Shown: positions 1 to 64,000 of the stretch, piece by piece
How the letters are laid out: each line of letters starts with the position of its first letter
Numbering within the stretch: the first letter of the stretch is position 1
Assembly (NCBI GenBank): GCA_965223845.1
Contig: CBDCXR010000004.1
Location: 7,456,001 to 7,520,000, forward strand
From: Planctomycetota bacterium
GTDB lineage: Bacteria > Planctomycetota > UBA8108 > SXIK01
Length of the DNA: 64,000 nt
Direction: 5' to 3'
Made by a program: the position numbers and the translations under genes
Notes under the pieces: generated by a model
Databases searched by the model: none
What the model was told of the DNA's origin: nothing
The model's input: only the letters and a program-made list of their open reading frames with translations

Positions 1-766
1 CGGTAGCGGCGGCCGCGATGAAGCCCGACTCGCGTCCCATGAGGCGAATGACCGCGATGCCGTTCGGATAGCCGCGCGCTTCGGTGTGGCCGCACTCGAT
101 CGCGCTCACAGCTTCGGCGACGGCGGATTCGAAGCCGAAGGACTTCTGAATGACGGCGATGTCGTTGTCGATCGTCTTCGGGACGCCGATGACCGCGATC
201 TCGAGCCCTCGCCGAAGGATCTCCGTCGCGATGCGGTGCGCACCGAGCATCGTGCCGTCGCCCCCGATCGTGAAGAGAGCGCGAACTTCGCGGCGCGCGA
301 GCTCATCGACCATGACGGTCGCGTCGCGCCGCCCGCGCGAGGAGCGAAGGAAGGAGCCGCCACGCGTGTGGATTTGACTCACGCGCTCGGCGGTGAGCTC
401 GATCGGTTCGTGGCCGAACGCAGGATCGAGACCCTGGTAGCCGTAGCGGAAGCCGAGGATCCGGCGGACGCCGTAGGTCTTCTCGAGCTGGATCGTCAGA
501 CCGCGGATCACGTCGTTCAGACCCGGACAGAGACCGCCACACGTGACGATTCCGCAGGTGAGCTCGGCCGGGTCGAAGTAGAGCGCGTCGCGCGGCCCTG
601 CGAGCTCGAAATAGCGCGGGGCGTCTGGGGCGGCCGACTCGATGCGTGAACGCAGAGTCTCGACGGGGACACCCTCCCCGTCCGGGACGAACACGGAGTC
701 GGGAATCGGGGAAGGATACGTCGCGGGCGCGAAGGTCCGGATCGCGTGAAGCGCGTCGTGAGTCAT
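1..766 (-). CDS. pfkA: ATP-dependent 6-phosphofructokinase (3' end runs off the window)
   Basis: Manual translation from ATG at 766 gives FELAGPR..YFDP, GIVTCGGLCPGLNDVIR, IGGDGT, GVPKTIDND and LMGRESGFIA. GGDG indicates the ATP type. Absent from the ORF track because it is truncated. Confidence 0.93.
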   Translation of the reverse strand, partial: MTHDALHAIRTFAPATYPSPIPDSVFVPDGEGVPVETLRSRIESAAPDAPRYFELAGPRDALYFDPAELTCGIVTCGGLCPGLNDVIRGLTIQLEKTYGVRRILGFRYGYQGLDPAFGHEPIELTAERVSQIHTRGGSFLRSSRGRRDATVMVDELARREVRALFTIGGDGTMLGAHRIATEILRRGLEIAVIGVPKTIDNDIAVIQKSFGFESAVAEAVSAIECGHTEARGYPNGIAVIRLMGRESGFIAAAAT

Positions 767-788
767 CGCCGAAGGAGGCTCCCGCCGC

Positions 789-1991
789 TTAGAGATCCTC
801 GTCCTCCTCCGCGTCGCCGTCGGCCGGCTCGGGTGCGCTCTCGCCACCGCCCGGCTCCGCCTCGCCTTCGGGCGCTTCCTTGGTTCTCAGCTCGCCCCGC
901 TCGTCCAGACGGTCGAGCTCGGCTTTGGCCCACTCCTCGTCGATCTCGCCCGAGATCACCAAATTGTCGAGCGTGAACACGATCTTGTTGAACTGGAAGC
1001 GCACATAGCCGCCGCGGTCCTCGGGTAGGGGCGCCTCGACCAGTCCCTTCGATGCCATCTCGACGCGGCAGGTGTCGTCGCGCACACCGAACGCGATGCG
1101 CGTCGAATCGCCCCGGCGCGGAAACCAGTGACGCGGAGAGCGGCGATACTCCTTGATCGGCGTCAGTTGCTTACCCCGCCGCTGGCCGCCGGAGATCCGA
1201 GTGATCGTGTTGAAGAACTGGGTCTCGTAGCCCGATTTCTTCTTCGGGTCCCAGTTGACGATCGCAGAGAACTGCGACTGACCGCCGATCAGATTCGGCA
1301 GGCGAAAGCCGAACTCGAGCCACGTCTTTCCTTTGAGAGGAAAGCGCGAAGTCCACTGACCCCGACCCAGGCCGATCGCGGTGAGTCCGGGATAGAGCTT
1401 CTCGCCGTCCTTCTGGTCGCCGTGGAGGATGAACTTTCGATTCGAGCCTTGGATCATCTCGCTGTCGGAATCGTGGACTCCCTGGCCCTCGAATCCGCGC
1501 GTGATCTGCCCCTTATCGTCGAAAGTGATCGTAACGCGGCCATCCTCGATCTTCGCTTTCCCGCCGAAAAGCGAGCGCGCGTTCAGCTCGACCAGCTTCG
1601 CGAGTCGTGCCCGCGCGACGACCGTACGCGATGACGAGCCGCGCTTCTTCTTCGACCGCCGCTCGCGCTCTTCTCTCTTGGATCTTCGCTTCTTCTTCGA
1701 CGAATCACTCTCGTCTCGGTCCTGATCCTTCTCGCGGGCTTTTCGCTTCCGGCTCTTTTCGTCTCGTTCCTTCGACGTTCTCTTTTTCTTCTTTTTCTTC
1801 TTCTTCTCTTCGTCGTCACGCTCCCGCACGCGTTGAGAGCGTTCCTTCCTCTCGCCGTCCGTGTCGTCTCGGTCGAGTGAGCGGGACTCGGCAGGGAGGG
1901 ACTCCGCGGGAACGCAGAAAACGGTGGCGAGAAGACAGAGGAATCCGATCCGCGGAAAGAAGGAACCGACTCTGCGCTGAGCTTGAGGCAT
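789..1991 (-). CDS. Exported hypothetical protein: signal peptide, Lys/Arg-rich segment, predicted beta-rich domain, acidic tail
   Basis: 400-aa ORF with hydrophobic N-terminus (IGFLCLLATVFCVPA), poly-Lys run and a globular-looking C-terminal half; co-oriented with neighbours. Confidence 0.75.
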   Translation of the reverse strand: MPQAQRRVGSFFPRIGFLCLLATVFCVPAESLPAESRSLDRDDTDGERKERSQRVRERDDEEKKKKKKKKRTSKERDEKSRKRKAREKDQDRDESDSSKKKRRSKREERERRSKKKRGSSSRTVVARARLAKLVELNARSLFGGKAKIEDGRVTITFDDKGQITRGFEGQGVHDSDSEMIQGSNRKFILHGDQKDGEKLYPGLTAIGLGRGQWTSRFPLKGKTWLEFGFRLPNLIGGQSQFSAIVNWDPKKKSGYETQFFNTITRISGGQRRGKQLTPIKEYRRSPRHWFPRRGDSTRIAFGVRDDTCRVEMASKGLVEAPLPEDRGGYVRFQFNKIVFTLDNLVISGEIDEEWAKAELDRLDERGELRTKEAPEGEAEPGGGESAPEPADGDAEEDEDL

Positions 1992-2109
1992 CGGGGAGAA
2001 CCTAGTCTGAACGGCTGGAAGGAGGTCCCAGATCGCGGCGGACCGCCGGCCTCCGAGTCTATCAAGGAGGGCGGATGCGGTTCAGCGGTTTTCCGGTCCG
2101 GAGGGTCCG

Positions 2110-3543
2110 CTATTCGCTGAGACGTCCGAGCGCATCGGCGATCAGCTCGGTCTCGCCCGGAAGGACCGTCCGGAAGTCGAGCTGAAACGCGTCGGCTTGA
2201 ATGCGTCCGAACACCGGCGGTCTCCCCGTGCGCAGCGCCTTCGCGATCGCAGCCGGCGCGAGGCGCGGGTGGTGAAGCGCGAGCGCCCAGCTCGGAATCT
2301 CCTGATCGGGGAGCGCCCCGCTCCCTGCTTGCGCCGCGGAGGCGACGAGCTCGGTCCGCCACTCCGGAGCGCGCGCGGCGATGAGTTTCGCGCACCCTTC
2401 TGCCCGTCTCTTCACGGCGTCCGCGGACTGCATGACGCACCGGAGCGTCGGGTGGGTCGATTCGAGTCGATCGGGATCGCGCAGAGTGCGCAGCGTCGAT
2501 TCGAGCAATACGAGCGTCGCCTTGTCGACGCGCAGGGCGCGAAAGAGCGGGTGGCGCCGCGCCGCTTCCACCGCGTCCTTTCGCCCGACGATGATTCCCG
2601 CCTGCGGTCCGCCGAGAAGCTTGTCGCCGGAGAAGCAAACGGCGTCGGCACCAGCGAGTACGCGATCGCGGACGAGAGGCTCCGGCTCGAAGCCGTAGGG
2701 GCTCAAGTCGACAAAGCAGCCCGAGCCAAGATCGGAGACGACTGGGATCCCGCGGTCGCGTCCGAGCGCGACGAGCTCGGCGAGCTCGGGCGTGTGCGTG
2801 AACCCGCGGACCGCGTAGTTCGACGTATGGACTTGGAGGAGAAGTCCCGTTTCGGGACCGATCGCGTTCTCATAGTCGCGCACGTAGGTCCGATTGGTGG
2901 TACCCACCTCGACCAGGCGCGCGCCGCTCTCTCGCAGGATGTCCGGGATGCGGAACGATCCGCCGATTTCGACGAGCTCTCCGCGTGAGACGATCACTTC
3001 TCGCTCCCGAGCGAGGCTCGCGAGAAGAAGGAGCGTAGCCGCGGCGTTGTTGTTGACGACAGTCGCCGCCTCCGCGCCGGTCAGTTCACCGAGGAGCCCC
3101 GCGAGGGAGGACTCCCGGCGGTTGCGTTCACCGGTCTCGCGATCGACCTCGACGACGGTGTACCCCCGGAGCGAAGCCGCGAGCGACTTGATCGCCGTCG
3201 GTGCGAGGACGGCTCGCCCGAGGCCCGTGTGCAAGATGACTCCCGTCGCGTTCACCGCCCGCGGGTACTCCGATTCGAGCTCGGCGTCGAGGCGGCGGGC
3301 GAAGCTCCGCTCGAGCGACGAGGTCTCCAGCTCGCGCTCGAATTCCTCCGCCGAGAGTGCGTTCGCGACGACGCTCTGACGCAGCTCGTCGACGAGCCCG
3401 CGAAGAGCGGCGAGGATCGCGCTCGGTGGAGCGGTCGCCGCGGCCGACTCGACCGCTTCGAGCTGACGCAGGCGATCGATCTGCGGGAGCTGACGCAGTC
3501 GTGCGCGCTGGTCGTCGGAGAGGGGGGAATGCGGGCTCGTCAT
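2110..3543 (-). CDS. selA: L-seryl-tRNA(Sec) selenium transferase
   Basis: NATGVILHTGLGRA, VVNNNAAA, SRGELVEIGGSFRIPD, EVGTTNRT, FSGDKLLGGPQAG (PLP lysine), RALRVDK. Confidence 0.97.
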   Translation of the reverse strand: MTSPHSPLSDDQRARLRQLPQIDRLRQLEAVESAAATAPPSAILAALRGLVDELRQSVVANALSAEEFERELETSSLERSFARRLDAELESEYPRAVNATGVILHTGLGRAVLAPTAIKSLAASLRGYTVVEVDRETGERNRRESSLAGLLGELTGAEAATVVNNNAAATLLLLASLAREREVIVSRGELVEIGGSFRIPDILRESGARLVEVGTTNRTYVRDYENAIGPETGLLLQVHTSNYAVRGFTHTPELAELVALGRDRGIPVVSDLGSGCFVDLSPYGFEPEPLVRDRVLAGADAVCFSGDKLLGGPQAGIIVGRKDAVEAARRHPLFRALRVDKATLVLLESTLRTLRDPDRLESTHPTLRCVMQSADAVKRRAEGCAKLIAARAPEWRTELVASAAQAGSGALPDQEIPSWALALHHPRLAPAAIAKALRTGRPPVFGRIQADAFQLDFRTVLPGETELIADALGRLSE

Positions 3544-3724
3544 AGCGATGTTCTCGGTCGCTCGGCGGTTCCTTGTTCGACCGATCGCGAGATCCGAACA
3601 GATCGCCTAACGCAGGCGCCGAGGAGTACGCTTTCGCCGTCGATTATCGGGCCTCCTCCTGCGCGATGCTCGCCCCGGGCGCCCGAGCACCGGGAAATGC
3701 GCGAGCGGGCTCGGCGACCACGTG

Positions 3725-6700
3725 CTAGGGGTGGGGTCCGAGGAGATCTGCGCCGAGCGTGCCGTCGAGCGAAGTTAGGTACTCGGGACTGCTCACGCGC
3801 GTGAGCTCGCGGCGCGCCAGCGCGAGGCGTTCGTCGATGTCGACACCGACGGGTCGCTCTTCTTCTCGCATCCCCGCCTCGCCTTCGAACCGTTCCAATC
3901 GATGGACGTGACGCGTCCAAAGATCGATGTCACGCGCCTGCTTCGTTTCGAGCCGGCGGCGGTACCAGTCGCTCTCCTTCAGTGCCGAGAGGGTAAACAG
4001 CGCACGGATTTCGGGATGGCGGACGTCGCGTCCGTTCGAATCGCCGTGGGCCATGATCTCGAGAAGCGCGCGGAGCGGAGGACAAGCGTCGTCCACCGTT
4101 CCATCGTCGAAGTGCCGCTGCGCGACTCGCTGATGGGCTTCGGCGATGTGGAGGACGCCGTCGGCGTAGTCTTCTTCGTTCTGGAGCTCCGGGCGGAGAA
4201 TCGAGTCGTCGAAAACTCGACTCGGGTGATCGAAGACGCGACCGAGGTACGCGCGCACGAACCGCGAAGTGATTCGGTAGCCCAGGCGACTCGCCGGGAT
4301 GGTTCGTCCATTCTTATCGGTGATATCGGGAACGGGCGCGAGGTACTCGTTCTCGATGAGATTCGCGGGATCGCGCTCCTCGGGACTGAGTCGACACCAC
4401 AGCTCGGGGATGAGGAAGCTGACGTCGTGACCGAACGGGACGTTCCCGACGTAGCCCGCCGGAGTCGAGAATCCGTGGAGTCCGGTGAGGAGGTAGCTCA
4501 CGAGCGCGTTGTTGAGATCCGCCATCGGCCGGAGCGCGTTGAAGGGCCCCTTCGTCAGCGCCCCTTCGCTTCCCGCTCCCGTCGTGGAAGGGCTCTTTCC
4601 CGTGAGGCTCGCGATGAAGTCCATGAAGAGCTCGGGCAGCTCTTGGTAGTGGAGCGGGTTGTAGACGGAGAGACCGCGGATTCCGTTCTCTCGATCCGGT
4701 GCATTGTTCCGCCGCCCGAAGAGAACGGCGTTCACCGGCGTCGGTACGGACCGGTCGCCCGGGGCGGCGCGCCGCAGTTGTTGACCGAACTCCGCGACGT
4801 AGCGCGGGAAGGAGTCGGCGAGGTCCGGGCGGAGCTGGAGGTAGCGCGGGTTCTTCGATCGCTTGCCGTTGATGACCCGCGGGTTTGCGGAGCAGACGAC
4901 GAACGCCGATCGGTCGTCCACCGCCCCGCGAAGGAACTCCCGCATCGGCGGCGTAAACTGCTCGAGATCGACGACTCGCTCGACCATCCGCTCGATGTCC
5001 TCGAGCGGAAGCGGCTGAAAGTTCGAGAGAAAGTTATCCCGGGCGGTCAGGTCCCGCTCGGTTTGTTTGTCGAGGCCCCGATGAATCGCGTCGTCCGGGC
5101 GCTGAAACAATCGGCGCTCGCAATTCGTAAGGAGCTTGACGGAATCCGCCGACGCGGCCTCGCCGAGGTGGGAGAGTGCGGAGGCCGGAACGACGACGCT
5201 CGCGGTGATGTCGTCCTCGAGTTGGATCTTCGCCGCCGGGAGGAAGTCCTGCCTCAACTTGAAGGTGCGCCAGGCCGTGCTCGCCGACGAGCCGACGCGG
5301 AGGTACGACCCCACGAGCTTACGCGAGCCGAACTTGAGCTCGTGGCCGGGTGCGCCGTTCACCTCGTCGACGCTGAAACGATCCCGCCAGTCTCCCTCCC
5401 AACTCTCGTGATAGAAGCGCTTGATGATGAAGGCGAGCGCAAAGACGTGATCGGGGATCGTGCCGAGCCAATCGTTGTACGCCTGGTTGAAGTCTTTCGG
5501 CGACGGCGTGAGCATCTTGATCACGCTTCCTAGCGAACGCTCGGGATCGAGAAACGATCGACTCTTTACCGGCGTCTCGCCGTCGTAGTCAGCCCAGCGG
5601 TCGCCGTAGTTCCGCGCGATGATGTTTTCGAGAGCCGCGAAGTCCTCGTCCTGATCGGCGACGAAGATCGGACCGTAGAGCAAATAGCCGTCGAGCGCTT
5701 TGCTGATCTCGCTCTTCCCGCCGCCGCTCACCGTGCACGGCTTGTGGCAGAAAACTCCGTCGCCGACCGTACCGACAAGGCGCCAGCTCGGCGCGCCGGG
5801 ATGGCGCTCGATGTGGACCTTGTACCCCGACGGTGTCATGTAGACACGATCGGCGAGGAGCGGAAGTGAGCGCGGCTTCCCGTCTTTCTTCCACGTGACC
5901 GTCTGTCGGGGGAGGTCGAACACCGCGCGCTCGTTCACGAATACGAGCCGGTGATACTCGCGATCCACCGCGTAGCCGTCCTCGTGAACATCGATTCGAT
6001 CTGCGTAGTCCCTCGCGACGTCCTCGAATCCCCGCGAGTTGTACTTTCGGCTGTTGGCCTGGAATCGGTCGCCGAGGTTGTAGCTCGGAAAGACGAGGGC
6101 TCCACCCGCATGCTCCTCCTCGACGTTCCCGTAGAGATTGGCGGCGAAGTTGAGCTGTGTTTTGACTTCTTTCTTGCAGTAGCCGAAGTAGTTGTCGGAG
6201 ATCAGCGTCACCATCACGCCGTCCGACGTTCGGTAGGTGAGCTTGAACGGAACGCCGTCGTTGTAGCACTCGTCGTCGGTCTTCCAGCACATCCCGTCGC
6301 GGCGCTGGCTCTCGCTCGCGTCGTCCCAGTGCGGGAGTCCGACATCTCTCTTCCTCAGCGTCACGAGGTGGGGCGCGAGAATCACACATCCCGTGTGTCC
6401 GGTCCAGTGCTCGACGTCGAGTCCGGCATCGTTTTCGGGCAGGTACGGATCGCCGCCGTTGCCGAAGATGGACTCCACGAAGTCGAGGTTGCTGACGAGG
6501 GATGCGGGCGCGAAGAACCGCGTCTCCATCGTCTTTCTCGGCGTGAACCCGGGTACCTCGGGACACACGATCGGCCGGAGGAGGAGTGAGACGAAAACGC
6601 GCACGGGCGAGTCGCGTTCGCAGGTGAACGGCAGATCGAGAGCCTCCCCCGGCGGATGCGTGGCGTGATGAAAGAGCCGCGCGAACGTGATGGGCGGCAC

Positions 6701-7210
6701 GGTCTTCTTCGACGCCGGAATCGGAAGCTGTCCCGGCGCGTCCGGTCCTCCCGCGGCAACGTGAAACGTCCCCGCGGTCGTGCGTCGATCGTGAAGCGGG
6801 TTGTGGAGGACCCCGTTGCGAACGCGATGGGAGCTTAGAATCGCGCTCTTAAACTCGTCACCGTGTTCGGGAAGAGAAAGCTCGCGCGCCATCCCGGGGC
6901 GGTCTAGGATCAGAGTCTCCGACGGCGCGGGGACGCGGAGCGAGTCGCCGATCTCGGCCGAGCCGAAATGCACGCCGAGGAACTCTTCGATGCGCTCGTC
7001 GACGGGAGAGCGCTGCTCGCGGAGGAGTCGAGCCTGCTCGCGGTAGCGGGAGAGAAATCGCGCGGCGACGGGGTCGAGCTCGCTGGCACGGGGGGCGAGC
7101 TCCGGCCGGAGCGCGGCGAGTCGGAGCCAGATGTAGCGGCGGAGCTCATCGCGGTTCGCGGACGCGAGAGTGTCATGGGAGCGATCGGTCGCGGTGAGTT
7201 CGCGATTCAT
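3725..7210 (-). CDS. PPi-dependent phosphoenolpyruvate carboxykinase (PEP carboxytransphosphorylase)
   Basis: 1161 aa; GVLHNP..DRRTT.GTFH, DNYFGYCKKEVKTQ, EEEHAGGA, CHKPCTVSGGGKSEISK, SLTGKSPSTTGAGSEGALTKGPFNAL match the Entamoeba/Propionibacterium PPi-PEPCK family. Confidence 0.88.
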   Translation of the reverse strand: MNRELTATDRSHDTLASANRDELRRYIWLRLAALRPELAPRASELDPVAARFLSRYREQARLLREQRSPVDERIEEFLGVHFGSAEIGDSLRVPAPSETLILDRPGMARELSLPEHGDEFKSAILSSHRVRNGVLHNPLHDRRTTAGTFHVAAGGPDAPGQLPIPASKKTVPPITFARLFHHATHPPGEALDLPFTCERDSPVRVFVSLLLRPIVCPEVPGFTPRKTMETRFFAPASLVSNLDFVESIFGNGGDPYLPENDAGLDVEHWTGHTGCVILAPHLVTLRKRDVGLPHWDDASESQRRDGMCWKTDDECYNDGVPFKLTYRTSDGVMVTLISDNYFGYCKKEVKTQLNFAANLYGNVEEEHAGGALVFPSYNLGDRFQANSRKYNSRGFEDVARDYADRIDVHEDGYAVDREYHRLVFVNERAVFDLPRQTVTWKKDGKPRSLPLLADRVYMTPSGYKVHIERHPGAPSWRLVGTVGDGVFCHKPCTVSGGGKSEISKALDGYLLYGPIFVADQDEDFAALENIIARNYGDRWADYDGETPVKSRSFLDPERSLGSVIKMLTPSPKDFNQAYNDWLGTIPDHVFALAFIIKRFYHESWEGDWRDRFSVDEVNGAPGHELKFGSRKLVGSYLRVGSSASTAWRTFKLRQDFLPAAKIQLEDDITASVVVPASALSHLGEAASADSVKLLTNCERRLFQRPDDAIHRGLDKQTERDLTARDNFLSNFQPLPLEDIERMVERVVDLEQFTPPMREFLRGAVDDRSAFVVCSANPRVINGKRSKNPRYLQLRPDLADSFPRYVAEFGQQLRRAAPGDRSVPTPVNAVLFGRRNNAPDRENGIRGLSVYNPLHYQELPELFMDFIASLTGKSPSTTGAGSEGALTKGPFNALRPMADLNNALVSYLLTGLHGFSTPAGYVGNVPFGHDVSFLIPELWCRLSPEERDPANLIENEYLAPVPDITDKNGRTIPASRLGYRITSRFVRAYLGRVFDHPSRVFDDSILRPELQNEEDYADGVLHIAEAHQRVAQRHFDDGTVDDACPPLRALLEIMAHGDSNGRDVRHPEIRALFTLSALKESDWYRRRLETKQARDIDLWTRHVHRLERFEGEAGMREEERPVGVDIDERLALARRELTRVSSPEYLTSLDGTLGADLLGPHP

Positions 7211-7296
7211 GCGGGGTTCCTCGAAGGCGGTCGGGAAAAGCGGGCCGCCAGATTCTCGCGAACCCGACTCCGCCGCGCAACCGGTAGAGGACTCCG

Positions 7297-9519
7297 CTAC
7301 AGCATCGAGTGCGGGTCGACGTCGATGATGCGCTCGACCGAAGATCGGCGCGAACTTCGCCGAAACCGCGCGAGGAGCTCCTGCGTCGCCCGCCTCGACC
7401 CCGACTTGATCAGCACTTGGCGGCGGTGGCGCTTTTGCACTCGGGCGATCGGGGCGGGCACCGGGCCGAGGATCGCGCAGCCGAGCGGATCCGCGCGTAA
7501 CTCCTCGGCGGTTCGCCGTGCCTCGGCTTCGACCTTTTCGCGCTGCTCCCCCTGAAGGAGCACGCGTGCGAGATAGCCGAACGGCGGGTACTCGAATTGG
7601 CGGCGCTCCTCGAGCTCGCGGCGGTAGAACTCTTCGTCCTCTCCTCGCACTGCGGCGCGGATCGCGTAGTGCTCGGGGTGGAACGTCTGCACGACGACGC
7701 GCCCGGCTTTCTCGCCGCGCCCGGCGCGTCCTGCAACCTGCGTGATGAGCTGGAACGAACGTTCGGCCGCGCGAAAGTCGGGAAAGTGAAGCCCGGTGTC
7801 CGCGTTGATGATCCCGACGAGCGAAACGCCGGGAAAATCGTGGCCCTTCGCGACCATCTGCGTGCCGACGAGTATGTCAAACTCGCCCCGTGCGAAGGCG
7901 GCGATGGTCTCCTCCATCGCGAGGTGGCTCGCGATCGCGTCGCGGTCGAGGCGAGCGATCCGAGTCGTGTCGTAGCGACGCTCGAGCTCGGCGACCACCT
8001 TTTCTGTTCCGACACCCGAACGACGGACTCCCGGCATCTTGCAGTCGGGGCAGGCCGATTCGAGATCACGCGAGCGCCCGCAGTAGTGGCAGCGGAGTCG
8101 TCCCTCGCGGCGGTGAAACGTGAGCGATATGTCGCAGTCTTCGCACCGGGCGACGTAGCCGCAGCGCGGGCAGTGGATATACGTCGAGAATCCGCGGCGG
8201 TTGAGAAAGAGGAGGATCTGCTCGCGCCGGCGCAGTCGCTCGCGGATGAGTCGATCGAGCGCGTCTCCGATCAACCCCGTCCCGTTCGGTCGGTAGAAGT
8301 CTTCGTCGAGGGTCGCCGAGCTGATCACGGGAAGCGCGTGGGAGGTGACTCGCTCCGGCATCTTGAGGTGATGGTAGCGGCCGGTCATCGCGTTGTGCAT
8401 CGATTCGAGCGACGGAGTCGCCGAGCCGAGGACGACCGGAATGCCGAGCATGCTCGCGCGAACGACCGCCGCATCGCGTGCGTGGTAGCGCGGCGATGAT
8501 TCCTGCTTGTAGCTCGGCTCGTGCTCCTCGTCGACGACGATCAGTCCGAGGTCCGGAATCGGAGCGAATACGGCCGAGCGCGCGCCGATGACGAGGCGCG
8601 CGCGTCCCGCCTGGATCTCGTGCCAAAAGCGCGTTCGCTCACCGCCCGTCAGCATCGAATGGAGGACCGCGACTTCGTACTCGGGGAGGCCCTGTCGAAA
8701 TCGCTGCACGGTTTGCGGCGTGAGAGAAATCTCGGGAAGGAGGACGAGTCCGCGCCGACCGCCTTCGAGAACGTGCCGGAGTGCGCGCAAATAGACCTCG
8801 GTCTTGCCGCTCCCCGTCACGCCGTGAAGAAGAAAGGGCGCGAAGCGTTGCTCGTCGGCGGCGGCGTCGACCTCGGCGAGAGCGGCAGCCTGCTGCGTGT
8901 GGAGCTCTCCCGTCGATCGACTCTCGAGTGCGGCGAGATCGACCTCGACGCGGAGCGGCTCGACCGCGCGCTTCTCCTCCGTCGCCCAGCCGTTGTCGAC
9001 GAGCCATCGCACCGCCCCGGACTGCGCTTCGGCGCGTCCGAGGAGATCCTTGCGCGGAATCGGTCCGGAGACGGCGCTCAGCGCGCGGAGGAGCCGCGCG
9101 CGCGCCGGTGCCGTGCGCTCCCAGCGCTCGGCTTCGCTCGCGAGCTGCTCGGGGCGACGGGCGCGAGCGATCCACGTGACTTCGCGCGCCGATCGAGCGG
9201 CGCGGATCGACGGCGGCAAGGCCGCTTCGAGCACTTCGCCCCAACCGACCTGGTAGTACTCGGCGATCCAGCGAGTGAACTCGAGGAGGTGGTCGTCGAA
9301 GCGACACTCGGGGTGGAGAATCTTCCTGAGCGGCTTCAGTCGCTCGACCTCGGCCGATTCGGGAAAATCGACGCAGACCCCCGTGGTCGTTCTCCGGCCG
9401 AATGGGATCAGCACTCGGTGTCCACGTTCGAGCCGGCCGTCGAGATCGGCCGGCACCTCGTAGTGAAAGAGCTGCTGAAGGGGGACGTTCACCGCAACGG
9501 CGGCGATCGGTCGGACCAT
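7297..9519 (-). CDS. priA: Primosomal protein N' (replication restart helicase)
   Basis: LLHGVTGSGKTEVY, PEISLTPQ, GARSA, DEEHE, GSATPS, four CxxC pairs, GTQMVAKGHDFP, QVAGRAGR. Confidence 0.97.
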   Translation of the reverse strand: MVRPIAAVAVNVPLQQLFHYEVPADLDGRLERGHRVLIPFGRRTTTGVCVDFPESAEVERLKPLRKILHPECRFDDHLLEFTRWIAEYYQVGWGEVLEAALPPSIRAARSAREVTWIARARRPEQLASEAERWERTAPARARLLRALSAVSGPIPRKDLLGRAEAQSGAVRWLVDNGWATEEKRAVEPLRVEVDLAALESRSTGELHTQQAAALAEVDAAADEQRFAPFLLHGVTGSGKTEVYLRALRHVLEGGRRGLVLLPEISLTPQTVQRFRQGLPEYEVAVLHSMLTGGERTRFWHEIQAGRARLVIGARSAVFAPIPDLGLIVVDEEHEPSYKQESSPRYHARDAAVVRASMLGIPVVLGSATPSLESMHNAMTGRYHHLKMPERVTSHALPVISSATLDEDFYRPNGTGLIGDALDRLIRERLRRREQILLFLNRRGFSTYIHCPRCGYVARCEDCDISLTFHRREGRLRCHYCGRSRDLESACPDCKMPGVRRSGVGTEKVVAELERRYDTTRIARLDRDAIASHLAMEETIAAFARGEFDILVGTQMVAKGHDFPGVSLVGIINADTGLHFPDFRAAERSFQLITQVAGRAGRGEKAGRVVVQTFHPEHYAIRAAVRGEDEEFYRRELEERRQFEYPPFGYLARVLLQGEQREKVEAEARRTAEELRADPLGCAILGPVPAPIARVQKRHRRQVLIKSGSRRATQELLARFRRSSRRSSVERIIDVDPHSML

Positions 9520-9613
9520 ACGCGGCCGCTCGGTGGCTCGGGGACGCAGGCGGGACGGAGATTCGGTCTTCTCGAAACGGTTCCACGACGTCGTGTCGGC
9601 GCGAATCGGCCGC

Positions 9614-10738
9614 TTACGATGTCAGGAGATTCTCATACAGCGTTTCGTACTGAGAGACAATGCGCTTCTCGCTGTACTCCTCCTCGGCGCGCTTCCTCCC
9701 CGCTCGTCCCATCTCGCGGTGCCGCTCCTCGCTCTGAAGAAGCTCGACCGCGGCGGCGGCCATGCACGCGTAGTCGCCGACGTCGCAGAGGATCCCGGTC
9801 GCGCCGTTTGTGACGACCTCCGGGATCCCGCCGGTGTTCGTCGCGATGACGGGAACGCCGCAGGCCATCGCCTCGAGCGCCGCGAGGCCGAAGCTCTCGT
9901 ACTCGCTCGGAAGCAGAAAAAGATCGAGCTGTGCGAGCACCGATCCCGCGTCCGGTACCGCGCCGAGAAAGTGCACGCAGTCGTCGATCCCGAGCTCGGC
10001 GGCGAGATGCCGCGCCGGCTCAATCTCTGCGCCTTCGCCGACGAGAAGAAGCTGCGAGGGAATCCGCTTCTGAATGAGATGGAACGTGCGGACGACGTCG
10101 CCGATGCGCTTGACCGAACGAAAGTTCGACATGTGCCCGATGAGCCGATCCCCTTCGCGCGAGTACTTCTCCCGGTAGTTCTCCGATCGACGCGAAGGAT
10201 GAAACTTCTCCAGGTGGACGAAGTTGCCGATCTGCTGGATCGCCCGCCGCGGGCGAAACCGCGCCACGGTCTCGTCGGCGAGTGAGTTCGACACCGCCGT
10301 CACCGCGTCGCTCTCGTTGATACCGAGGCGGGTCATTTCGAAGAACGAGCTGTCGATTCCGATCAGAGTGATATCGGTCCCGTGGAGCGTCGTCACGATG
10401 CGCGGAGCGGCGGTCCCCAGGAGCTGCTTCGCGAGGTGCGCGGAGATCGCGTGCGGAATCGCGTAGTGAACGTGCACGACGTCGAGGCGCTCGGTGCGGC
10501 AAATCTCATCGATTTTGCACGCGAGGGCGAGAGTGTACGGCGGGTACGTGAAGAGGGGATAGTTGGTGACGTCGACCTTGTGGAACCAGGTATTCGGATG
10601 AACGGGCGGGAGCCGGAACGGAAGCGCGTGGCTGATGAAGTGGACTTCGTGCTCGCGCGCAGCGAGAGCGATGCCGAGCTCCGTCGCGACGACGCCGCTC
10701 CCGCCGTAGGTTGGATGGCAAACGATTCCGATCTTCAT
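9614..10738 (-). CDS. bshA: N-acetyl-alpha-D-glucosaminyl L-malate synthase
   Basis: MKIGIVCHPTYGGSGVVATELG, HVHYAIPHA, TTLHGTDI, SNFRSVKR, ESFGLAALEAMACG; ATG at 10738 overlaps the bshB1 stop (ATGA). Confidence 0.96.
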   Translation of the reverse strand: MKIGIVCHPTYGGSGVVATELGIALAAREHEVHFISHALPFRLPPVHPNTWFHKVDVTNYPLFTYPPYTLALACKIDEICRTERLDVVHVHYAIPHAISAHLAKQLLGTAAPRIVTTLHGTDITLIGIDSSFFEMTRLGINESDAVTAVSNSLADETVARFRPRRAIQQIGNFVHLEKFHPSRRSENYREKYSREGDRLIGHMSNFRSVKRIGDVVRTFHLIQKRIPSQLLLVGEGAEIEPARHLAAELGIDDCVHFLGAVPDAGSVLAQLDLFLLPSEYESFGLAALEAMACGVPVIATNTGGIPEVVTNGATGILCDVGDYACMAAAAVELLQSEERHREMGRAGRKRAEEEYSEKRIVSQYETLYENLLTS

Positions 10739-11490
10739 CGCCCGCCGTCCTCCGCGCGCCACGGCTCGAGCGCGAATAACTGGCCGACGTCGCGGGTCGG
10801 GACGGGAGCCGGCGACGTAAACGCCTCGCCGTAGCGCACGCCGATCAGGCTGCCGAAGTGACGCAGTCGACCCTCGATCGCGCCGAGAAAATCGCGGTGA
10901 GCGATGCGCGTCGCCGGCTCGCTCGAGTCCTCGCGGTGGAGCTGCGAGGCAAAGCAGAGGAGCGCCTCCGTACGAGTCTCGTAGACGTCCGTGATGTCCT
11001 GGACGATGGTCGGAACGTCCGGCTGGCTCCCGACGTAGTGGAGGAGAGCGTGAGGGCGGTGAGGCTCACCCGCGCCCGGGTAGCGAACGATGCCCGCGAG
11101 ATAGAAACTGCGCGCGACGACCTCGCCGACCGCAGCGTGATCCGGGTGGTGATCGCGGATCGGCGGTGCGATGACGACGGCGGGACGGAGCGCGCGCAGC
11201 GCCTCGACGACGAGGCGGCGGGAGTCGTCGGTGTCGTGCAGATGGCCATCGGGGAGGCCGAGATTGACGCGGTCGCTGAGCCCGAGCACGCGCCCCGCCT
11301 TCGACGCTTCCTCCGCGCGGATCTCCGGCGTTCCGCGCGAGCCGAGCTCGCCGCGGGTGAATTCGACGATCGCCGCGCGGCGACCGGCGCGAACCGCGGC
11401 GGCGAGCGTTCCGCCGCAGTTGAGCTCGGCATCGTCTGGGTGCGCGACGAACGCGACGATGTCGCACGGAGTCGAGTCGGCGAACTTCAT
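10735..11490 (-). CDS. bshB1: Bacillithiol biosynthesis deacetylase (PIG-L family)
   Basis: AHPDDAEL.CGGT, TRGELGSRGT, DHHPDH, YGEAF; directly upstream of bshA. Confidence 0.93.
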   Translation of the reverse strand: MKFADSTPCDIVAFVAHPDDAELNCGGTLAAAVRAGRRAAIVEFTRGELGSRGTPEIRAEEASKAGRVLGLSDRVNLGLPDGHLHDTDDSRRLVVEALRALRPAVVIAPPIRDHHPDHAAVGEVVARSFYLAGIVRYPGAGEPHRPHALLHYVGSQPDVPTIVQDITDVYETRTEALLCFASQLHREDSSEPATRIAHRDFLGAIEGRLRHFGSLIGVRYGEAFTSPAPVPTRDVGQLFALEPWRAEDGGR

Positions 11491-11560
11491 ACGAGCGTAG
11501 GTATCAGCGGGCTAGGGGAAGGTGAACCGCGAGCGCGAGTGGCGTTCTCTTCGCGTTAGC

Positions 11561-13192
11561 TTATCTTTCCGCGCCGGGTTCGTCGGCCTCGAACCGAACG
11601 AACCAGTGGCGGACGGCGAGCGGCGATTCTACGAGTCGATCGAGCAATTCCTCGATCCATTCTCGCCCGTGCTTCGCCACGAAGTGGAGGAAGTTCCAGC
11701 GCCGTTCTTGAAGGACGCCGCCGGGAAACGTCGTTCGCCAGAGCTTCTCCGCCCGCGCGAGCTCGCTCTCTCGCCCCTTCGCCCACGCGCGCGCGTACTT
11801 TTCGCCGAAGGTTCGAATCTCCGCCGGAAGAGATGCGGATTTCGCACGGAGACGCCGCGCCTCGGGGAGCGCTTCCGGAAGCGTCGCGACGGCGCGATCG
11901 AGAGCCTCGCCGATCTCGCCGGCGAGCCGCACGATCTCCGCGCGCTCGGGGATCGACGCATCCGCGGTGAGAAGATCTTCCGGCGCCTCGGCGCGCGAGA
12001 GCACTTCGAGATCGATCGCCCTCGAGGTGCGTGCAGCGGCGCCGTCGAGGAGCGTCGCGCCGAGCCGGAGCGCGATGCGCGGCGTGTCGATGCCGAGGTG
12101 CTCGGCGAGCGGCGGGAGCTGCGTGAAGTAGCCGATCTCCGCTGGCCCTCCGACGGTGAGAACGCACGGCAGCGTAGCCTGCTGGACGAGAGGACGCAGG
12201 AGGGCGCCCGCGGAGAAGGCTTCGGGCTCGGACGCGAGTCGCTCGAGCAACTCGCGACCCGTCCGCTGGCCTTCGACGTCTAGTCCATCGATTCGGAATC
12301 CGTCCCCGGACGGCGAGAGATGATGGCGCGCTCCGTCCTCCACGACGAAGAGTGGAAACCGGCTCGAGACGATCGGGACGAGTCCGAGCTCTTCCGCTGA
12401 ACGCGCTCCGGCGACGACGGCGTTGAGTGTCGCGTCCGGCTCGCGGAGGACGCGTCCGACGACGGGTGCGGCCAGCGCGCGGAGCTGAACCGGATCGATG
12501 ACGAGAAGACCGGCGTCGCCGAGGAGCGAGCTGAGCACGGCGCCGAACCCGCCGGCGAGGCCTCGCGTCGCGTAGAGATCGACGAGCGCGCTCGCGTCGT
12601 CGCCGCAGCGTCGCTCTCGGAGCGCGTCCTTCACTCGTCCGAGCTCGCCGAGGGCGTCCGCCGTCATCGGATAGTCGGCGATCGGCCGGCGGTCGCTCGG
12701 CGTCGGAAACGAAAACACCGCTTCGCCGTCCGCGCCGCCCGGGAAGCGCGTCGTCCGGACCTCGTCCAAATCGTGATCGTCGCCCGCGACCCAGAACACC
12801 GGGACGCATGCGCGTCCGGTCGTCGTCGAGTACACGCGACTCGCGGCGATCGCGGTGAGTGCCTTGTAGAGCGAAAGGAGCGGCCCGCCCGCGAAACCCG
12901 GCTGCTGACCGGCGACGATCACTGCGGAGCCGGGGCGCGCGACGAGCTCGAGCGCAGAGTCCGTCGCCGCCGTTCGCGGCAAACTCCATGTCTCGTACGT
13001 GCGATCGAACGCGCCGCGGAGCGCGTCTCTTCCGGCGTCGGGCTCGTGCGGAGGGTCGTGCGGGACCGCGTGCGCACGCGGACAGCTCGGATCGAGGACG
13101 AACCAGCCTCCGCCTCGATCCGGTCGCCGCCGAGGACGGTAGCGCGGCGACTCGAACCAGTGGGGCGGAGTATTCGTGATCGAGAGTGTCAT
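11561..13192 (-). CDS. bshC: Bacillithiol biosynthesis cysteine-adding enzyme
   Basis: 543 aa; AGQQPGFAGGPL..LYKA, PVFWVAGDDHD..E, LRPL.Q..LP, GGPAEIGYF.QL, LQER. Confidence 0.92.
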   Translation of the reverse strand: MTLSITNTPPHWFESPRYRPRRRPDRGGGWFVLDPSCPRAHAVPHDPPHEPDAGRDALRGAFDRTYETWSLPRTAATDSALELVARPGSAVIVAGQQPGFAGGPLLSLYKALTAIAASRVYSTTTGRACVPVFWVAGDDHDLDEVRTTRFPGGADGEAVFSFPTPSDRRPIADYPMTADALGELGRVKDALRERRCGDDASALVDLYATRGLAGGFGAVLSSLLGDAGLLVIDPVQLRALAAPVVGRVLREPDATLNAVVAGARSAEELGLVPIVSSRFPLFVVEDGARHHLSPSGDGFRIDGLDVEGQRTGRELLERLASEPEAFSAGALLRPLVQQATLPCVLTVGGPAEIGYFTQLPPLAEHLGIDTPRIALRLGATLLDGAAARTSRAIDLEVLSRAEAPEDLLTADASIPERAEIVRLAGEIGEALDRAVATLPEALPEARRLRAKSASLPAEIRTFGEKYARAWAKGRESELARAEKLWRTTFPGGVLQERRWNFLHFVAKHGREWIEELLDRLVESPLAVRHWFVRFEADEPGAER

Positions 13193-13989
13193 CGGCGGTC
13201 GTTGTCCCGGTCGTATCGCCCGAGGACGATCATTCGCGGGCTCGTCGGCACGAACGGCTCGCCGGCGAAATCGCCGAGGAGGCGCGTGACCTCGAGAGAC
13301 GCGCGGCGGAGGATCGACGCGATCTCGTCCGGTGCGAAGAGTCGCACCGATTCCGTGTACGTCTGCGGCCTAGCGTCGGGTGGCTCGATCGTGACTCGCT
13401 TCTCCACGCGCCGCGTGGCGGGGGAGAAGGACCGCGTCTCGCGGATGAGCACGCCGTTTATTTTGCGCTCCGTTTCCGGCGCGAGCGTCGCGACGACGCG
13501 CGCCGCGTTCATGAGGTCGATGGCAAATCGTCCACCGGGCCTCAGAGCTCCGGCGAGCGCGCTCGCCGCGCGCACGTGATCGCCGTCGTCGACGAAGTAG
13601 CCAAAACTCGTGAAGAGGTTGAGGACGACGTCGAACGCGCGCCGAAACGGAAGTGCGCGCATGTCGCCGCGGACGACTCGCGGGCTCGTCGCATCGCCCT
13701 TCCGCGCCGCCGCGAGGAGGTCGCGAGAGAGGTCGAATCCGACCGCCGGGATGCTCCGGCGGGCGAGTGCGCGAAGATGTCGTCCGTCTCCGCAGCAGAG
13801 GTCGAGCACGCGGTCGCTCGGGCGCAGCTCGAGTTCGCGTACGAGGTGGGCGATCTCGGCGGCGGCGGCGCGATCGTCGCGCGCCGAGTAGACGAGGCGG
13901 TACGGTGAATCGAACGCGCGGCGGAACCAGTCCGTTGCCGCGGCGTCCGGGGGAGCGTCGGAGTTCGGGGGGCGCTGCTCAGTCGTCAT
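13189..13989 (-). CDS. Class I SAM-dependent methyltransferase, candidate bacillithiol N-methyltransferase (NmbA-like)
   Basis: VLDLCCGDGRH, GFDLS, GDMR, NLFTSFGYF, N-terminal WF..FD..Y..VY..RD; stop overlaps the bshC start (ATGA). Confidence 0.8.
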   Translation of the reverse strand: MTTEQRPPNSDAPPDAAATDWFRRAFDSPYRLVYSARDDRAAAAEIAHLVRELELRPSDRVLDLCCGDGRHLRALARRSIPAVGFDLSRDLLAAARKGDATSPRVVRGDMRALPFRRAFDVVLNLFTSFGYFVDDGDHVRAASALAGALRPGGRFAIDLMNAARVVATLAPETERKINGVLIRETRSFSPATRRVEKRVTIEPPDARPQTYTESVRLFAPDEIASILRRASLEVTRLLGDFAGEPFVPTSPRMIVLGRYDRDNDRR

Positions 13990-14145
13990 CGAACGTCATC
14001 GAACCAGTTCGGCCGGAGCGACTCGCGAGTGTACCGCATCGCCCGCGCGAACCGACGTCGATCCCCGCGTTCGGCGCGTCCCGCCTCCGCGGACGCCGCC
14101 CGCGCGCGGTCGGATCGGCCTTGACGAGTTCGGCGCGGTTCGATA

Positions 14146-14342
14146 AACCCGGGTTTTCTCACGGGATTCGGTGAGCGCAGCGGCGAGCCACCGTAGGTCG
14201 TGAAGAGCACCGGAAAGGTCGCCACCCTGATCCTCGATGCGCCGTGTGCAGGTCGCACACATCTCCGCTCAGAGCGGCGCCGCCGCCGTGTTCGATTGCG
14301 ATCCACGGCGGCGCAGTAGAATCTGGTGAGGAATCCGGGCCA
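14146..14342. mobile_element. MITE-like / REP-like element, copy 1
   Basis: Imperfect terminal inverted repeats CCCGGGTTTTCTCACGGGATTC ... GAATCTGGTGAGGAATCCGGG; homologous to 34435-34611; intergenic, no transposase. Confidence 0.7.
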
Positions 14343-14418
14343 GCCGCACGTTCGATTTCGCTTCGTTTTCGCGTCGCTCGACTCTCGCGCGATTGGGCTC
14401 GCGCGAGAAGGAGACTCC

Positions 14419-14712
14419 ATGGCACTCAGCATCAACTTTCCCGACAAGATCCTCGCCGGTGTGCACCAGTCGTACACGGTCACTTCCGATGAAGGCTCTC
14501 CCAGTGGAACGATCGACGTCGGCGGGCGCGAGCTCGACCACCGCCTCATCCGGCTGGGCCCGCCGAAGGACGCGGCCGAGAGCACGACGCCGGTGATGAA
14601 GTACAAGGTGACGTTTCTTCTGCCGGAGGACGCCGCCGGGAAATCGGTGCAGCTCAAGTTCCGGGCTGGGGTGTCCACCGTTGAAGAGTCGCGCGAAGTG
14701 ACGAGCGAGTAG
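14419..14712 (+). CDS. Small hypothetical protein, likely a single Ig-like beta-sandwich
   Basis: ATG at 14419 with GAAGGAGA RBS; 97 aa with an alternating beta-strand pattern (MALSINFPDK...YKVTFLLP...VQLKFRAG). Confidence 0.75.
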   Translation: MALSINFPDKILAGVHQSYTVTSDEGSPSGTIDVGGRELDHRLIRLGPPKDAAESTTPVMKYKVTFLLPEDAAGKSVQLKFRAGVSTVEESREVTSE

Positions 14713-14767
14713 CCCGCCGTACTCTCGCGCTCGCCGGTCGATAGGCCCCGCTATCTTTGGTGCACCG

Positions 14768-15946
14768 TTGAGCGAGCTTCTTCCCTTCGCCGTACGACCG
14801 TCTGAAGCCGACCTCGATTCGAGCGCCGACGCGGACGGAGTCGTGGAGACGGCCGTCGGCGACGACCCTGAGCTCGGCTTCCTCGTCTACCGGCACGACT
14901 ACCGCACGCGAAGCGGGATCCGCAAGAATCGCCTCGCGCTCATCGCCACGCTCGACGCTCGTGACCACGCCCAGATCCGCGTCGGTCTCGATCTCGATGC
15001 GAACGATCTCCACGCCGCGCTCGGCGCACTCGAGGGCGGCGTCCAGTGCGAGCCGGTGATTTCCGGGTTCGAAGATCTCCACTTCGAGGTCGAAAAGTTC
15101 ATCGAGAAGACCGGGCTCATGGAGGGCCCGCCGCTCGCCACCGTGCGTGGAACCGACGAGGACCGGCATCGCCTCTGGTGTCTCCGCGACCCGAAGGCGC
15201 TTCGCCGCATCACCGAGTTTTTTCGCGGCCGCGACGTCTACCTCCTCGGTGGTCTCGATACCTACCGCGCGATGTGGCGGCTGCGAGACCGCGAGGCGCC
15301 GGGAGGGAGCGACGACCGCGGCGAGGGCGTTTCGGTGTCCGGTGCGACGCACGCGCCGCTCGTAGCGCTCTTCAACCTCTTCGATTTCGGCGTCGCTCTC
15401 TCCGCACACCACGTTCTCGTGAAGGAGCTTCCTTCATTCGACATCAACGAGTTCGTCCTTCGCGTCTCGCCCTATTTTTCACTCAAGACGTTTCCGTTCG
15501 ATGCGGGAGTCTCGGTCTCGACCGCGCTCGCGAACTTTCGCGAGGAGCTGAGAGTCCTCGGATTCACGACGAACGCGGTGGGTGCGTATGTCGCCGGCGT
15601 CCCGCAGTTCTTCATCTTGCAGGCGCGCGAGGATGTCGATTCGTCGGAGCTCTTTCTTCCCGACGTTCAGCCCGACCAGCGGAAGTTCGACGCGTTTCTT
15701 CTTCGGCGAGTGCTCTTCGAGCGGTTTCTTCCCGTCGACCCGGAGCGAGAGTTCGAGTACGCCGAGACCGCCGAGGAGGCGGTCCACGCGGTCGAGTCGC
15801 GCGGATTCCGGGCGGCGTTCTTTCTGAACGCGCCGAACAAACGCCGCATGCTCGCGTATCTCCGCTCGGGGGCTCGTCTACCGCCGCGGAGCGTCGCGCT
15901 CGATCCGCCGGTTCCCGCGGGACTCCTCCGCCACACGTTCCGCTGA
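14768..15946 (+). CDS. DUF1015 family protein (divergent)
   Basis: Layout PF..VRP, LVYRHDY..R..LIA, RHRLW, HHVLV, AEEAVHAV..G.RAAFFLNAP, PPVPAGL matches DUF1015, but the DGHHR motif is replaced. Confidence 0.7.
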   Translation: MSELLPFAVRPSEADLDSSADADGVVETAVGDDPELGFLVYRHDYRTRSGIRKNRLALIATLDARDHAQIRVGLDLDANDLHAALGALEGGVQCEPVISGFEDLHFEVEKFIEKTGLMEGPPLATVRGTDEDRHRLWCLRDPKALRRITEFFRGRDVYLLGGLDTYRAMWRLRDREAPGGSDDRGEGVSVSGATHAPLVALFNLFDFGVALSAHHVLVKELPSFDINEFVLRVSPYFSLKTFPFDAGVSVSTALANFREELRVLGFTTNAVGAYVAGVPQFFILQAREDVDSSELFLPDVQPDQRKFDAFLLRRVLFERFLPVDPEREFEYAETAEEAVHAVESRGFRAAFFLNAPNKRRMLAYLRSGARLPPRSVALDPPVPAGLLRHTFR

Positions 15947-16135
15947 CGCGAGCGAGACCCGCCCCGGAGCGAAGCTCCGACCGGGAGTTTCGTTCCCGTG
16001 CCTTGAGGCGCGTTTCCGGGAGTTTCGTTCCGGTTCTGTCGACGGCGCGTCCTCGCAGCACGGCGTCGGGCAAACCGCGAGCGTGACCATGATCGTTCGT
16101 CCGATCCTCGCGTCCCGTTTTCGCCGAGCTCGAAC

Positions 16136-16657
16136 TCAGGAATTCGCGAACTGGGAGAGCGCGATCTTCGCGCTCACCCACTTCTGCAGATCGCCTTCGC
16201 TCGCGTCTCCACCCGAATCGATCGGATGGACGTAGACGGACGTCTTCCCGTCGAGCTCGACGGAGAAGTAGCTCGTCGTCTCGGGCGGCTGTGATCCGCG
16301 GAAGCGGGGAAGATCGAAGAGACCGGCCCCCGAGAGGGCGGCGACCAGTGCGCCGAATCGCTCCGGTGAGAGCACTTTCGGCTGCGGTCGCGACGTCATC
16401 GCGCGGAACTGCGGACGGCGATCGGCCCCCGTGTGAACCTGGACCGCGAAGTCCTTCGCTGGGTCGTCGGCGAGCTCGCGGCTCGTCGTGAAGATCAGCG
16501 TCGTTCCGCGTGTCCGCTGCTCGCTCCGCAGCATCCCGCCGGAAGTCGGCGCCTGACGAAAGACGAGCGTCCCCTCGCGTGGTCCGCTCCGCGGCGCAGA
16601 CGGCCCCCCGCAGCCGACGCATGCGGCGACGGCGAGAAGTGTCGCGAGCGTCCTCAG
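16136..16657 (-). CDS. Putative lipoprotein (start uncertain, possibly CTG)
   Basis: Lipobox-like LLAVAACVG-C followed by a globular region. The ORF-track version (to 17122) overlaps the PilZ gene and is probably over-extended. Confidence 0.6.
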   Translation of the reverse strand: MRTLATLLAVAACVGCGGPSAPRSGPREGTLVFRQAPTSGGMLRSEQRTRGTTLIFTTSRELADDPAKDFAVQVHTGADRRPQFRAMTSRPQPKVLSPERFGALVAALSGAGLFDLPRFRGSQPPETTSYFSVELDGKTSVYVHPIDSGGDASEGDLQKWVSAKIALSQFANS

Positions 16658-17052
16658 CGCTTCAGTTGCGCCTTGATGATGCACTTGAGGATCTCGTCCT
16701 GAGCGTCCTTCGAGATCTCTTGAAACTTGAGACCCATCGAGCACCGCTCGCTGCCCTTTTCGAATTTCTCGATCCACGAGACGTGCGTGAGTGCCTTGAT
16801 CGGCGCGTCCATGTACGGGAGCAGCATGTTCACCCCGAGTAGGATTTCGCCCATGAGCAGTCCGGGAATCCAGCTCAGACTCGGGACTTTTCCGGTCAGG
16901 AGAAGACCGTGGCTGCTCACATTGGACGTCGAGCCCTCGTAGATCCCCTCTACGTCGACCGCGACGGTGTGGCTCAGAAACTTGTAGCGCACGGGAATGG
17001 ACGCGTTCACTCGAACGAATTCGCGCTTTTCCGTTTCTTGCGTGTGCGTCAT
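16654..17052 (-). CDS. Stand-alone PilZ domain protein (c-di-GMP receptor)
   Basis: EKREFVR (RxxxR) and NVSSHG (N/DxSxxG), followed by MGLKF. Confidence 0.88.
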   Translation of the reverse strand: MTHTQETEKREFVRVNASIPVRYKFLSHTVAVDVEGIYEGSTSNVSSHGLLLTGKVPSLSWIPGLLMGEILLGVNMLLPYMDAPIKALTHVSWIEKFEKGSERCSMGLKFQEISKDAQDEILKCIIKAQLKR

Positions 17053-17347
17053 GGCAGAGGGACTCGCTCCGGTTGCGGGGTAGACGCCTAATACTTCGTA
17101 CCGGGGAGACCATTTTGTTCACCTTTCGAGCGAGGATCCTTCGGGCTCAGCATTCTCGTCCAGATTGTACTGCGCACGCGCCCGAGCGCGCATCGGGCAT
17201 CGGGAGCGTCGAGCCCGCGCGCGGGGGGAATATCTTCGGAAGATGATCTCTCCGGCGGGGGCGCGTCGGACGGATCCGATATTCCTCGCGTGCGCCGCAC
17301 GCTCGAGTCCCGATGGTTCGCTCTCGGCTCGAATTCCCGGCGGAGAT

Positions 17348-18316
17348 CTACTTCCGCCGGATCAGTACGTCGTCGCGGATTCCCAAGCGCGCGCGAGTGT
17401 CGCGGATTTCGCGGAGGAATCTGCGCGCATCGAGGGCGTAGCCGGCCGTGGGCTTCACGTCGCGGAGCTTCTCCGACCAGAACTCGTTGAAGAGGCGCAT
17501 GTGGAGCTCGCGGACGTACTTCGAGCTCATCGAGGCGAGGGACACAGCGAGCGAGGTCGCGTCGCTCTCCTTCGCGAAGCGGACACGGAAGGGCGCGTTT
17601 CCCGCGGGGTCTTCCCGTCGGGAGAGTCGGTAGACGGAGCAGTCGGCGTCCTGCGACTCGATGCGGATGCTCCGCGGATGGAGACCTTCGTAGAGAGAAG
17701 GGCCGTAGCGCATCCTTCCGCCTTGGCGGTCGATGACGACGTCGACCTCGTCGTTCGGGAACTGCTTCCAAAGTCGGCGGAGGAACCCCGCGATGACGGC
17801 GAACGACACGGTCGCTTTGTTCTTTCCGCTCGCGAGCGAGCGATTGAACTCGGCGACGTGGAGCGGCTCCGATGCGATGCCGACGAGTCGGATTCCCGCG
17901 CGTTCGCCAGCCGAGGCCAACGTGTCGCTGCGGGCGCGAATCACGCCGCGAAAGGTGTCGACGGGAAGCTCGGTGTCGCGGCCGGCGTACCACGGGTACC
18001 GGTCGAGAGTCTCGATGATCTTCTTGCCGGACACCTGATCGAGGAGACCGCGCAGCGTGCGCGGTATCGAGCGGTGTCGCCAGCGCAGGAACGGGAGCAC
18101 ACCCTCCTCGAGATCTCGGAGTCCCTTTCGGCGCTGATAGAGCTTCTTCGAATCGTCGACCGGCACGCGATGGCCGTCCGGCTTGCGGCAAACCGCCGGC
18201 GAGAGTGCGTTCCAGAGATCGTCTGGCTCGCGCTCGACGCGAAAGACCGCGATCGAGACGACGAGCGGCCCAAGAGTCGGACCGTAACCGGCTTCGTCGA
18301 TGCCAGCGAGGATCAT
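17348..18316 (-). CDS. rnhB: Ribonuclease HII-like protein (long form)
   Basis: MILAGIDEAGYGPTLGPLVV, DDSKKLY, DRQGGR, KESD..SLAVSLASMSSKYVRE, TAGY. Confidence 0.75.
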   Translation of the reverse strand: MILAGIDEAGYGPTLGPLVVSIAVFRVEREPDDLWNALSPAVCRKPDGHRVPVDDSKKLYQRRKGLRDLEEGVLPFLRWRHRSIPRTLRGLLDQVSGKKIIETLDRYPWYAGRDTELPVDTFRGVIRARSDTLASAGERAGIRLVGIASEPLHVAEFNRSLASGKNKATVSFAVIAGFLRRLWKQFPNDEVDVVIDRQGGRMRYGPSLYEGLHPRSIRIESQDADCSVYRLSRREDPAGNAPFRVRFAKESDATSLAVSLASMSSKYVRELHMRLFNEFWSEKLRDVKPTAGYALDARRFLREIRDTRARLGIRDDVLIRRK

Positions 18317-18607
18317 CGTGCGGCGGACAAGGAGGAGTAACGGGACCGGAACGCGGACGGGATTCACGGTTCTCGCTCACGCTCGGCCGCAACATTCGAC
18401 CGAGTTCGGCGTTTGATTTCAAACTCGAGCTGGCTCCCCCCGGGGGACGTTCGACTTCTGCGGCTTGTTCGGTCGGCCCGCTTCGCTCTCTGGGCTGGGA
18501 CTGTCAGCTCGGTATATAATCCCGAAGGCGTGAGCGGGAGTTCGTTCGCGCGCGGACGCGATCGGGGTTCGCCCGGTCGCAACTCCCTTCGAAGGCTGTA
18601 CATCCAC

Positions 18608-21577
18608 GTGAATCGCACAACGCTCAGTCCCGGCGTCGCCACCCGACGCTGGCTCCCTCGACTCGTCTCCGTCACCGTCGCGCTGTTCGCCGTACACTTC
18701 GTCCCGGACGCGCGCGCGCAGGAGAACGACTCCGACGACCCGGCGGTCGAGAACGAGCTCGCCCCCGAGGAGCCCTCCCTCGAGGAGGCCGAGGCGCTTC
18801 GTCTCGAAGGTGACTACGAGGACGCGATCGAGGAGTACCGCCGAGTCCTAGCGGATTCGCCGAATGACGTCGCCGCGCAGCAGGGACTCGCGCGAGCGCT
18901 GTCGGAGCTCGGGCGCGACGACGAGGCGGGTGAGTTCCTGCAACATTCGAAAGAGCTCGAGTCGACCGGTTCGCTGCGGCGGGAGCTGGGGCGCGTTCGG
19001 CTTCGCCGCGGTCGCTTGCGTGAAGCGGAAGCCGAGTTTCGGAAGGCGATCGCGCTCGATGCGAACGACGTCATCGCCGTCAATCGCCTCGGAGAAACGC
19101 TCCACAAGCAGGGCCGCATCTCGTCCGCCGAGCGAGCTTGGGGTCAGGTGATCGACATCTACCAGCGGCTTTCGGTCGAGGAAGCCGAAAAGCTTCCGGC
19201 GGTGGCGTTCGTCGAGATGGGTCTCGCGTGCGTCGGCCTCAATCGGTTTCGGGACGCGAACGACGTCATGTTCGCGCAGGCAGCCGAAAAAGATCGCGAG
19301 AGTCCGGATCTTCTCCTCGCCGAGGGGAGGATCTTCCTGGCGAAGTACAACTACCCCGACTCGCGGAAATCGCTCCGGGAGCTCCTCGATATCAACCGCC
19401 GCTCGGCCGATGCGCTGACCGTCCTCGCGGACAACTACCTCACGGATTTTCAGGAGGGCACGGGACGCTACGAGCTCGCGGAGAAGTTCGTCGGCCGCGC
19501 GCTCGAGGTGAATCCGCATCATGCCGAGGCGCACATCGTCCGCGGACTGCTGCAGCTTAGCGATGGGTACACGGACCGCGCTCGCGCGGACTTCTCCCGC
19601 GCGACCGAGCTCGACCCCTCGTCACTCCGAGCGCGAGGATTGCTCGCCGCGTGCTACTACCTCGTCGGCGACGACGAAGCCTTCGCCTCGCTCGAAAAAG
19701 AAACGCTCGATCGAAATCCCCGCGCGGGCGAGTTCTATCACGCGCTCGCCGTCGCGATCGAACGGAAGTTCCGCTACGCGGACGTCGTGAAATTCTGCGA
19801 GAAGGCGGTGGAGGTCGCTCCGAAGTACTGGCCGGTCTACCTTCCTCTAGCCGTGAATCTCATGCGCGTCGGGGACGACAAGCGCGGGCGAGAGTTCCTC
19901 GATAAGGCCTGGGAGCACGATCCCTACAACGTCTGGGCGATCAATACGCGAAAGCTCGTGCAGCACATGAAACGAAGGCATCGCGTCTTCGAGACCGATC
20001 GCTTCGTCTTTCGTTTTCCCAAAGAGCCGCGGGAGTTCAACGTCCTCAGCACGTACCTCGTCCCGCTCCTCGAGAAGGGGTTCGACAAACTGTCCGCCCG
20101 CTACGAGCTCGAGCTCGAGCCGCCGATCTACGTCGAATCGTTCGCGGAGCACAAGTGGTTCAGTGCGCGCACCGTAGGGCTCGAAGGGTTCGCGGCGGCC
20201 GGGGCGTGCTTCGGCGACGTGGTGACGCTGACGACGCCGACGGCGCTGCCGCAGCAGAACTGGGGCGCCGTTGCGTGGCACGAGTTCGCCCACGTCGTCA
20301 CGCTCAACTTGACGCACAACCGCGTCCCGCGCTGGCTCACCGAAGGGCTCAGCGTCTACGAGGAAGGTCGCGACCATCCCGAGTGGACACGCAATTTCGC
20401 CCGCGACGTCGCCGATGCCTTCGGATCGGATCGCCTCCTTCCGATCGCCGAGCTCGACTTCGGATTCTCGAAACCGAAGTATCCGGGCCAGATCCTGATG
20501 TCGTACTTTCAGGGTTGCTTGATCGTTCGTTACATCGAGAAGACCTGGGGCTTCGATCGCATCCTCAAGATCCTCCGCGGCTACCGCGATCTGAAGCCGC
20601 TCGCCCAGAACTTTCGCGAAGCGCTCGATGTCTCCCTCGAGGAGTTCGACGCCGGATTCTTCAAGTACGTCGCCGAGTGGGTCGACGCGAACGGCTACAC
20701 CCCCGCGCTCGCCGAGGACGTGATCCCTCGGCTCGAGCTCGAGACGGAGACCGAGCCGGACGAGCTCTCGAAGTGGATCGACCTCGCGTGGGCGTACTTC
20801 CTGAACGGGGGGCCGGAGGAAGAAGACTCCGCCATCGCGCTTCATCGCGTGATCGAGGTCGATCCCGATCACGGCGACGCGCACGCCCTGCTCGGAATGA
20901 TCGCACAGCGGAACGAGGACGAAGAGCGCGCGCGGGAGAATTACGAGAAGGCCCTCGAGCGCGGGACGCGCTTTCGCTTCCGCCTCCATTTTGCGCTCGG
21001 GGCGATGGCCGCCGAGCGGGGCGACACCGACGCGGCGATCGAACACTTCGAGGCGGCAAAGAAGATCTCGCCGGCGGCGGGGGCGGCGACCTTTCCGCCC
21101 GGTGGGGAGAACACGTACTACCGCCTCGCAAAGCTGTACCACGGAGCCGGTCGCGGCGAGGACGCGGTGCGGCAGATGATCGAGCTTCGGCCGCACGCGC
21201 CCGAGGATCCACGCTGCCGCGTCGCGATCTTCAAGTTCTACGAGAACGACACGAGCGAGGAAGCGGCGAAGGAGAAGCTCGCCGCGCTGCGAGAGCTGAT
21301 CTACATCGCGCCGTACGATGGCGCGGTCCACACGGCGCTTGCCGAGGTGGCGAGTCGGGCGGGAGACCACGACACGGTGATTCGCGAGCAAACCTACCTG
21401 CTCCGGTTCCCGTCGACGAACCCTCAGCTCGCGCACGTCGCCCTCGCGGAGGCGTACCTCGCGAAGGGGGACCGCGAGAACGCGGCGGTTCACGCCCGGA
21501 AGGTCCTCGATCTCGATCCCGGGGACCGGGCGGCCAAGCGCGTTCTCGAGGCCGCGCAGACTGGAACGACGGAATGA
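18608..21577 (+). CDS. Exported TPR-repeat protein with peptidase MA-like (HExxH) domain
   Basis: Signal peptide ending ARA-Q; many TPRs on both sides of HEFAHVV...VPRWLTEG; start taken at GTG 18608 (the ORF is open from 18413). Confidence 0.85.
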   Translation: MNRTTLSPGVATRRWLPRLVSVTVALFAVHFVPDARAQENDSDDPAVENELAPEEPSLEEAEALRLEGDYEDAIEEYRRVLADSPNDVAAQQGLARALSELGRDDEAGEFLQHSKELESTGSLRRELGRVRLRRGRLREAEAEFRKAIALDANDVIAVNRLGETLHKQGRISSAERAWGQVIDIYQRLSVEEAEKLPAVAFVEMGLACVGLNRFRDANDVMFAQAAEKDRESPDLLLAEGRIFLAKYNYPDSRKSLRELLDINRRSADALTVLADNYLTDFQEGTGRYELAEKFVGRALEVNPHHAEAHIVRGLLQLSDGYTDRARADFSRATELDPSSLRARGLLAACYYLVGDDEAFASLEKETLDRNPRAGEFYHALAVAIERKFRYADVVKFCEKAVEVAPKYWPVYLPLAVNLMRVGDDKRGREFLDKAWEHDPYNVWAINTRKLVQHMKRRHRVFETDRFVFRFPKEPREFNVLSTYLVPLLEKGFDKLSARYELELEPPIYVESFAEHKWFSARTVGLEGFAAAGACFGDVVTLTTPTALPQQNWGAVAWHEFAHVVTLNLTHNRVPRWLTEGLSVYEEGRDHPEWTRNFARDVADAFGSDRLLPIAELDFGFSKPKYPGQILMSYFQGCLIVRYIEKTWGFDRILKILRGYRDLKPLAQNFREALDVSLEEFDAGFFKYVAEWVDANGYTPALAEDVIPRLELETETEPDELSKWIDLAWAYFLNGGPEEEDSAIALHRVIEVDPDHGDAHALLGMIAQRNEDEERARENYEKALERGTRFRFRLHFALGAMAAERGDTDAAIEHFEAAKKISPAAGAATFPPGGENTYYRLAKLYHGAGRGEDAVRQMIELRPHAPEDPRCRVAIFKFYENDTSEEAAKEKLAALRELIYIAPYDGAVHTALAEVASRAGDHDTVIREQTYLLRFPSTNPQLAHVALAEAYLAKGDRENAAVHARKVLDLDPGDRAAKRVLEAAQTGTTE

Positions 21578-21948
21578 GTCGTCCCGGGGCGGATGGGTCG
21601 ATCCGAGACGAGAGTGTCTCGAATCCACACACCGTTCGGCGCGACTGGTTTCACCGGAAGTGCCGATAGAATCGGTACTTAACCCGCGATCAGGCGCGGG
21701 GAACGGCAGTTGCTAAAACCAGCGTCACGCCCCCGGTGTCTCTCCGTTTTCCGAGAGATCCGGGTCGCTCTCGAGCGCGGTCGACGATTTACCTGGCCGC
21801 GTCGGGCGCGCTACTCTACCCGATCCCGCGAATCGTCGGTCCGGTCCGATTCCGACTCCGGCCGCCCACGCGGGACCAAGGGTTGAGGACACCAACCAAG
21901 TCCGGCACGAACCACGAACGGCTCCCCTCTATCGACCGGAGATCTTCC

Positions 21949-24900
21949 ATGAGCTCGACCATGAAGGCCGCTCTCGCGAGCGCCGCCATTCTGATCCTTC
22001 TCGGCGCCGCGATTTTCCTGATCGGACTCGGCGACGATCTCGACGACCGCCCGGCGGACGACGTCGTCATCGACGAGCCCGAGCCGGAGCGGGTCGCAGA
22101 ACCGCGCGCGGTCAAGCCCGAGGCGACGCCGATCGCGACCGTGATCTCACGCGACGCCGTCGCGGTCACCGCAAGCGTCGTCGACACGGATGGCCGCGCG
22201 CTCGCGCAGGCTCAGCTTCTCGTTGCGCGGGCCGCGGACGGCGACCGTCTCGGCGATCGCGTCTGGGATTCTTCGCAGGGCGGAAATACCGGCGACGGTA
22301 GGTTCCGCTTCTCCCTGGAGCCGGGTGCCTACATCGCACACGCGCAGTGTCGGGGATACACCGGCGAAAAGAAGCTGCTCACGGTCGTCAAAGGAGTGCC
22401 GCAGGAGCTCACGTTCACGCTCGACCGCGGAAACTCCATCTCCGGCCGAATTCTCGACCGTTCCGGTGAAGGCATCGCCGGCGCGCGGGTTCTCGCGCTC
22501 AAGGAGCTCGGCCCGCCGGACGCGGACCTCGAGACGGCGCTGATTCAGTTGATCGGCCTCGAGGAGATGACCAATAGGGCCGAGGCCGAAACTTTCAGTG
22601 CCGACGACGGCAGCTACGTTCTCGACGGTTTGGCGCCCGAGTGGTTCTCGGTGCGCGCCATCGCGAAGGAGTTCGTCCCCGGCGAAGTGAAGGGCGTTCC
22701 GGCGCCGCGCGAACGGGTCAACATCGTGCTCGAGCCGGGCGGACTCGTGACCGGCGTCGTCACGGACGCCGCGGGCGCGCCGATCGCGAGCGCGAAGGTC
22801 GAGGCGTTTCGCGAGACCGAGAGCACCGCGATGATCGACGTCATCCTCTCGAAGTCGAGACCGGCCGTCGACTCGGTCGAGAGCGCCTCGGATGGGACCT
22901 TCGAGTTCAATACGCTCGGGAGCGGCATCTACAACTTCCGGGTCACGGCGCGAGGGTTTCGATCCCACGTCGAGGGAAAGGTGCGAGTGGATTCAGCCAC
23001 TCCGCTTCGCTTCAAGCTCGAGCCGGGCCTCTCGATCGTCGGATACATCCAGGGGCCGAACGGCGAGCCGATCGTCGGCGCGAAGGTGCGCGCCCAGCCG
23101 CTCATCGGCGCGTCCCGCGGGCGTCCTGAAATCACGATGATCAGCTTCGACGACGACAGCGTGTTCACGAACAACGAAGGTTACTTCCTCTTCGATACAC
23201 TCGAGGATGGCGAGTACAACCTGCTCGCGTTCCACGCCGACTACCAGACGCTGCGGCGCAAGGGGATCCGCACCGAGAGCGGCGAGCTGATGCTGCGGAT
23301 GACGTTTGGCGGTCGCATCAGCGGCCGTGTCACCGATCAGGACGGAACGCCGATCCCGGGCGCGCGTGTCGTCGCGACCGATGTCGCCGACTTCACCAAG
23401 GACGAGGTGACGGACGAGGACGGCGTGTTCGTCTTGAGCGGCGTCCAGACCGGGCGTCGTGCGGTGTCCGTGAACGTGAGCGCCGAGGGCTTCGCACGCG
23501 TGCGCCGGCAGGTCAAGGTGAACGACGGCAGCGAGGTCGAGCAGGACTTCCGACTCGATGCGACGGCGCGCGTGACCGGACGCGTGCTCACGTCGAACGG
23601 TGATCCGCTGCGCGGTGTGATGTTGATGGTGAAGAAATCCGAAGAAAACGCGACGGTCGATTACACGATCGCGAACGGGCGGACGAACCACAACGGTGAG
23701 TTCAGCATCCCGAGCGTCGAGGCGAGCGGTAAGCTGTGGATTCGCGCGAAGCTCGCGGGCTTCCTCGAGGGTGCGAGTGACGACTTCGACGTCGAGCCGG
23801 GCTCGGCGATCGAGCTGCCGCCGATCGTGCTCGATCTCGGAGGAACGATTATGGGCCGCGTGGAAGACCCGGATGGCCGTCCGGTCGGCGGCGCTCGCGT
23901 CACGTTCCGTCGCGAGGGACAGAGCGAGACGACGATGGGCGGCAACGCGTCGGTGACGACGGCACAGAACGGCGAGTTTCGCCTTCAGGGCCTCCAGTCG
24001 GGTGTGCTCGATCTCGTCGTCCAACCGGTGCATCTCCTCGAGAAGGTCGTGCCGGATCTCGACGTGAAGGAAGGTCAGGTCGTCGGACCGACCGTCGTCC
24101 GCGTCGAGCGCGGAAACAGCGTTACGGGTCGCGTCGTGGACACCGAAGGCGAGACGGTCGCCGGCGCGGAGATCTACGTCCGCGACTACTCGCGCGGAGC
24201 GGCCGAGAGCCGGGCAGTGACCGACGCGAACGGCAAGTTCGCCGTCAGCAAGATCGTCACGAACGACACGGTCGAGCTGGAGGTCGTGCACCCGAGCTAC
24301 TCGAAGTACTTGCGTGACGAGGTGAAGGTCGGGTCGGAGCTCGAGATCGTCCTCCAGGAGCTCGGCACGATCGTCGGCGTCGTCGTCGATCCCGACGGAA
24401 TGCCGGTGAGCTCGTTCTCCGTCCAGCCGCAGGCGGTGGGGGCGCGCGACGGGAAGCGGCCGCTCCGCTCGCGTACGGTCGACGCGGACGACGGACGGTT
24501 CCGCTACCGCGGAATCCCGAAGGGTATCTACAACGTGCAGATTCGCGCGCCGGCCTACTCGGCGGCGACCCTCGAGAACGTCGAGATCTCCGAAGGCGCC
24601 GAGGTGGACCTGGGTCGCGTCCAGCTGCAGACGGGCGGAGCGGTCGGCGGGTTCGTGATCGACGCGGTGACGCGAGAGCCCGTCGTTGGGGCGCGCGTCT
24701 CCATCGTGCAGGGGACGAGCCGATTCGTCTCACCGCGCCCGGGCTCGCCGTCGGGCGCGCGCCGTGGCCGCTCGAACGAGACGACGGACTCCCGCGGCGA
24801 GTTCTCGTTCGTCGGCCTGAAGAGCGGCAACCTCACTCTCCGCGTCACGCACCCCGATTACGTCGCCGAGAAGGTGCAGACGAACCCCGATGCCGCCGCG

Positions 24901-25200
24901 GCGCAGTCGCTCGAGATCGCTCTCTCGCGCGGAGGTGAGATCAACGGAGTCGTCTTCGGATCGGACGGGCGGCCGCGTGCGAACATGCAGGTCTACCTGA
25001 TCGGCGATCGCCCGAACCAGAACCAGCGCTCCCGCTCCGACCAGGAAGGTCGGTTCAAGTTCTCGAGCGTCGTTCCCGGTGCGTACACCGTCAAGGCGCA
25101 CGAGTTCGCCCGCGAGCCGAATCAGCCGGCGCAGCAAGCTGAGGTCGAGCTGGAGATCGGATCGGGTGAGATCCAGGACGTGGTCCTGAGTCTTCCCTGA
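21949..25200 (+). CDS. Membrane-anchored protein with tandem carboxypeptidase-regulatory-like (Cna-B type) beta repeats
   Basis: N-terminal TM; about 11 repeats of ISGRV.D.DG.PI.GA.V ... TD.DG.F....L..G.Y.L.A. Confidence 0.9.
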   Translation: MSSTMKAALASAAILILLGAAIFLIGLGDDLDDRPADDVVIDEPEPERVAEPRAVKPEATPIATVISRDAVAVTASVVDTDGRALAQAQLLVARAADGDRLGDRVWDSSQGGNTGDGRFRFSLEPGAYIAHAQCRGYTGEKKLLTVVKGVPQELTFTLDRGNSISGRILDRSGEGIAGARVLALKELGPPDADLETALIQLIGLEEMTNRAEAETFSADDGSYVLDGLAPEWFSVRAIAKEFVPGEVKGVPAPRERVNIVLEPGGLVTGVVTDAAGAPIASAKVEAFRETESTAMIDVILSKSRPAVDSVESASDGTFEFNTLGSGIYNFRVTARGFRSHVEGKVRVDSATPLRFKLEPGLSIVGYIQGPNGEPIVGAKVRAQPLIGASRGRPEITMISFDDDSVFTNNEGYFLFDTLEDGEYNLLAFHADYQTLRRKGIRTESGELMLRMTFGGRISGRVTDQDGTPIPGARVVATDVADFTKDEVTDEDGVFVLSGVQTGRRAVSVNVSAEGFARVRRQVKVNDGSEVEQDFRLDATARVTGRVLTSNGDPLRGVMLMVKKSEENATVDYTIANGRTNHNGEFSIPSVEASGKLWIRAKLAGFLEGASDDFDVEPGSAIELPPIVLDLGGTIMGRVEDPDGRPVGGARVTFRREGQSETTMGGNASVTTAQNGEFRLQGLQSGVLDLVVQPVHLLEKVVPDLDVKEGQVVGPTVVRVERGNSVTGRVVDTEGETVAGAEIYVRDYSRGAAESRAVTDANGKFAVSKIVTNDTVELEVVHPSYSKYLRDEVKVGSELEIVLQELGTIVGVVVDPDGMPVSSFSVQPQAVGARDGKRPLRSRTVDADDGRFRYRGIPKGIYNVQIRAPAYSAATLENVEISEGAEVDLGRVQLQTGGAVGGFVIDAVTREPVVGARVSIVQGTSRFVSPRPGSPSGARRGRSNETTDSRGEFSFVGLKSGNLTLRVTHPDYVAEKVQTNPDAAAAQSLEIALSRGGEINGVVFGSDGRPRANMQVYLIGDRPNQNQRSRSDQEGRFKFSSVVPGAYTVKAHEFAREPNQPAQQAEVELEIGSGEIQDVVLSLP

Positions 25201-25414
25201 GTCCCTCACCGCTCGATTCGCCGGGTTTTCTGGGCGGCCTCGCTTCGTCGTTCACTCGAACGGAGAAGCGAGGCCGTTCGCGTGTTCGGCGACGTCGGTC
25301 CCCGAGGGGCACCGCCGCTCTGGGCGTAAGTCGTGTTCCTGAAGGACCTTCTGCTCCTCGCGAACGTCCCGTAATCAAAAGTTCTCGCCGCGCCGCATTT
25401 TTTCGGGCTGGCGG

Positions 25415-25442
25415 TAAAGTTCCTGGGCGCGACCCCCGATAA
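25415..25442 (+). promoter_or_regulatory. Sigma-28 (FliA)-type promoter upstream of flgM
   Basis: TAAA(GTTC)-N16-CCCGATAA versus consensus TAAA-N15/16-GCCGATAA, about 60 nt before the flgM ATG. Confidence 0.75.
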
Positions 25443-25502
25443 GAAAGAATACAGACCACGGCTCGTTCGTCGGGCCGCCAAGACATCTGGAGAGGGGACC
25501 CC

Positions 25503-25778
25503 ATGGAAGTTCAAGGACCGGGCGGAGTCTCTGGCCCGAATCGGATCGAACCGCAGAGGATCTCCGCCCAGCGCGCCGAGCGTACGGAGGTCGGCGCGCG
25601 CATCGGCGACCGCGCAGAGATCTCGGAGGCCGCACGCCTCCTGAGTCAGCTCGGTGACGTTCCCGACGTCCGCATGGAGAAAGTCGGTCCGCTGAAGGAG
25701 CTGATCGCGGCCGGCAACTACGAGACGCCGCAGCGCATCGAGGCGGCGGTCGAGAGGCTCCTCGAAGAGCTCGACTGA
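25503..25778 (+). CDS. flgM: Anti-sigma-28 factor FlgM
   Basis: 91 aa; DRAEISEAA...DVRMEKV..LKELIAAGNY is the FlgM C-terminal signature; GAGGGGA RBS. Confidence 0.88.
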   Translation: MEVQGPGGVSGPNRIEPQRISAQRAERTEVGARIGDRAEISEAARLLSQLGDVPDVRMEKVGPLKELIAAGNYETPQRIEAAVERLLEELD

Positions 25779-26136
25779 TTCGCCGGCGCTCGCCGCCCCC
25801 CACGTGACGCCGGGGGGAGACCTCGGCTCGCTTGCGGTCCGTCCGGTGGGGACCCGAGCCCGACCTTCCCGTCGGGTGGCCTCGTCTCGCCATCGCCCTG
25901 CGATCCCGTTCCGCGCGCGACGAACTCGATGTTCGGGTTTCGTCGGCGGACCGTCCGGGGCGGCCGCTGCGCCCGTCAAAATCGCTTCTGCGGGTTTCTC
26001 GCCGATGCTAAAATCACCGCTCGCTCACTTCTTCTAGCGAGTGGCTCCTCCGCGACCGGCCCGCCCGCGAACGGGTTCCGCGCCTCCGCGGGGACTTCGG
26101 TCGCTTCGCATCGACGTTTCCCGCGATTGGACGGAC

Positions 26137-26691
26137 ATGGTCGAACGTCGCTCCCGCGCTTCGCGTTCTCGTTCGCGCGCGTCAACCGGCCGTACGGCCG
26201 CGGCGCGTTCCCGCCCGTCGGGCGCTCGGTCATCCGAGGCCCGGACCTCCGGGTCCGGCTCGGGGGCTCGCCGGAGACCGCCCGGGCCGCCGCCCCGCTC
26301 GGGGATGTCGCCGGTTCGTCTCACGATTCTCCTCGGACTCCCGATCGTGGGCATCGGGATTCTGCTCCTTTGGAGCTCGACCCGTCCGCCTCCCGAGCCC
26401 GAAGTCCAGGACGAGAACGTCTCGGTGCGCGACATGGAGTCGAAGGTGCCGGAGTTCACCAAGGAGTACCGTGCGGTGATGAAGCTGAAGTCCGAGAACC
26501 CCGCGGAGTTCGAGCGACGCGGTACGAAGCTGAAGACCGATATGGAAACCTGGCGCGATGAGTGGAACGCGATGTTCGATCCCAAGCGCGACGAGAACGA
26601 CGAGTTGCCGCCGGAGCTCCAGGGATACGATCGGGCGCCGAACCAAGTGAACCAGCTCATCGTCGATCTCTACCGGCAACTCGGAATGTAA
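26137..26691 (+). CDS. Hypothetical single-pass membrane protein with Arg/Ser-rich N-terminus and helical C-domain
   Basis: ATG at 26137; TM LTILLGLPIVGIGILLLW; natural-looking helical C-terminal half. Confidence 0.7.
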   Translation: MVERRSRASRSRSRASTGRTAAARSRPSGARSSEARTSGSGSGARRRPPGPPPRSGMSPVRLTILLGLPIVGIGILLLWSSTRPPPEPEVQDENVSVRDMESKVPEFTKEYRAVMKLKSENPAEFERRGTKLKTDMETWRDEWNAMFDPKRDENDELPPELQGYDRAPNQVNQLIVDLYRQLGM

Positions 26692-26817
26692 CGCGGAAGC
26701 GCCGTGTCACCCATCACCCAGCGAGTCTCCCGTTCTTCTCCTTCGCCCCGGAGCGGCCTCCGGTCGTGGAACCGTCGTGGCCGGACCTCGCGCCGGCGCG
26801 AGCGCGGTGAGATCGAC

Positions 26818-27249
26818 ATGACCGATCTCTACGTCGGGCTCGGGTTGCTGGTGATCGTTCCCTTCGTCACGTATGTCGCGTGCGGAGTCCTCGGCGTGAT
26901 TCCGGAGGGGCCGGAGGCGACGATGGGGCGCGAACGGAAGGTCGAGCCGCTTCCGATCACGGCCGAGGAGATCGACCTCCGCATCAAGAAGGCGACGATC
27001 ATCATTCGCCAGAACGCCAAAGAGTTTATTCAGAAGATGGACACCGTGGAGGACGACATCCTCCGCGACGACTATCGACGCTGGGCCGATCGCGCTCTCA
27101 CGGCGGGCCTCGAGCTGCTGGCGGAAGTTGATTCGAAAACGAGCTCGGGTCAGTTCCCGGCACAGCGGGCGCGGGCGCAGACGCTCAGGGCCGAAGCGAA
27201 AACGAATCTCAAGCGCGTGCAAGCTCTCGACGTCCTCGGGGGAAACTGA
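26818..27249 (+). CDS. Hypothetical membrane-anchored helical protein
   Basis: ATG at 26818 (ORF open from 26704); N-terminal TM and amphipathic helices. Confidence 0.7.
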   Translation: MTDLYVGLGLLVIVPFVTYVACGVLGVIPEGPEATMGRERKVEPLPITAEEIDLRIKKATIIIRQNAKEFIQKMDTVEDDILRDDYRRWADRALTAGLELLAEVDSKTSSGQFPAQRARAQTLRAEAKTNLKRVQALDVLGGN

Positions 27250-27337
27250 TCGCCGTCGCGGCCCGCGAGCGCGCGAGCTCCGAGACACGCTCGGTGGTGT
27301 GCCGTGAAGTCCGCCGCGGCGGAACGCTTGATCCGCG

Positions 27338-29461
27338 ATGAAACCATCCGACGTCGACCTCGCGCGTCGCGCCGTCGCCCGAGGCTGGATCAGCCAGGAG
27401 CAGTCTCTCGACGGCCTAGCCGAAGCGGATCGCTGTCAGGCGATGGGGCTCGATAAGGGGATCGGTGACGTTCTCCTCGAGCGGGGCCTCCTCTCGGCGC
27501 GCCGCATCGCGGAGCTGCGCGCGTCGACGTCGTGGTCGCTCGAGGAATCTCGTCTCGGAGGCTACGAAGTCCAGCGACGGATCGGACTCGGAGGGACGGG
27601 AAACGTCTTCGAGGCTCGGCACGTCCGGCTCAACCAGCGAGTCGCGCTCAAGGTGCTCTCTCCGCGCGTCGCACGCGACGCGGAGGTGCGCGCGGCGTTC
27701 CTCCGCGAGGCGCGAGCGCTCGCCCGCCTCAGTCACCCGAATCTCGTCCACGCGTTCGATTTCGGGAAGGACGGCTCCTACTACTACCTCGGGATGGAGT
27801 ACGTCGAGGGAGAGAGCCTGCAGCAGCGCATTGCGCGGCTCGGTCGTCTGCCCGTCGTCGAAGCGACGCGCATCGTTCGGGACGTTTGTCGCGCGCTCGT
27901 CGCGCTCGCCGCGCGCGGACTCGTCCACGGCGATGTCAAGCCCGCGAACGTTCTTCTCGGAAACGACGGCGAGGTGAAGCTCACCGACCTCGGTCTCGTG
28001 CGGCGAATCGCGCTCGACGGCACTGAGGAGCGGGTCGTCCGCGGAACTCCGCACTACATCTCGCCGGAAGAAGTCGCCGGGTCGGGTCGCGTGGACGCGA
28101 GAAGCGATCTCTATTCGCTCGGGGCGACTTGGTATCACGCGATCGCCGGCCGTCCACCGTTTCTCGCGAAGAGTACGGCCGCTCTTCTGCGCGCGCACCA
28201 GCAAGTGCAGCCCGCGTCGCTCGCGTCGATCCACCCTGACGAAGTTCCGCCGGAGGTCGATCGCGTGGTTCTCACTTGGCTCCAGAAGGACCCGAGCGAT
28301 CGGCCACCCGACGCGGCTCACGCGCTCGGAGCGGTCGAGCGCCTGCTCGACCATCTCGGGAGCACCCGCGCGTCGACGTACCTCGGTCGTAGGATGTGGA
28401 TCGCGGGAGGAGTGATCGCGGTCGCGCTCGCGGCGATCGGCTACGGCTGGCACGTCGCGCGGTCCGGGGACCTGAGACCGAAGGACGCGCCCGCGGAGGG
28501 CATCCACGCGGTCGAGCGAGACGATCCGGCGCTGGGGGAGCGCGCGCCCGAGGTTTCGACGCCGTCCCCGTTCGAAGCGAGCGTGGAGGCGCCGAGCCGA
28601 GAGGTCGCGCCGCCCGTGTCGATCGGAACGGTGATCGGGAAGCCCGGCGACGGTGGGTCGAGCCCGGGCGCGCCGAGTGACGACGAAAGCCAGCCCATCG
28701 ACGCCGCACCCACGGGCGACCCCGTCCCGCCCGGCCGGGCCGAGAGGGGAATCGACGGAAAGGGACCGGCGAAGGTCGCGCCGGACACGGGAGCGATCGA
28801 CGCGAGCGCGTTGGTCGTCGCGAGACCGTCCGTCTGGCCTCATCTCGTCGCCGCTGGTCGCCGCGTCGTCGCCGCGGCGGATGCGTTGCCAGGCTTCGGC
28901 GAGTTTCGGGTGCGTTCCGAACGATCGTCGCGGCTCCTCGCATCGATCACCGCGGCGGAGTGCGCGCTCGTTCCCGGTTCGCGAGAGCGACTGCGCGTTC
29001 TCATCTCGTACTCGTTCGAGCGCGATGCGGAACGCTTCGATTTCCGCGCGCGGCCGGGATCCATCCGCCTCCGCGATGGTGCGATCGTCACCGCGACGCG
29101 AGACAGCGCCCGGCTGACTTCGACCTATTGGCTGACGCCGCCGGTCCGCATCCGCGGACAGGCTCGCGCCGGATCGATCGTGTCCATCGGAATGACGGAC
29201 CTCGACTTCGATCCGCGCCGGTGGAGCGCCAGTCCGGCGATCGAAGTCGTGCGCGAGTTTCGCCTCGAGTGGTCTCGCGACGCCGTGAGCTTCGAGGTCG
29301 CCGGCGAACCCGATGAGTCGAAGCCACTCCGTCGATTCGACCACGGACGACTCGCGCTCGTCCTTCAGCGCGGCGGCCTCGATTGGCTCGAGGTCGAGGG
29401 CGATCTCGAGCCGGCTTGGGTCGAGGAGCGCGCGCGGCTCGTCGATGCCCTCGGCGAGTGA
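27338..29461 (+). CDS. Membrane Ser/Thr (Hanks) kinase with extracytoplasmic C-terminal domain
   Basis: IGLGGTG.V, VALK, HPN, HGDVKPAN, DLG, GTPHYISPE, SDLYSLG; TM WIAGGVIAVALAAIGYGW. Confidence 0.92.
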   Translation: MKPSDVDLARRAVARGWISQEQSLDGLAEADRCQAMGLDKGIGDVLLERGLLSARRIAELRASTSWSLEESRLGGYEVQRRIGLGGTGNVFEARHVRLNQRVALKVLSPRVARDAEVRAAFLREARALARLSHPNLVHAFDFGKDGSYYYLGMEYVEGESLQQRIARLGRLPVVEATRIVRDVCRALVALAARGLVHGDVKPANVLLGNDGEVKLTDLGLVRRIALDGTEERVVRGTPHYISPEEVAGSGRVDARSDLYSLGATWYHAIAGRPPFLAKSTAALLRAHQQVQPASLASIHPDEVPPEVDRVVLTWLQKDPSDRPPDAAHALGAVERLLDHLGSTRASTYLGRRMWIAGGVIAVALAAIGYGWHVARSGDLRPKDAPAEGIHAVERDDPALGERAPEVSTPSPFEASVEAPSREVAPPVSIGTVIGKPGDGGSSPGAPSDDESQPIDAAPTGDPVPPGRAERGIDGKGPAKVAPDTGAIDASALVVARPSVWPHLVAAGRRVVAAADALPGFGEFRVRSERSSRLLASITAAECALVPGSRERLRVLISYSFERDAERFDFRARPGSIRLRDGAIVTATRDSARLTSTYWLTPPVRIRGQARAGSIVSIGMTDLDFDPRRWSASPAIEVVREFRLEWSRDAVSFEVAGEPDESKPLRRFDHGRLALVLQRGGLDWLEVEGDLEPAWVEERARLVDALGE

Positions 29462-29673
29462 CGGTGTTTTCGGAACGCCGGATGTTTCGGGACCGTCGGC
29501 GAGATCCGCGCGCGGCATCGAGGAGATTTCCCTCGGTGGCTCGAGCGCGTCCGCGTCACCTTCCGGTACGGCGCCCGTCGACCGGACCCGTCGTCCCCGC
29601 CGGTTTGCCGGTCTTCGCAGGGTGAGATAGTTTTCGATGAGCGGATCTTCCCTGCCATCGGCCCTGCCTCTCC

Positions 29674-32600
29674 ATGCGCGAATTCCAGCCCGACGAGACG
29701 ATCAACAACCGTTACCGCGTCCTGCGCAAGCTGGGGGCGGGAGCGATGGGGAGCGTCTATCTCTGCGAAGATTCCGTCCAGAACAACGTGAAGGTCGCCC
29801 TCAAGGTTCTGATTTCGGAGAACCTCGACGACCAAGACGTTTGGGCGAAGGGTGAGTACGAAGCACTCACGCGTCTTCGCCATCCGAACCTCGCGAAGGT
29901 TTACAACTTCGGGCGCATCGTCGACGCGGACGACTATTTCATCGTCTCGGAGTTCATCAAGGGCGTCGATCTCTTCTCCGCGACCGAGTACCTCCACTAC
30001 GACGAGCTCGCTGATATCGTCGTTCAGATCAGTCGCGCCCTCGAGTACATCCACTCGCAGGGGTATGTCCACTTCGACATCAAGCCGGACAATATCCTCG
30101 TCACGAGGCACAAGACGATCGGGATTCAGGAAGGATCCAAAGTCCAGTACGACGAAGGGAAGCCGGAGGGAAGCAGTGCCGACCTTCTTTCGAAGCCGAA
30201 AGCCAAGCTGATCGACTTCGGCCTTGCCGAGAAGATCACCGGATCGTTCAGCTTCGCGATCAAAGGGACGCTCAACTATCTCGCGCCGGAGATCTTGAAC
30301 GGCCAAACGCCGGACCGCCGCGCAGATCTCTACTCTCTCGGAGTGACGCTCTACCAGGTCACGAACCGAAATCTCCCGCCGTGCGGCGACATCGGCAATC
30401 TCTTCAGCGAGACGCCGTCGCCCGGGGCGAGCCGGGCGGATCTCTTCGAGATGCACATGAAGAACCACCCGGAGTTCCTTCGGAAGCTGATTCTGCGGCT
30501 TCTCGAAGAGAAACCGGAGAGTCGGTTCCAAAGCGCGAAGGAAGTCATTCACTTCATCAATCGGCACTCGGAGCATTCGTTCGAGGTCGAGACCGAGGAA
30601 ACCCGCGCCAGCTATTTCTATTCGCCGAAGATCGTCGGGCGAAAGCGCGAGATGAATCGGCTCAAGGAGTACCACGAACGGGTCTTCTATCCGCAGCGGT
30701 GGCGCGACGCGCAGCGTTCGGTGATGGAGGAGCGGGAGACCGCGGAAGAGCCGCCGGCGAGCACCGCCACGGAGGAACCGTCGAGCTCAGACGATGACGC
30801 CGCGGACACCCGAGAGGCGGCGCTCGATTCGAGCGCGGCCGGCGCCGACGTCGCTGCGAACGCCGAGCGAGGCGACGAGGCGAACGGCGCGGACGAGAGC
30901 TCGAACGCCGAGCGAGGCGACGAGGCGAACGGCGCGGACGAGAGCTCGAACGCCGAGCGCGGCGACGAGGCGACCGGAGCGACCGACTCCGGTTCGGACG
31001 CCGGCGAAACCGCCGGGGCGAAGAACGAGGACGCGAACGACGGCGAAGCAAAGATCACGCTCGCCCCCGCGAGCACACGTTCGTCGAGAGACGCCAAAGA
31101 ACCTTCCGGCGGGGACGGCGACCTTCCCTCGCTCATTCTCGTCAACGGCGAGATGGGTTCGGGGAAGTCCCGCATCCTCGAGGAGTTTCAGCACTACCTT
31201 CGACTGAACGACGTCCTTACCGTCTCCGGGAACTGCTACGAAGGAACGAGCAAGGCGTACCAGCCCCTCGTCCAGGCGCTCCACGAGATCGTGTACCGAT
31301 TGGGGCTCGACTCGGATCTCTATCACAAGTACGCGGGAGACATCGTGCGCCTCCTGCCCGAGCTTCCGCGGAAGGGGGCCGAAGAGCGAGGGCCGATTCG
31401 ACCGGACAAGGAGAAGCTCTACTTCATCGAGCGCGTCTCTCAATTCCTCGTCGAGGCCGCCGAGCGCTTGCCCTTCGTTCTCTTCATCAACAATCTCCAC
31501 TGGATCGACGAGGCGAGCATCGATCTCCTCGGGCACTTTTTCGAGCGCCTCGTCGACGCGCGCGCCGGGGAGGCACCGAAGCTTCTCGTGGTCGCGAGCC
31601 TCCGCCCCGAAGACAGCCAGTCAGAGAAGCTGGTCGCGCTCCTCGAGCGATATCGAGCGTCGGACCGACTCGCCGAAGTCCAGCTCCGTCCGCTCCGTCA
31701 CGCTCAGATCGCCGAGCTGCTTTCGTCGATGCTCAGTTTCACCGACGTACCGGACGGCTTCGTCGCGACCCTCGGCGAGAAAACGGGCGGAAACCCCCTC
31801 TTCATCGTCGAGACGCTGAAGGCCCTCCAGGACGAAGGCATCCTTCGCCACACGGTCGATGGCTGGAAGATCCGGACCACGAACTACGACCGGATCGAGA
31901 TCCCGCAGAACATGGAGGAGCTGCTCGAGCGGCGCTTCGAGAAGCTCGAGGATCGGAAGCGCGAGATCCTCGAGGTGCTGAGCGTGCTCGACAAGCCGGT
32001 CAGCCCGCGCTTCCTCCAGGGCGTGGAACGCTTCAAAGACGCACCGATCCTCGTCGACCTCCGAGACCTCGAGCAAGGCGGTCTCATCGGGAAGCTCTTC
32101 GAGAGTGGGAAGCTCCACTTTCAGATCTCCCAGACGAAGACGCGCGAGATCCTCTACACCCGGCTCGCGGACGACGCACGCTGTCGCTATCACGGCGAGA
32201 TCGGAGCGGCGTTCGAAGAGTTCTATCGCGGGAAGGAAGAGGAGATCCTCGAGGAGCTGGCTTACCACTACCAGCAGAGCGATCAGCCGTGGAAGGCGCT
32301 CGAGCTCGCCATGCGGGCGGGCGACCGACTGAAGGCGATCTACGCGAACGAGTCAGCCTGCGGGTACTACCTCTACGCCCTCGATCAGGTCGAAGGGCGC
32401 GACGAACACTTCGATACGTGGGTGGAGATCCACGAGAAGCTCGGCGAACTCTGTACGACGATGGGCCGCTACGAGTTCGCGGAACGAAGCTACGGGACCC
32501 TCCTCGACGAGGACGTCGTCGAGCGGCTCGATCCGGCGCGTGTGGTGCAGATCTTCATCAGCCGGGGAAAGGTGTTCGAGATCCAGGGCGACTACGACAC

Positions 32601-34275
32601 CGCGCTCATCTGCTACAAGGACGCGCGCAACTACCTCGCCGAGTTCGCCCAGAACGACCTGATCGTCGAGCGCATCCGCGTATTCAACAGCATCGGCTGG
32701 GTCTACGTGAACATGGGGAAGTACGAGAAGGCGCTTGCGATTTCGCTCGAAGCCATGCGCGTCATCGAGAACCTTCCCGAGAGCATCGAGCACGCGATGG
32801 TCTACAACACCATCGGGAGCGCGAACTTCTACAAGGGGAACACGCGGCAGGCCATCGACTACCACCGCCGCAGCCTCCAGATCAAAGAGAACCTCGACTT
32901 CATTCCCGAAACGACGATCTCGCTCAATCACCTCGGGAGCGCGTTCCTCGCGATCTCCGAGTACGGTGAAGCGCTCGAGCATCTCAATCGCGCGCTCCGA
33001 ACGAGCGAAGAGATCGGAGATCCGTACGGTCGAGCGCTGACACTCCACAACTTCGCGCGGCTGCGATTCATGGTCGGTCAACCCGAAGAGGGGTGGAAAT
33101 GTCTCGACCGATCCCTTCGCCTCTCGAAGGACTACAGCATGCGCTACCTCAACATCCAGAATTACGTGGTGCGAGGGCGTGCGCTCATGGAGGAGTGTGA
33201 GTACTCGAAGGCCGAGGGAAACTTTTTCCGCGCGTTGACAGCCTTCACGAAGCAGGGAAACCGCTGGGGGCTCTGTACCGTCCTCAGCGCGATCGCGGAG
33301 CTGCACCGCCTGCGCGGGAATCACGAGGAGGCGCGGGGGATGCTCAAGGAGGCGTGCCGCTACGCGGACGAGCTCGACATTCGACAACTCCGCGCTGGTT
33401 GTCTCCTCGTCGACGCCCGACTCCACCGTGAAACCGACACGAAGGGCGCGCGAGTCGCACTGCAGAAGCTCGAGAAAGCCGTCGCGATCGCGGAGAAGAG
33501 CGACTGCGCGGAGCTGAGCGGCGAGCTCAACTACGAAATGGGCGAAACCCTCGTCCGGTTGCGCCTCCTGTCGGACGCGACGCAGTACTACCGCGCGGCG
33601 GAGATGAAGTTTCGCGAAGTCTTCGACAACCTTCCGGAAGAGCTGCGCGACAGCTACAGTCGGCGGCAGAAGGCGCGATTCCGTGACTGGAAGCAGAGCG
33701 TCGCCATTCCGAAGGATCGAAGCGCTAAGTCGAGCGCGGATGCACCCTCTGGGAACGAAGACGAGCGGCAGGTTTCCGCCGAGGATTCGCTCCGCCGGGT
33801 CAATGAACTCATGATGCTCCTCGGGTCCGGATTACCTCTCGAGGAGCTCGTCGACCGCATTCTTCAGGAAGTCCTCGCGACTCTCCGCGGTCGCTCCGCG
33901 CTGTGGCTCCTCGTGAGCGGTCGCGACCTTAGCCTGGAGGGAGCACGGACGATCGACGGCAGCGAATGCGATGCCGAGGGAGTCCTTTCGCTCGGACTCA
34001 TCGAGCGCGTGCTCAACTCGGGACAGCCGCTCCTTCTCGCGGACATGGCCGACGATCAGGAAGCCGCCGAGCTCCTCGCGAGCTGCGACATTCGCATGTC
34101 GTCGCTCGCCGTACTCGCAGTGCCCGTTTCGCCGACGGAGCGCGGCGTTCTCTACGTGACGGACGCGCGACTTCCGAATCAAGGTGGGAATCGTTCCCTC
34201 CTCCTCGTCCAGCCGTTCCTGAACCTGCTGTCGATCGCGCACCAGCAGCGGCACACGGCGGATAGCTCGCCGTAG
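29674..34275 (+). CDS. Ser/Thr kinase - AAA_16/STAND NTPase - TPR - GAF-like multidomain signalling protein
   Basis: LGAGAMG, VALK, HFDIKPDN, DFG, APE; IVGRKRE, GEMGSGKS, NNLHWID, TGGNPLF; TPR array; C-terminal GAF-like segment. Confidence 0.9.
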   Translation: MREFQPDETINNRYRVLRKLGAGAMGSVYLCEDSVQNNVKVALKVLISENLDDQDVWAKGEYEALTRLRHPNLAKVYNFGRIVDADDYFIVSEFIKGVDLFSATEYLHYDELADIVVQISRALEYIHSQGYVHFDIKPDNILVTRHKTIGIQEGSKVQYDEGKPEGSSADLLSKPKAKLIDFGLAEKITGSFSFAIKGTLNYLAPEILNGQTPDRRADLYSLGVTLYQVTNRNLPPCGDIGNLFSETPSPGASRADLFEMHMKNHPEFLRKLILRLLEEKPESRFQSAKEVIHFINRHSEHSFEVETEETRASYFYSPKIVGRKREMNRLKEYHERVFYPQRWRDAQRSVMEERETAEEPPASTATEEPSSSDDDAADTREAALDSSAAGADVAANAERGDEANGADESSNAERGDEANGADESSNAERGDEATGATDSGSDAGETAGAKNEDANDGEAKITLAPASTRSSRDAKEPSGGDGDLPSLILVNGEMGSGKSRILEEFQHYLRLNDVLTVSGNCYEGTSKAYQPLVQALHEIVYRLGLDSDLYHKYAGDIVRLLPELPRKGAEERGPIRPDKEKLYFIERVSQFLVEAAERLPFVLFINNLHWIDEASIDLLGHFFERLVDARAGEAPKLLVVASLRPEDSQSEKLVALLERYRASDRLAEVQLRPLRHAQIAELLSSMLSFTDVPDGFVATLGEKTGGNPLFIVETLKALQDEGILRHTVDGWKIRTTNYDRIEIPQNMEELLERRFEKLEDRKREILEVLSVLDKPVSPRFLQGVERFKDAPILVDLRDLEQGGLIGKLFESGKLHFQISQTKTREILYTRLADDARCRYHGEIGAAFEEFYRGKEEEILEELAYHYQQSDQPWKALELAMRAGDRLKAIYANESACGYYLYALDQVEGRDEHFDTWVEIHEKLGELCTTMGRYEFAERSYGTLLDEDVVERLDPARVVQIFISRGKVFEIQGDYDTALICYKDARNYLAEFAQNDLIVERIRVFNSIGWVYVNMGKYEKALAISLEAMRVIENLPESIEHAMVYNTIGSANFYKGNTRQAIDYHRRSLQIKENLDFIPETTISLNHLGSAFLAISEYGEALEHLNRALRTSEEIGDPYGRALTLHNFARLRFMVGQPEEGWKCLDRSLRLSKDYSMRYLNIQNYVVRGRALMEECEYSKAEGNFFRALTAFTKQGNRWGLCTVLSAIAELHRLRGNHEEARGMLKEACRYADELDIRQLRAGCLLVDARLHRETDTKGARVALQKLEKAVAIAEKSDCAELSGELNYEMGETLVRLRLLSDATQYYRAAEMKFREVFDNLPEELRDSYSRRQKARFRDWKQSVAIPKDRSAKSSADAPSGNEDERQVSAEDSLRRVNELMMLLGSGLPLEELVDRILQEVLATLRGRSALWLLVSGRDLSLEGARTIDGSECDAEGVLSLGLIERVLNSGQPLLLADMADDQEAAELLASCDIRMSSLAVLAVPVSPTERGVLYVTDARLPNQGGNRSLLLVQPFLNLLSIAHQQRHTADSSP
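30857..30973 (+). repeat. 45-bp in-frame tandem repeat (~2.6 copies) encoding NAERGDEANGADESS
   Basis: Units start at 30857, 30902 and 30947; the first two are identical. Confidence 0.9.
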
Positions 34276-34434
34276 GGCGTCGCTCGGTACACCCTCCTGT
34301 CTCCGACAAACGCCGCGACACCGTAGCCTGAACCTCGAATCGACTCGCGCCGGGGCGTGACGGCAGCACGGCGAGTCAGGCACGAGGAGAATCACGGCGC
34401 CGGGAACGGGAACGAGTTCAGAGCGCGACGAGGT

Positions 34435-34611
34435 TAGCCCGGTCTTCTCACCAGACTCGGTGAGCGAAGCGGCGAGCCGCCACAAGGCGTGAATGGACAA
34501 GGAGGTGGCGCCGGGCCGCCCGGAGGTGTGCTTCTAGCACAGTGAGGATCGGGGCGACGCATCCGATGCTCTTGTGGTGGCGCAGCAGAATCTGGTGAGA
34601 AGCCCGGGTTA
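34435..34611. mobile_element. MITE-like / REP-like element, copy 2
   Basis: TA-GCCCGGTCTTCTCACCAGA ... TCTGGTGAGAAGCCCGGGT-TA near-perfect TIRs with TA at both ends; the right TA is part of the stop codon of the FHA gene. Confidence 0.75.
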
Positions 34612-36126
34612 GAACGGAACCTCGAAGAACTGCTCCTGCGGATTGAAGAGCCGTCCCTTCCGGTAGGCGATGAGCATCGCGCGGATGACCTCGGGATCGT
34701 ATTTCGTCCCGGCGCCGTCCCGAATCTCGAGAAGTGCGTCCTTGATGCTGAGCTCGCTCGAGCCCTCGCGGACGCCGTAGAGAACGCGGTCGAGGTCAAT
34801 CGCCGGGTTGAGGATTCGACCGAGCTGCGGAATCTCCTCTCCCTTCTTTCCTTCGGGAGAGCCGCTCCCGTCGAAGTGCTCGTTCGCGCACTCGATGGCG
34901 GGAAGAATCTCGGCGAGCTCGGTTACCCGGCCGAGCAGCTCGCGCGCGTAGTGATTGCGCTTCGTTTCGCGCGTTAGCTCCTGCTGCTGCTCGCTGTCGG
35001 TCATCGGAATATTGCCGATCGTGTGGAGCATGCCGACGAGCCACGCGTTCCGAAGGTCGTGAGTGCCGTAGCCGAGCTCCTTCGCGATCGCGAGGCACGA
35101 CGTCGCGACGCGTTCGCAGTAGCCCCGCGTCTCTGGAGTACGCATCTCGCCGGCGGACACTAGCGTGTGAATCGTCTGACGAAAGAAGCGGTCGGAGTTG
35201 CTGACGAGCTTCAGCATGCTGATCGTCGATCCGAGCTGGATGCCGATGACCGATGCGAGCTCGAGATCCTCCGGAGAGAAGGCTTCGGGCTTGTTCGAGT
35301 AGCAGTAGACCACGCCGCGACATTCCCCTAGAGCCGTGATCGGCACGCAGAGAACGGAGTGGAGCTGATTGACGACGACGCTTTCCATCGCCTGGAATTG
35401 AGCGTCGATCGCAGCATCCGCGGTCAGAATGGCGCGACCCTGGCGCATGCAATCGCCGATGATTCCGCGCGAAACACCGGCTTCCGACGATGCATCGTCG
35501 TCGCGATCGTAGCGTCCGATGACGTCGAACTCGCCGTGCACCTCGCCCGACCCACCTTTCCACAAGACGTAGACGTGGTCGGCCTTGAGCGTCTTTCCCA
35601 GAATTTTGGCGACCTGGTTCTGAAGCTTCGAGAGATCCTTCTCTTCGCCGATGATGTGCGCGATGTGAAAGAGGACGTTCAGATCGCGCTTCTCGGGCGT
35701 GTCGACGGAGTCCGGCGGAACCGGTGCGAGTCCGCCCATCGTGTCGGTCAGCCGGAACTGAATCGTGGAGCTCGGGCTCACGGCGACCGGAGTGTCCGCG
35801 CCGCGAAGGATTCGGCTCGAGTCCGTGAGGTGGGCGAGGCGATCTTCGAAGACGAGCACGGAGTTGCCGATTCGGACGCGATCACCGTAGCGAAGGATCT
35901 CCTCCCGAACGGACTCTTCGTTTACGAACGTACCGTTTCGACTCTCGAGATCGCGGATGAAGAACACTTCGCCGATCTTGACGACTTCCGCGTGTTGACG
36001 CGAGACACCCTGATCCGGAATGACGATGCCCTTCCCGGGCTCGCGGCCGAGCGTGAGCGGGGCGTCGCCGGCGAGCTCGTACACCTTGCCTTTGTTCGGA
36101 CCGTGTTTCACACGCAGAATCGCCAT
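34609..36126 (-). CDS. FHA - GAF - degenerate HD-GYP domain protein
   Basis: FHA motifs LGR, VSRQHA, SRNGTFVN; GAF SVLCVPI..GVVYC...FSPEDL; HD-GYP-like region with GMLHTIG (HD->HT) and HFDGSGSPEG (GYP->GSP). Confidence 0.88.
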   Translation of the reverse strand: MAILRVKHGPNKGKVYELAGDAPLTLGREPGKGIVIPDQGVSRQHAEVVKIGEVFFIRDLESRNGTFVNEESVREEILRYGDRVRIGNSVLVFEDRLAHLTDSSRILRGADTPVAVSPSSTIQFRLTDTMGGLAPVPPDSVDTPEKRDLNVLFHIAHIIGEEKDLSKLQNQVAKILGKTLKADHVYVLWKGGSGEVHGEFDVIGRYDRDDDASSEAGVSRGIIGDCMRQGRAILTADAAIDAQFQAMESVVVNQLHSVLCVPITALGECRGVVYCYSNKPEAFSPEDLELASVIGIQLGSTISMLKLVSNSDRFFRQTIHTLVSAGEMRTPETRGYCERVATSCLAIAKELGYGTHDLRNAWLVGMLHTIGNIPMTDSEQQQELTRETKRNHYARELLGRVTELAEILPAIECANEHFDGSGSPEGKKGEEIPQLGRILNPAIDLDRVLYGVREGSSELSIKDALLEIRDGAGTKYDPEVIRAMLIAYRKGRLFNPQEQFFEVPF

Positions 36127-36661
36127 GGATGACTCCCTGGAGGGTAGTAGGCCCGGACTTCGCCCGCGTCGTTCTGGCTTCGCCGGCGAGTGGGTTCCGA
36201 TTCAGTGAGATTGAGAGTTTCTCATCCCTGCGCGCGGCTCGACCGGTTCGCTCGACGAGTCGACTACCGAGTTCGCGTTTGAAGGATTCGCGGCGCGCAG
36301 CGGGTCGGCGCCGAGACGCTCCGCCCAGGACCGATCCCGATCGTCGCGGTGGACGCCCCTCTCGCCGGCGGTTCGCCTCGCACGCTGCCCGACGTGACGC
36401 CGCTCTCGAGTGCCGGGTCGCCGTCCAGACATGCTGCCGTCGACACACACCTCGAGGCCGGCGGTGACGCTACGCTCGACACTTGTTCGGTGTCCGTGCG
36501 TTCTTCGTCAGCGCGTCAGACCACGGAGGGATTCTCTCGTCACTACGACACGACCGCCGGCCGCTTTCGCGGCCGCTGAGAAGCTTGAATTATACTCGAC
36601 CCCATCCGAGGAGGAAGGCACAATTCGCGCGCACGCATCCCCGCTCCGCGTACCGCCCGAA

Positions 36662-37390
36662 ATGACTGATTCGTCTCTTCCCGCGACGCGTCCGAACCTG
36701 CTCGTGAGTGTGCGAGACGTGCCGGAAGCGCGTCTCGCCCTCAGTGCGGGCGTTCTGTTCATCGACGTGAAAGAGCCGGGTCGTGGTCCTCTCGGTGCGG
36801 CGGACGCCGGATTGTTATGGGAAGTTGTTCGGCTGCGTCGTGATCGATGCGTCACCGTGAGCGCCGCGCTCGGCGAGCTCCGAGATCAGCCGCAGCCCGA
36901 TCGTTCCCGGATCGTTCCCGGCGTCGAGTTGTACAAGCTCGGCCTTTCCCGTTGCGGCGACGACTGGCGTGATCGATTGGCGGAGTGGGACGCGGAGCTC
37001 TACCGAGCCGGCAGTCGTCTCGTTCCCTCCGCGTACGCGGATGCTGCCGCCGCGGGTTCGCCTCCTCCCGAACAGATCCTGAAGCTCGCGCAGCGGCTAG
37101 AGTCGCCCTACGTTCTCCTCGACACCTTCGAAAAGCGCACGGGATCGCTCCGGTCGCACCTCGGCGACACCGAGCTTCGGGAGTTCATCGACACGGCTCA
37201 CCGCGCGGGAGTGCGCGTCGCGCTCGCAGGGTCGATCCGAGCCGACGACATCGGGCCGGTGGCGCGCCTCGGCCCCGACGTCATCGGAGTTCGCCGCGCG
37301 GCGTGTACGCGCGGCGAGCGTACCGCCGCAATCGACGCAGAACGCATCGGTCGGCTCGATGCGGCGCTCGTCGCTGCGACCGCTCCGTGA
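36662..37390 (+). CDS. mfnB: (5-formylfuran-3-yl)methyl phosphate synthase (DUF556)
   Basis: LLVSVR...EA..AL..G..IDVKEP..GPLG, SAALGEL, YKLGL, AYAD, LLDTFEK, ALAGS, PDVIGVR.AAC. Confidence 0.88.
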   Translation: MTDSSLPATRPNLLVSVRDVPEARLALSAGVLFIDVKEPGRGPLGAADAGLLWEVVRLRRDRCVTVSAALGELRDQPQPDRSRIVPGVELYKLGLSRCGDDWRDRLAEWDAELYRAGSRLVPSAYADAAAAGSPPPEQILKLAQRLESPYVLLDTFEKRTGSLRSHLGDTELREFIDTAHRAGVRVALAGSIRADDIGPVARLGPDVIGVRRAACTRGERTAAIDAERIGRLDAALVAATAP

Positions 37391-37423
37391 GCCGAAACTG
37401 ACGCCGCGCGAGCGAGGCCGGTG

Positions 37424-38176
37424 CTACCGAGTTTCCGTCGTCTCTGCCGTCTCCGGGGCGCCGTCTACGACGAACAATCCGTCGCGCATGTGGAGCTTCC
37501 GGTGGGCGAGGCCGGCGAGACTGAGGTCGTGCGTGACGAGCACGAACGCCGTCTTCGTCCGGTGATTGAGATCGAGCATCATCGCGTGGATCTTTTCGCC
37601 CGTCTCGGTGTCGAGATTGCCGGTCGGCTCGTCGCAAAACACGACGCGAGGCTCGTTCATGAGCGCGCGCGCGATCGCGGTGCGCTGTCGCTCGCCACCC
37701 GAGAGACGGCCGGGGGAGAACTCCCTGCGCTCGCTGAGTCCAACCATGTCGAGAAGTGAATCCGCTCGCTGCCGCAGCTCCTTCGCCATCCGCGAGTACC
37801 GCGCCGTTCGGTACTGAATCATCGCCGGAAGGAGCACGTTCTCTGCGACCGAGAGATCGGGCAGCAGATGGTAGGACTGAAACACGAAACCGAACTCGCG
37901 GTTCCGGATCTCTGCGCGCTGTCGGGCGCTCAAGCGCGCGAGATCGAGCGGCTTCTCCGTGTTTCGCGCGCAAAACGTCAGTGTGCCCGAGGTCGGCAGA
38001 TCGAGGAGGCCGAGCACGTTGAGGAGTGTGCTCTTTCCGACGCCGGACATACCGACGATCGATACGATCTCGCCTTCGTGAACATCGAGATCGACTCCCT
38101 TGAGGACGGGATAGGTCACGCGGTTCGCGTGATACTCCTTGTGGATCGAGCGCGCCGAGTAGATCGCCGTCTTCAT
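37424..38176 (-). CDS. lolD: Lipoprotein-releasing ABC transporter ATP-binding subunit
   Basis: GMSGVGKST, GFVFQSYHLL, LSGGERQR, DEPTGNLD, VTHD; adjacent to the permease. Confidence 0.85.
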   Translation of the reverse strand: MKTAIYSARSIHKEYHANRVTYPVLKGVDLDVHEGEIVSIVGMSGVGKSTLLNVLGLLDLPTSGTLTFCARNTEKPLDLARLSARQRAEIRNREFGFVFQSYHLLPDLSVAENVLLPAMIQYRTARYSRMAKELRQRADSLLDMVGLSERREFSPGRLSGGERQRTAIARALMNEPRVVFCDEPTGNLDTETGEKIHAMMLDLNHRTKTAFVLVTHDLSLAGLAHRKLHMRDGLFVVDGAPETAETTETR

Positions 38177-38246
38177 CGCGGGAGACTCTCGAATCGTCGG
38201 GCTGGGGGATGGAAGAGAAAGAGTGCGCGGGCGGATCGCTCGCGGC

Positions 38247-39824
38247 CTACTCGTGTTGAATCGTCTCGATCGGATTCCGCCGAGACGCCCACACCGCTGG
38301 GATCAGACTCGCGGCCACTCCCAGCACCAACGCCGGTGCAGCGCTCAGAAGGACGTCCTCCCAGCGGAACGCGATCGGAATCCGATCGAGATCGTACACT
38401 TCCGGCGGGAAGAGCTGGACGCCGAACGTCGCATCGATCCAGTCGTGAATCGGGTTGATGTTTTCGCAGAAGAGGTAGCCGAGGAAGAGTCCGCTGATCG
38501 TGCCGGCGAATGTGAGTGTCACGCCGTTGATGAGAAAAATCCCGACGATTCCCCGCGGAGTCGCGCCGAGAGCGAGGAGGATTCCGATGTCGCGCGTCTT
38601 CTCGATCACGGTGAGCACCAGCATGAGGAGAATCATGCACGCCGTGAACGCGACGAGAAAGATCAGTAGAAAGTAGATCACGTACTTCTCGCGCTCGACG
38701 GCGTTGATCTTGTTCGGATTGTGGTCCTCCCAGGACTCGACCCGAAGGCGTGCGTTCGACGCGTCCGCCCGCGCGTACTCGATCAGCCGGCGCTGGAGCT
38801 CCGCTCGCGTCTCGGGGAGCTGGTCGAGGTCTGCCACCGCGAGGCGCATACCCTGGTAGCGACTCGAGCCGATCTCGAGGTCGTAGAGGTTGAGCTTGTT
38901 CCGGACGATGTCGACGTTCGTGTAGAGGAGGCTGCTGTCGTATTCGAACGTCCCGGTCTTGAACGCTCCGACGACGACGAGCGGGATGCTCACGGCTTGC
39001 GACGTCGCGGGATCGAGCGTCACTACGGTGAGGACTTGCCCGAGAAACATCTCCCGGTCGACGAGGAAATGAAGACCGACGAGGACGCCGTGAGGCGGTG
39101 CGCTCCTACGATACTCCTCGGCGACTTCGGGGTTGTGCCGCGCGAGGGTGCCCCGGCGTGACTCGACGTGAAAGAAGGCGGCGAACTCCTCGGACGAAAT
39201 CGGTGCGCGCTCGCCGTCCGAGAGGATCTTGTCTGCGATTTGGATCGCCGTCGCGCGATCCTTCCGGACGTCCTCGATCGTTCGCTCGTCGTCGCGCTCC
39301 TCGTCGATCCCGAGGGCACCCAGAACGGAATCGAGCTCACTCGCCCGAAGCGTCGATTTTCCCATGTCGGTCACATCCACGTGCCGGTCGACGTCGACTC
39401 CGCGGAGCTGGCACGGGTTGAAGCCGCCGCTTCGATACATCGCCAGCGTTTCGATGAACGCAGCGGCGGCGGTGACATTCGGGACGCTCGCGACGATGTC
39501 GTCGACTTCGGAGATCCGCGTCAGGGCGTAGGGACGCTCGGAGAGGACGAGCAGGTGCGCTTCCTGACCGCGGAGAGTCTCGCGGAAGCGTTCGACGTAG
39601 CCGCCCATGATGCTGAGGACGACGAGGATGATCGCGACGCCGAAATTGATCGCGAGGAACGCGCCGAAGGCTGAGAGTCGTGTGATGAGGTAGCGGCAGC
39701 TCAGCTTCGCCTGGTAGCGCCGTGCGAGCAGCCCGACCGCCGCGAGGCCCGCGAGCATCAGGGCGGCGACGATGCTCACGACGGCCGCGGGTGAGAGCGA
39801 GGCCCAGAGAGCCGTTCCGGTCAT
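38247..39824 (-). CDS. LolC/E (FtsX/MacB family) permease
   Basis: GVAIILVVLSIMGG, ESW, EK, VIEKTRDIGILLALGA, VYDLDRIP, SLIPA.WASR.NP; periplasmic insertion. Confidence 0.88.
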   Translation of the reverse strand: MTGTALWASLSPAAVVSIVAALMLAGLAAVGLLARRYQAKLSCRYLITRLSAFGAFLAINFGVAIILVVLSIMGGYVERFRETLRGQEAHLLVLSERPYALTRISEVDDIVASVPNVTAAAAFIETLAMYRSGGFNPCQLRGVDVDRHVDVTDMGKSTLRASELDSVLGALGIDEERDDERTIEDVRKDRATAIQIADKILSDGERAPISSEEFAAFFHVESRRGTLARHNPEVAEEYRRSAPPHGVLVGLHFLVDREMFLGQVLTVVTLDPATSQAVSIPLVVVGAFKTGTFEYDSSLLYTNVDIVRNKLNLYDLEIGSSRYQGMRLAVADLDQLPETRAELQRRLIEYARADASNARLRVESWEDHNPNKINAVEREKYVIYFLLIFLVAFTACMILLMLVLTVIEKTRDIGILLALGATPRGIVGIFLINGVTLTFAGTISGLFLGYLFCENINPIHDWIDATFGVQLFPPEVYDLDRIPIAFRWEDVLLSAAPALVLGVAASLIPAVWASRRNPIETIQHE

Positions 39825-40173
39825 TCCGTTCCGTTCGAGTCGGCTGCGATCATTCGTTTCCGGGCTGCCGGACCAGCGCGCGCCCGCCCGGCAGTCATCC
39901 GCGGCCCTCGGGCGCGCGTCGCCGGCCCAAACGACGCGGGATTCTACCCCGGAGTTCTCACGAGATTCTACTCCGCCCGGCGCGCTGGGTCGCGGACGGG
40001 AGTTCGGTGCACGACTCGCACACACCGATCTACGCGGCTACCGGCGGGGCCGTCCGCGACGATCCTTCCTCCGAGGGATTCCGGGATCCTCGAACGCCAA
40101 GGGGAAGTCGAGTTTCCGCGTTCGCGCCGCCGAGGCGTGGTCAAACTCGAGGCTAGGGTACAATGCTGTCGTC

Positions 40174-40692
40174 ATGGACGAGCGCCTACGCCCATTTGAA
40201 CGACTGACGCGGCCCGGTCAGTTCCGCCGCGTATTTCGCCGGGGCCGCACGTACCGATCGCCACGGCTTCGCATCCACTTCATGCCTTCGACGGGGGCGG
40301 AATCGCGTCTCGGACTCGTCGTGAAGAAGAAGCTCGGGAAGTCGGTCGTCCGGAACGCGATCAAGCGGAGTCTCCGCGAGGTCTTTCGGCGGCGGAAGAG
40401 AGACCTCGGCATGCCGTACGACGTCGTCCTCGTCCCCGAAAGCGAGCCGGCGACGTACGCGGAGTACGCGAGCGCGTTCGAGAGCTTCGCGCGCCACGTC
40501 GTCTCGCGCGGGCGCTGGAGCAAGCCGGCTCGGCGCGGGCCGAAGCGCCGAGACGCGCGTGATTCGCGGCCGCGTGAAGGGCGCTCGCCGCGTGCCGGTG
40601 GAAGAGGCGACCGGAGCGGCGGACGCCGGCGCGCCGGCGACGCTGCGACGGCGGAGGCCTCGGTGCCGGCCGGTGGCGAGCGCGGTGATTGA
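40174..40692 (+). CDS. rnpA: Ribonuclease P protein component with basic C-terminal extension
   Basis: ERL....[41 protein letters not shown]. Confidence 0.88.
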
Positions 40693-40969
40693 TTCCGTGC
40701 GCTCGACGAAGCCGGTCAGAGGAACCGCGTCGGGGCCGAGTCGGCCGCGACCGGGTGTTGCGAGCCGCAGCCTGATCGCAGCGCTGCGCGCCTACAAGTC
40801 GTTTCTCTCGCCCTTCCTCCCACCTCTCTGCCGCTTTCACCCGACTTGCTCGTGCTACTTTCGTCAGGCGGTCGAACGGCACGGCGCCGTGCGAGGGTCG
40901 TGGCTCGGAGTGAAGCGGCTGTGTCGGTGCCACCCGTTCGGTCGGGGCGGATACGATCCCGTTCCTTGA
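40685..40969 (+). CDS. yidD: Membrane protein insertion efficiency factor
   Basis: Y...[39 protein letters not shown]. Confidence 0.93.
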
Positions 40970-40970
40970 G

Positions 40971-42818
40971 TCAGCCCGAGACTCGCAGCTCGTCCCGCGA
41001 TTCCTCCGGTGCCGACTCTTCCGTCGCAGCTTTGTCGAGTGCGTCGCGCGCGGTTTCCCAAGCGCGGCGCGGGAAGGAAGCTGCGAGCGCCGCGCCGAGC
41101 GACTCGCTGAACACCGCGCGGGCGGACGCTTCGACCGCCTCGGCCCGGGCGGCGACGAACTGCTTTCGACCGGGCACGCGCGAGGAGATCACGAGAGCGA
41201 GGACGTAGCTTCCGAGGAAGTAGCCGGCGGCGAAGTAGACCCACTTGAGGATGCTGAAGAGTCCCGCGAAGAGTCCCGTCGCTGGAGGAAGCACCCACGC
41301 GAGCCCGATTCCCGCGCCTAGTTTTGCGGTGAGACCTCCCCAGCGGAGAAGACCCGCGCGGCCCGGCCGGCGAGCGAGCTCCTCGTCGAGGCGCTCGAGG
41401 ATGCGTTCGCCCGTCCCCGGAGTCTCCTCGAGCCGTCGCAGGTACTCCGCGCGAAACGCGTCGCCGAGGCTTGCGCTCGCCTCGGGAGTGTAGAGTGTCG
41501 CAAGCGTGAGCGCCGCGACGGGCGAGCCGTCGCCCGCTTGCCCGGCGAGGGTGCGCAGCTCCGCACGTCGCTGGTCGAGGAGCCGCAGCGCGTAGTCCGC
41601 GTCCCCGGTTCGCCGGAGTGCGGCGTACTGTCGGGTGTCCTGAAACTCCTCGTCGACCGAACCCTCGTATTTTCCGACGAGGCGAAGCAGCGACCTCCGA
41701 AACACCTCGTTCACGGCGCGAACCGACCGGCCGATCAGCGCGAGCGCGCGGTGGCTCTTCTCGACACGCTCGCTCCGGCGGAAGAGTGAGCTCAGCTCGG
41801 CGCGGGCGAGCAGAGCGCGCAGCGCGCGAGTCTCCTCGGGAAACGCGAGGTCCGCGCCCTTGCGGTATTCCTCCGCCACGTCGCGCACAATGCGATCGGC
41901 CGTGTCGCGGAAGCGGCGAGCGAGCGCGAACTCGTGGTCGTACTCGGCGAGGATCGCCCTCGCCGCGTCGCCCGCGGTCCGGCTCGTCTCCGCGAGCATC
42001 CGCTCTTTGATCGTCCGCGGGTCGAGTGAGCCGAGCGCGGGCAGCAGCTGCGCGCGCAACTCTTCTCCGAGCTCTTCCTCGGGGTGGCGCGCAGTCGAGG
42101 GCGGAAGACGGATGCACGTTCCGAGCGACAACTCGGGCGCGAGGCTCGCGCGGAGATCCTCGACGAGCGTATCGAACACGATCGCTTCTGAAACGAGATT
42201 GAAGACGACGATGACCGACTCCTTCTGGCGGATGAGCCGGGTCAGTTGCTCGTAGAGAACTCGATCTTTGTACTTCTGCGCCGTGACGACGAACACCGTC
42301 ACGTCAGCGAGAGCGCTGATGCGTGCCGACGCGCGCGAGTTCGATTCGGAGATGGAATCGCAGTCGGGAGAATCGATGAGGCCGACGTGGGCGAGGCGGT
42401 CGTCGTGGTGAAAACGGCAGAACAGGAGATCCTGGCGGTCCCGATCGGCGGAGAGCTCTTTCGGATCGCGGACCTCGCGACATTCGATTCCGCCGAAGGG
42501 ACCGTGCGGAAGCAGCGTCTCTCGCCACTTCTCGTGCACGAAGAGAAGCGGGTGGATCGTCGCGCCCGCGACGACGCTCGTCGGGGCGAGGAGCTGACTC
42601 GCGAGCGCGTTGAAGACCGTCGATTTCCCGACGTTCGTTCCGCCCTGGACGCCGACGAAGAGAGGTAGATCGGGGACCCGCAGCTCCGGCTCGATCTTGC
42701 TCTCGAGTAGGACGATGAGCTCACGGCGGGCCTCTTCGCCGCGGGGAAGCGCAGGGAGGCGTCGCAGCGAATCCGCGAGCGAGGCGACTCGTTCAGGCGT
42801 GAACTCGAATGCGGCCAT
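40971..42818 (-). CDS. Dynamin-like / TRAFAC GTPase with helical stalk and C-terminal hydrophobic hairpin
   Basis: G1 GGTNVGKS, G3 DSPDCD, VTAQKYKD, FN; two TM-like segments near the C-terminus. Confidence 0.8.
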   Translation of the reverse strand: MAAFEFTPERVASLADSLRRLPALPRGEEARRELIVLLESKIEPELRVPDLPLFVGVQGGTNVGKSTVFNALASQLLAPTSVVAGATIHPLLFVHEKWRETLLPHGPFGGIECREVRDPKELSADRDRQDLLFCRFHHDDRLAHVGLIDSPDCDSISESNSRASARISALADVTVFVVTAQKYKDRVLYEQLTRLIRQKESVIVVFNLVSEAIVFDTLVEDLRASLAPELSLGTCIRLPPSTARHPEEELGEELRAQLLPALGSLDPRTIKERMLAETSRTAGDAARAILAEYDHEFALARRFRDTADRIVRDVAEEYRKGADLAFPEETRALRALLARAELSSLFRRSERVEKSHRALALIGRSVRAVNEVFRRSLLRLVGKYEGSVDEEFQDTRQYAALRRTGDADYALRLLDQRRAELRTLAGQAGDGSPVAALTLATLYTPEASASLGDAFRAEYLRRLEETPGTGERILERLDEELARRPGRAGLLRWGGLTAKLGAGIGLAWVLPPATGLFAGLFSILKWVYFAAGYFLGSYVLALVISSRVPGRKQFVAARAEAVEASARAVFSESLGAALAASFPRRAWETARDALDKAATEESAPEESRDELRVSG

Positions 42819-42935
42819 GCCTCAGCGGTGCGACCGGCCCGAGATTCGACGATTTCGTGGCGACTGGAGTTTCGACATTCCTGAAAGAAGATCCGGGGCG
42901 TGAAGAGTGTCGACGGCCGGCCCGGTGGGTTCGCG

Positions 42936-43106
42936 TCAAGACTCCTTCAACTTCTCGATCTCGGCCTCAGCGGCCGCGATTTCCGTTTCGATTCGGTTCA
43001 CTTCGGCGGCGTCGTCGAGTTGCGACTTCGCGCCCTTGAGCTGCTGGCGAAGCAGATTGAGTTTCTGGCGCAGGACCTGCACTCGCTTCTTGGCTTTTTT
43101 GTCCAC
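42936..43106 (-). CDS. Small coiled-coil protein, 56 aa (not in the ORF track)
   Basis: GTG..TGA: MDKKAKKRVQVLRQKLNLLRQQLKGAKSQLDDAAEVNRIETEIAAAEAEIEKLKES; clean heptad pattern and host-like codon usage. Confidence 0.8.
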   Translation of the reverse strand: MDKKAKKRVQVLRQKLNLLRQQLKGAKSQLDDAAEVNRIETEIAAAEAEIEKLKES

Positions 43107-43469
43107 TTGGTGTTTCCGTCGGGTGGGAGCCGTGGCGACGAGACTTGCTCGCCGAACCGCCCGGCGTGCGACGGCGCGACGCGCCGGGTCGCCGACCCTC
43201 GTCGGGCCGGGCTGTGCTTCATTCTATCGGCGGCGCGCCGGCAGGGCCTCGACCCGACGGTCGATCGGGTCCGTGGTTCGCGGAGTGTGCGCGTGCAAAA
43301 AGGCTCAAGCCCGACGCGCTGGCGTACGAAGAGAACAACGAACGGCGCGCCGGCTTTTCGGCCCTTTCTCCCGCGGCGGGTCGGGTCGGCGATGCACCGG
43401 AAGGGTGGGGCGCTCAGCGAGCACCGTTCGCTGAGTCGAGACCGCGGGCGATCATCGCCGGGAGACGCG

Positions 43470-43715
43470 TTGGCTGCGCCGAAGAAGCTCTACAAGATCG
43501 GAGAGGTCATGCGCTACTCGGGCCTCTCCCGTCAGACGGTCCACAACTACACCATGCTCGGCCTCATCACCGAGGAGGAGCGGACTCCGTCGGGGCATCG
43601 GCTCTACGGCGAGGACGTCTTCGAGCGTCTCGAGCGAGTGAAAGAGCTCCGCAAGGACCACCGCCTGAAAGACATCATCGCCCTCTTCAAGGCGGAAGAG
43701 CTCGCCGGTCCCTGA
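43470..43715 (+). CDS. Stand-alone MerR-family HTH regulator
   Basis: KLYKIGEV.RYSGLSRQTVHNY..LGLI...RTPSGHRLY; TTG start after GGAGA (alternative ATG at 43392). Confidence 0.88.
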   Translation: MAAPKKLYKIGEVMRYSGLSRQTVHNYTMLGLITEEERTPSGHRLYGEDVFERLERVKELRKDHRLKDIIALFKAEELAGP

Positions 43716-43891
43716 GACCCGTCGACAGGCCCGCGACGCGGCGGCGGGCTCGCCGCGCCGGACACCGTTCCGGGTCCGCTGCGACCGGGCGTAGGTTTTT
43801 CGGACGGCGATGCGCCTGCGAGGCCGTCCAACGACCTAATCTCAGTTCGCAAAGGGGTTTAGCGTGTTCCGTAAAAGTTCGCTCTATTTCG

Positions 43892-43920
43892 TTTACATTT
43901 TGTAAAACAGAGAATAGAAT
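43892..43920 (+). promoter_or_regulatory. Sigma-70-type promoter of the fli operon with overlapping palindrome
   Basis: TTTACA-N17-TAGAAT in an AT-rich patch; TTTACA-TTT-TGTAAA inverted repeat at 43892-43906. Confidence 0.65.
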
Positions 43921-44140
43921 TCTCGAGCTTTGCCAGCGACCCTCGGTCGAATCGTCCGCGCCCCGCGCCGGACGGGACGGCCACGACGCCCCTTAGACGG
44001 GCGGTGAACGCCGACGCGGAGGAGTCGCGACCCCGAGGTCGCGATGCGCCGGCCGACGCCGCTCGAAACGAAGAAGTGGAAGAGAGATCCGGCCGCGCGG
44101 CGAAGGGTTTCGAGGTCACCTCGAAGCCGGAAGAGGAAAT

Positions 44141-44214
44141 GGGTTCAGGAACATGGACGAGGAGGGGAGGGCTCCCTCTGCGGGGAGCCGGGTCTGTGTT
44201 CCTACCCTTTTTTT
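44141..44214 (+). terminator. Hairpin plus T7 tract in the fli operon leader (attenuator-like)
   Basis: AGGAACATGGAC pairs with GTCTGTGTTCCT and encloses GGCTCCC/GGGAGCC; followed by TTTTTTT. Confidence 0.45.
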
Positions 44215-44244
44215 CCGTGGGCCCGGGAGGTGAAGGGGAGAGCG

Positions 44245-45816
44245 TTGAATGGCCCAGTCGGAAACGTCAGTCTGAGAGGATGGCTGAGCGCTGCGCAGAG
44301 TCTTCTCGATCGCCTCTCCGCCACTCAGAAGATCGTTGTCGTCGTCGTCGCCGTGGCGGCAACCGTGGGGATGGCGTTCGTCGCGATCCGCGGGCGTCAA
44401 CCGGAGTACACGCGACTCGAGCTTGAGTCGGCCGCCGCGCGCTCGACGCTGACGGCGAAGCTCGACGAGAACGGGATCGCTTGGCGACCCGTCCCGAATG
44501 CCGAAACGCGACCCGCGATCGAGGTCCGCGCCGGCGAAGTCGCCAAGGCTCGCCGGTGGATCGAAGCGGCGTCGAGTTCCGAGGAGTCGGACGACGCGCT
44601 GTGGTCGGAATCACCGAGCTGGCTCGGCTTCGGTCCGCGACCCGGCGAGCTCGTCCTCCAAGCGAAGCTTCGTCGATTGCGCAACACGATCTGCTGGAAT
44701 CCGCGGATCGCCGAGGCGAGCGTCGAACACGAAGACTCCGACGACCGCGCGTTCGTCCGCGGGGAGAGTAGCGGGAGCGCGTCCGTCGTTCTCAAACTGA
44801 GTCCCGGTGTCGAGCGGCTGACCGTGCGCGAGGCGCAGGCCGTCCGGACGATCGTGAGCTCGGCGTTCGGCTTCCGGCCCGACAAGGTTCACGTCGTCGA
44901 CCACAAGATGCATCGCTACGACCTCGACGACGCCGAGACGGCGGCCGCCGAAGCTCGCTCGGAAGCGCTGCGCGCAGAAGTCGAGGAGCTCCTTCAGGAG
45001 CGATTCGACGACGCCGAGTTCCGCGTCTCGGTAAGCACGGTGCTTCGGGATACGGAGGCGAGAGTCGAAGCCGGCGCCGCGCCGCGCGCGAGTGGCGGTC
45101 TTCTCGGCGCACCGCAGTTGATCGCCCTCGCGAGGCCGGCTCCTGCGGTCGCACGGACCCGCGTCGCCGCACCGCGCCCCTCGTCGGCGTCCGCGGAGGC
45201 TGCGCGAACGAGATTCGTTCGGATCCGCGTCGATCGTTCGGCCGCTCTTCGCGTAGCGCGCGGGCGGGGCGAACTCGCCGGCAGCGTCGACACTGCGCTC
45301 CGCCGCTTCGAGGCGGGAGAGGCCGCGCGCATTCGCGATCGATTGATCGACCGATCGTCGCTCCATCTCTCCGTCACCGTCTTCGATTTCGGGTCCGTCG
45401 CGCGGCCCACGCCTTCCCGCGCGGTGTCCGAGCCGGCGACCGCGCCTCCCGCCGTCGCGTCGAATCCACCACCCGAGGAGGAGAGGATCTCCCTCGTCGA
45501 GCTTCTCAATCGCGAGCGTCGATGGCTCGGCCGGGCGAGCGTCGCGCTCGGTGTCGCGGTCGTCGTCGGCCTCGGCTATTGGCTGATTCGTCGTCGCCGC
45601 TCTGGTTCCGCGAGATCCGATCGCGACGAGCGCGGTCTCCCGCCGGCGCGGCCGAAGCGGATCGAAGAGCGCGCCGGCGACCGCGCGACTCCCGACGCAA
45701 TCGCATCGATCGACACGATGAGTGGGTGGGTCACGGAACGGCCGCAGTCGGCAGCGAACGTGCTCCGGGCATGGCTCGGATCCGATTCGGGACGCGAGGC
45801 AGGGGGCGAGCGATGA
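44245..45816 (+). CDS. fliF: Divergent MS-ring protein FliF-like
   Basis: TM1, KLDENGI.W, ASVVL, IVSSA.G..P.KV.VVD, RVSV, TM2, C-terminal P..AANVLRAWL; first gene of the fli operon; TTG start after GAAGGGGAG (ORF open from 44044). Confidence 0.75.
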   Translation: MNGPVGNVSLRGWLSAAQSLLDRLSATQKIVVVVVAVAATVGMAFVAIRGRQPEYTRLELESAAARSTLTAKLDENGIAWRPVPNAETRPAIEVRAGEVAKARRWIEAASSSEESDDALWSESPSWLGFGPRPGELVLQAKLRRLRNTICWNPRIAEASVEHEDSDDRAFVRGESSGSASVVLKLSPGVERLTVREAQAVRTIVSSAFGFRPDKVHVVDHKMHRYDLDDAETAAAEARSEALRAEVEELLQERFDDAEFRVSVSTVLRDTEARVEAGAAPRASGGLLGAPQLIALARPAPAVARTRVAAPRPSSASAEAARTRFVRIRVDRSAALRVARGRGELAGSVDTALRRFEAGEAARIRDRLIDRSSLHLSVTVFDFGSVARPTPSRAVSEPATAPPAVASNPPPEEERISLVELLNRERRWLGRASVALGVAVVVGLGYWLIRRRRSGSARSDRDERGLPPARPKRIEERAGDRATPDAIASIDTMSGWVTERPQSAANVLRAWLGSDSGREAGGER

Positions 45817-47039
45817 CCCGCGACGAGCTGCCATCCGTCTCGACTCGGGGCGCGGTCGGCGAGATCGAGGACGAAGCCGACGACGGGCACTCGCAGGCGT
45901 TCGGTCCCGCGGAGGAGTCCGAGTCGACGCTCGATGCGGGGGAGGGGGAAGCGCCGCTCGATCGAGACCTCGGCCTCGATCTCGCCAAAGGCGGTGGGGA
46001 CGGCGCCGACGGCTCTCCACTCGGCGGTCTCGAGGAGCTCGCCGACGACGAACGCGAGGTGGCCGGCGCGACGGATCGTCTCAGCGGGCTCGCGAAGGCC
46101 GCGGTGTTCATCCTCTCGCTCGACGAATCGGCCGCGTCGAACGTCCTTCGGTGCCTCTCCGACGAGGAGCTGAGTCGCGTCGCGGCCGAGATTGCCCACC
46201 TCGGCGTCGTCGACAAGGACACGGTCGAGGCCGTCCGCAGCGAGTTTCAAACGCTCGAGGTCGCGACGGGCGTCGTTCGCGAGGGGGGCGTCGAATCAGC
46301 GTCGCGCCTTCTCAGCCGATCGCTCCCTTCGTCCCGCGCTCGCCGGATGGTGCAGCTACTCGAAGCCGGTGGGACCCAGCGCCGCTTCGGTTTTCTCTCT
46401 CGCGTTCCGGTGTCGGGTCTCGTCGCGTACCTCCAGCGGGAGCGACCGCAGACGATCGCCGTCATTCTCGCCCACATGAGCCCCGCGACGGCGGCGGAGG
46501 TCATCGAGAGACTTCCCAATCACGTTCGCCGCAAGGTTCTTCCGTCGATCGCGAAGCTCCGTCGTGTGAACGACGAGGCGCTGCGCACGATCGAGTCGGC
46601 GCTTCGGCGTCAGTTCGAAGTCGCGCGCTGTGTGAAGCTGGGCGACGGGACGAAGACCGTCGCGGAACTCTTTCGCTCCGCCGGTCGCGAGCGCGCGGAG
46701 AAGTACTACGACGATCTGGAAGCCGCCTCCGGTGAGACGGCCGTGGCCGTACGCGACCACTTGTTCGATTTCCGCGATCTCATCCATCTCGAAGATCGAT
46801 TCCTGCGGCGCTCGCTCCGAACCGTCGATCGCCGCGAGCTCGCCGTCGCGCTCACGAACGTCGACTCGCGCGCGGAAGCCAAGGTCTTTCGCGCGCTGTC
46901 GCGCCGACGTGGAGCCGCCCTTCGGCGGGAGCGTCAGGCTCTCGGTCCGGTCCGTCTTTCCGACGTCGAGGTGGCGCAGCGAGCGGTCGCCGCGCGCATC
47001 GCCGAGTTTCGCCGCGGTCGCGAGGAGAAAGGCGCGTGA
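45813..47039 (+). CDS. fliG: C-ring protein FliG (divergent)
   Basis: LSGLAKAAVFILSL, GG, ERPQTIAVILAH, LFDF.DL, LGPVRLSDVEVAQ. Confidence 0.9.
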   Translation: MTRDELPSVSTRGAVGEIEDEADDGHSQAFGPAEESESTLDAGEGEAPLDRDLGLDLAKGGGDGADGSPLGGLEELADDEREVAGATDRLSGLAKAAVFILSLDESAASNVLRCLSDEELSRVAAEIAHLGVVDKDTVEAVRSEFQTLEVATGVVREGGVESASRLLSRSLPSSRARRMVQLLEAGGTQRRFGFLSRVPVSGLVAYLQRERPQTIAVILAHMSPATAAEVIERLPNHVRRKVLPSIAKLRRVNDEALRTIESALRRQFEVARCVKLGDGTKTVAELFRSAGRERAEKYYDDLEAASGETAVAVRDHLFDFRDLIHLEDRFLRRSLRTVDRRELAVALTNVDSRAEAKVFRALSRRRGAALRRERQALGPVRLSDVEVAQRAVAARIAEFRRGREEKGA

Positions 47040-48046
47040 ATCGGAACCGGGAGAACGTCGCTTCCACTTGCGAGCGAACGAGTCGAGCCGAGCTCTCGGC
47101 GGCGCAGCGCACCGAGTCGTCGGGCGGGCGATGGATCCGTCCCGTCGCCCCCGCGTCGACCGCGAGGTGTTCAAGCGGCGACGCTGCGCGACCGAGCGAC
47201 GACGTTTCCGCTGTGGCTTGGGACTCGATTCGCAGCGTTCGGGCTAGACTCGCAGAGCTCAGTCGGCGTGAACGCCGCCTCGAAGACGAGATCCGCCGGC
47301 GCTGGCGTCGTCTCGCCGGCAAGGCTTGGCGGCGACGCGCGGAGGCGGAGGCCGAGCTGCGCCTGCGCCGGGCGGAGCTCGAGGACGAGAACGAGCGCCG
47401 ACGGGAGCGAGCGGAACGAGAGGGAGAGGCGCGCGGATTCGAAGCTGGATTCGAGCGCGGCCGGGAGGAGGGGCGTCGCGTCGGCGCCGAGGCCGGGCGG
47501 AGAGCCGGACGGGAGGAGGGCGAACGAGAGGGGCGCGAACGAGGAGCGAAGGAGTCGCGCGCCGAGTTCGAGCGCGCGGCATCGAGTCTGCGTGCCGCTG
47601 CCGCCGCCCTCGGTGAACGACGTGAGCAGCTCGTTGCCGACGCGCGTGGATCCCTGCTCGAACTCGCGGTCGCGATCGCACGCAAGATCATCCGCGCTCG
47701 CGTCGACGTCGATCCGGAACTGGTCGGACGCACGGTCGCCGCCGCGGCGGAGCTCGTCGTCCGCAGCCGTGCCGTGACCGTCCAGGTGCATCCCGACGAC
47801 GCGCGCTTCGTGGAGCGCGAGCTCGGTGCGCGCCCGCCGTGGGCGGAGGGTTTCGCGAGCGTCGAGGTGAGGGCGTCGACCGGTGTCGACCGCGGCGGGT
47901 GCCGGCTGGTGACGGACGTGTCGTCGCTCGATCTTCGGATCGAAGCGCAGCTCTCGCAGATCGCCACCGCGATGGCGCGCGTGTACGGCGTGGAGCGGAT
48001 GGAATCTCCCTCGCTGGATCGGAAGGTGCCATGCGCGGATATCTAG
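47036..48046 (+). CDS. fliH: FliH/SctL-like stator of the export ATPase
   Basis: AxxxG(xxxG)n repeat ARGFEAGFERGREEG..., LAVAIARKII, VHPDD, GGCRL...D. Confidence 0.85.
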   Translation: MNRNRENVASTCERTSRAELSAAQRTESSGGRWIRPVAPASTARCSSGDAARPSDDVSAVAWDSIRSVRARLAELSRRERRLEDEIRRRWRRLAGKAWRRRAEAEAELRLRRAELEDENERRRERAEREGEARGFEAGFERGREEGRRVGAEAGRRAGREEGEREGRERGAKESRAEFERAASSLRAAAAALGERREQLVADARGSLLELAVAIARKIIRARVDVDPELVGRTVAAAAELVVRSRAVTVQVHPDDARFVERELGARPPWAEGFASVEVRASTGVDRGGCRLVTDVSSLDLRIEAQLSQIATAMARVYGVERMESPSLDRKVPCADI

Positions 48047-49326
48047 ACATCGTCGCTGACGTCTACCCGGGCGTGCTCGAAGCGCGGATCGATCGCGTGT
48101 TCGGCACGACGGCGGAGAGTCGAGGTCTCACGGCCCCGCTCGGCGCGACTTGTGCGATCGAGTCGCGGTCCGGCCACCGCGTCGAGGCCGAGGTGATCGG
48201 TTGCCGGAAGAATCACGCGATCCTCGCTCCGATCGGAGAGTTGCGCGGTGTCGCCGCCGGCGATCGCGTCGTGTACCGCGGAACGAGCGGAGTCGTCCGA
48301 GTGGGGATGGATCTTCTCGGCTGCGCGGTCGATGCTTCCGGCCGATCTCTCGACTCGCGCGGGCACGAATCGCGCGGAGCACTCGTCCCCATCGAGCCCT
48401 GTGAGATCGAACCACGCCGCGCGCTTTCCGCCGAGCGATCGTTCGTCACCGGCGTCCGCGCGATCGACGGTTTGTTTCCGGTCGGACGGGGACACCGCGT
48501 CGCGGTCGTCGCCGCGCCGGGTCTCGGGACGACGACGCTCTTTCGCTCGATCGCAAATGGAGCCGTCGCCGACGCGATCGTTCTCGCGTTCATCGGTGGA
48601 AGTCGACAAGACGCGATCGAGCTCTTCGCAGCGGAGCTCGCCCCTGGCGTCCGCGCGCGGTCGGTCGCAGTGATCGCGGCTGACGATGAGCCGCCGCTCG
48701 CTCGTTCGCGTGCGGCGCTCACGGCGACCGCGATCGCGGAGTTCTTCCGCGCCGCCGGGAAAAACGTCCTCCTTCTCGTCGACTCGCTCTCCGCGAGCGT
48801 CGACGCGCACGCGACACTCGGCGCGGCCGGAGGCGAGCGCCGGGACCCGCGCGGAATCCCGCCGTCGTCGTTCCCGTGGATCGCTAGGCTCCTGGGTCGC
48901 TGCGGGCGAGCGCCGTCCGGCAGCCTCACGGGAATCTACGCCGTGGCGGCGCCCGGAAACGATTCCGGCGCGGAATCCGTCGTGACCGAGCGGGTGCGGG
49001 CGCTCGTCGACAGCGAACTTCGACTCTCGCGTCGTCTAGCCGAACGAGGTCACTACCCGGCGATCGACCTCGGGTCGAGCTTCGTGCGCGGTGCGGAGCG
49101 GGTCCGATCGGCCGAAGTGGACGCAGCTGCCCGCGGGCTGCGGTCGCGGTGGTTGCGCGAGGACGCCGCGAGGGAGGCGAGCGTCGACGCGCCGCGCGAG
49201 TCGCCGCTCGACGAATTTCTCCGCCAAGCGCCGTCGGCGCCTGAGCCGTACGAGGCGACGATCGCACAGCTCACCCAGTGCGGCGCCGCCTTCCGACGGA
49301 ACGATCGCCTTGAGCAAAGCGAGTGA
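48031..49326 (+). CDS. fliI: FliI/SctN homolog with degenerate catalytic motifs (predicted pseudo-ATPase)
   Basis: AEVIG, TGVRAIDGL, G.R, AIAEFFR..GKNVLLLVDS, GSLTG.Y.V, LSR.LAERGHYPAID are retained; Walker A reads APGLGTTT. Confidence 0.88.
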   Translation: MRGYLDIVADVYPGVLEARIDRVFGTTAESRGLTAPLGATCAIESRSGHRVEAEVIGCRKNHAILAPIGELRGVAAGDRVVYRGTSGVVRVGMDLLGCAVDASGRSLDSRGHESRGALVPIEPCEIEPRRALSAERSFVTGVRAIDGLFPVGRGHRVAVVAAPGLGTTTLFRSIANGAVADAIVLAFIGGSRQDAIELFAAELAPGVRARSVAVIAADDEPPLARSRAALTATAIAEFFRAAGKNVLLLVDSLSASVDAHATLGAAGGERRDPRGIPPSSFPWIARLLGRCGRAPSGSLTGIYAVAAPGNDSGAESVVTERVRALVDSELRLSRRLAERGHYPAIDLGSSFVRGAERVRSAEVDAAARGLRSRWLREDAAREASVDAPRESPLDEFLRQAPSAPEPYEATIAQLTQCGAAFRRNDRLEQSE

Positions 49327-49679
49327 GAGGTAAAGCCGACGTGGTCGCAAAAAAGGAATCGGGCGCCGTGAACGCACTCGAATCAGCTCCGGCAGGACCG
49401 GCGGGCGCAGACGACCGCTCGGGCTCGGAGTCGAGCGCAGCGTACCGCGGCATCCACTTGAGTGTCCGCGCGGAGCTCGGCCGTACGCGGATGAAGTTGA
49501 AGGACGCGGTGGAGCTCGAGGCCGGAGCGGTCGTCGATCTCGATCGGAAACCGGGCGATCCCGTCGACCTTCTCGTCGAAGGCGTGGTGATCGCGCGCGG
49601 AGTCGTGCTCGTCGTCGACGATTGTTTCTGCGTCCGAATCACCGAGGTCCTTTCGGAAAAGGAAGAGAGTGCACCATGA
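49323..49679 (+). CDS. fliN: FliN (SpoA domain)
   Basis: V.AELGRTRM.L...L..GAVVDLDR..GDPVDLLV.G..IARG.V.VVDD.F.VRITE. Confidence 0.92.
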   Translation: MRGKADVVAKKESGAVNALESAPAGPAGADDRSGSESSAAYRGIHLSVRAELGRTRMKLKDAVELEAGAVVDLDRKPGDPVDLLVEGVVIARGVVLVVDDCFCVRITEVLSEKEESAP

Positions 49680-50332
49680 CGATGACCGCGAAGCGTCTCG
49701 TCCCAGGAATCGCGGCGCTGCTGATCCTCACGGGGATCGGTGCCGGTTCGGTTTCCGCCGATTCGACCGGCGGATTCGTTCGCGCGGGCGATTCGGTGAG
49801 CGACGTGCTCTCGGGCGCGCCATCGACCGAGAGCGACCGCGCGGAATCGAGTTTGGTCGGAGGTTGGCAGCTCGCCGGTCTCGGCGTCCTCCTCGTCGGT
49901 CTGGCGAGTTTCGCGTGGCGACTTCGTTCGCGCGGACTCGTTCGTCGGCGCGGCGCGTCGGAAGGGGGAACGATCACGATCGTCGATCGGGTCGCGCTCT
50001 CACCGCGGCATGCGGTGGCGGTGCTCCGGGTGTCGGAACGGACGCTCGTCGTCGGCTTTTCCGGTGATCGGGTCTCGCCTCTCGCTGAGTGGGGGGGCGA
50101 CGCGCTCGCCGGTGGCACGTCGGCAGAGACGGCGCCCGAGCGGCCGGAATCGTACTGGTTTCGCAACCCGCGCGACGCGAGCGGCGGCGCTCCCGAGACC
50201 ACGCTCGGGGCGAGCAGTGGATCGAGCGACGTTTGGGACCGCGACCTCGCCCCGTACCGGCGCGAAGTGACCCGGCTCAAAGAAGCGCTCGAGTCCTGGC
50301 GGGAGAATACCACGCCGCCTTCGAGCGAGTGA
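49676..50332 (+). CDS. fliO: FliO-like protein
   Basis: Signal peptide and TM, then ITIVDRVALSPRHAVAVLRVSERTLVVG; lies between fliN and fliP. Confidence 0.8.
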   Translation: MTMTAKRLVPGIAALLILTGIGAGSVSADSTGGFVRAGDSVSDVLSGAPSTESDRAESSLVGGWQLAGLGVLLVGLASFAWRLRSRGLVRRRGASEGGTITIVDRVALSPRHAVAVLRVSERTLVVGFSGDRVSPLAEWGGDALAGGTSAETAPERPESYWFRNPRDASGGAPETTLGASSGSSDVWDRDLAPYRREVTRLKEALESWRENTTPPSSE

Positions 50333-50359
50333 CAGACGGGAAGGGATGGACGAGTAGGC

Positions 50360-51223
50360 GTGCGCATGGGAACGCGACGACAGCGAGGCGGCGGTACTCT
50401 GCGCGGTAGCGCGGCGAGAGCCGGCGCGGTCACGATCGCGTGGCTCGTCTTCGCCGCCGGCGCGCCCGAGGTGGTGTGCGCCGTCGAGCCGGCGGACGCC
50501 GACAGCGTCCTACGGAACCTCGTCGGTCTCGAGCCGAGCGGTGCGCCGATGGCGATGCGGGTGCTCGTGCTTGTCACCGTGCTCGGAATCGTGCCGTCGA
50601 TCATTCTCTTGACGACCTGTTTCCCGCGCATCTTGATCCTCCTTTCGTTCCTCCGCCGTGCGCTCGGAACCCAGGATCTCCCGCCGCAGTCGGTCGTCAC
50701 CGGGCTCGCGCTCGTTCTCACCGTCGTCGTCATGCTCCCCGTTTGGCGAGAAGTGCACGCGAAAGCGTACGCGCCGCTCGTCGCCGGCGAGATCGAGACC
50801 GTCGAAGAGGCGCTCGCGCGAGCCGAGCGGCCGATCAAGGAGTTCATGCTTCGGCAGACGCTGCGGCGCGATCTCGCGCTCATGCTCGAGATCTCCGGCG
50901 AGACGCCGGCGCCCGCGACCTCGTCCTCGACGACGGCGGCTCCGAGTGGGAACGCGAACGGCGAGATCGATGCGGCGGACCTGCCGATCTTCGTCGTCCT
51001 CCCCGCGTTCGTTCTGAGCGAGCTCAAGCTCGCGTTTCAGATGGGATTCCTCATCTTTCTGCCGTTCGTGGTCATCGATCTCGTCGTGTCGGCCGTGCTT
51101 CTTTCGATGGGGATGTTCATGCTGCCTCCCGTTCTGGTCTCGCTCCCGCTCAAAGTGCTCGTATTCGTGATGGTGGACGGCTGGAACCTCATCGTCGGTC
51201 AGATGCTGCAGAGCTTCGCCTAG
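50360..51223 (+). CDS. fliP: Export gate protein FliP
   Basis: TCFPRI.I.LS.LR.ALGTQ..PP, PAF.LSELK.AFQMGFLIFLPF.VID.VVS.VL.SMGMFMLPP, LP.K...FV.VDGW. Confidence 0.96.
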   Translation: MRMGTRRQRGGGTLRGSAARAGAVTIAWLVFAAGAPEVVCAVEPADADSVLRNLVGLEPSGAPMAMRVLVLVTVLGIVPSIILLTTCFPRILILLSFLRRALGTQDLPPQSVVTGLALVLTVVVMLPVWREVHAKAYAPLVAGEIETVEEALARAERPIKEFMLRQTLRRDLALMLEISGETPAPATSSSTTAAPSGNANGEIDAADLPIFVVLPAFVLSELKLAFQMGFLIFLPFVVIDLVVSAVLLSMGMFMLPPVLVSLPLKVLVFVMVDGWNLIVGQMLQSFA

Positions 51224-51251
51224 CTCGTCGGTTCCCGCTTCGGAGAGACGT

Positions 51252-51521
51252 ATGGACATCGAGATCGCCGTCGAACTTTGCCGCCGCGCACTCGCGCTCG
51301 CGATGCAGATCGGCCTTCCGATTCTCACGGTGGGCCTCGTGGTGGGTCTCGTCGTCAGCGTCGCGCAGGCGGCGACTCAGATCCAGGAACAGACGCTCTC
51401 CTTCATCCCGAAGATGGCAGCGATGGTCGCGGCCGTGTTCTTGCTTCTTCCGTGGGTGCTCTCGGTCGTGACGACCTACACGCACCAAGTGCTCAGCCGC
51501 CTCGCGAGCGGGGGGCCGTGA
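51252..51521 (+). CDS. fliQ: Export gate protein FliQ
   Basis: GLVVGLVVSVAQAATQIQEQTLSFIPK. Confidence 0.96.
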   Translation: MDIEIAVELCRRALALAMQIGLPILTVGLVVGLVVSVAQAATQIQEQTLSFIPKMAAMVAAVFLLLPWVLSVVTTYTHQVLSRLASGGP

Positions 51522-51629
51522 TGGCGATTGCTCCGCGGCGTTCGCGCGTAGATCGCCGAGTGCGGCGAGCTCGCCGCGCGGTGCGCAACGCGTCGAGCGC
51601 GTTCGAAGTCGATCGATCCGAGTGCTCCG

Positions 51630-52451
51630 ATGCCCAGTGTAGACATCCTTTCCGAGTGGCTCGCCGCCGCGGCGCGAAGTCCCGAGGGCCAGATGCATCT
51701 CCTCGCGACCGCGCGGATTCTCGGGCTCGTTCTCGTCGCGCCGTGTTTCTCGAGTCGTGCGTTGTCGATGCGGCTCAAAGTGGCGATCGCGCTCGTCCTC
51801 GGACTCGCGATCGCCGTGCACCCGTCGAACGCGTCGCGGCTTCCTCCGGCGAGTGCGGCGGTCCCTTGGCTCGCCATCGCGACGGAAGGGATGATCGGGG
51901 CGGCGTTCGGGTGGGCGGTGTTCCTCGTCTTCGGTGCCGTCCGCTCGATGGCGACGCTTTTCTCCGAGCAGATCGGCTTCGGCTTCGGAGGGATCATCGA
52001 TCCTTCGTCGGGACCGGGTTCGGCGGTCCTCCGCGGGCTGTTCGGCGCGCTCGCCCTCTTCGTCCTTCTCGCGACGGATCTCCATCACGCGCTCCTTCGC
52101 GGCGTCGCCGAGAGCTTTGCGGTCATCCCGCCCGGGCAGGTGTTCGCCGCGGGCGTCGTCGATGGCCTGGCCCGACTCGCTCTCGCCGGCGGCGCCTTTC
52201 TCTTCGAGGCGGTCGTTCTCCTCGCGCTTCCCGTGTCAGCCGTACTGATGCTCGTCACGGTTGCGCAGGGCGTCATGACTCGACTCTTTCCGGAGCTCGA
52301 GACGGTGCTCTTCGGAATGCTCCTTCGGGGGCTCGTCGCGATCGGAGTCATCGCGTTCGCCCTGCCGTCTTTCGTGACGGCGAGCGAATCGCTGCTCACC
52401 GCCGCCCTCGAGGAGGGTCGTACCCTCGTTCGCAGTTTGACGACTCCTTGA
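51630..52451 (+). CDS. fliR: Export gate protein FliR
   Basis: R..G....P.FS, E.MIG, QIGFGFGGIIDP, D.HH, ESF..IP.G, LALP, R.FP; position after fliQ. Confidence 0.88.
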   Translation: MPSVDILSEWLAAAARSPEGQMHLLATARILGLVLVAPCFSSRALSMRLKVAIALVLGLAIAVHPSNASRLPPASAAVPWLAIATEGMIGAAFGWAVFLVFGAVRSMATLFSEQIGFGFGGIIDPSSGPGSAVLRGLFGALALFVLLATDLHHALLRGVAESFAVIPPGQVFAAGVVDGLARLALAGGAFLFEAVVLLALPVSAVLMLVTVAQGVMTRLFPELETVLFGMLLRGLVAIGVIAFALPSFVTASESLLTAALEEGRTLVRSLTTP

Positions 52452-52483
52452 GGTGACCGGATCGCCATTCGGGATGATCTGCC

Positions 52484-53287
52484 GTGAGTGACACGACCGA
52501 AAGAACCGAACGAGCGACCCAGAAGCGGCGCGAAGAAGCGCGCGCACAAGGGCGCATCCCGAAGAGCCGAGACCTCGTGCTCGCGCTCTCGCTCGTCGGG
52601 AGCTTCCTCCTGCTTCGGGCGGCGGGGGGACCCGTGGGCGACGATCTCCTCGGGTTCGTTCGAAGGTCCTTCGCCGAATTGAGCACCGCTTCCGAGCTCC
52701 GGACCTTCGACGTCCATGCCGTGCTCGTAGCGGGGATCGGCGTGTTCACGTCGGCCGTTCTCCCGTTCGCCCTCGTCGCCCTCGGAGTGACGATCGCGTC
52801 CTTCGTCGTCCAGGGGGTCTTCGTGCCGGCACCGCACTTGGTCCTCCCGCGGCCCGCACGGCTTCATCCGCTCGAAGGGATCCGCCGAACCGTTCGCCTC
52901 GAGAGTCTCGCGCTCGTTGGCTTCGCACTCCTCAAGCTCGCTCTCGTAGCGGGGTTTCTTTGGACTGCGATCGCGTCCGCCCTGGTCGACCCGAGCACCG
53001 TGACCGTGAAGAACGGGCGCTTTCTCACGCCGGAGGCGCTCTCCTCGTTCGGACTCGCGCTCGCGTGCGGACTCGCCGGCGCGGCGCTTCTCGACGTGAT
53101 CGTTCAGCGTTGGCTTTACGAGCGAAGCTTGCGCATGACCCCGGCGGAAGTGCGGGAAGAGGCGCAGGAGATGGAAGGGAACAGCAGCGTCAAGCGACAG
53201 CGGCGCCGCTTTTCGCGCTCGCTTCAGGGCGCCGGTCACGATCGTGTCGAGTCCGCTCCGCCGCTCGCCGGAGGGGGTGAGAGATGA
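52484..53287 (+). CDS. flhB: FlhB lacking the C-terminal NPTH autocleavage/switch domain
   Basis: ERTERAT.KRREEAR.QG.IPKSRD, four TMs, LRMT..EVREE..E.EG...VK; stops at 267 aa. Confidence 0.88.
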   Translation: MSDTTERTERATQKRREEARAQGRIPKSRDLVLALSLVGSFLLLRAAGGPVGDDLLGFVRRSFAELSTASELRTFDVHAVLVAGIGVFTSAVLPFALVALGVTIASFVVQGVFVPAPHLVLPRPARLHPLEGIRRTVRLESLALVGFALLKLALVAGFLWTAIASALVDPSTVTVKNGRFLTPEALSSFGLALACGLAGAALLDVIVQRWLYERSLRMTPAEVREEAQEMEGNSSVKRQRRRFSRSLQGAGHDRVESAPPLAGGGER

Positions 53288-55485
53288 GCGCCGCACGCCG
53301 GCCGGCTTCCGCATCGAGTCGATTCGCCTGGAGCTCTCCGTCGATGCACCGTCAGCCGCCGCTCTTTGCACCGCGATCGGCCGGAAACTCCGATCTCGCC
53401 GTTGTCGCCGCGCTCCTCGGGATCCTCTTCGTCATTCTTGTTCCGCTCCCGACGTGGCTGATCGACGGCCTTCTCGTCGTCAATGTCGTCGCATCGCTTC
53501 TTATCCTGATGACGACTGCTTGTCTCTCCGCTCCGCTCGAGTTCAGCGTGTTTCCGTCGGTCCTCTTGATCGCGACCTTCTTTCGGCTCGCACTCAACAT
53601 CGGGACGACGCGACTCATCCTCGGGGGAGACGGCGGTGCGACCGCCGCCGGCGGCGTCATCGAGGCATTCTCGACCTTCGTGGCCGGAAGCAATCTCGGC
53701 GGCGGCAGCGGGAGCAATCTCATCGTCGGACTGATTGTGTTCGCGATCATCATGGTCGTTCAGTTCGTCGTCATCACGAAAGGGACGACCCGCGTCTCCG
53801 AGGTGACCGCTCGGTTCACACTCGACGCGATGCCGGGGAAGCAGATGAGCATCGACAGCGATCTCGCTGCGGGTCTCATCGACGACGCGACCGCGCGCGA
53901 GCGACGCCGTGAGGTGAGTCGCCAAGCCGAGTTCTACGGCGCGATGGACGGGGCGAGCAAGTTCGTGCGCGGCGAGGCCCTCGCGGGCCTCGTCATCACG
54001 CTCGTCAACGTCGGCGCGGGTTTCCTCGTGGGCGTCTTCCACCACGGATTCTCGGTGGGGGACTCCGCGGAAATCTTCACCCGCCTCACGATCGGCGACG
54101 GCCTCGTGAGTCAAATCCCCGCGCTCATGGTCTCGGTCGCGACGGCGCTCATCGTGACGAAGAACGCGGCGGGGGAGAACCTGGGTCGCGACCTCTGGGA
54201 CCAGCTCTTCGCGAACGACCGAATCCTCTTCATGGTGTCGGCGTTTCTCCTCCTGCTCATCCCCTCGGGAATTCCGGCCGAGGCGCTCATCCTCGGCGCG
54301 ATTCTCTGCGGCGGGTTTGCGTTTCACTTGCGGAGACGACGTACTTCGGACGAGCGCGGCGAGTTCGAGGACGAGGAGGAAGAATTCGCCCTCGAAACCG
54401 GCGAGGCAGCGGGCGTCGAGCAGGAAGACGTTCGTTCACTCCTCGCCGTGGAGTCGATCGAGCTCGAGCTCGGCTTCCGCCTCGTCGGTCTCGTGGACGA
54501 GGAGCGTGGCGGAGACTTACTCGAGCGGATCGCGCGCGTGCGCGAGCGCGTTGCGATCGAGCTCGGATTCGTTCTGCCGCCGATTCGAGTTCACGACAAC
54601 ATCCGCGTGCGTCCGACGGAGTACACGATTCGACTCCGGGGAAACTCGCTCGGATGTTGGCGCGTCTATCCCGATCGATGGTTCGCGCTTCGCGGACCGG
54701 GAGTCGATGACGATGTCGAGCTCGAAGGAATCTCGGGTCGCGATCCACTCACGGGGGAAGCCGGCGTGTGGATCGACGACGATCGATCGCCTGCGGCCGG
54801 TCGCGCCGGGTGGACGGTGCGATCGGTGGCCGAGCTCCTCAGCGATCACCTCGAGAGCTTCGTCCGCTCCCACTCCTTCGAGATCTTGAGCCGCGAAGAA
54901 GTCGCGCGACTCGTCGCAGACCTCCGCACGCGCGCGCCGGTCGTCGTCGACGAGCTCATCCCCGCCCAGATGAAGCTCGGGCAGATCCACCGAGTTCTCG
55001 AGGAACTTCTGCGCGAGAACGTGAGCGTGCGCGACCTCGAGACGATCCTCACGGCGCTCGCCGACGCGCGGGAAGCGGGGGTGACCGAGATCGACGGGCT
55101 CGTCGCGCGGGTGCGGCGAGCGCTCGCGCGAACGATCTGCGGATCGGTCGCGGATGCCGAGCGGCGAATCCACGGCCGCCGGATCGACCCGGAGCTCGAG
55201 GACTTCCTCGCCGCCTCGATCCAGAGCGAAGCGCGACGGTTCGCACTCGCGCCGGGCGTCGCCGAATCGCTGGCGGGGACGCTCGCCGCCTCCCTCTCCG
55301 CCGGCGTCGATCGCGCCGGGGGAGTCGTGTTGTGCTCGGCGGCGATTCGCGCGCCGCTCCAGCGGCTCCTTCGCGAGACAGCCGGCCGCGCGACGGTGAT
55401 CGCGTACGACGAAGTGTGTGAAGGGTACCGGATCGAGTCTGCCGGATCGATCCGATTGGAAGAACTCGAACGAGCACTTTCGTAG
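53284..55485 (+). CDS. flhA: Export gate protein FlhA
   Basis: FPSVLLIATFFRLALN..TTR, RVSEV.ARFTLDAMPGKQM.ID.DL.AG, FYGAMDGASKFVRGEA, TIGDGLVSQIP, LL.E.VSVRDLETIL. Confidence 0.96.
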   Translation: MSAARRPASASSRFAWSSPSMHRQPPLFAPRSAGNSDLAVVAALLGILFVILVPLPTWLIDGLLVVNVVASLLILMTTACLSAPLEFSVFPSVLLIATFFRLALNIGTTRLILGGDGGATAAGGVIEAFSTFVAGSNLGGGSGSNLIVGLIVFAIIMVVQFVVITKGTTRVSEVTARFTLDAMPGKQMSIDSDLAAGLIDDATARERRREVSRQAEFYGAMDGASKFVRGEALAGLVITLVNVGAGFLVGVFHHGFSVGDSAEIFTRLTIGDGLVSQIPALMVSVATALIVTKNAAGENLGRDLWDQLFANDRILFMVSAFLLLLIPSGIPAEALILGAILCGGFAFHLRRRRTSDERGEFEDEEEEFALETGEAAGVEQEDVRSLLAVESIELELGFRLVGLVDEERGGDLLERIARVRERVAIELGFVLPPIRVHDNIRVRPTEYTIRLRGNSLGCWRVYPDRWFALRGPGVDDDVELEGISGRDPLTGEAGVWIDDDRSPAAGRAGWTVRSVAELLSDHLESFVRSHSFEILSREEVARLVADLRTRAPVVVDELIPAQMKLGQIHRVLEELLRENVSVRDLETILTALADAREAGVTEIDGLVARVRRALARTICGSVADAERRIHGRRIDPELEDFLAASIQSEARRFALAPGVAESLAGTLAASLSAGVDRAGGVVLCSAAIRAPLQRLLRETAGRATVIAYDEVCEGYRIESAGSIRLEELERALS

Positions 55486-55551
55486 AGAGACCGAACGCCG
55501 GGCGAAGCGCTCGGTGACGCGGGTCCGACGTTTAGGAAGGAAGAGAAAGCT

Positions 55552-56799
55552 ATGACGTTTCGCCTCACTCGTATCGAGGCGCCGACCATGGATGAAGCGC
55601 TCGATAAGGTGCGCGACATGTTCGGCAGCGATGCGATGATCGTGAGCTCTCGCACGTTTCGTCGCGGGGGCGTGCTCGGCTTCGGTGGCCGCGAAGTTGT
55701 CGAGGTGTTCGCCGCCGACACGCGTTCGCGGATCGAGAACGTCGAGCGCGAGCGATCGAATCGCGTCCGGCCAGAGGACTCCAGCCCGGCCGCGGTGCTG
55801 AGTCGCTCTCCGAAGCCGGGCTCGGGCGGCGAGAGCGCGAACGGGGGCACGGGGAAAGCGAGCGGCGGTGCGGAGGCGGAGAACGGAGCCGCGTCCGCGG
55901 GGGGCAAAGGTCCGGCGTTCGAGGAGTTCGCGAGCGCGCTCGGACAGATTCGAGCCGAGATTCGCCAGTTCGTCTCGCGGACCGGCGGAGTGCATCACTA
56001 CAACCATCCGTTCCTCGCCGAGTGCTACGACCTCCTCGTCACGTGTGAGGTCGACGCTCAGGTCGCGGATCGCATCGTCCAGCTCATCTCCCACCTCAAC
56101 ATCCCGGACGGCTTCCCGGATCCGTCGCGCGTGCGCTCGGTCGTGCAAGCGCAGCTCGCGAAGCTGTTCGTCCCTCCGGCCGCCGCCGATGCGACGAAGA
56201 AGCCGCAGTTGATCTCTCTCATCGGGCCGACGGGCGTCGGGAAAACGACGACGATCGCCAAGCTCGCCGCGCGGGCGAAGATCAACGAGGGGCTGAGCGT
56301 CGGACTCGTCACGCTCGACACCTTCCGCATCGCCGCCATCGATCAACTCGAGAAATATGCGGAGATCATCGGGCTGCCGATGGCCGTCGCAACGCAGCCG
56401 CAGGAACTCGTCGAGGTCATCGACGAGTTTCGCGAGCGCGGAGTCGACCTCGTCTTCGTCGACTCCGCGGGAAGGAGTCATCGCGATGAGATGAAGATGG
56501 CGGAGCTTCGCGCATTCCTTTCCGTTCTACCGGATGTCGAGGTGCACCTCGTCCTCAGCACGACGACCCACGGCTCGACTCTCGAGAACGTCGCGAGTCG
56601 ATTCGCCGGCATCGGCTTCGATCGCCTGATCCTCACCAAGGTGGACGAGTCCGTCTCGTTCGGCGCACTCGTGAAGACGCTCCTCGCGATCGGTCGCCCG
56701 GTCTCGTTCGTCACCGACGGGCAGAACGTTCCGGACGACATCCTTCCCGGCGATCCGAACCGGCTCGCCAGTCTGGTTCTGAAGACGAAGGCGCAATGA
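55552..56799 (+). CDS. flhF: SRP-family GTPase FlhF
   Basis: A.TM.EAL.KV...G.DA.I, GPTGVGKTTTIAKLAA, DTFRIAA.DQL..YA, DSAGRS, TKVDE, GQNVPDD. Confidence 0.96.
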   Translation: MTFRLTRIEAPTMDEALDKVRDMFGSDAMIVSSRTFRRGGVLGFGGREVVEVFAADTRSRIENVERERSNRVRPEDSSPAAVLSRSPKPGSGGESANGGTGKASGGAEAENGAASAGGKGPAFEEFASALGQIRAEIRQFVSRTGGVHHYNHPFLAECYDLLVTCEVDAQVADRIVQLISHLNIPDGFPDPSRVRSVVQAQLAKLFVPPAAADATKKPQLISLIGPTGVGKTTTIAKLAARAKINEGLSVGLVTLDTFRIAAIDQLEKYAEIIGLPMAVATQPQELVEVIDEFRERGVDLVFVDSAGRSHRDEMKMAELRAFLSVLPDVEVHLVLSTTTHGSTLENVASRFAGIGFDRLILTKVDESVSFGALVKTLLAIGRPVSFVTDGQNVPDDILPGDPNRLASLVLKTKAQ

Positions 56800-56803
56800 G
56801 GGC

Positions 56804-57661
56804 GTGACGATGGACCAGGCAGAGAATCTCAGGAATCTGGTGAGGGGCACCGAGAGCCGGGCGCGCTTCCTCGCCGTCACCAGCGGAAAAGGGGGGGTCG
56901 GGAAGACCAATCTCGCCGTCAACCTGGGCGCGGCGATGAGCCGTCTCGGGAAGAAGGTGATCCTCGTCGACGTCGACATCGGCCTCGCGAACGCGGACGT
57001 GATGTTATCGGTCGCTCCGCGGCTCAATCTCGGCCACGTCCTCGCGGGCGAGGTCTCGGTGCTCGAGGTGCTGACGCCGACGCCGAGCGGGGTCCTTCTC
57101 CTCCCCGGATGCGTGGGAATGCGGCACGTTTCCGATCTCGACGATCACGAGCGCGAGTTCCTCGTGCGCGGCTTTCAAGAGCTGGAGGCCTACGCCGACA
57201 TCGTCCTCATCGACACCGGCGCAGGAATTTCTCGGAATGTCGTTCAGTTTGCGTCCGCATGTGACGAGATCTTGATAGTGACGATGCCGGAACCTACCGC
57301 GATGACGGACGGTTACGCCGTGATCAAGGCGGTCGCCCGCGAAAAGGGTCGCGGGAAGATCCGGCTCATCGTCAACCAGTGCCGCGATCGAGCCGACGCC
57401 CGCCGCGTGAGCGAGCGGATCCGTATGGTCTCGAAGCGGTTTCTCGGCATCGAGGTCGAGGATCTCGGCTACGTGGTGACGGATGAGATCGTTGGACAGT
57501 CCGTGCGGGAGAGACGTCCATTCGTGCTCGAGTACCCGCGGAGTCCCGTGACGCGCTGCGTATGGGAGATCGCCGGACGCTTGGTCGCGCCCGAGAACGC
57601 GCCCGCGAGCGGTGGGGTGTTCCGCCGTTTCGCCCGCGCGCTCACGAGTGTGCTCGGTTGA
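56804..57661 (+). CDS. flhG: MinD-like ATPase FlhG/FleN
   Basis: MDQAENLR, VTSGKGGVGKTN, DVDIGLAN, IDTGAG, PEPTAMTDGY. Confidence 0.95.
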   Translation: MTMDQAENLRNLVRGTESRARFLAVTSGKGGVGKTNLAVNLGAAMSRLGKKVILVDVDIGLANADVMLSVAPRLNLGHVLAGEVSVLEVLTPTPSGVLLLPGCVGMRHVSDLDDHEREFLVRGFQELEAYADIVLIDTGAGISRNVVQFASACDEILIVTMPEPTAMTDGYAVIKAVAREKGRGKIRLIVNQCRDRADARRVSERIRMVSKRFLGIEVEDLGYVVTDEIVGQSVRERRPFVLEYPRSPVTRCVWEIAGRLVAPENAPASGGVFRRFARALTSVLG

Positions 57662-57718
57662 CCGAATCGCGGATCCGATTCGATCCGTTCGGGGGAAGAG
57701 AAGATTCCAGCGAAGAGA

Positions 57719-58738
57719 ATGAGGGGAGGTACTCCGGTGAGCGGAGTCCGAGGAACCAAAGCAGGACGGTCATCCGGGAGCCAGACGGCGACTGCCACCA
57801 AGCGATCGCGGCTGGAATCGGGCGGAGAGACGTCGGCGACGACGACACTCCCGCGAAAGTCTCGACTCTCGTCTACGCGAGGCGGAGTGGCGACGCGCAG
57901 CAGTGGGAAGAGCGAGGCCGCGGCGGAGACGACCACCGCGACGAAGAGAACGCGAAAGCGCAAGATCGCCGGAGATCCGAGCGAGATCGAAGCCGTTTGG
58001 AAAGAGTTCAAGAAGACGGGCGACCAGCGGCTCCGCAATCTGCTCATCGAGCGGTACCTGCCGCTCGTCAAGTACATCGCTGAACGCCTTCTCGCAAAGC
58101 TCCCGCAGAACATCGAGCTCGACGATCTGACGAGCGCGGGGATCTTCGGGCTGATGGACGCCGTCAAGGGCTACGACCTCAGCCGCGGCGTAAAGTTCGA
58201 AACCTACTGCACGACTCGCATTCGCGGCGCGATCCTCGACGAGCTGCGCTCGCTCGACTGGGTCCCGCGGATCGTTCGGAACAAGGCGAACCGCATCGAG
58301 AACACCTGGAAGACGCTCGAGATGGAGCTCGGGCGCTCGCCGACGGACATGGAGATGGCCCGCCATCTCGAAATGACGCCCGAGGAGTACCAGGACATGA
58401 TCCGCGAGGCGAGTGCGATCACGATCGTGAGCCTCACGGACAAGACGAAGGACGATCAGGGCTCGAAGAGCCTGCGAAAGATCGATGTCCTCGAGGACAA
58501 GAAGGGAATCGACCCCGAGTACGAGCTGAAGCGGAAGGAAATCACGGACTTCATCACCCGCGGTCTCAGTCGGAAGGAGCGCCTCATCCTCCTTCTCTAC
58601 TACTACGAAGACCTCACGATGCGGGAGATCGGCGCGACGCTCAGTCTCTCGGAGTCGCGCGTCTGTCAGCTTCACTCGCGCATCATCTTCCGGCTGAAGA
58701 ATCAGCTGAAGAAGTACCAGTCGGAGCTGCTGAGCTAG
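57719..58738 (+). CDS. fliA: RNA polymerase sigma-28 (FliA/WhiG family) with long N-terminal extension
   Basis: DDL..AG..GL.DA, GVKFETY...RIRGAILDELRSLDWVPR, LYYYEDLTMREIG..L.LSESRVCQLH. Confidence 0.96.
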   Translation: MRGGTPVSGVRGTKAGRSSGSQTATATKRSRLESGGETSATTTLPRKSRLSSTRGGVATRSSGKSEAAAETTTATKRTRKRKIAGDPSEIEAVWKEFKKTGDQRLRNLLIERYLPLVKYIAERLLAKLPQNIELDDLTSAGIFGLMDAVKGYDLSRGVKFETYCTTRIRGAILDELRSLDWVPRIVRNKANRIENTWKTLEMELGRSPTDMEMARHLEMTPEEYQDMIREASAITIVSLTDKTKDDQGSKSLRKIDVLEDKKGIDPEYELKRKEITDFITRGLSRKERLILLLYYYEDLTMREIGATLSLSESRVCQLHSRIIFRLKNQLKKYQSELLS

Positions 58739-58817
58739 CGAGAGCCTCTCCGACCGCCGGGTTCTCCGCATCGTCTCGGATCCCGTTCCCGACGAGGCCG
58801 AACGAACGCGTAGAACG

Positions 58818-60194
58818 CTAGCCCGCGTCCCCGTCCGGCCGCGCCCGCCCGTCGCCGCGCCCGCCTGAGTCGAAATCGCGCATGACGCGCCGGTGCACTT
58901 CCTTGAGGGGCAGTCCCGACGCCGAAGCCACGCGCCGGAGATCGTCGTGTTCCGGCGCGGCGGAGACGCGCTTCGGGCCGAGGCGACCGATCTTGACGCG
59001 CACCGGACCCCACTCGGTGTCCACCGAGTGGAATTCGCGCTCGAGGGTGACTCGGTCGACCTCGCGCCGCCTCACCCCGAACGTCGTGCTCTCGGCGAAG
59101 AGGACCCGGAGCGCGTCCGCCTCGAGCCGCGGCGGGACGAGGACGCTCACCTCCTGCGCGGCGCGGCCCTTCTTCATGACGATCGGAGTGAGCCAGACGT
59201 CGAGCGCTCCCGCGCCGAACAGCCGTTCGGCGAGATGCGACGTCCACTCGGCACTCATGTCGTCGATGTTCGTCTCGAGAAGAAGGACACGGTCCCCGCC
59301 GGACGTCGCGTCCTCGCGTTCGCCGACGATGACCCGGAGAAGGTTCGGGACCGGGCCGGGCCGGTCGTCGCCCGCGCCGTAGCCGACTGCGCGCACGGTC
59401 AGCGGCGGCATCGTGCCGAATTCGGCGGCGAGGGTCGTGAGGAGCGCGGCACCCGTAGGTGTCGTCAGCTCGGCCCGCGAGTCCCGGTGCTCGATCGGAA
59501 AGCCCTCGAGGAGCGCGATCGTCGCCGGCGCGGGGAGCGGCATCTTCCCGTGGTCACCCCGGACAAATCCCGTTCCGACCGTGATCGGCGCGCACCGAAC
59601 TTCCTCGATCTCGAGGAGGTGGAGACCGAGACAGCCGCCGACGATGTCGACGATCGAATCGACGGCGCCCACCTCGTGGAAGTGAACTTGATCGACCGGA
59701 ATCCCGTGCGCGCGCGATTCCGCCTCGCCGAGACGGCGAAAGACGCGCGACGCGTCGTTCTTCACGCGCTCGGGAAGCCGACTCGCGCCGATGAGGGCGA
59801 GGATTTCGGTGAGGCCGCGCTGGACGCCGCCGCCGGCGTGGTCGTGGTCGTGGTGGTGCGAGTGCGTGTGAGAATGACCGTGCGCGTGGTCGTGAGCATG
59901 AGCGTGGGAGTGCGAGTGATCGTGCGCCGGTTCCACCGGATGTCCGCCGATCTCACGCGTATCGGACTCGGGCTCGGAGGCTAGGGCGACGTTAGCGTCC
60001 GCGAGATCGACGTACACCCGCGTCGCGGCGAACGCTCCGCGGAAGACGGGCTCCGTTCGCAGCGACCAGCCGGGAAGCCCGAGGCTCGAGAGGCCGTCCT
60101 CGAGCCGGTCGAGCGGGAGCCCGGCGTCGACGAGCGCGCCGAGCAGCATGTCCCCGCTCGCGCCGGAGAACGGTTGAAAGTAGGCGATGCGCAT
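58818..60194 (-). CDS. larC: Nickel pincer cofactor biosynthesis protein LarC
   Basis: SGASGDMLLGALVD, His-rich insert, HFHEVGAVDSIVD, PAPAT, ELTTPTGAA, ETNIDD, MKKGR, TTFGVR, PE.DD. Confidence 0.94.
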   Translation of the reverse strand: MRIAYFQPFSGASGDMLLGALVDAGLPLDRLEDGLSSLGLPGWSLRTEPVFRGAFAATRVYVDLADANVALASEPESDTREIGGHPVEPAHDHSHSHAHAHDHAHGHSHTHSHHHDHDHAGGGVQRGLTEILALIGASRLPERVKNDASRVFRRLGEAESRAHGIPVDQVHFHEVGAVDSIVDIVGGCLGLHLLEIEEVRCAPITVGTGFVRGDHGKMPLPAPATIALLEGFPIEHRDSRAELTTPTGAALLTTLAAEFGTMPPLTVRAVGYGAGDDRPGPVPNLLRVIVGEREDATSGGDRVLLLETNIDDMSAEWTSHLAERLFGAGALDVWLTPIVMKKGRAAQEVSVLVPPRLEADALRVLFAESTTFGVRRREVDRVTLEREFHSVDTEWGPVRVKIGRLGPKRVSAAPEHDDLRRVASASGLPLKEVHRRVMRDFDSGGRGDGRARPDGDAG

Positions 60195-60382
60195 TCTCCG
60201 CTCTTTCATCGTCCAGCGAAAGTCAGCCAGTATAGCGCGCCCGGGGCTTCGATCCGCGCCCGGCCAGCCGGTAGTTTCGGTTTGAGGGAGTTGTCCGGGG
60301 CGGTGTGAAGGGAGCCGCGCGAACTCTGACCGCACTCCGGGGCGAGGCCGGATCGGATCGCTCAACCGCGATTCCCCGCGGC

Positions 60383-60412
60383 TTGACACCCTCTTCGAGC
60401 GAGCCGTATAAT
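60383..60412 (+). promoter_or_regulatory. Consensus sigma-70 promoter
   Basis: TTGACA-N18-TATAAT, perfect hexamers in GC-rich DNA. Confidence 0.75.
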
Positions 60413-60889
60413 CCACCGTGCCTATTCCGGTAAACTCCCACCCGAGTTTGATTTGATCTCGCCTCGCCGGTTGGGTTTCACCTCCTTTTTGCGCCTGATT
60501 GTCTCTCCATTCGCATGTGAGACGGACGCGTTCGGCGACTGTGTGTCCCGGGCGACCGCCGTCGGCCATTCGATGGACGATCGTCAGACGTCGACGCATC
60601 GTGTCGGTGCATCACGACTAGGCGCACTGGGATGTGGAAGGCGAGATCGCAGCTCCGCGGTTTTCCTCGCCAACGACTCGCAGCGAAGCCTCGATCGTCG
60701 AGATTCTCGTCGCGCTGCTCTCCTCCGAACGAATCGCCGCCGAGCCGCAAATGCTTTCCGTAAGACATAAGTAGAGAGAAGCGAACGATTTGGCCTCGGG
60801 CCGGCGGCGGGCGCGCCGCCCCCGAAGCTGAGCCTTTGCGCGGCGGCCACCGTGTCGCCCGCCGGATCGCCAGAAAGGGTTTTGAGGTC

Positions 60890-63361
60890 ATGGCAATGGT
60901 CAGCCGATCCACCGTCGCACGGCGCCTTCTCGTCGCGTGCTGCATCCTGTTCGCCGTGGAGTCCGCTTCCGCGAACGTCCGCGAGACTCTCGCGGATGCG
61001 TATCGCAAGTACCAAGAGGGTGACGTCTCCGGCGCGATCGCCGGGTTCGAGGACGCCTTCCGACAGGATCCGTCGAACGACGTCGTCTACAGCTTCGTGC
61101 AGGAGGTCTCCTACGCTGGCCTTCTGCGCATGGTGCGATCGGATGACAAGCGCCTCTCCGGCGCGGCGCTGAAGCTTCTCAGCAAGGTCAAGGAAGTTCA
61201 GACGCAGAAGTCGAGCTCGGTCGACGACATGCAGGCGGCGATCGACGAAGTCTTCCGGACGACCGATCGCACCGAGCGGCTCGTTCTGACCGGGAACGCC
61301 GCTCGTACTTACCGCCGGAACCTCGTACCGCTCCTCATTCCGTACCTCGCGGATCCGGACCTCGAGCGGCGCTCGACGGCGATCAACTGGATCGGTCACA
61401 CGATCGGGGTCGATGCGCTCCCGGTCCTTCACGCGGCGCGGCAGCATCCGGATGAAACCGTTCGAACGAACGTCGCGAAGCTCCTCGGCGCCGGTCCGCT
61501 CCGCGATCGATCCTCTCTCGCCACTCTGAAGGCGATGGCGGAAGCCGATGCGAGCGCGAACGTCCGCGCCGCCGCGGATCGAGCGTTCGAGTCCGTTCAC
61601 GCCGACCGCGCGAGCGGCGCTCCGGTTCGCTCGGCGAAGCAGTACTTTCTTCAGAACGCTTACGGCTACTATCTGCGCCCCCACAAGAACATCTTCGATC
61701 GCGGCTACTACGAGCCGACGGTCTACCGTCTCGAGGGTGACCGGGTCGTGAGCGAGACGGTCGCGCGCTTCCAGGTCAGCGAACGGATGGCGCAAGCGGA
61801 TCTCGAAGCGGCGATCGAGCTCGATTCCGGTTACGCGCCCGCGTACGTCCTCGGCGTCTGCAACGATGCCGCGCAGGTCGTCGAGTACGACCAGAACGTC
61901 GCCTTCTACCGCGAGCGCGGGGACGATGCGATGCAGGCCCTGCTCGCGTCGCAGGCGGGCTACGTCGACTCCGTGCTGCGCCTCCGACTCGTTCAGGCGA
62001 CTTCGGCGGAGCTCTACCGCGCGCTCGGTCAGGCGCTCGACGACAAGCGCTCGGAAGTCGCGGTGAAGGTCATCCAGACGATTCGCGAGACGCGGCGGCC
62101 CGGCGACGTGCCGGACGTCCTTCTCGACGCACTCGAGGATCCGAACTCGCGGCTCGTCCGCATCGCGGCGGCAGTGGCGATCTCCGAACGAAACCCCGGG
62201 GACGAATTCACGGCGGGCGACAACGTCGCGAGCGTTCTCGCCGAGGCGGCGCTTTCGAGCGGAGTCCGGGTGGTGCAGCGAGTGATCGGCGACCGTCAAA
62301 CCGCGAATCGCTTCGCCGAGCTCCTCCGCGGACTCAACATGGAGAGCTACTCGCCGCTGAAGACGATCGAAGCGGCCTACTCGTCGATCGTCGAGTCGCC
62401 GCCGGACGCGATCCTGATCGACGAGAACGTCAGCATCGAGCAGCGGCCGGCGAGCACCGCACCGATCAATCACTTCGTCAGTCAGCTCCGCAAGAACTAT
62501 CGGACGGCGAACGTCCCGGTTGTGGTCGTCGTCCCCTCGACCCGTCTCCGAGCGGCGGAGGAGCTCTACGCGAGCGACGAGCGGAAAGTGCTCGTGATCT
62601 CCGACAGCATCGACGGCCTCGGGCTCAAGAACCAGGTGTTCGATCCCCTCTTCGCCGGGGCGGACGACGCGAAGACCCAGGCGACCGCCCTGGCGGCGGG
62701 TGCGGCGGAGGCGCTGGCGTCGCTCGCGGAGCGATCGTGCGGTATCGACGTATCGGGAACCGGGAGCCTTCTCGTCCGCGTCCTCGAGAATCGTCCGGAT
62801 TCCGTTCGTCTCCCGAGCATTCGCGCGCTCGGCTTGATCGGCGAGCGTGCTGCCGCCGGTCCTCTCGCGACGACGTTTCAGAACGCCGACAACGCCGACG
62901 AGATCCGCGCCGCTGCGATGACCGCGATCGGCGATATTCTTCACCGCGGCGGTGCTGCGAGCGACGCTCTCCTCAGCGTGATCGAGGAAGGGATGGCTTC
63001 CGACAACCTGACTCTGCGGCGGCCTTCGTGGTACGCGTTCTCCGGCGCACAGGCACCGGGCGAGTCACGCCTCGCCGCTCTGCGAGCGAACCCAGCCGCC
63101 GCGGCCGAAGGTGGGGATGCAGCGCCCGTGAGCGGGGATGATGATGACGACGCGGGTCTCGACGACGACGATGACGACGACATGGGTCTCGACGATGATG
63201 ACGACGATGACCTGAGTCTCGATGACGACGACGACGATGACCTGAGTCTCGATGACGATGACGACGACGATCTGGGTCTCGACGACGATGACGACGACGG
63301 TCTCGATCTCGACGATGACGATGACGACGGTCTCGATTTCGACGACGACGACGATTTCTAA
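60890..63361 (+). CDS. HEAT-repeat protein with receiver-like domain, N-terminal signal/anchor and Asp-rich tail
   Basis: LLVACCILFAVESASA; HEAT motifs (L.DPD..RR..A, VR..AA.AL); receiver-like PPDAILID...LRKNYRTANVPVVVV. Confidence 0.8.
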   Translation: MAMVSRSTVARRLLVACCILFAVESASANVRETLADAYRKYQEGDVSGAIAGFEDAFRQDPSNDVVYSFVQEVSYAGLLRMVRSDDKRLSGAALKLLSKVKEVQTQKSSSVDDMQAAIDEVFRTTDRTERLVLTGNAARTYRRNLVPLLIPYLADPDLERRSTAINWIGHTIGVDALPVLHAARQHPDETVRTNVAKLLGAGPLRDRSSLATLKAMAEADASANVRAAADRAFESVHADRASGAPVRSAKQYFLQNAYGYYLRPHKNIFDRGYYEPTVYRLEGDRVVSETVARFQVSERMAQADLEAAIELDSGYAPAYVLGVCNDAAQVVEYDQNVAFYRERGDDAMQALLASQAGYVDSVLRLRLVQATSAELYRALGQALDDKRSEVAVKVIQTIRETRRPGDVPDVLLDALEDPNSRLVRIAAAVAISERNPGDEFTAGDNVASVLAEAALSSGVRVVQRVIGDRQTANRFAELLRGLNMESYSPLKTIEAAYSSIVESPPDAILIDENVSIEQRPASTAPINHFVSQLRKNYRTANVPVVVVVPSTRLRAAEELYASDERKVLVISDSIDGLGLKNQVFDPLFAGADDAKTQATALAAGAAEALASLAERSCGIDVSGTGSLLVRVLENRPDSVRLPSIRALGLIGERAAAGPLATTFQNADNADEIRAAAMTAIGDILHRGGAASDALLSVIEEGMASDNLTLRRPSWYAFSGAQAPGESRLAALRANPAAAAEGGDAAPVSGDDDDDAGLDDDDDDDMGLDDDDDDDLSLDDDDDDDLSLDDDDDDDLGLDDDDDDGLDLDDDDDDGLDFDDDDDF
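63136..63358 (+). repeat. ~30-bp in-frame tandem repeat encoding (G/S/D)L-D6-7-(L/M/G), about 7 units
   Basis: GLDDDDDDDM GLDDDDDDDL SLDDDDDDDL SLDDDDDDDL GLDDDDDDGL DLDDDDDDGL DFDDDDDF. Confidence 0.9.
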
Positions 63362-63508
63362 TCGAGCGATTCGTTCGATCTGACGCCTGACGGGCCGGCG
63401 AGAATGCGATTCGCGCCGGCCCGTTTGGTGTCGCGACGTCTCGGATCGAGGGGGCGGCTCGGGGCAGAGCGGTCGCGGACCGACGGAGCGGAGGAGATTC
63501 GACTCGAC

Positions 63509-64000
63509 ATGGCCATCCGGACGTCGTGCGCCCACTGCCAGAAGCGGTTTTCGGCTCCGAACGAATACCGCGACAAGAAGGTCGAGTGCCCGAGCTGCGG
63601 GCGTCGCACCGTCGTTCGAGCGAAGGAAGACATCGAGAAAGACGTCGAGGATCGGAAGCGCGAAGAGAAGCTCCTCGCCGCCGACCGCGAGAAGATCGCG
63701 CTCATCGAAACGATCGAGACTCGCGGCGCGAAGCGTCCGGGCCGCCCTTACTTTGAGGCGTTTCAAACCGGCCGATCAGCGGTGCGGAACTACGATCCGC
63801 GCAGCCCGTCGCGACAACCCCGACTTCGAGCCCTCTCCGACTTCGTCGTCCTCGGCGCGTACCTCGAGTTGCTTCTCGTCGCCGTCGGGGTCGGCATGAC
63901 GATCTATCTGTGGATCGGCGGCGTGATCGCGAGCGCGGTCGTCGTCCTCATCGCTCTCGTTGGGTGGCTCATTCTCGGCGGTGCGCTCTACGTATTCTTC
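63509..64000 (+). CDS. Zinc-ribbon membrane protein (runs off the window)
   Basis: Manual translation MAIRTSCAHCQKRFSAPNEYRDKKVECPSCG..., then two TM segments; GGAGGAG upstream. Confidence 0.85.
   Translation, partial: MAIRTSCAHCQKRFSAPNEYRDKKVECPSCGRRTVVRAKEDIEKDVEDRKREEKLLAADREKIALIETIETRGAKRPGRPYFEAFQTGRSAVRNYDPRSPSRQPRLRALSDFVVLGAYLELLLVAVGVGMTIYLWIGGVIASAVVVLIALVGWLILGGALYVFF

Follow-up and report, generated by a model that had tools for sequence, protein, structure and literature searches.

The gene cluster described here has the look of a flagellum reduced to a control device that is linked to secretion. It lies at 44245-58738 of the window, by which we mean the whole 64,000-nt stretch that was analysed (Planctomycetota bacterium GCA_965223845.1, contig CBDCXR010000004.1, 7,456,001-7,520,000, forward strand; genome 7.9 Mb, 91.7% complete), and coordinates without a prefix are window positions. 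Fourteen ORFs, all open and all on the + strand, run in the order fliFGHI-N-OPQR-flhBA-flhFG-fliA (Table 1). The reading that we prefer, tentatively and at a little under an even chance, is a working but drastically reduced planctomycete flagellum, in which a rod-less, proton-driven gate exports FlgM and is coupled to a sigma-28 regulon. Reduced flagella as such are already known; the short-FlhB, rod-less gate with FlgM is a variant.

Table 1. Features of the window and one related gene elsewhere in the genome (Pfam families; bit scores and cut-offs where given).
Feature	Position	Strand	Evidence or remark
sigma-28-type promoter, TAAAGTTC-N12-CCCGATAA	25415..25442	+	60 nt upstream of flgM
flgM, anti-sigma-28 factor, 91 aa	25503..25778	+	FlgM 34.4-34.8 bits, cut-off 25
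small MerR-type HTH gene, conserved upstream neighbour of cluster	43470..43715	+	MerR
fliF (MS-ring)	44245..45816	+	YscJ_FliF 45 bits; NCBIfam fliF 33.8 vs cut-off 129.75
fliG, 408 aa, acidic N-terminal extension	45813..47039	+	FliG_N, FliG_M, FliG_C; TIGR00207 202 vs 226.7
fliH	47036..48046	+	FliH 74 bits; NCBIfam FliH models
fliI, probable pseudo-ATPase, 431 aa from ATG 48031	48031..49326	+	ATP-synt_ab; FliI_clade1 275 vs cut-off 619
fliN	49323..49679	+	FliMN_C 73 bits; TIGR02480 81.5 vs 84.05
fliO	49676..50332	+	FliO 38 bits
fliP	50360..51223	+	FliP 233 bits; TIGR01103 219.7 vs 217.45
fliQ	51252..51521	+	Bac_export_3; TIGR01402 92.3 vs 88.9
fliR	51630..52451	+	Bac_export_1 147 bits
flhB, membrane domain and linker only, 267 aa	52484..53287	+	Bac_export_2 positions 2-239 of 335
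flhA, full length, 733 aa	53284..55485	+	FHIPEP 715 bits, positions 1-654 of 657
flhF, SRP-type GTPase	55552..56799	+	SRP54 148.7 bits
flhG, MinD-type ATPase	56804..57661	+	MinD-type P-loop (AAA_31/CbiA/ParA)
fliA, sigma-28, 87-aa low-complexity N-terminal extension	57719..58738	+	Sigma70 r2, r3, r4
fliM	C4:585737-586934		outside window, same genome

A first-pass annotation, made from the letters alone, had described 14 intact, co-oriented genes, and the Pfam and NCBIfam families match its gene names; the top NCBIfam match is a flagellar model for all 14, FliI being in a near-tie with SctN. The five overlapping junctions are borne out as 4-nt overlaps at fliF/G (ATGA, 45813), fliG/H (GTGA, 47036), fliI/N (GTGA, 49323), fliN/O (ATGA, 49676) and flhB/A (ATGA, 53284), and the fliG frame, where all three FliG domains were found, had been placed correctly. 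The fliF start is uncertain, with candidates at 44044, 44230 and 44245. In f1, f2 and f5 genomes, too, the cluster is preceded by a copy of the MerR-type gene (58-70% identity). The flagellated same-class relative G025 has the order flgB-flgC-fliE-fliFGHIJ-(2 unknown)-flgD-flgE-flbD-motAB-fliL-fliN-OPQR-flhBAFG-x-fliA, and because this contains both a flgB-flgC-fliE block and a fliI-to-fliN block, the two are truly missing from the window cluster, as had been proposed. The exception is fliM, which lies outside that block in G025 too (on another contig) and is kept elsewhere here.

Pfam searches of the whole 7.9-Mb genome returned nothing above cut-off for Flg_bb_rod, Flg_bbr_C, Flagellin_N, FliE or MotB_plug. 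Queries from G025 (flgB, flgC, fliE, fliJ, flgD, flgE, flbD, motA, motB, fliL and the two unknown ORFs that occupy the place of fliK, several of them named by position alone, without a Pfam match) gave no tblastn match at E<=1e-3 in the same genome, and at E<=1 only chance-level ones (E 0.006-0.95). The same searches pick up three to six rod/hook genes and three to four flagellins in each of nine flagellated relatives, and rod and flagellin gave no match in the single-contig relative G003 either. The claimed absence of axial and stator genes thus extends to the whole genome, where the second FliI or FlhB that the annotation had suggested looking for was not found, nor any further Bac_export_2 or FlhB-C match. 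Its phrase "no motor genes" was nevertheless too strong, because fliG, fliM and two fliN-type genes are present, the second fliN-like gene, like fliM, lying elsewhere in the genome. That inventory had missed both of these, and also flgM with its sigma-28 promoter at 25.5 kb. Six genes of the MotA/ExbB family occur in the genome.

The rod-less gate is not a one-off but a class-wide and recurrent outcome in Planctomycetota: FlhA is present and rod and flagellin are absent in 31 of 41 genomes of the class, and 31 of the 32 rod-less genomes have FlhA. Gene-by-gene examination of nine reduced loci finds FliOPQR, the membrane domain of FlhB, FlhA, FlhF, FlhG and FliA at every one, save FliO at one locus (f5), and the accessory parts FliF, FliG, FliH, FliI, FliM and FliN have been lost stepwise among the reduced genomes. 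The sister family f2 has only fragments of fliF and fliG and no matches to fliH, fliI or fliN, and reduced genomes of family f6 keep FliH and a canonical FliI (Walker A GSGVGKS; 60-64% identity to a flagellated relative). The supposed flagellar ancestry is upheld by the FlhA tree, in which the window sequence nests inside flagellar Planctomycetota sequences. On that tree the reduced state needs three changes, at least two of them forced by starred branches, and it arose at least two to three times. Since the reduced gene order, flanks and short FlhB are conserved across genera and the core genes are under purifying selection in the sister genus g5, the cluster is not a product of ordinary decay, again as first proposed. 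Within g5, dN/dS is 0.12-0.14 for fliP, 0.05-0.15 for fliQ, 0.17-0.20 for fliR, 0.21-0.27 for flhB, 0.11-0.14 for flhA, 0.14-0.20 for flhF, 0.18-0.34 for flhG and 0.10-0.12 for fliA, so that the core (0.05-0.34) is close to the flanking genes (0.09-0.17). Ratios between the window genome and its relatives are unreliable because dS is 1.2-2.9.

What has happened to FlhB and FliI, both of which had been called eroded? They are divergent, but a precise truncation in the one and the loss of an active site in the other had been overlooked. FlhB aligns with residues 4-250 of a solved 376-aa FlhB and ends exactly before the NPTH switch domain, with no NPTH motif. It is short in 17 of the 18 reduced genomes examined and ends at the same linker position in both main reduced clades. 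Short-form FlhB is a large family: among the 150 best FlhB representatives at 50% identity, 68 are at most 300 aa long, and an NPTH-like motif is found in none of these 68. The C-terminal domain of FlhB recognises substrates of the rod/hook type and makes the switch from early to late ones, whereas FlhA-C is used by the late substrates, among them FlgM, with FliA as chaperone. The loss of FlhB-C therefore fits a gate that would export FlgM, if a gate without that domain can export at all.

In FliI the Walker A motif reads APGLGTT, without its lysine, instead of the GSGVGKS of relatives, and the catalytic motif reads GGSRQD instead of GERGRE. Only 104 of 204 positions that do not vary in flagellated species are kept, compared with 168-173 in relatives, and dN along its own branch comes to 0.47, compared with 0.17 for G003 (hand-computed). 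The catalytic motifs are lost in the window genome's lineage only, and the frame stays open over 431 codons despite the heavy divergence. FliI here is thus probably a catalytically dead ATPase. The GC3 of fliF to fliO (0.72-0.78) is lower than that of fliP to fliA, and GC2 is mostly higher, which suggests relaxed constraint on this scaffold half. Because FliI appears dead and the composition of the first six genes relaxed, some of the cluster may be in the course of being lost, as has happened to fliH, fliI and fliN in family f2. The remainder keeps its invariant positions: 37/39 in FliP, 13/13 in FliQ, 12/14 in FliR, 71/77 in FlhA (set defined from 17 flagellated species; 59/62 in the membrane part, 12/15 in the linker and C-terminal part), 43/44 in FlhF, 11/11 in FlhG and 35/35 in FliA. 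The selective divergence noted at first is real, identity to G003 falling from 89% in FliA (72% to flagellated G025) through FlhF (72%), FlhA (63%), FlhG (62%), FliP (61%), FliQ (60%), FliN (52%), FliR (50%), FliG (45%), FlhB and FliI (38% each) and FliH (34%) to FliF, where it is weak.

A concrete candidate for the cargo is the product of flgM, which lies in the window behind a sigma-28 promoter. The protein is 37-60% identical to FlgM of relatives, and its N-terminal 12 residues are conserved although outside the predicted FliA interface. FlgM is predicted to bind FliA: the modelled complex scores 0.70 (best control 0.00), a mark that 58 out of 80 solved complexes attain, as do 2 out of 110 mismatched pairs, with at least 73% of contacts shared between runs and partner pLDDT of at least 67. 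As a complex of this kind has already been solved, the model shows likeness only. Sigma-28 motifs with the correct spacer number nine here (none on reversed sequence, 0-2 with other spacers), seven against none in G003 (four of the seven being one identical repeated sequence) and nine against one in G001; there is no enrichment in the g5 genomes (4 vs 4; 4 vs 2). The same promoter geometry recurs upstream of flgM in g5 genomes, with a variant form in G001, and the motif precedes fliA in g5 and fliM in G001. Promoters of this type also stand before mraZ in the window genome and ftsK in g5. Among the 32 rod-less genomes FlgM was found in 19 (f1 4/4, f2 13/14, g13 2/3). It was not found in the 11 reduced f6 genomes (g14, g17, g18), which keep the gate, FliA and canonical FliI, so FlgM cannot explain retention everywhere, unless its sequence has diverged beyond detection there.

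The preferred reading builds on which genes the genome has and lacks, on their conservation, on the purifying selection seen in relatives, on the sigma-28 promoters and on the predicted FliA-FlgM interface, and from these we infer assembly, export, FlgM as cargo and a polar location. FliPQR, the FlhB membrane domain and FlhA would form an inner-membrane type III export gate, with FliO as assembly factor, seated in an MS-ring/C-ring scaffold of FliF, FliG, FliM, FliN, FliH and the catalytically dead FliI. FlhF and FlhG would place the gate and count it, proton-motive force through FlhA would drive export, and FlgM would be the one remaining recognisable cargo. Gate activity would thus free FliA and allow transcription of a regulon without flagellar parts. 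With no rod, hook, filament or stators there would be no rotation and no appendage, and exported proteins would end in the periplasm. FliE helps to open the FliPQR gate, and its absence here counts against a working gate in this proposal.

An unlikely but serious alternative is a repurposed secretion system whose main job is the export of other proteins into the periplasm or envelope, FlgM being incidental. The f6 genomes, with FliH, canonical FliI, gate and FliA and no detectable FlgM, would suit it, as would Lysobacter enzymogenes, whose flagellar T3SS is reported in the available text of PMC7688988 to secrete proteins other than flagellar ones although functional flagellin is lacking, and the injectisome ancestor, in the accessible part of Abby and Rocha (PMC3459982) a flagellum derivative without motility parts for protein translocation. 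However, none of the cluster neighbourhoods yielded a candidate for cargo, chaperone or outer-membrane conduit, the substrate-docking FlhB-C domain is gone, the ATPase is probably dead in the window genome, and FliH and FliI are wholly lost in f2. A non-secreting polar landmark or membrane platform, organising cell cycle or envelope with FlhF and FlhG and comparable to the proposed CORE/nanotube or "hat-like" structures, seems to us quite improbable. FlhF and FlhG are among the best conserved proteins, the retained minimum is the FliOPQR-FlhBA CORE (species with CORE alone are noted in the portion of PMC6456723 consulted), the excerpt of PMC9380563 describes a structure in the inner membrane that is related to the fT3SS and has no known function, and the mraZ and ftsK promoters point the same way; but the FlhA membrane residues and FliPQR invariants are kept, suggesting a working channel, and the link between CORE and nanotubes is contested, judging from the available part of PMC7532143.

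We also doubt that slow decay has left the window genome's cluster, or the fliF-fliO half of it at the least, as a relic without present function. The lineage-specific loss of FliI motifs, a barely recognisable FliF, the shifted composition and f2 as an end point favour such a relic, but none of the 14 ORFs is interrupted and five show translational coupling, FliI has kept its frame, almost every invariant position survives from fliP to fliA, and the same core, which purifying selection maintains in g5, was kept through at least two to three independent reductions. Very unlikely is a flagellum that is still built from axial and stator proteins too diverged for our searches. An incomplete genome, the MotA/ExbB-family genes and the capacity of small axial proteins to evade detection leave it some room, but the searches that fail here succeed in nine of nine flagellated relatives, the MotB plug is absent, G003 shows the same absences on one contig, and FlhB-C and active FliI are also missing.

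Partial flagellar gene sets in non-motile bacteria, as here, are familiar from Buchnera, whose hook-basal bodies keep rod and hook genes, and from chlamydiae, where FliI, FlhA and FliF are three orphan genes beside a full injectisome; unlike these, the free-living, large-genome planctomycetes keep a full gate and rings without an axial gene. Of the canonical export apparatus (FliPQR-FlhB 6s3l, 8z5s), all five gate proteins, FliO, FliH and FliI are kept, arranged as is usual for the clade, but the autocleaving FlhB C-terminal domain, the FliI Walker A lysine, FliJ, FliE and all export substrates except FlgM were not found. Lysobacter enzymogenes OH11 likewise keeps export genes, proposed in the accessible text of PMC7688988 and PMC7277350 to be repurposed, without a filament; according to the same portion of PMC7688988 it has no functional fliC, yet the hook cap FlgD is still secreted, and an active FliI and flhB are in use, whereas the window genome has lost every hook and rod gene and has a shortened FlhB and a FliI that is probably dead. 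The needle-less T3SS of Myxococcales, and the inferred first step towards the injectisome in the part of Abby and Rocha 2012 (PMC3459982) available, similarly shed motility parts and kept a translocation core, but the origin here is independent, inside Planctomycetota flagellar FlhA, and most NCBIfam best matches are flagellar, not Sct. CORE (FliOPQR-FlhBA) is kept without most flagellar or injectisome genes in Myxococci, Chloracidobacterium thermophilum and Succinatimonas, as described in the section of PMC6456723 available, and the same six proteins are the minimum common to the reduced planctomycete lineages, save FliO at the one f5 locus. Unlike in those species, the planctomycete set always comes with FlhF, FlhG and FliA, mostly with FlgM, and with an FlhB without its C-domain, in a pattern that is clade-wide and recurrent.

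What does a flagellar locus retain once its axial genes are gone? The cluster in the window comprises fliF, fliG, fliH, fliI, fliN, fliO, fliP, fliQ, fliR, flhB, flhA, flhF, flhG and fliA, all open and in one orientation; Pfam and NCBIfam matches bear out the 14 intact, co-oriented ORFs of the first-pass annotation, and the five four-nucleotide start/stop overlaps that it named are all exact. The likeliest fliI start is an ATG 16 nt within fliH. The export-gate components FliP, FliQ, FliR and FlhA (FHIPEP) are encoded here, and adjoining flhA are the genes for the SRP-type GTPase FlhF and the MinD-type ATPase FlhG. Only FliP and FliQ pass the NCBIfam equivalog cut-offs; FliI (275 versus 619), FliF (34 versus 130) and FlhB (122 versus 349) fall far short of theirs, and FliG, FliR, FliO and FliN do so by lesser margins. 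Flagellar NCBIfam models outscore the Sct models for FliP, FliQ, FliR, FliN and FliH, with near ties for FliI and FlhB. A stretch between a MerR-type gene and fliF, markedly AT-rich against a 66% GC background and lacking a sigma-28 motif, is likely to be the promoter region of the cluster.

The assembly (7.93 Mb, 4 contigs, 91.7% complete) was searched as a whole for the parts missing from the window. Flg_bb_rod, Flg_bbr_C, Flagellin_N, FliE and MotB_plug gave no genome-wide Pfam match over the cut-off; the best Flagellin_N hit reached 13.3 bits (E 0.36), compared with 100-119 bits in the 9 flagellated relatives. In G025, a flagellated relative from this class, the genes run flgB-flgC-fliE-fliFGHIJ-(two unknown)-flgD-flgE-flbD-motA-motB-fliL-fliN-OPQR-flhBAFG-x-fliA, in which several labels are by position alone. 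Its flgB, flgC, fliE, flgD and flgE found only chance-level tblastn matches (E at least 0.2), and its FliJ, MotA and MotB none of significance; the six MotA_ExbB-family genes of the window's genome are known at family level only. Since no G025 cluster gene beyond the 14 has a significant tblastn match, both blocks reported absent in the first-pass annotation, the one before fliF and the one between fliI and fliN, are truly missing. The genome-wide searches that it proposed, for rod, hook, flagellin and MotB genes and for a second FlhB or FliI, likewise found none by Pfam or tblastn. Further FliI-like matches comprise one adjacent pair at 31% identity, probably ATP-synthase subunits, plus weaker P-loop matches. 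There is no ORF at the FliJ position because fliN starts inside the fliI stop codon. Directly 3' of fliI in two relatives of the same family (f1), G003 and G001, lie unassigned ORFs of 161 and 153 aa. Neither has a Pfam match, and neither is significantly similar to the FliJ of G025 or to the other ORF.

Rotor and switch genes are another matter. The MS-ring and C-ring set is present, with FliF, FliG and FliN in the cluster and FliM elsewhere, and, as a diverged fliM and a second FliN-type gene are kept, the rotor/switch set is complete. In this class fliM lies outside the main cluster, and in flagellated relatives on other contigs. The claim that motor genes are absent thus holds for the stator only and fails for the rotor and switch.

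The cluster FlhB is 267 aa long, aligns to residues 4-250 of a solved 376-aa FlhB and ends just past the basic linker that precedes the autocleaving NPTH switch domain (FlhB-C), which it lacks. The sole Bac_export_2 match in the genome spans model positions 2-239 out of 335, which leaves neither a second FlhB nor a separate FlhB C-domain. FlhB is short (255-280 aa) in 17 of the 18 examined reduced genomes, that is, those with no rod and no flagellin matches, three of the short ones resting on open frames of about 270 aa; in three flagellated relatives it measures 364-370 aa and has the NPTH domain. The exception, G022 of family f5, has a full-length FlhB in which the NPTH site reads NPSE. A profile built from 13 short FlhB sequences was searched against 1.84 billion representatives, and among its best 150 matches are 68 proteins of at most 300 aa, none with an NPTH-like motif. 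A word-indexed homologue search with FlhB returned just 17 matches with uninformative names.

FliI has changed in a different way. Its Walker A reads APGLGTT, compared with GSGVGKS in relatives and in EscN (PDB alignment), GGSRQD replaces GERGRE and DSLSAS replaces DSxTR, so that the signature of an active FliI (Walker A GxxxxGK[ST] and the catalytic Glu) is missing; FliH is present. Of the 204 positions invariant in three flagellated relatives it keeps 104, compared with 168-173 in six other reduced genomes. By these motifs the protein is a predicted pseudo-enzyme.

Among 41 genomes of the class, the window's included, FlhA occurs in 39 and rod/hook C-terminal domains and flagellin are confined to the same 9, leaving 31 with FlhA and neither. 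The reduced gene order, whose conservation the first-pass annotation had made a test, recurs in f1 and is graded in families f2, f5 and f6. All three f1 genomes compared (the window's, G001 and G003) have fliFGHI-N-OPQR-flhBAFG-fliA, flanked upstream by a GTPase gene and a small MerR gene; the downstream flank, seen in G003, is LarC and a HEAT-repeat protein. Genus g5 of f2 has MerR upstream, LarC/HEAT downstream, only fragments of fliF and fliG, and no match to fliH, fliI or fliN. In three genera of f6 a FliF-like gene, fliH and a canonical fliI precede fliOPQR-flhBAFG-fliA, and FliG, FliM and FliN were not found; the FliF-like protein (639-651 aa) is encoded directly upstream of fliH with no intervening fliG, an assignment Pfam-checked in G031 and otherwise made by position and N-terminal likeness. 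G022 keeps fliE, fliF, fliG fragments, fliH and fliI, and its fliO is without match. Common to the reduced loci are FliOPQR (except fliO in G022), the FlhB membrane domain, FlhA, FlhF, FlhG and FliA. The rod-less gate is a clade feature, not an accident. Elsewhere in G003, outside its cluster, there may be FlhA-C-like paralogues.

Across 251 Planctomycetota genomes, each at least 85% complete, FlhB was found in 150 and rod domains in 138; 16 have FlhB without rod domains, 11 of them in the same class. The FlhB match is short in 9 of these 11 among the match rows listed, and low scores suggest a short FlhB in the other two (G027, G029) too. The remaining five (G043, G083, G166, G192, G263) lie outside the class and have a full-length FlhB match and no rod-domain match; these could be additional independent reductions, or gaps in the assemblies. 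G043 is 100% complete, with an unusually weak FlhB score (187 bits).

Could the system be an injectisome instead? The FlhA tree set as a check in the first-pass annotation (31 sequences, IQ-TREE quick search, LG+G4, rooted on four Firmicutes) answers that the FlhA is flagellar: the class forms a single group (SH-aLRT 80) beside other Planctomycetota, and the window's FlhA falls within the flagellar clade of Planctomycetota. On this tree the reduced state takes three changes, of which well-supported branches force at least two, in an f1+f2 clade (100), a long-branched f6 trio (100) and G022, sister of the flagellated G028 (100). Being a sparsely sampled tree of one gene from the machinery under study, it gives a count of origins that is indicative, not final. 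Per-gene dN/dS, also proposed earlier, is well below 1 for the core genes, measured in g5 and not in the window's genome, whose dS against G003 or G001 is saturated (1.2-2.9), so that selection on its own copy is judged by analogy. Within g5 (dS 0.66-1.66) dN/dS is 0.12-0.14 for fliP, 0.05-0.15 for fliQ, 0.17-0.20 for fliR, 0.21-0.27 for flhB, 0.11-0.14 for flhA, 0.14-0.20 for flhF, 0.18-0.34 for flhG, 0.10-0.12 for fliA and 0.34-0.40 for fliO; the flanking LarC and HEAT-protein genes give 0.09-0.17.

For the window's genome the same saturation led us to use retention of positions invariant in flagellated species. It keeps 71/77 in FlhA (59/62 in the membrane part, 12/15 in the linker and C-terminal part), 37/39 in FliP, 13/13 in FliQ, 12/14 in FliR, 43/44 in FlhF, 11/11 in FlhG and 35/35 in FliA. 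In three-taxon comparisons made by hand, dN on the own branch of FliI is 0.47 versus 0.17 in G003, and that of FlhA is not accelerated (0.19 versus 0.23). GC3 is lower, and GC2 mostly higher, in fliF to fliO than in fliP to fliA. Judging by the FliI branch and this composition, the scaffold half looks relaxed, and the gate, FlhF/FlhG and FliA look fully constrained.

FliA has regions 2, 3 and 4, and an anti-sigma-28 factor of the FlgM family is encoded in the window. FlgM occurs in 9/9 flagellated genomes and in 19/32 rod-less genomes of the class (4/4 in f1, 13/14 in f2, 2/3 in genus g13), and was found in 0/11 reduced f6 genomes. A FliA-FlgM complex model scored 0.70 against 0.00 for the best control, a mark reached by 58/80 solved and 2/110 mismatched pairs, with a partner pLDDT of 67 or more and at least 73% of contacts common to the runs. 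The model supports binding, but a complex like it is already solved, so the score may express likeness only. The first dozen residues of FlgM are conserved and lie outside the FliA interface in the model.

A strict sigma-28 consensus, TAAR-N14-16-GCCGATA, gave 2 matches versus 2 in the control and was dropped for the motif seen upstream of flgM. This motif, YAAAG-N15-17-CCGATAW, has 9 matches on the main contig, where reversal of the sequence gives 0 and eight alternative spacers give 0-2; the counts are 7 versus 0 in G003 (four being one repeated element) and 9 versus 1 in G001, with no enrichment in two g5 genomes (4 versus 4, 4 versus 2). The four G003 sites are identical and presumably part of that repeated element. 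The motif precedes flgM in the window's genome and g5, fliA in g5 and fliM in G001, and in relatives also ftsK, GH57, glucan phosphorylase and GHL10-protein genes. The genomes have little in common downstream of the motif: of the genes compared there, just flgM and one GHL10 protein recur, so the predicted FliA regulon is tentative and only sketched.

Coordinates of the features discussed (bare numbers are window positions; C, contig; L, locus; G000, the window's own genome)
Position	Strand	Feature	Remark
16654-17052	-	PilZ-domain gene	
21736-25200	+	CarboxypepD_reg gene	
25415-25442		predicted flgM promoter	TAAAGTTC-N12-CCCGATAA
25503-25778		flgM	91 aa; 34.8 bits, cut-off 25
27338-29461	+	Ser/Thr kinase gene	
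29674-34275	+	1533-aa ORF	
34609-36126	-	FHA-GAF-HD_5 gene	
43880-43960		AT-rich stretch	likely promoter region
44245-58738		fliF to fliA cluster	14 genes
48031		fliI start	
G000:C4:193370-193840		second FliN-type gene	
G000:C4:585737-586934		fliM, diverged	93 bits
G000:C4:8445-8471		motif	before mraZ (dcw cluster)
G000:C4:1426310-1426337		motif	before glgB
G000:C4:6318732-6318759		motif	before Wza-like polysaccharide-export lipoprotein gene
G000:C4:7185469-7185497		motif	before M14 carboxypeptidase gene
G003:C1:912139, 2361511, 2376111, 3476045		sigma-28-like motif	28 nt
G003:C1:334890-337531		candidate FlhA-C-like paralogues	
L026:5837-6322	-	ORF at FliJ position	G003
L027:10025-10486	+	ORF at FliJ position	G001
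L132:2951-4906	-	FliF-like gene	f6
L124:3074-4993	-	FliF-like gene	f6
L122:2401-4338	-	FliF-like gene	f6

Why should FlhB-C be the part deleted along with the axial genes, as the short FlhB of most reduced genomes would imply? FlhB-C is the docking site for rod/hook-type substrates and carries out the specificity switch; late substrates rely on FlhA-C, with FliA as chaperone in the case of FlgM. ATPase-independent export is documented in Salmonella in the accessible part of PMC4230889. On these grounds the system can be read as a rod-less gate that would still export the late-type substrate FlgM, into the periplasm, and would thereby control FliA; the parts always kept would be those for assembling and placing a proton-driven gate, plus the sigma factor. 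The main argument for other cargo or another role is f6, which has no detectable FlgM and an intact ATPase. That several lineages of this uncultured class independently made a new organelle, a periplasm-opening gate that lacks rod and FlhB-C and drives a non-flagellar sigma-28 programme by secreting FlgM and perhaps further cargo, is a speculative and rather improbable proposal. The candidate promoters precede cell-division (mraZ, ftsK), alpha-glucan metabolism and polysaccharide-export genes. If true, it would be a living, repeated case of the step with which injectisome evolution is postulated to have begun, and nature's own proof that cells can do without the 'essential' FlhB switch domain after early substrates vanish.

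Reduced flagella are known, mostly as single oddities or symbiont decay; here large-genome planctomycetes, known only from metagenome assemblies, reach one end state repeatedly and under selection, which defines by natural experiment the self-sufficient export parts (FliOPQR, the FlhB membrane domain and FlhA, with FlhF/FlhG and FliA) and those coupled to axial assembly (FlhB-C, FliE, FliJ, later FliH/FliI and the rings). A testable hypothesis on the purpose of FlhB-C follows, along with a candidate model for the transition from flagellum to secretion system and, through sigma-28/FlgM, a handle on regulation in a little-known phylum. Reduction of flagella down to an export apparatus is itself known, and what sets this case apart is the recurrence, the selection, the FlhB-C deletion and the retained FliA/FlgM loop. 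The first-pass annotation of a stripped-down flagellar export system is confirmed and extended as an observation; its interpretation largely stands and was incomplete, having overlooked fliM and the second FliN, flgM, the FlhB end and the FliI motifs.

Among published systems, as far as the available portions of these papers go, FliOPQR-FlhBA ('CORE') alone is kept in Myxococci, Chloracidobacterium and Succinatimonas (PMC6456723), and a hat-shaped structure related to the flagellar export system has been reported (PMC9380563). Abby and Rocha counted 61 replicons with partial loci, nearly all flagellar in origin, and put forward an intermediate with translocation but no motility (PMC3459982). 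Unlike Lysobacter OH11, described in part of PMC7688988 as keeping hook-type export and an active FliI, the window's genome has a predicted pseudo-enzyme FliI and no hook genes were found in it. The accessible parts of PMC12248157, PMC13063649 and PMC10746217 add nothing on Planctomycetota. In the literature searched, outside subscription journals and supplements, we came upon no account of a rod-less export gate or a short FlhB in Planctomycetota, or of a natural FlhB without its C-domain; Table S2 and Figure S5 of PMC6456723 and the partial-locus tables of PMC3459982, outside that search, may list such genomes.

About 8 kb upstream of flgM is a stand-alone PilZ-domain protein of 132 aa, possibly a c-di-GMP receptor, and some 300 nt separate flgM from the end of the gene before it, whose 1154-aa product has 11 CarboxypepD_reg repeats. 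Downstream are a Ser/Thr protein kinase of 707 aa (Pfam) and an ORF with an N-terminus that is kinase-like by eye. A signalling phosphodiesterase may be encoded by the FHA-GAF-HD_5 gene, the FHA part of which also matches the model of the T3SS YscD cytoplasmic domain.
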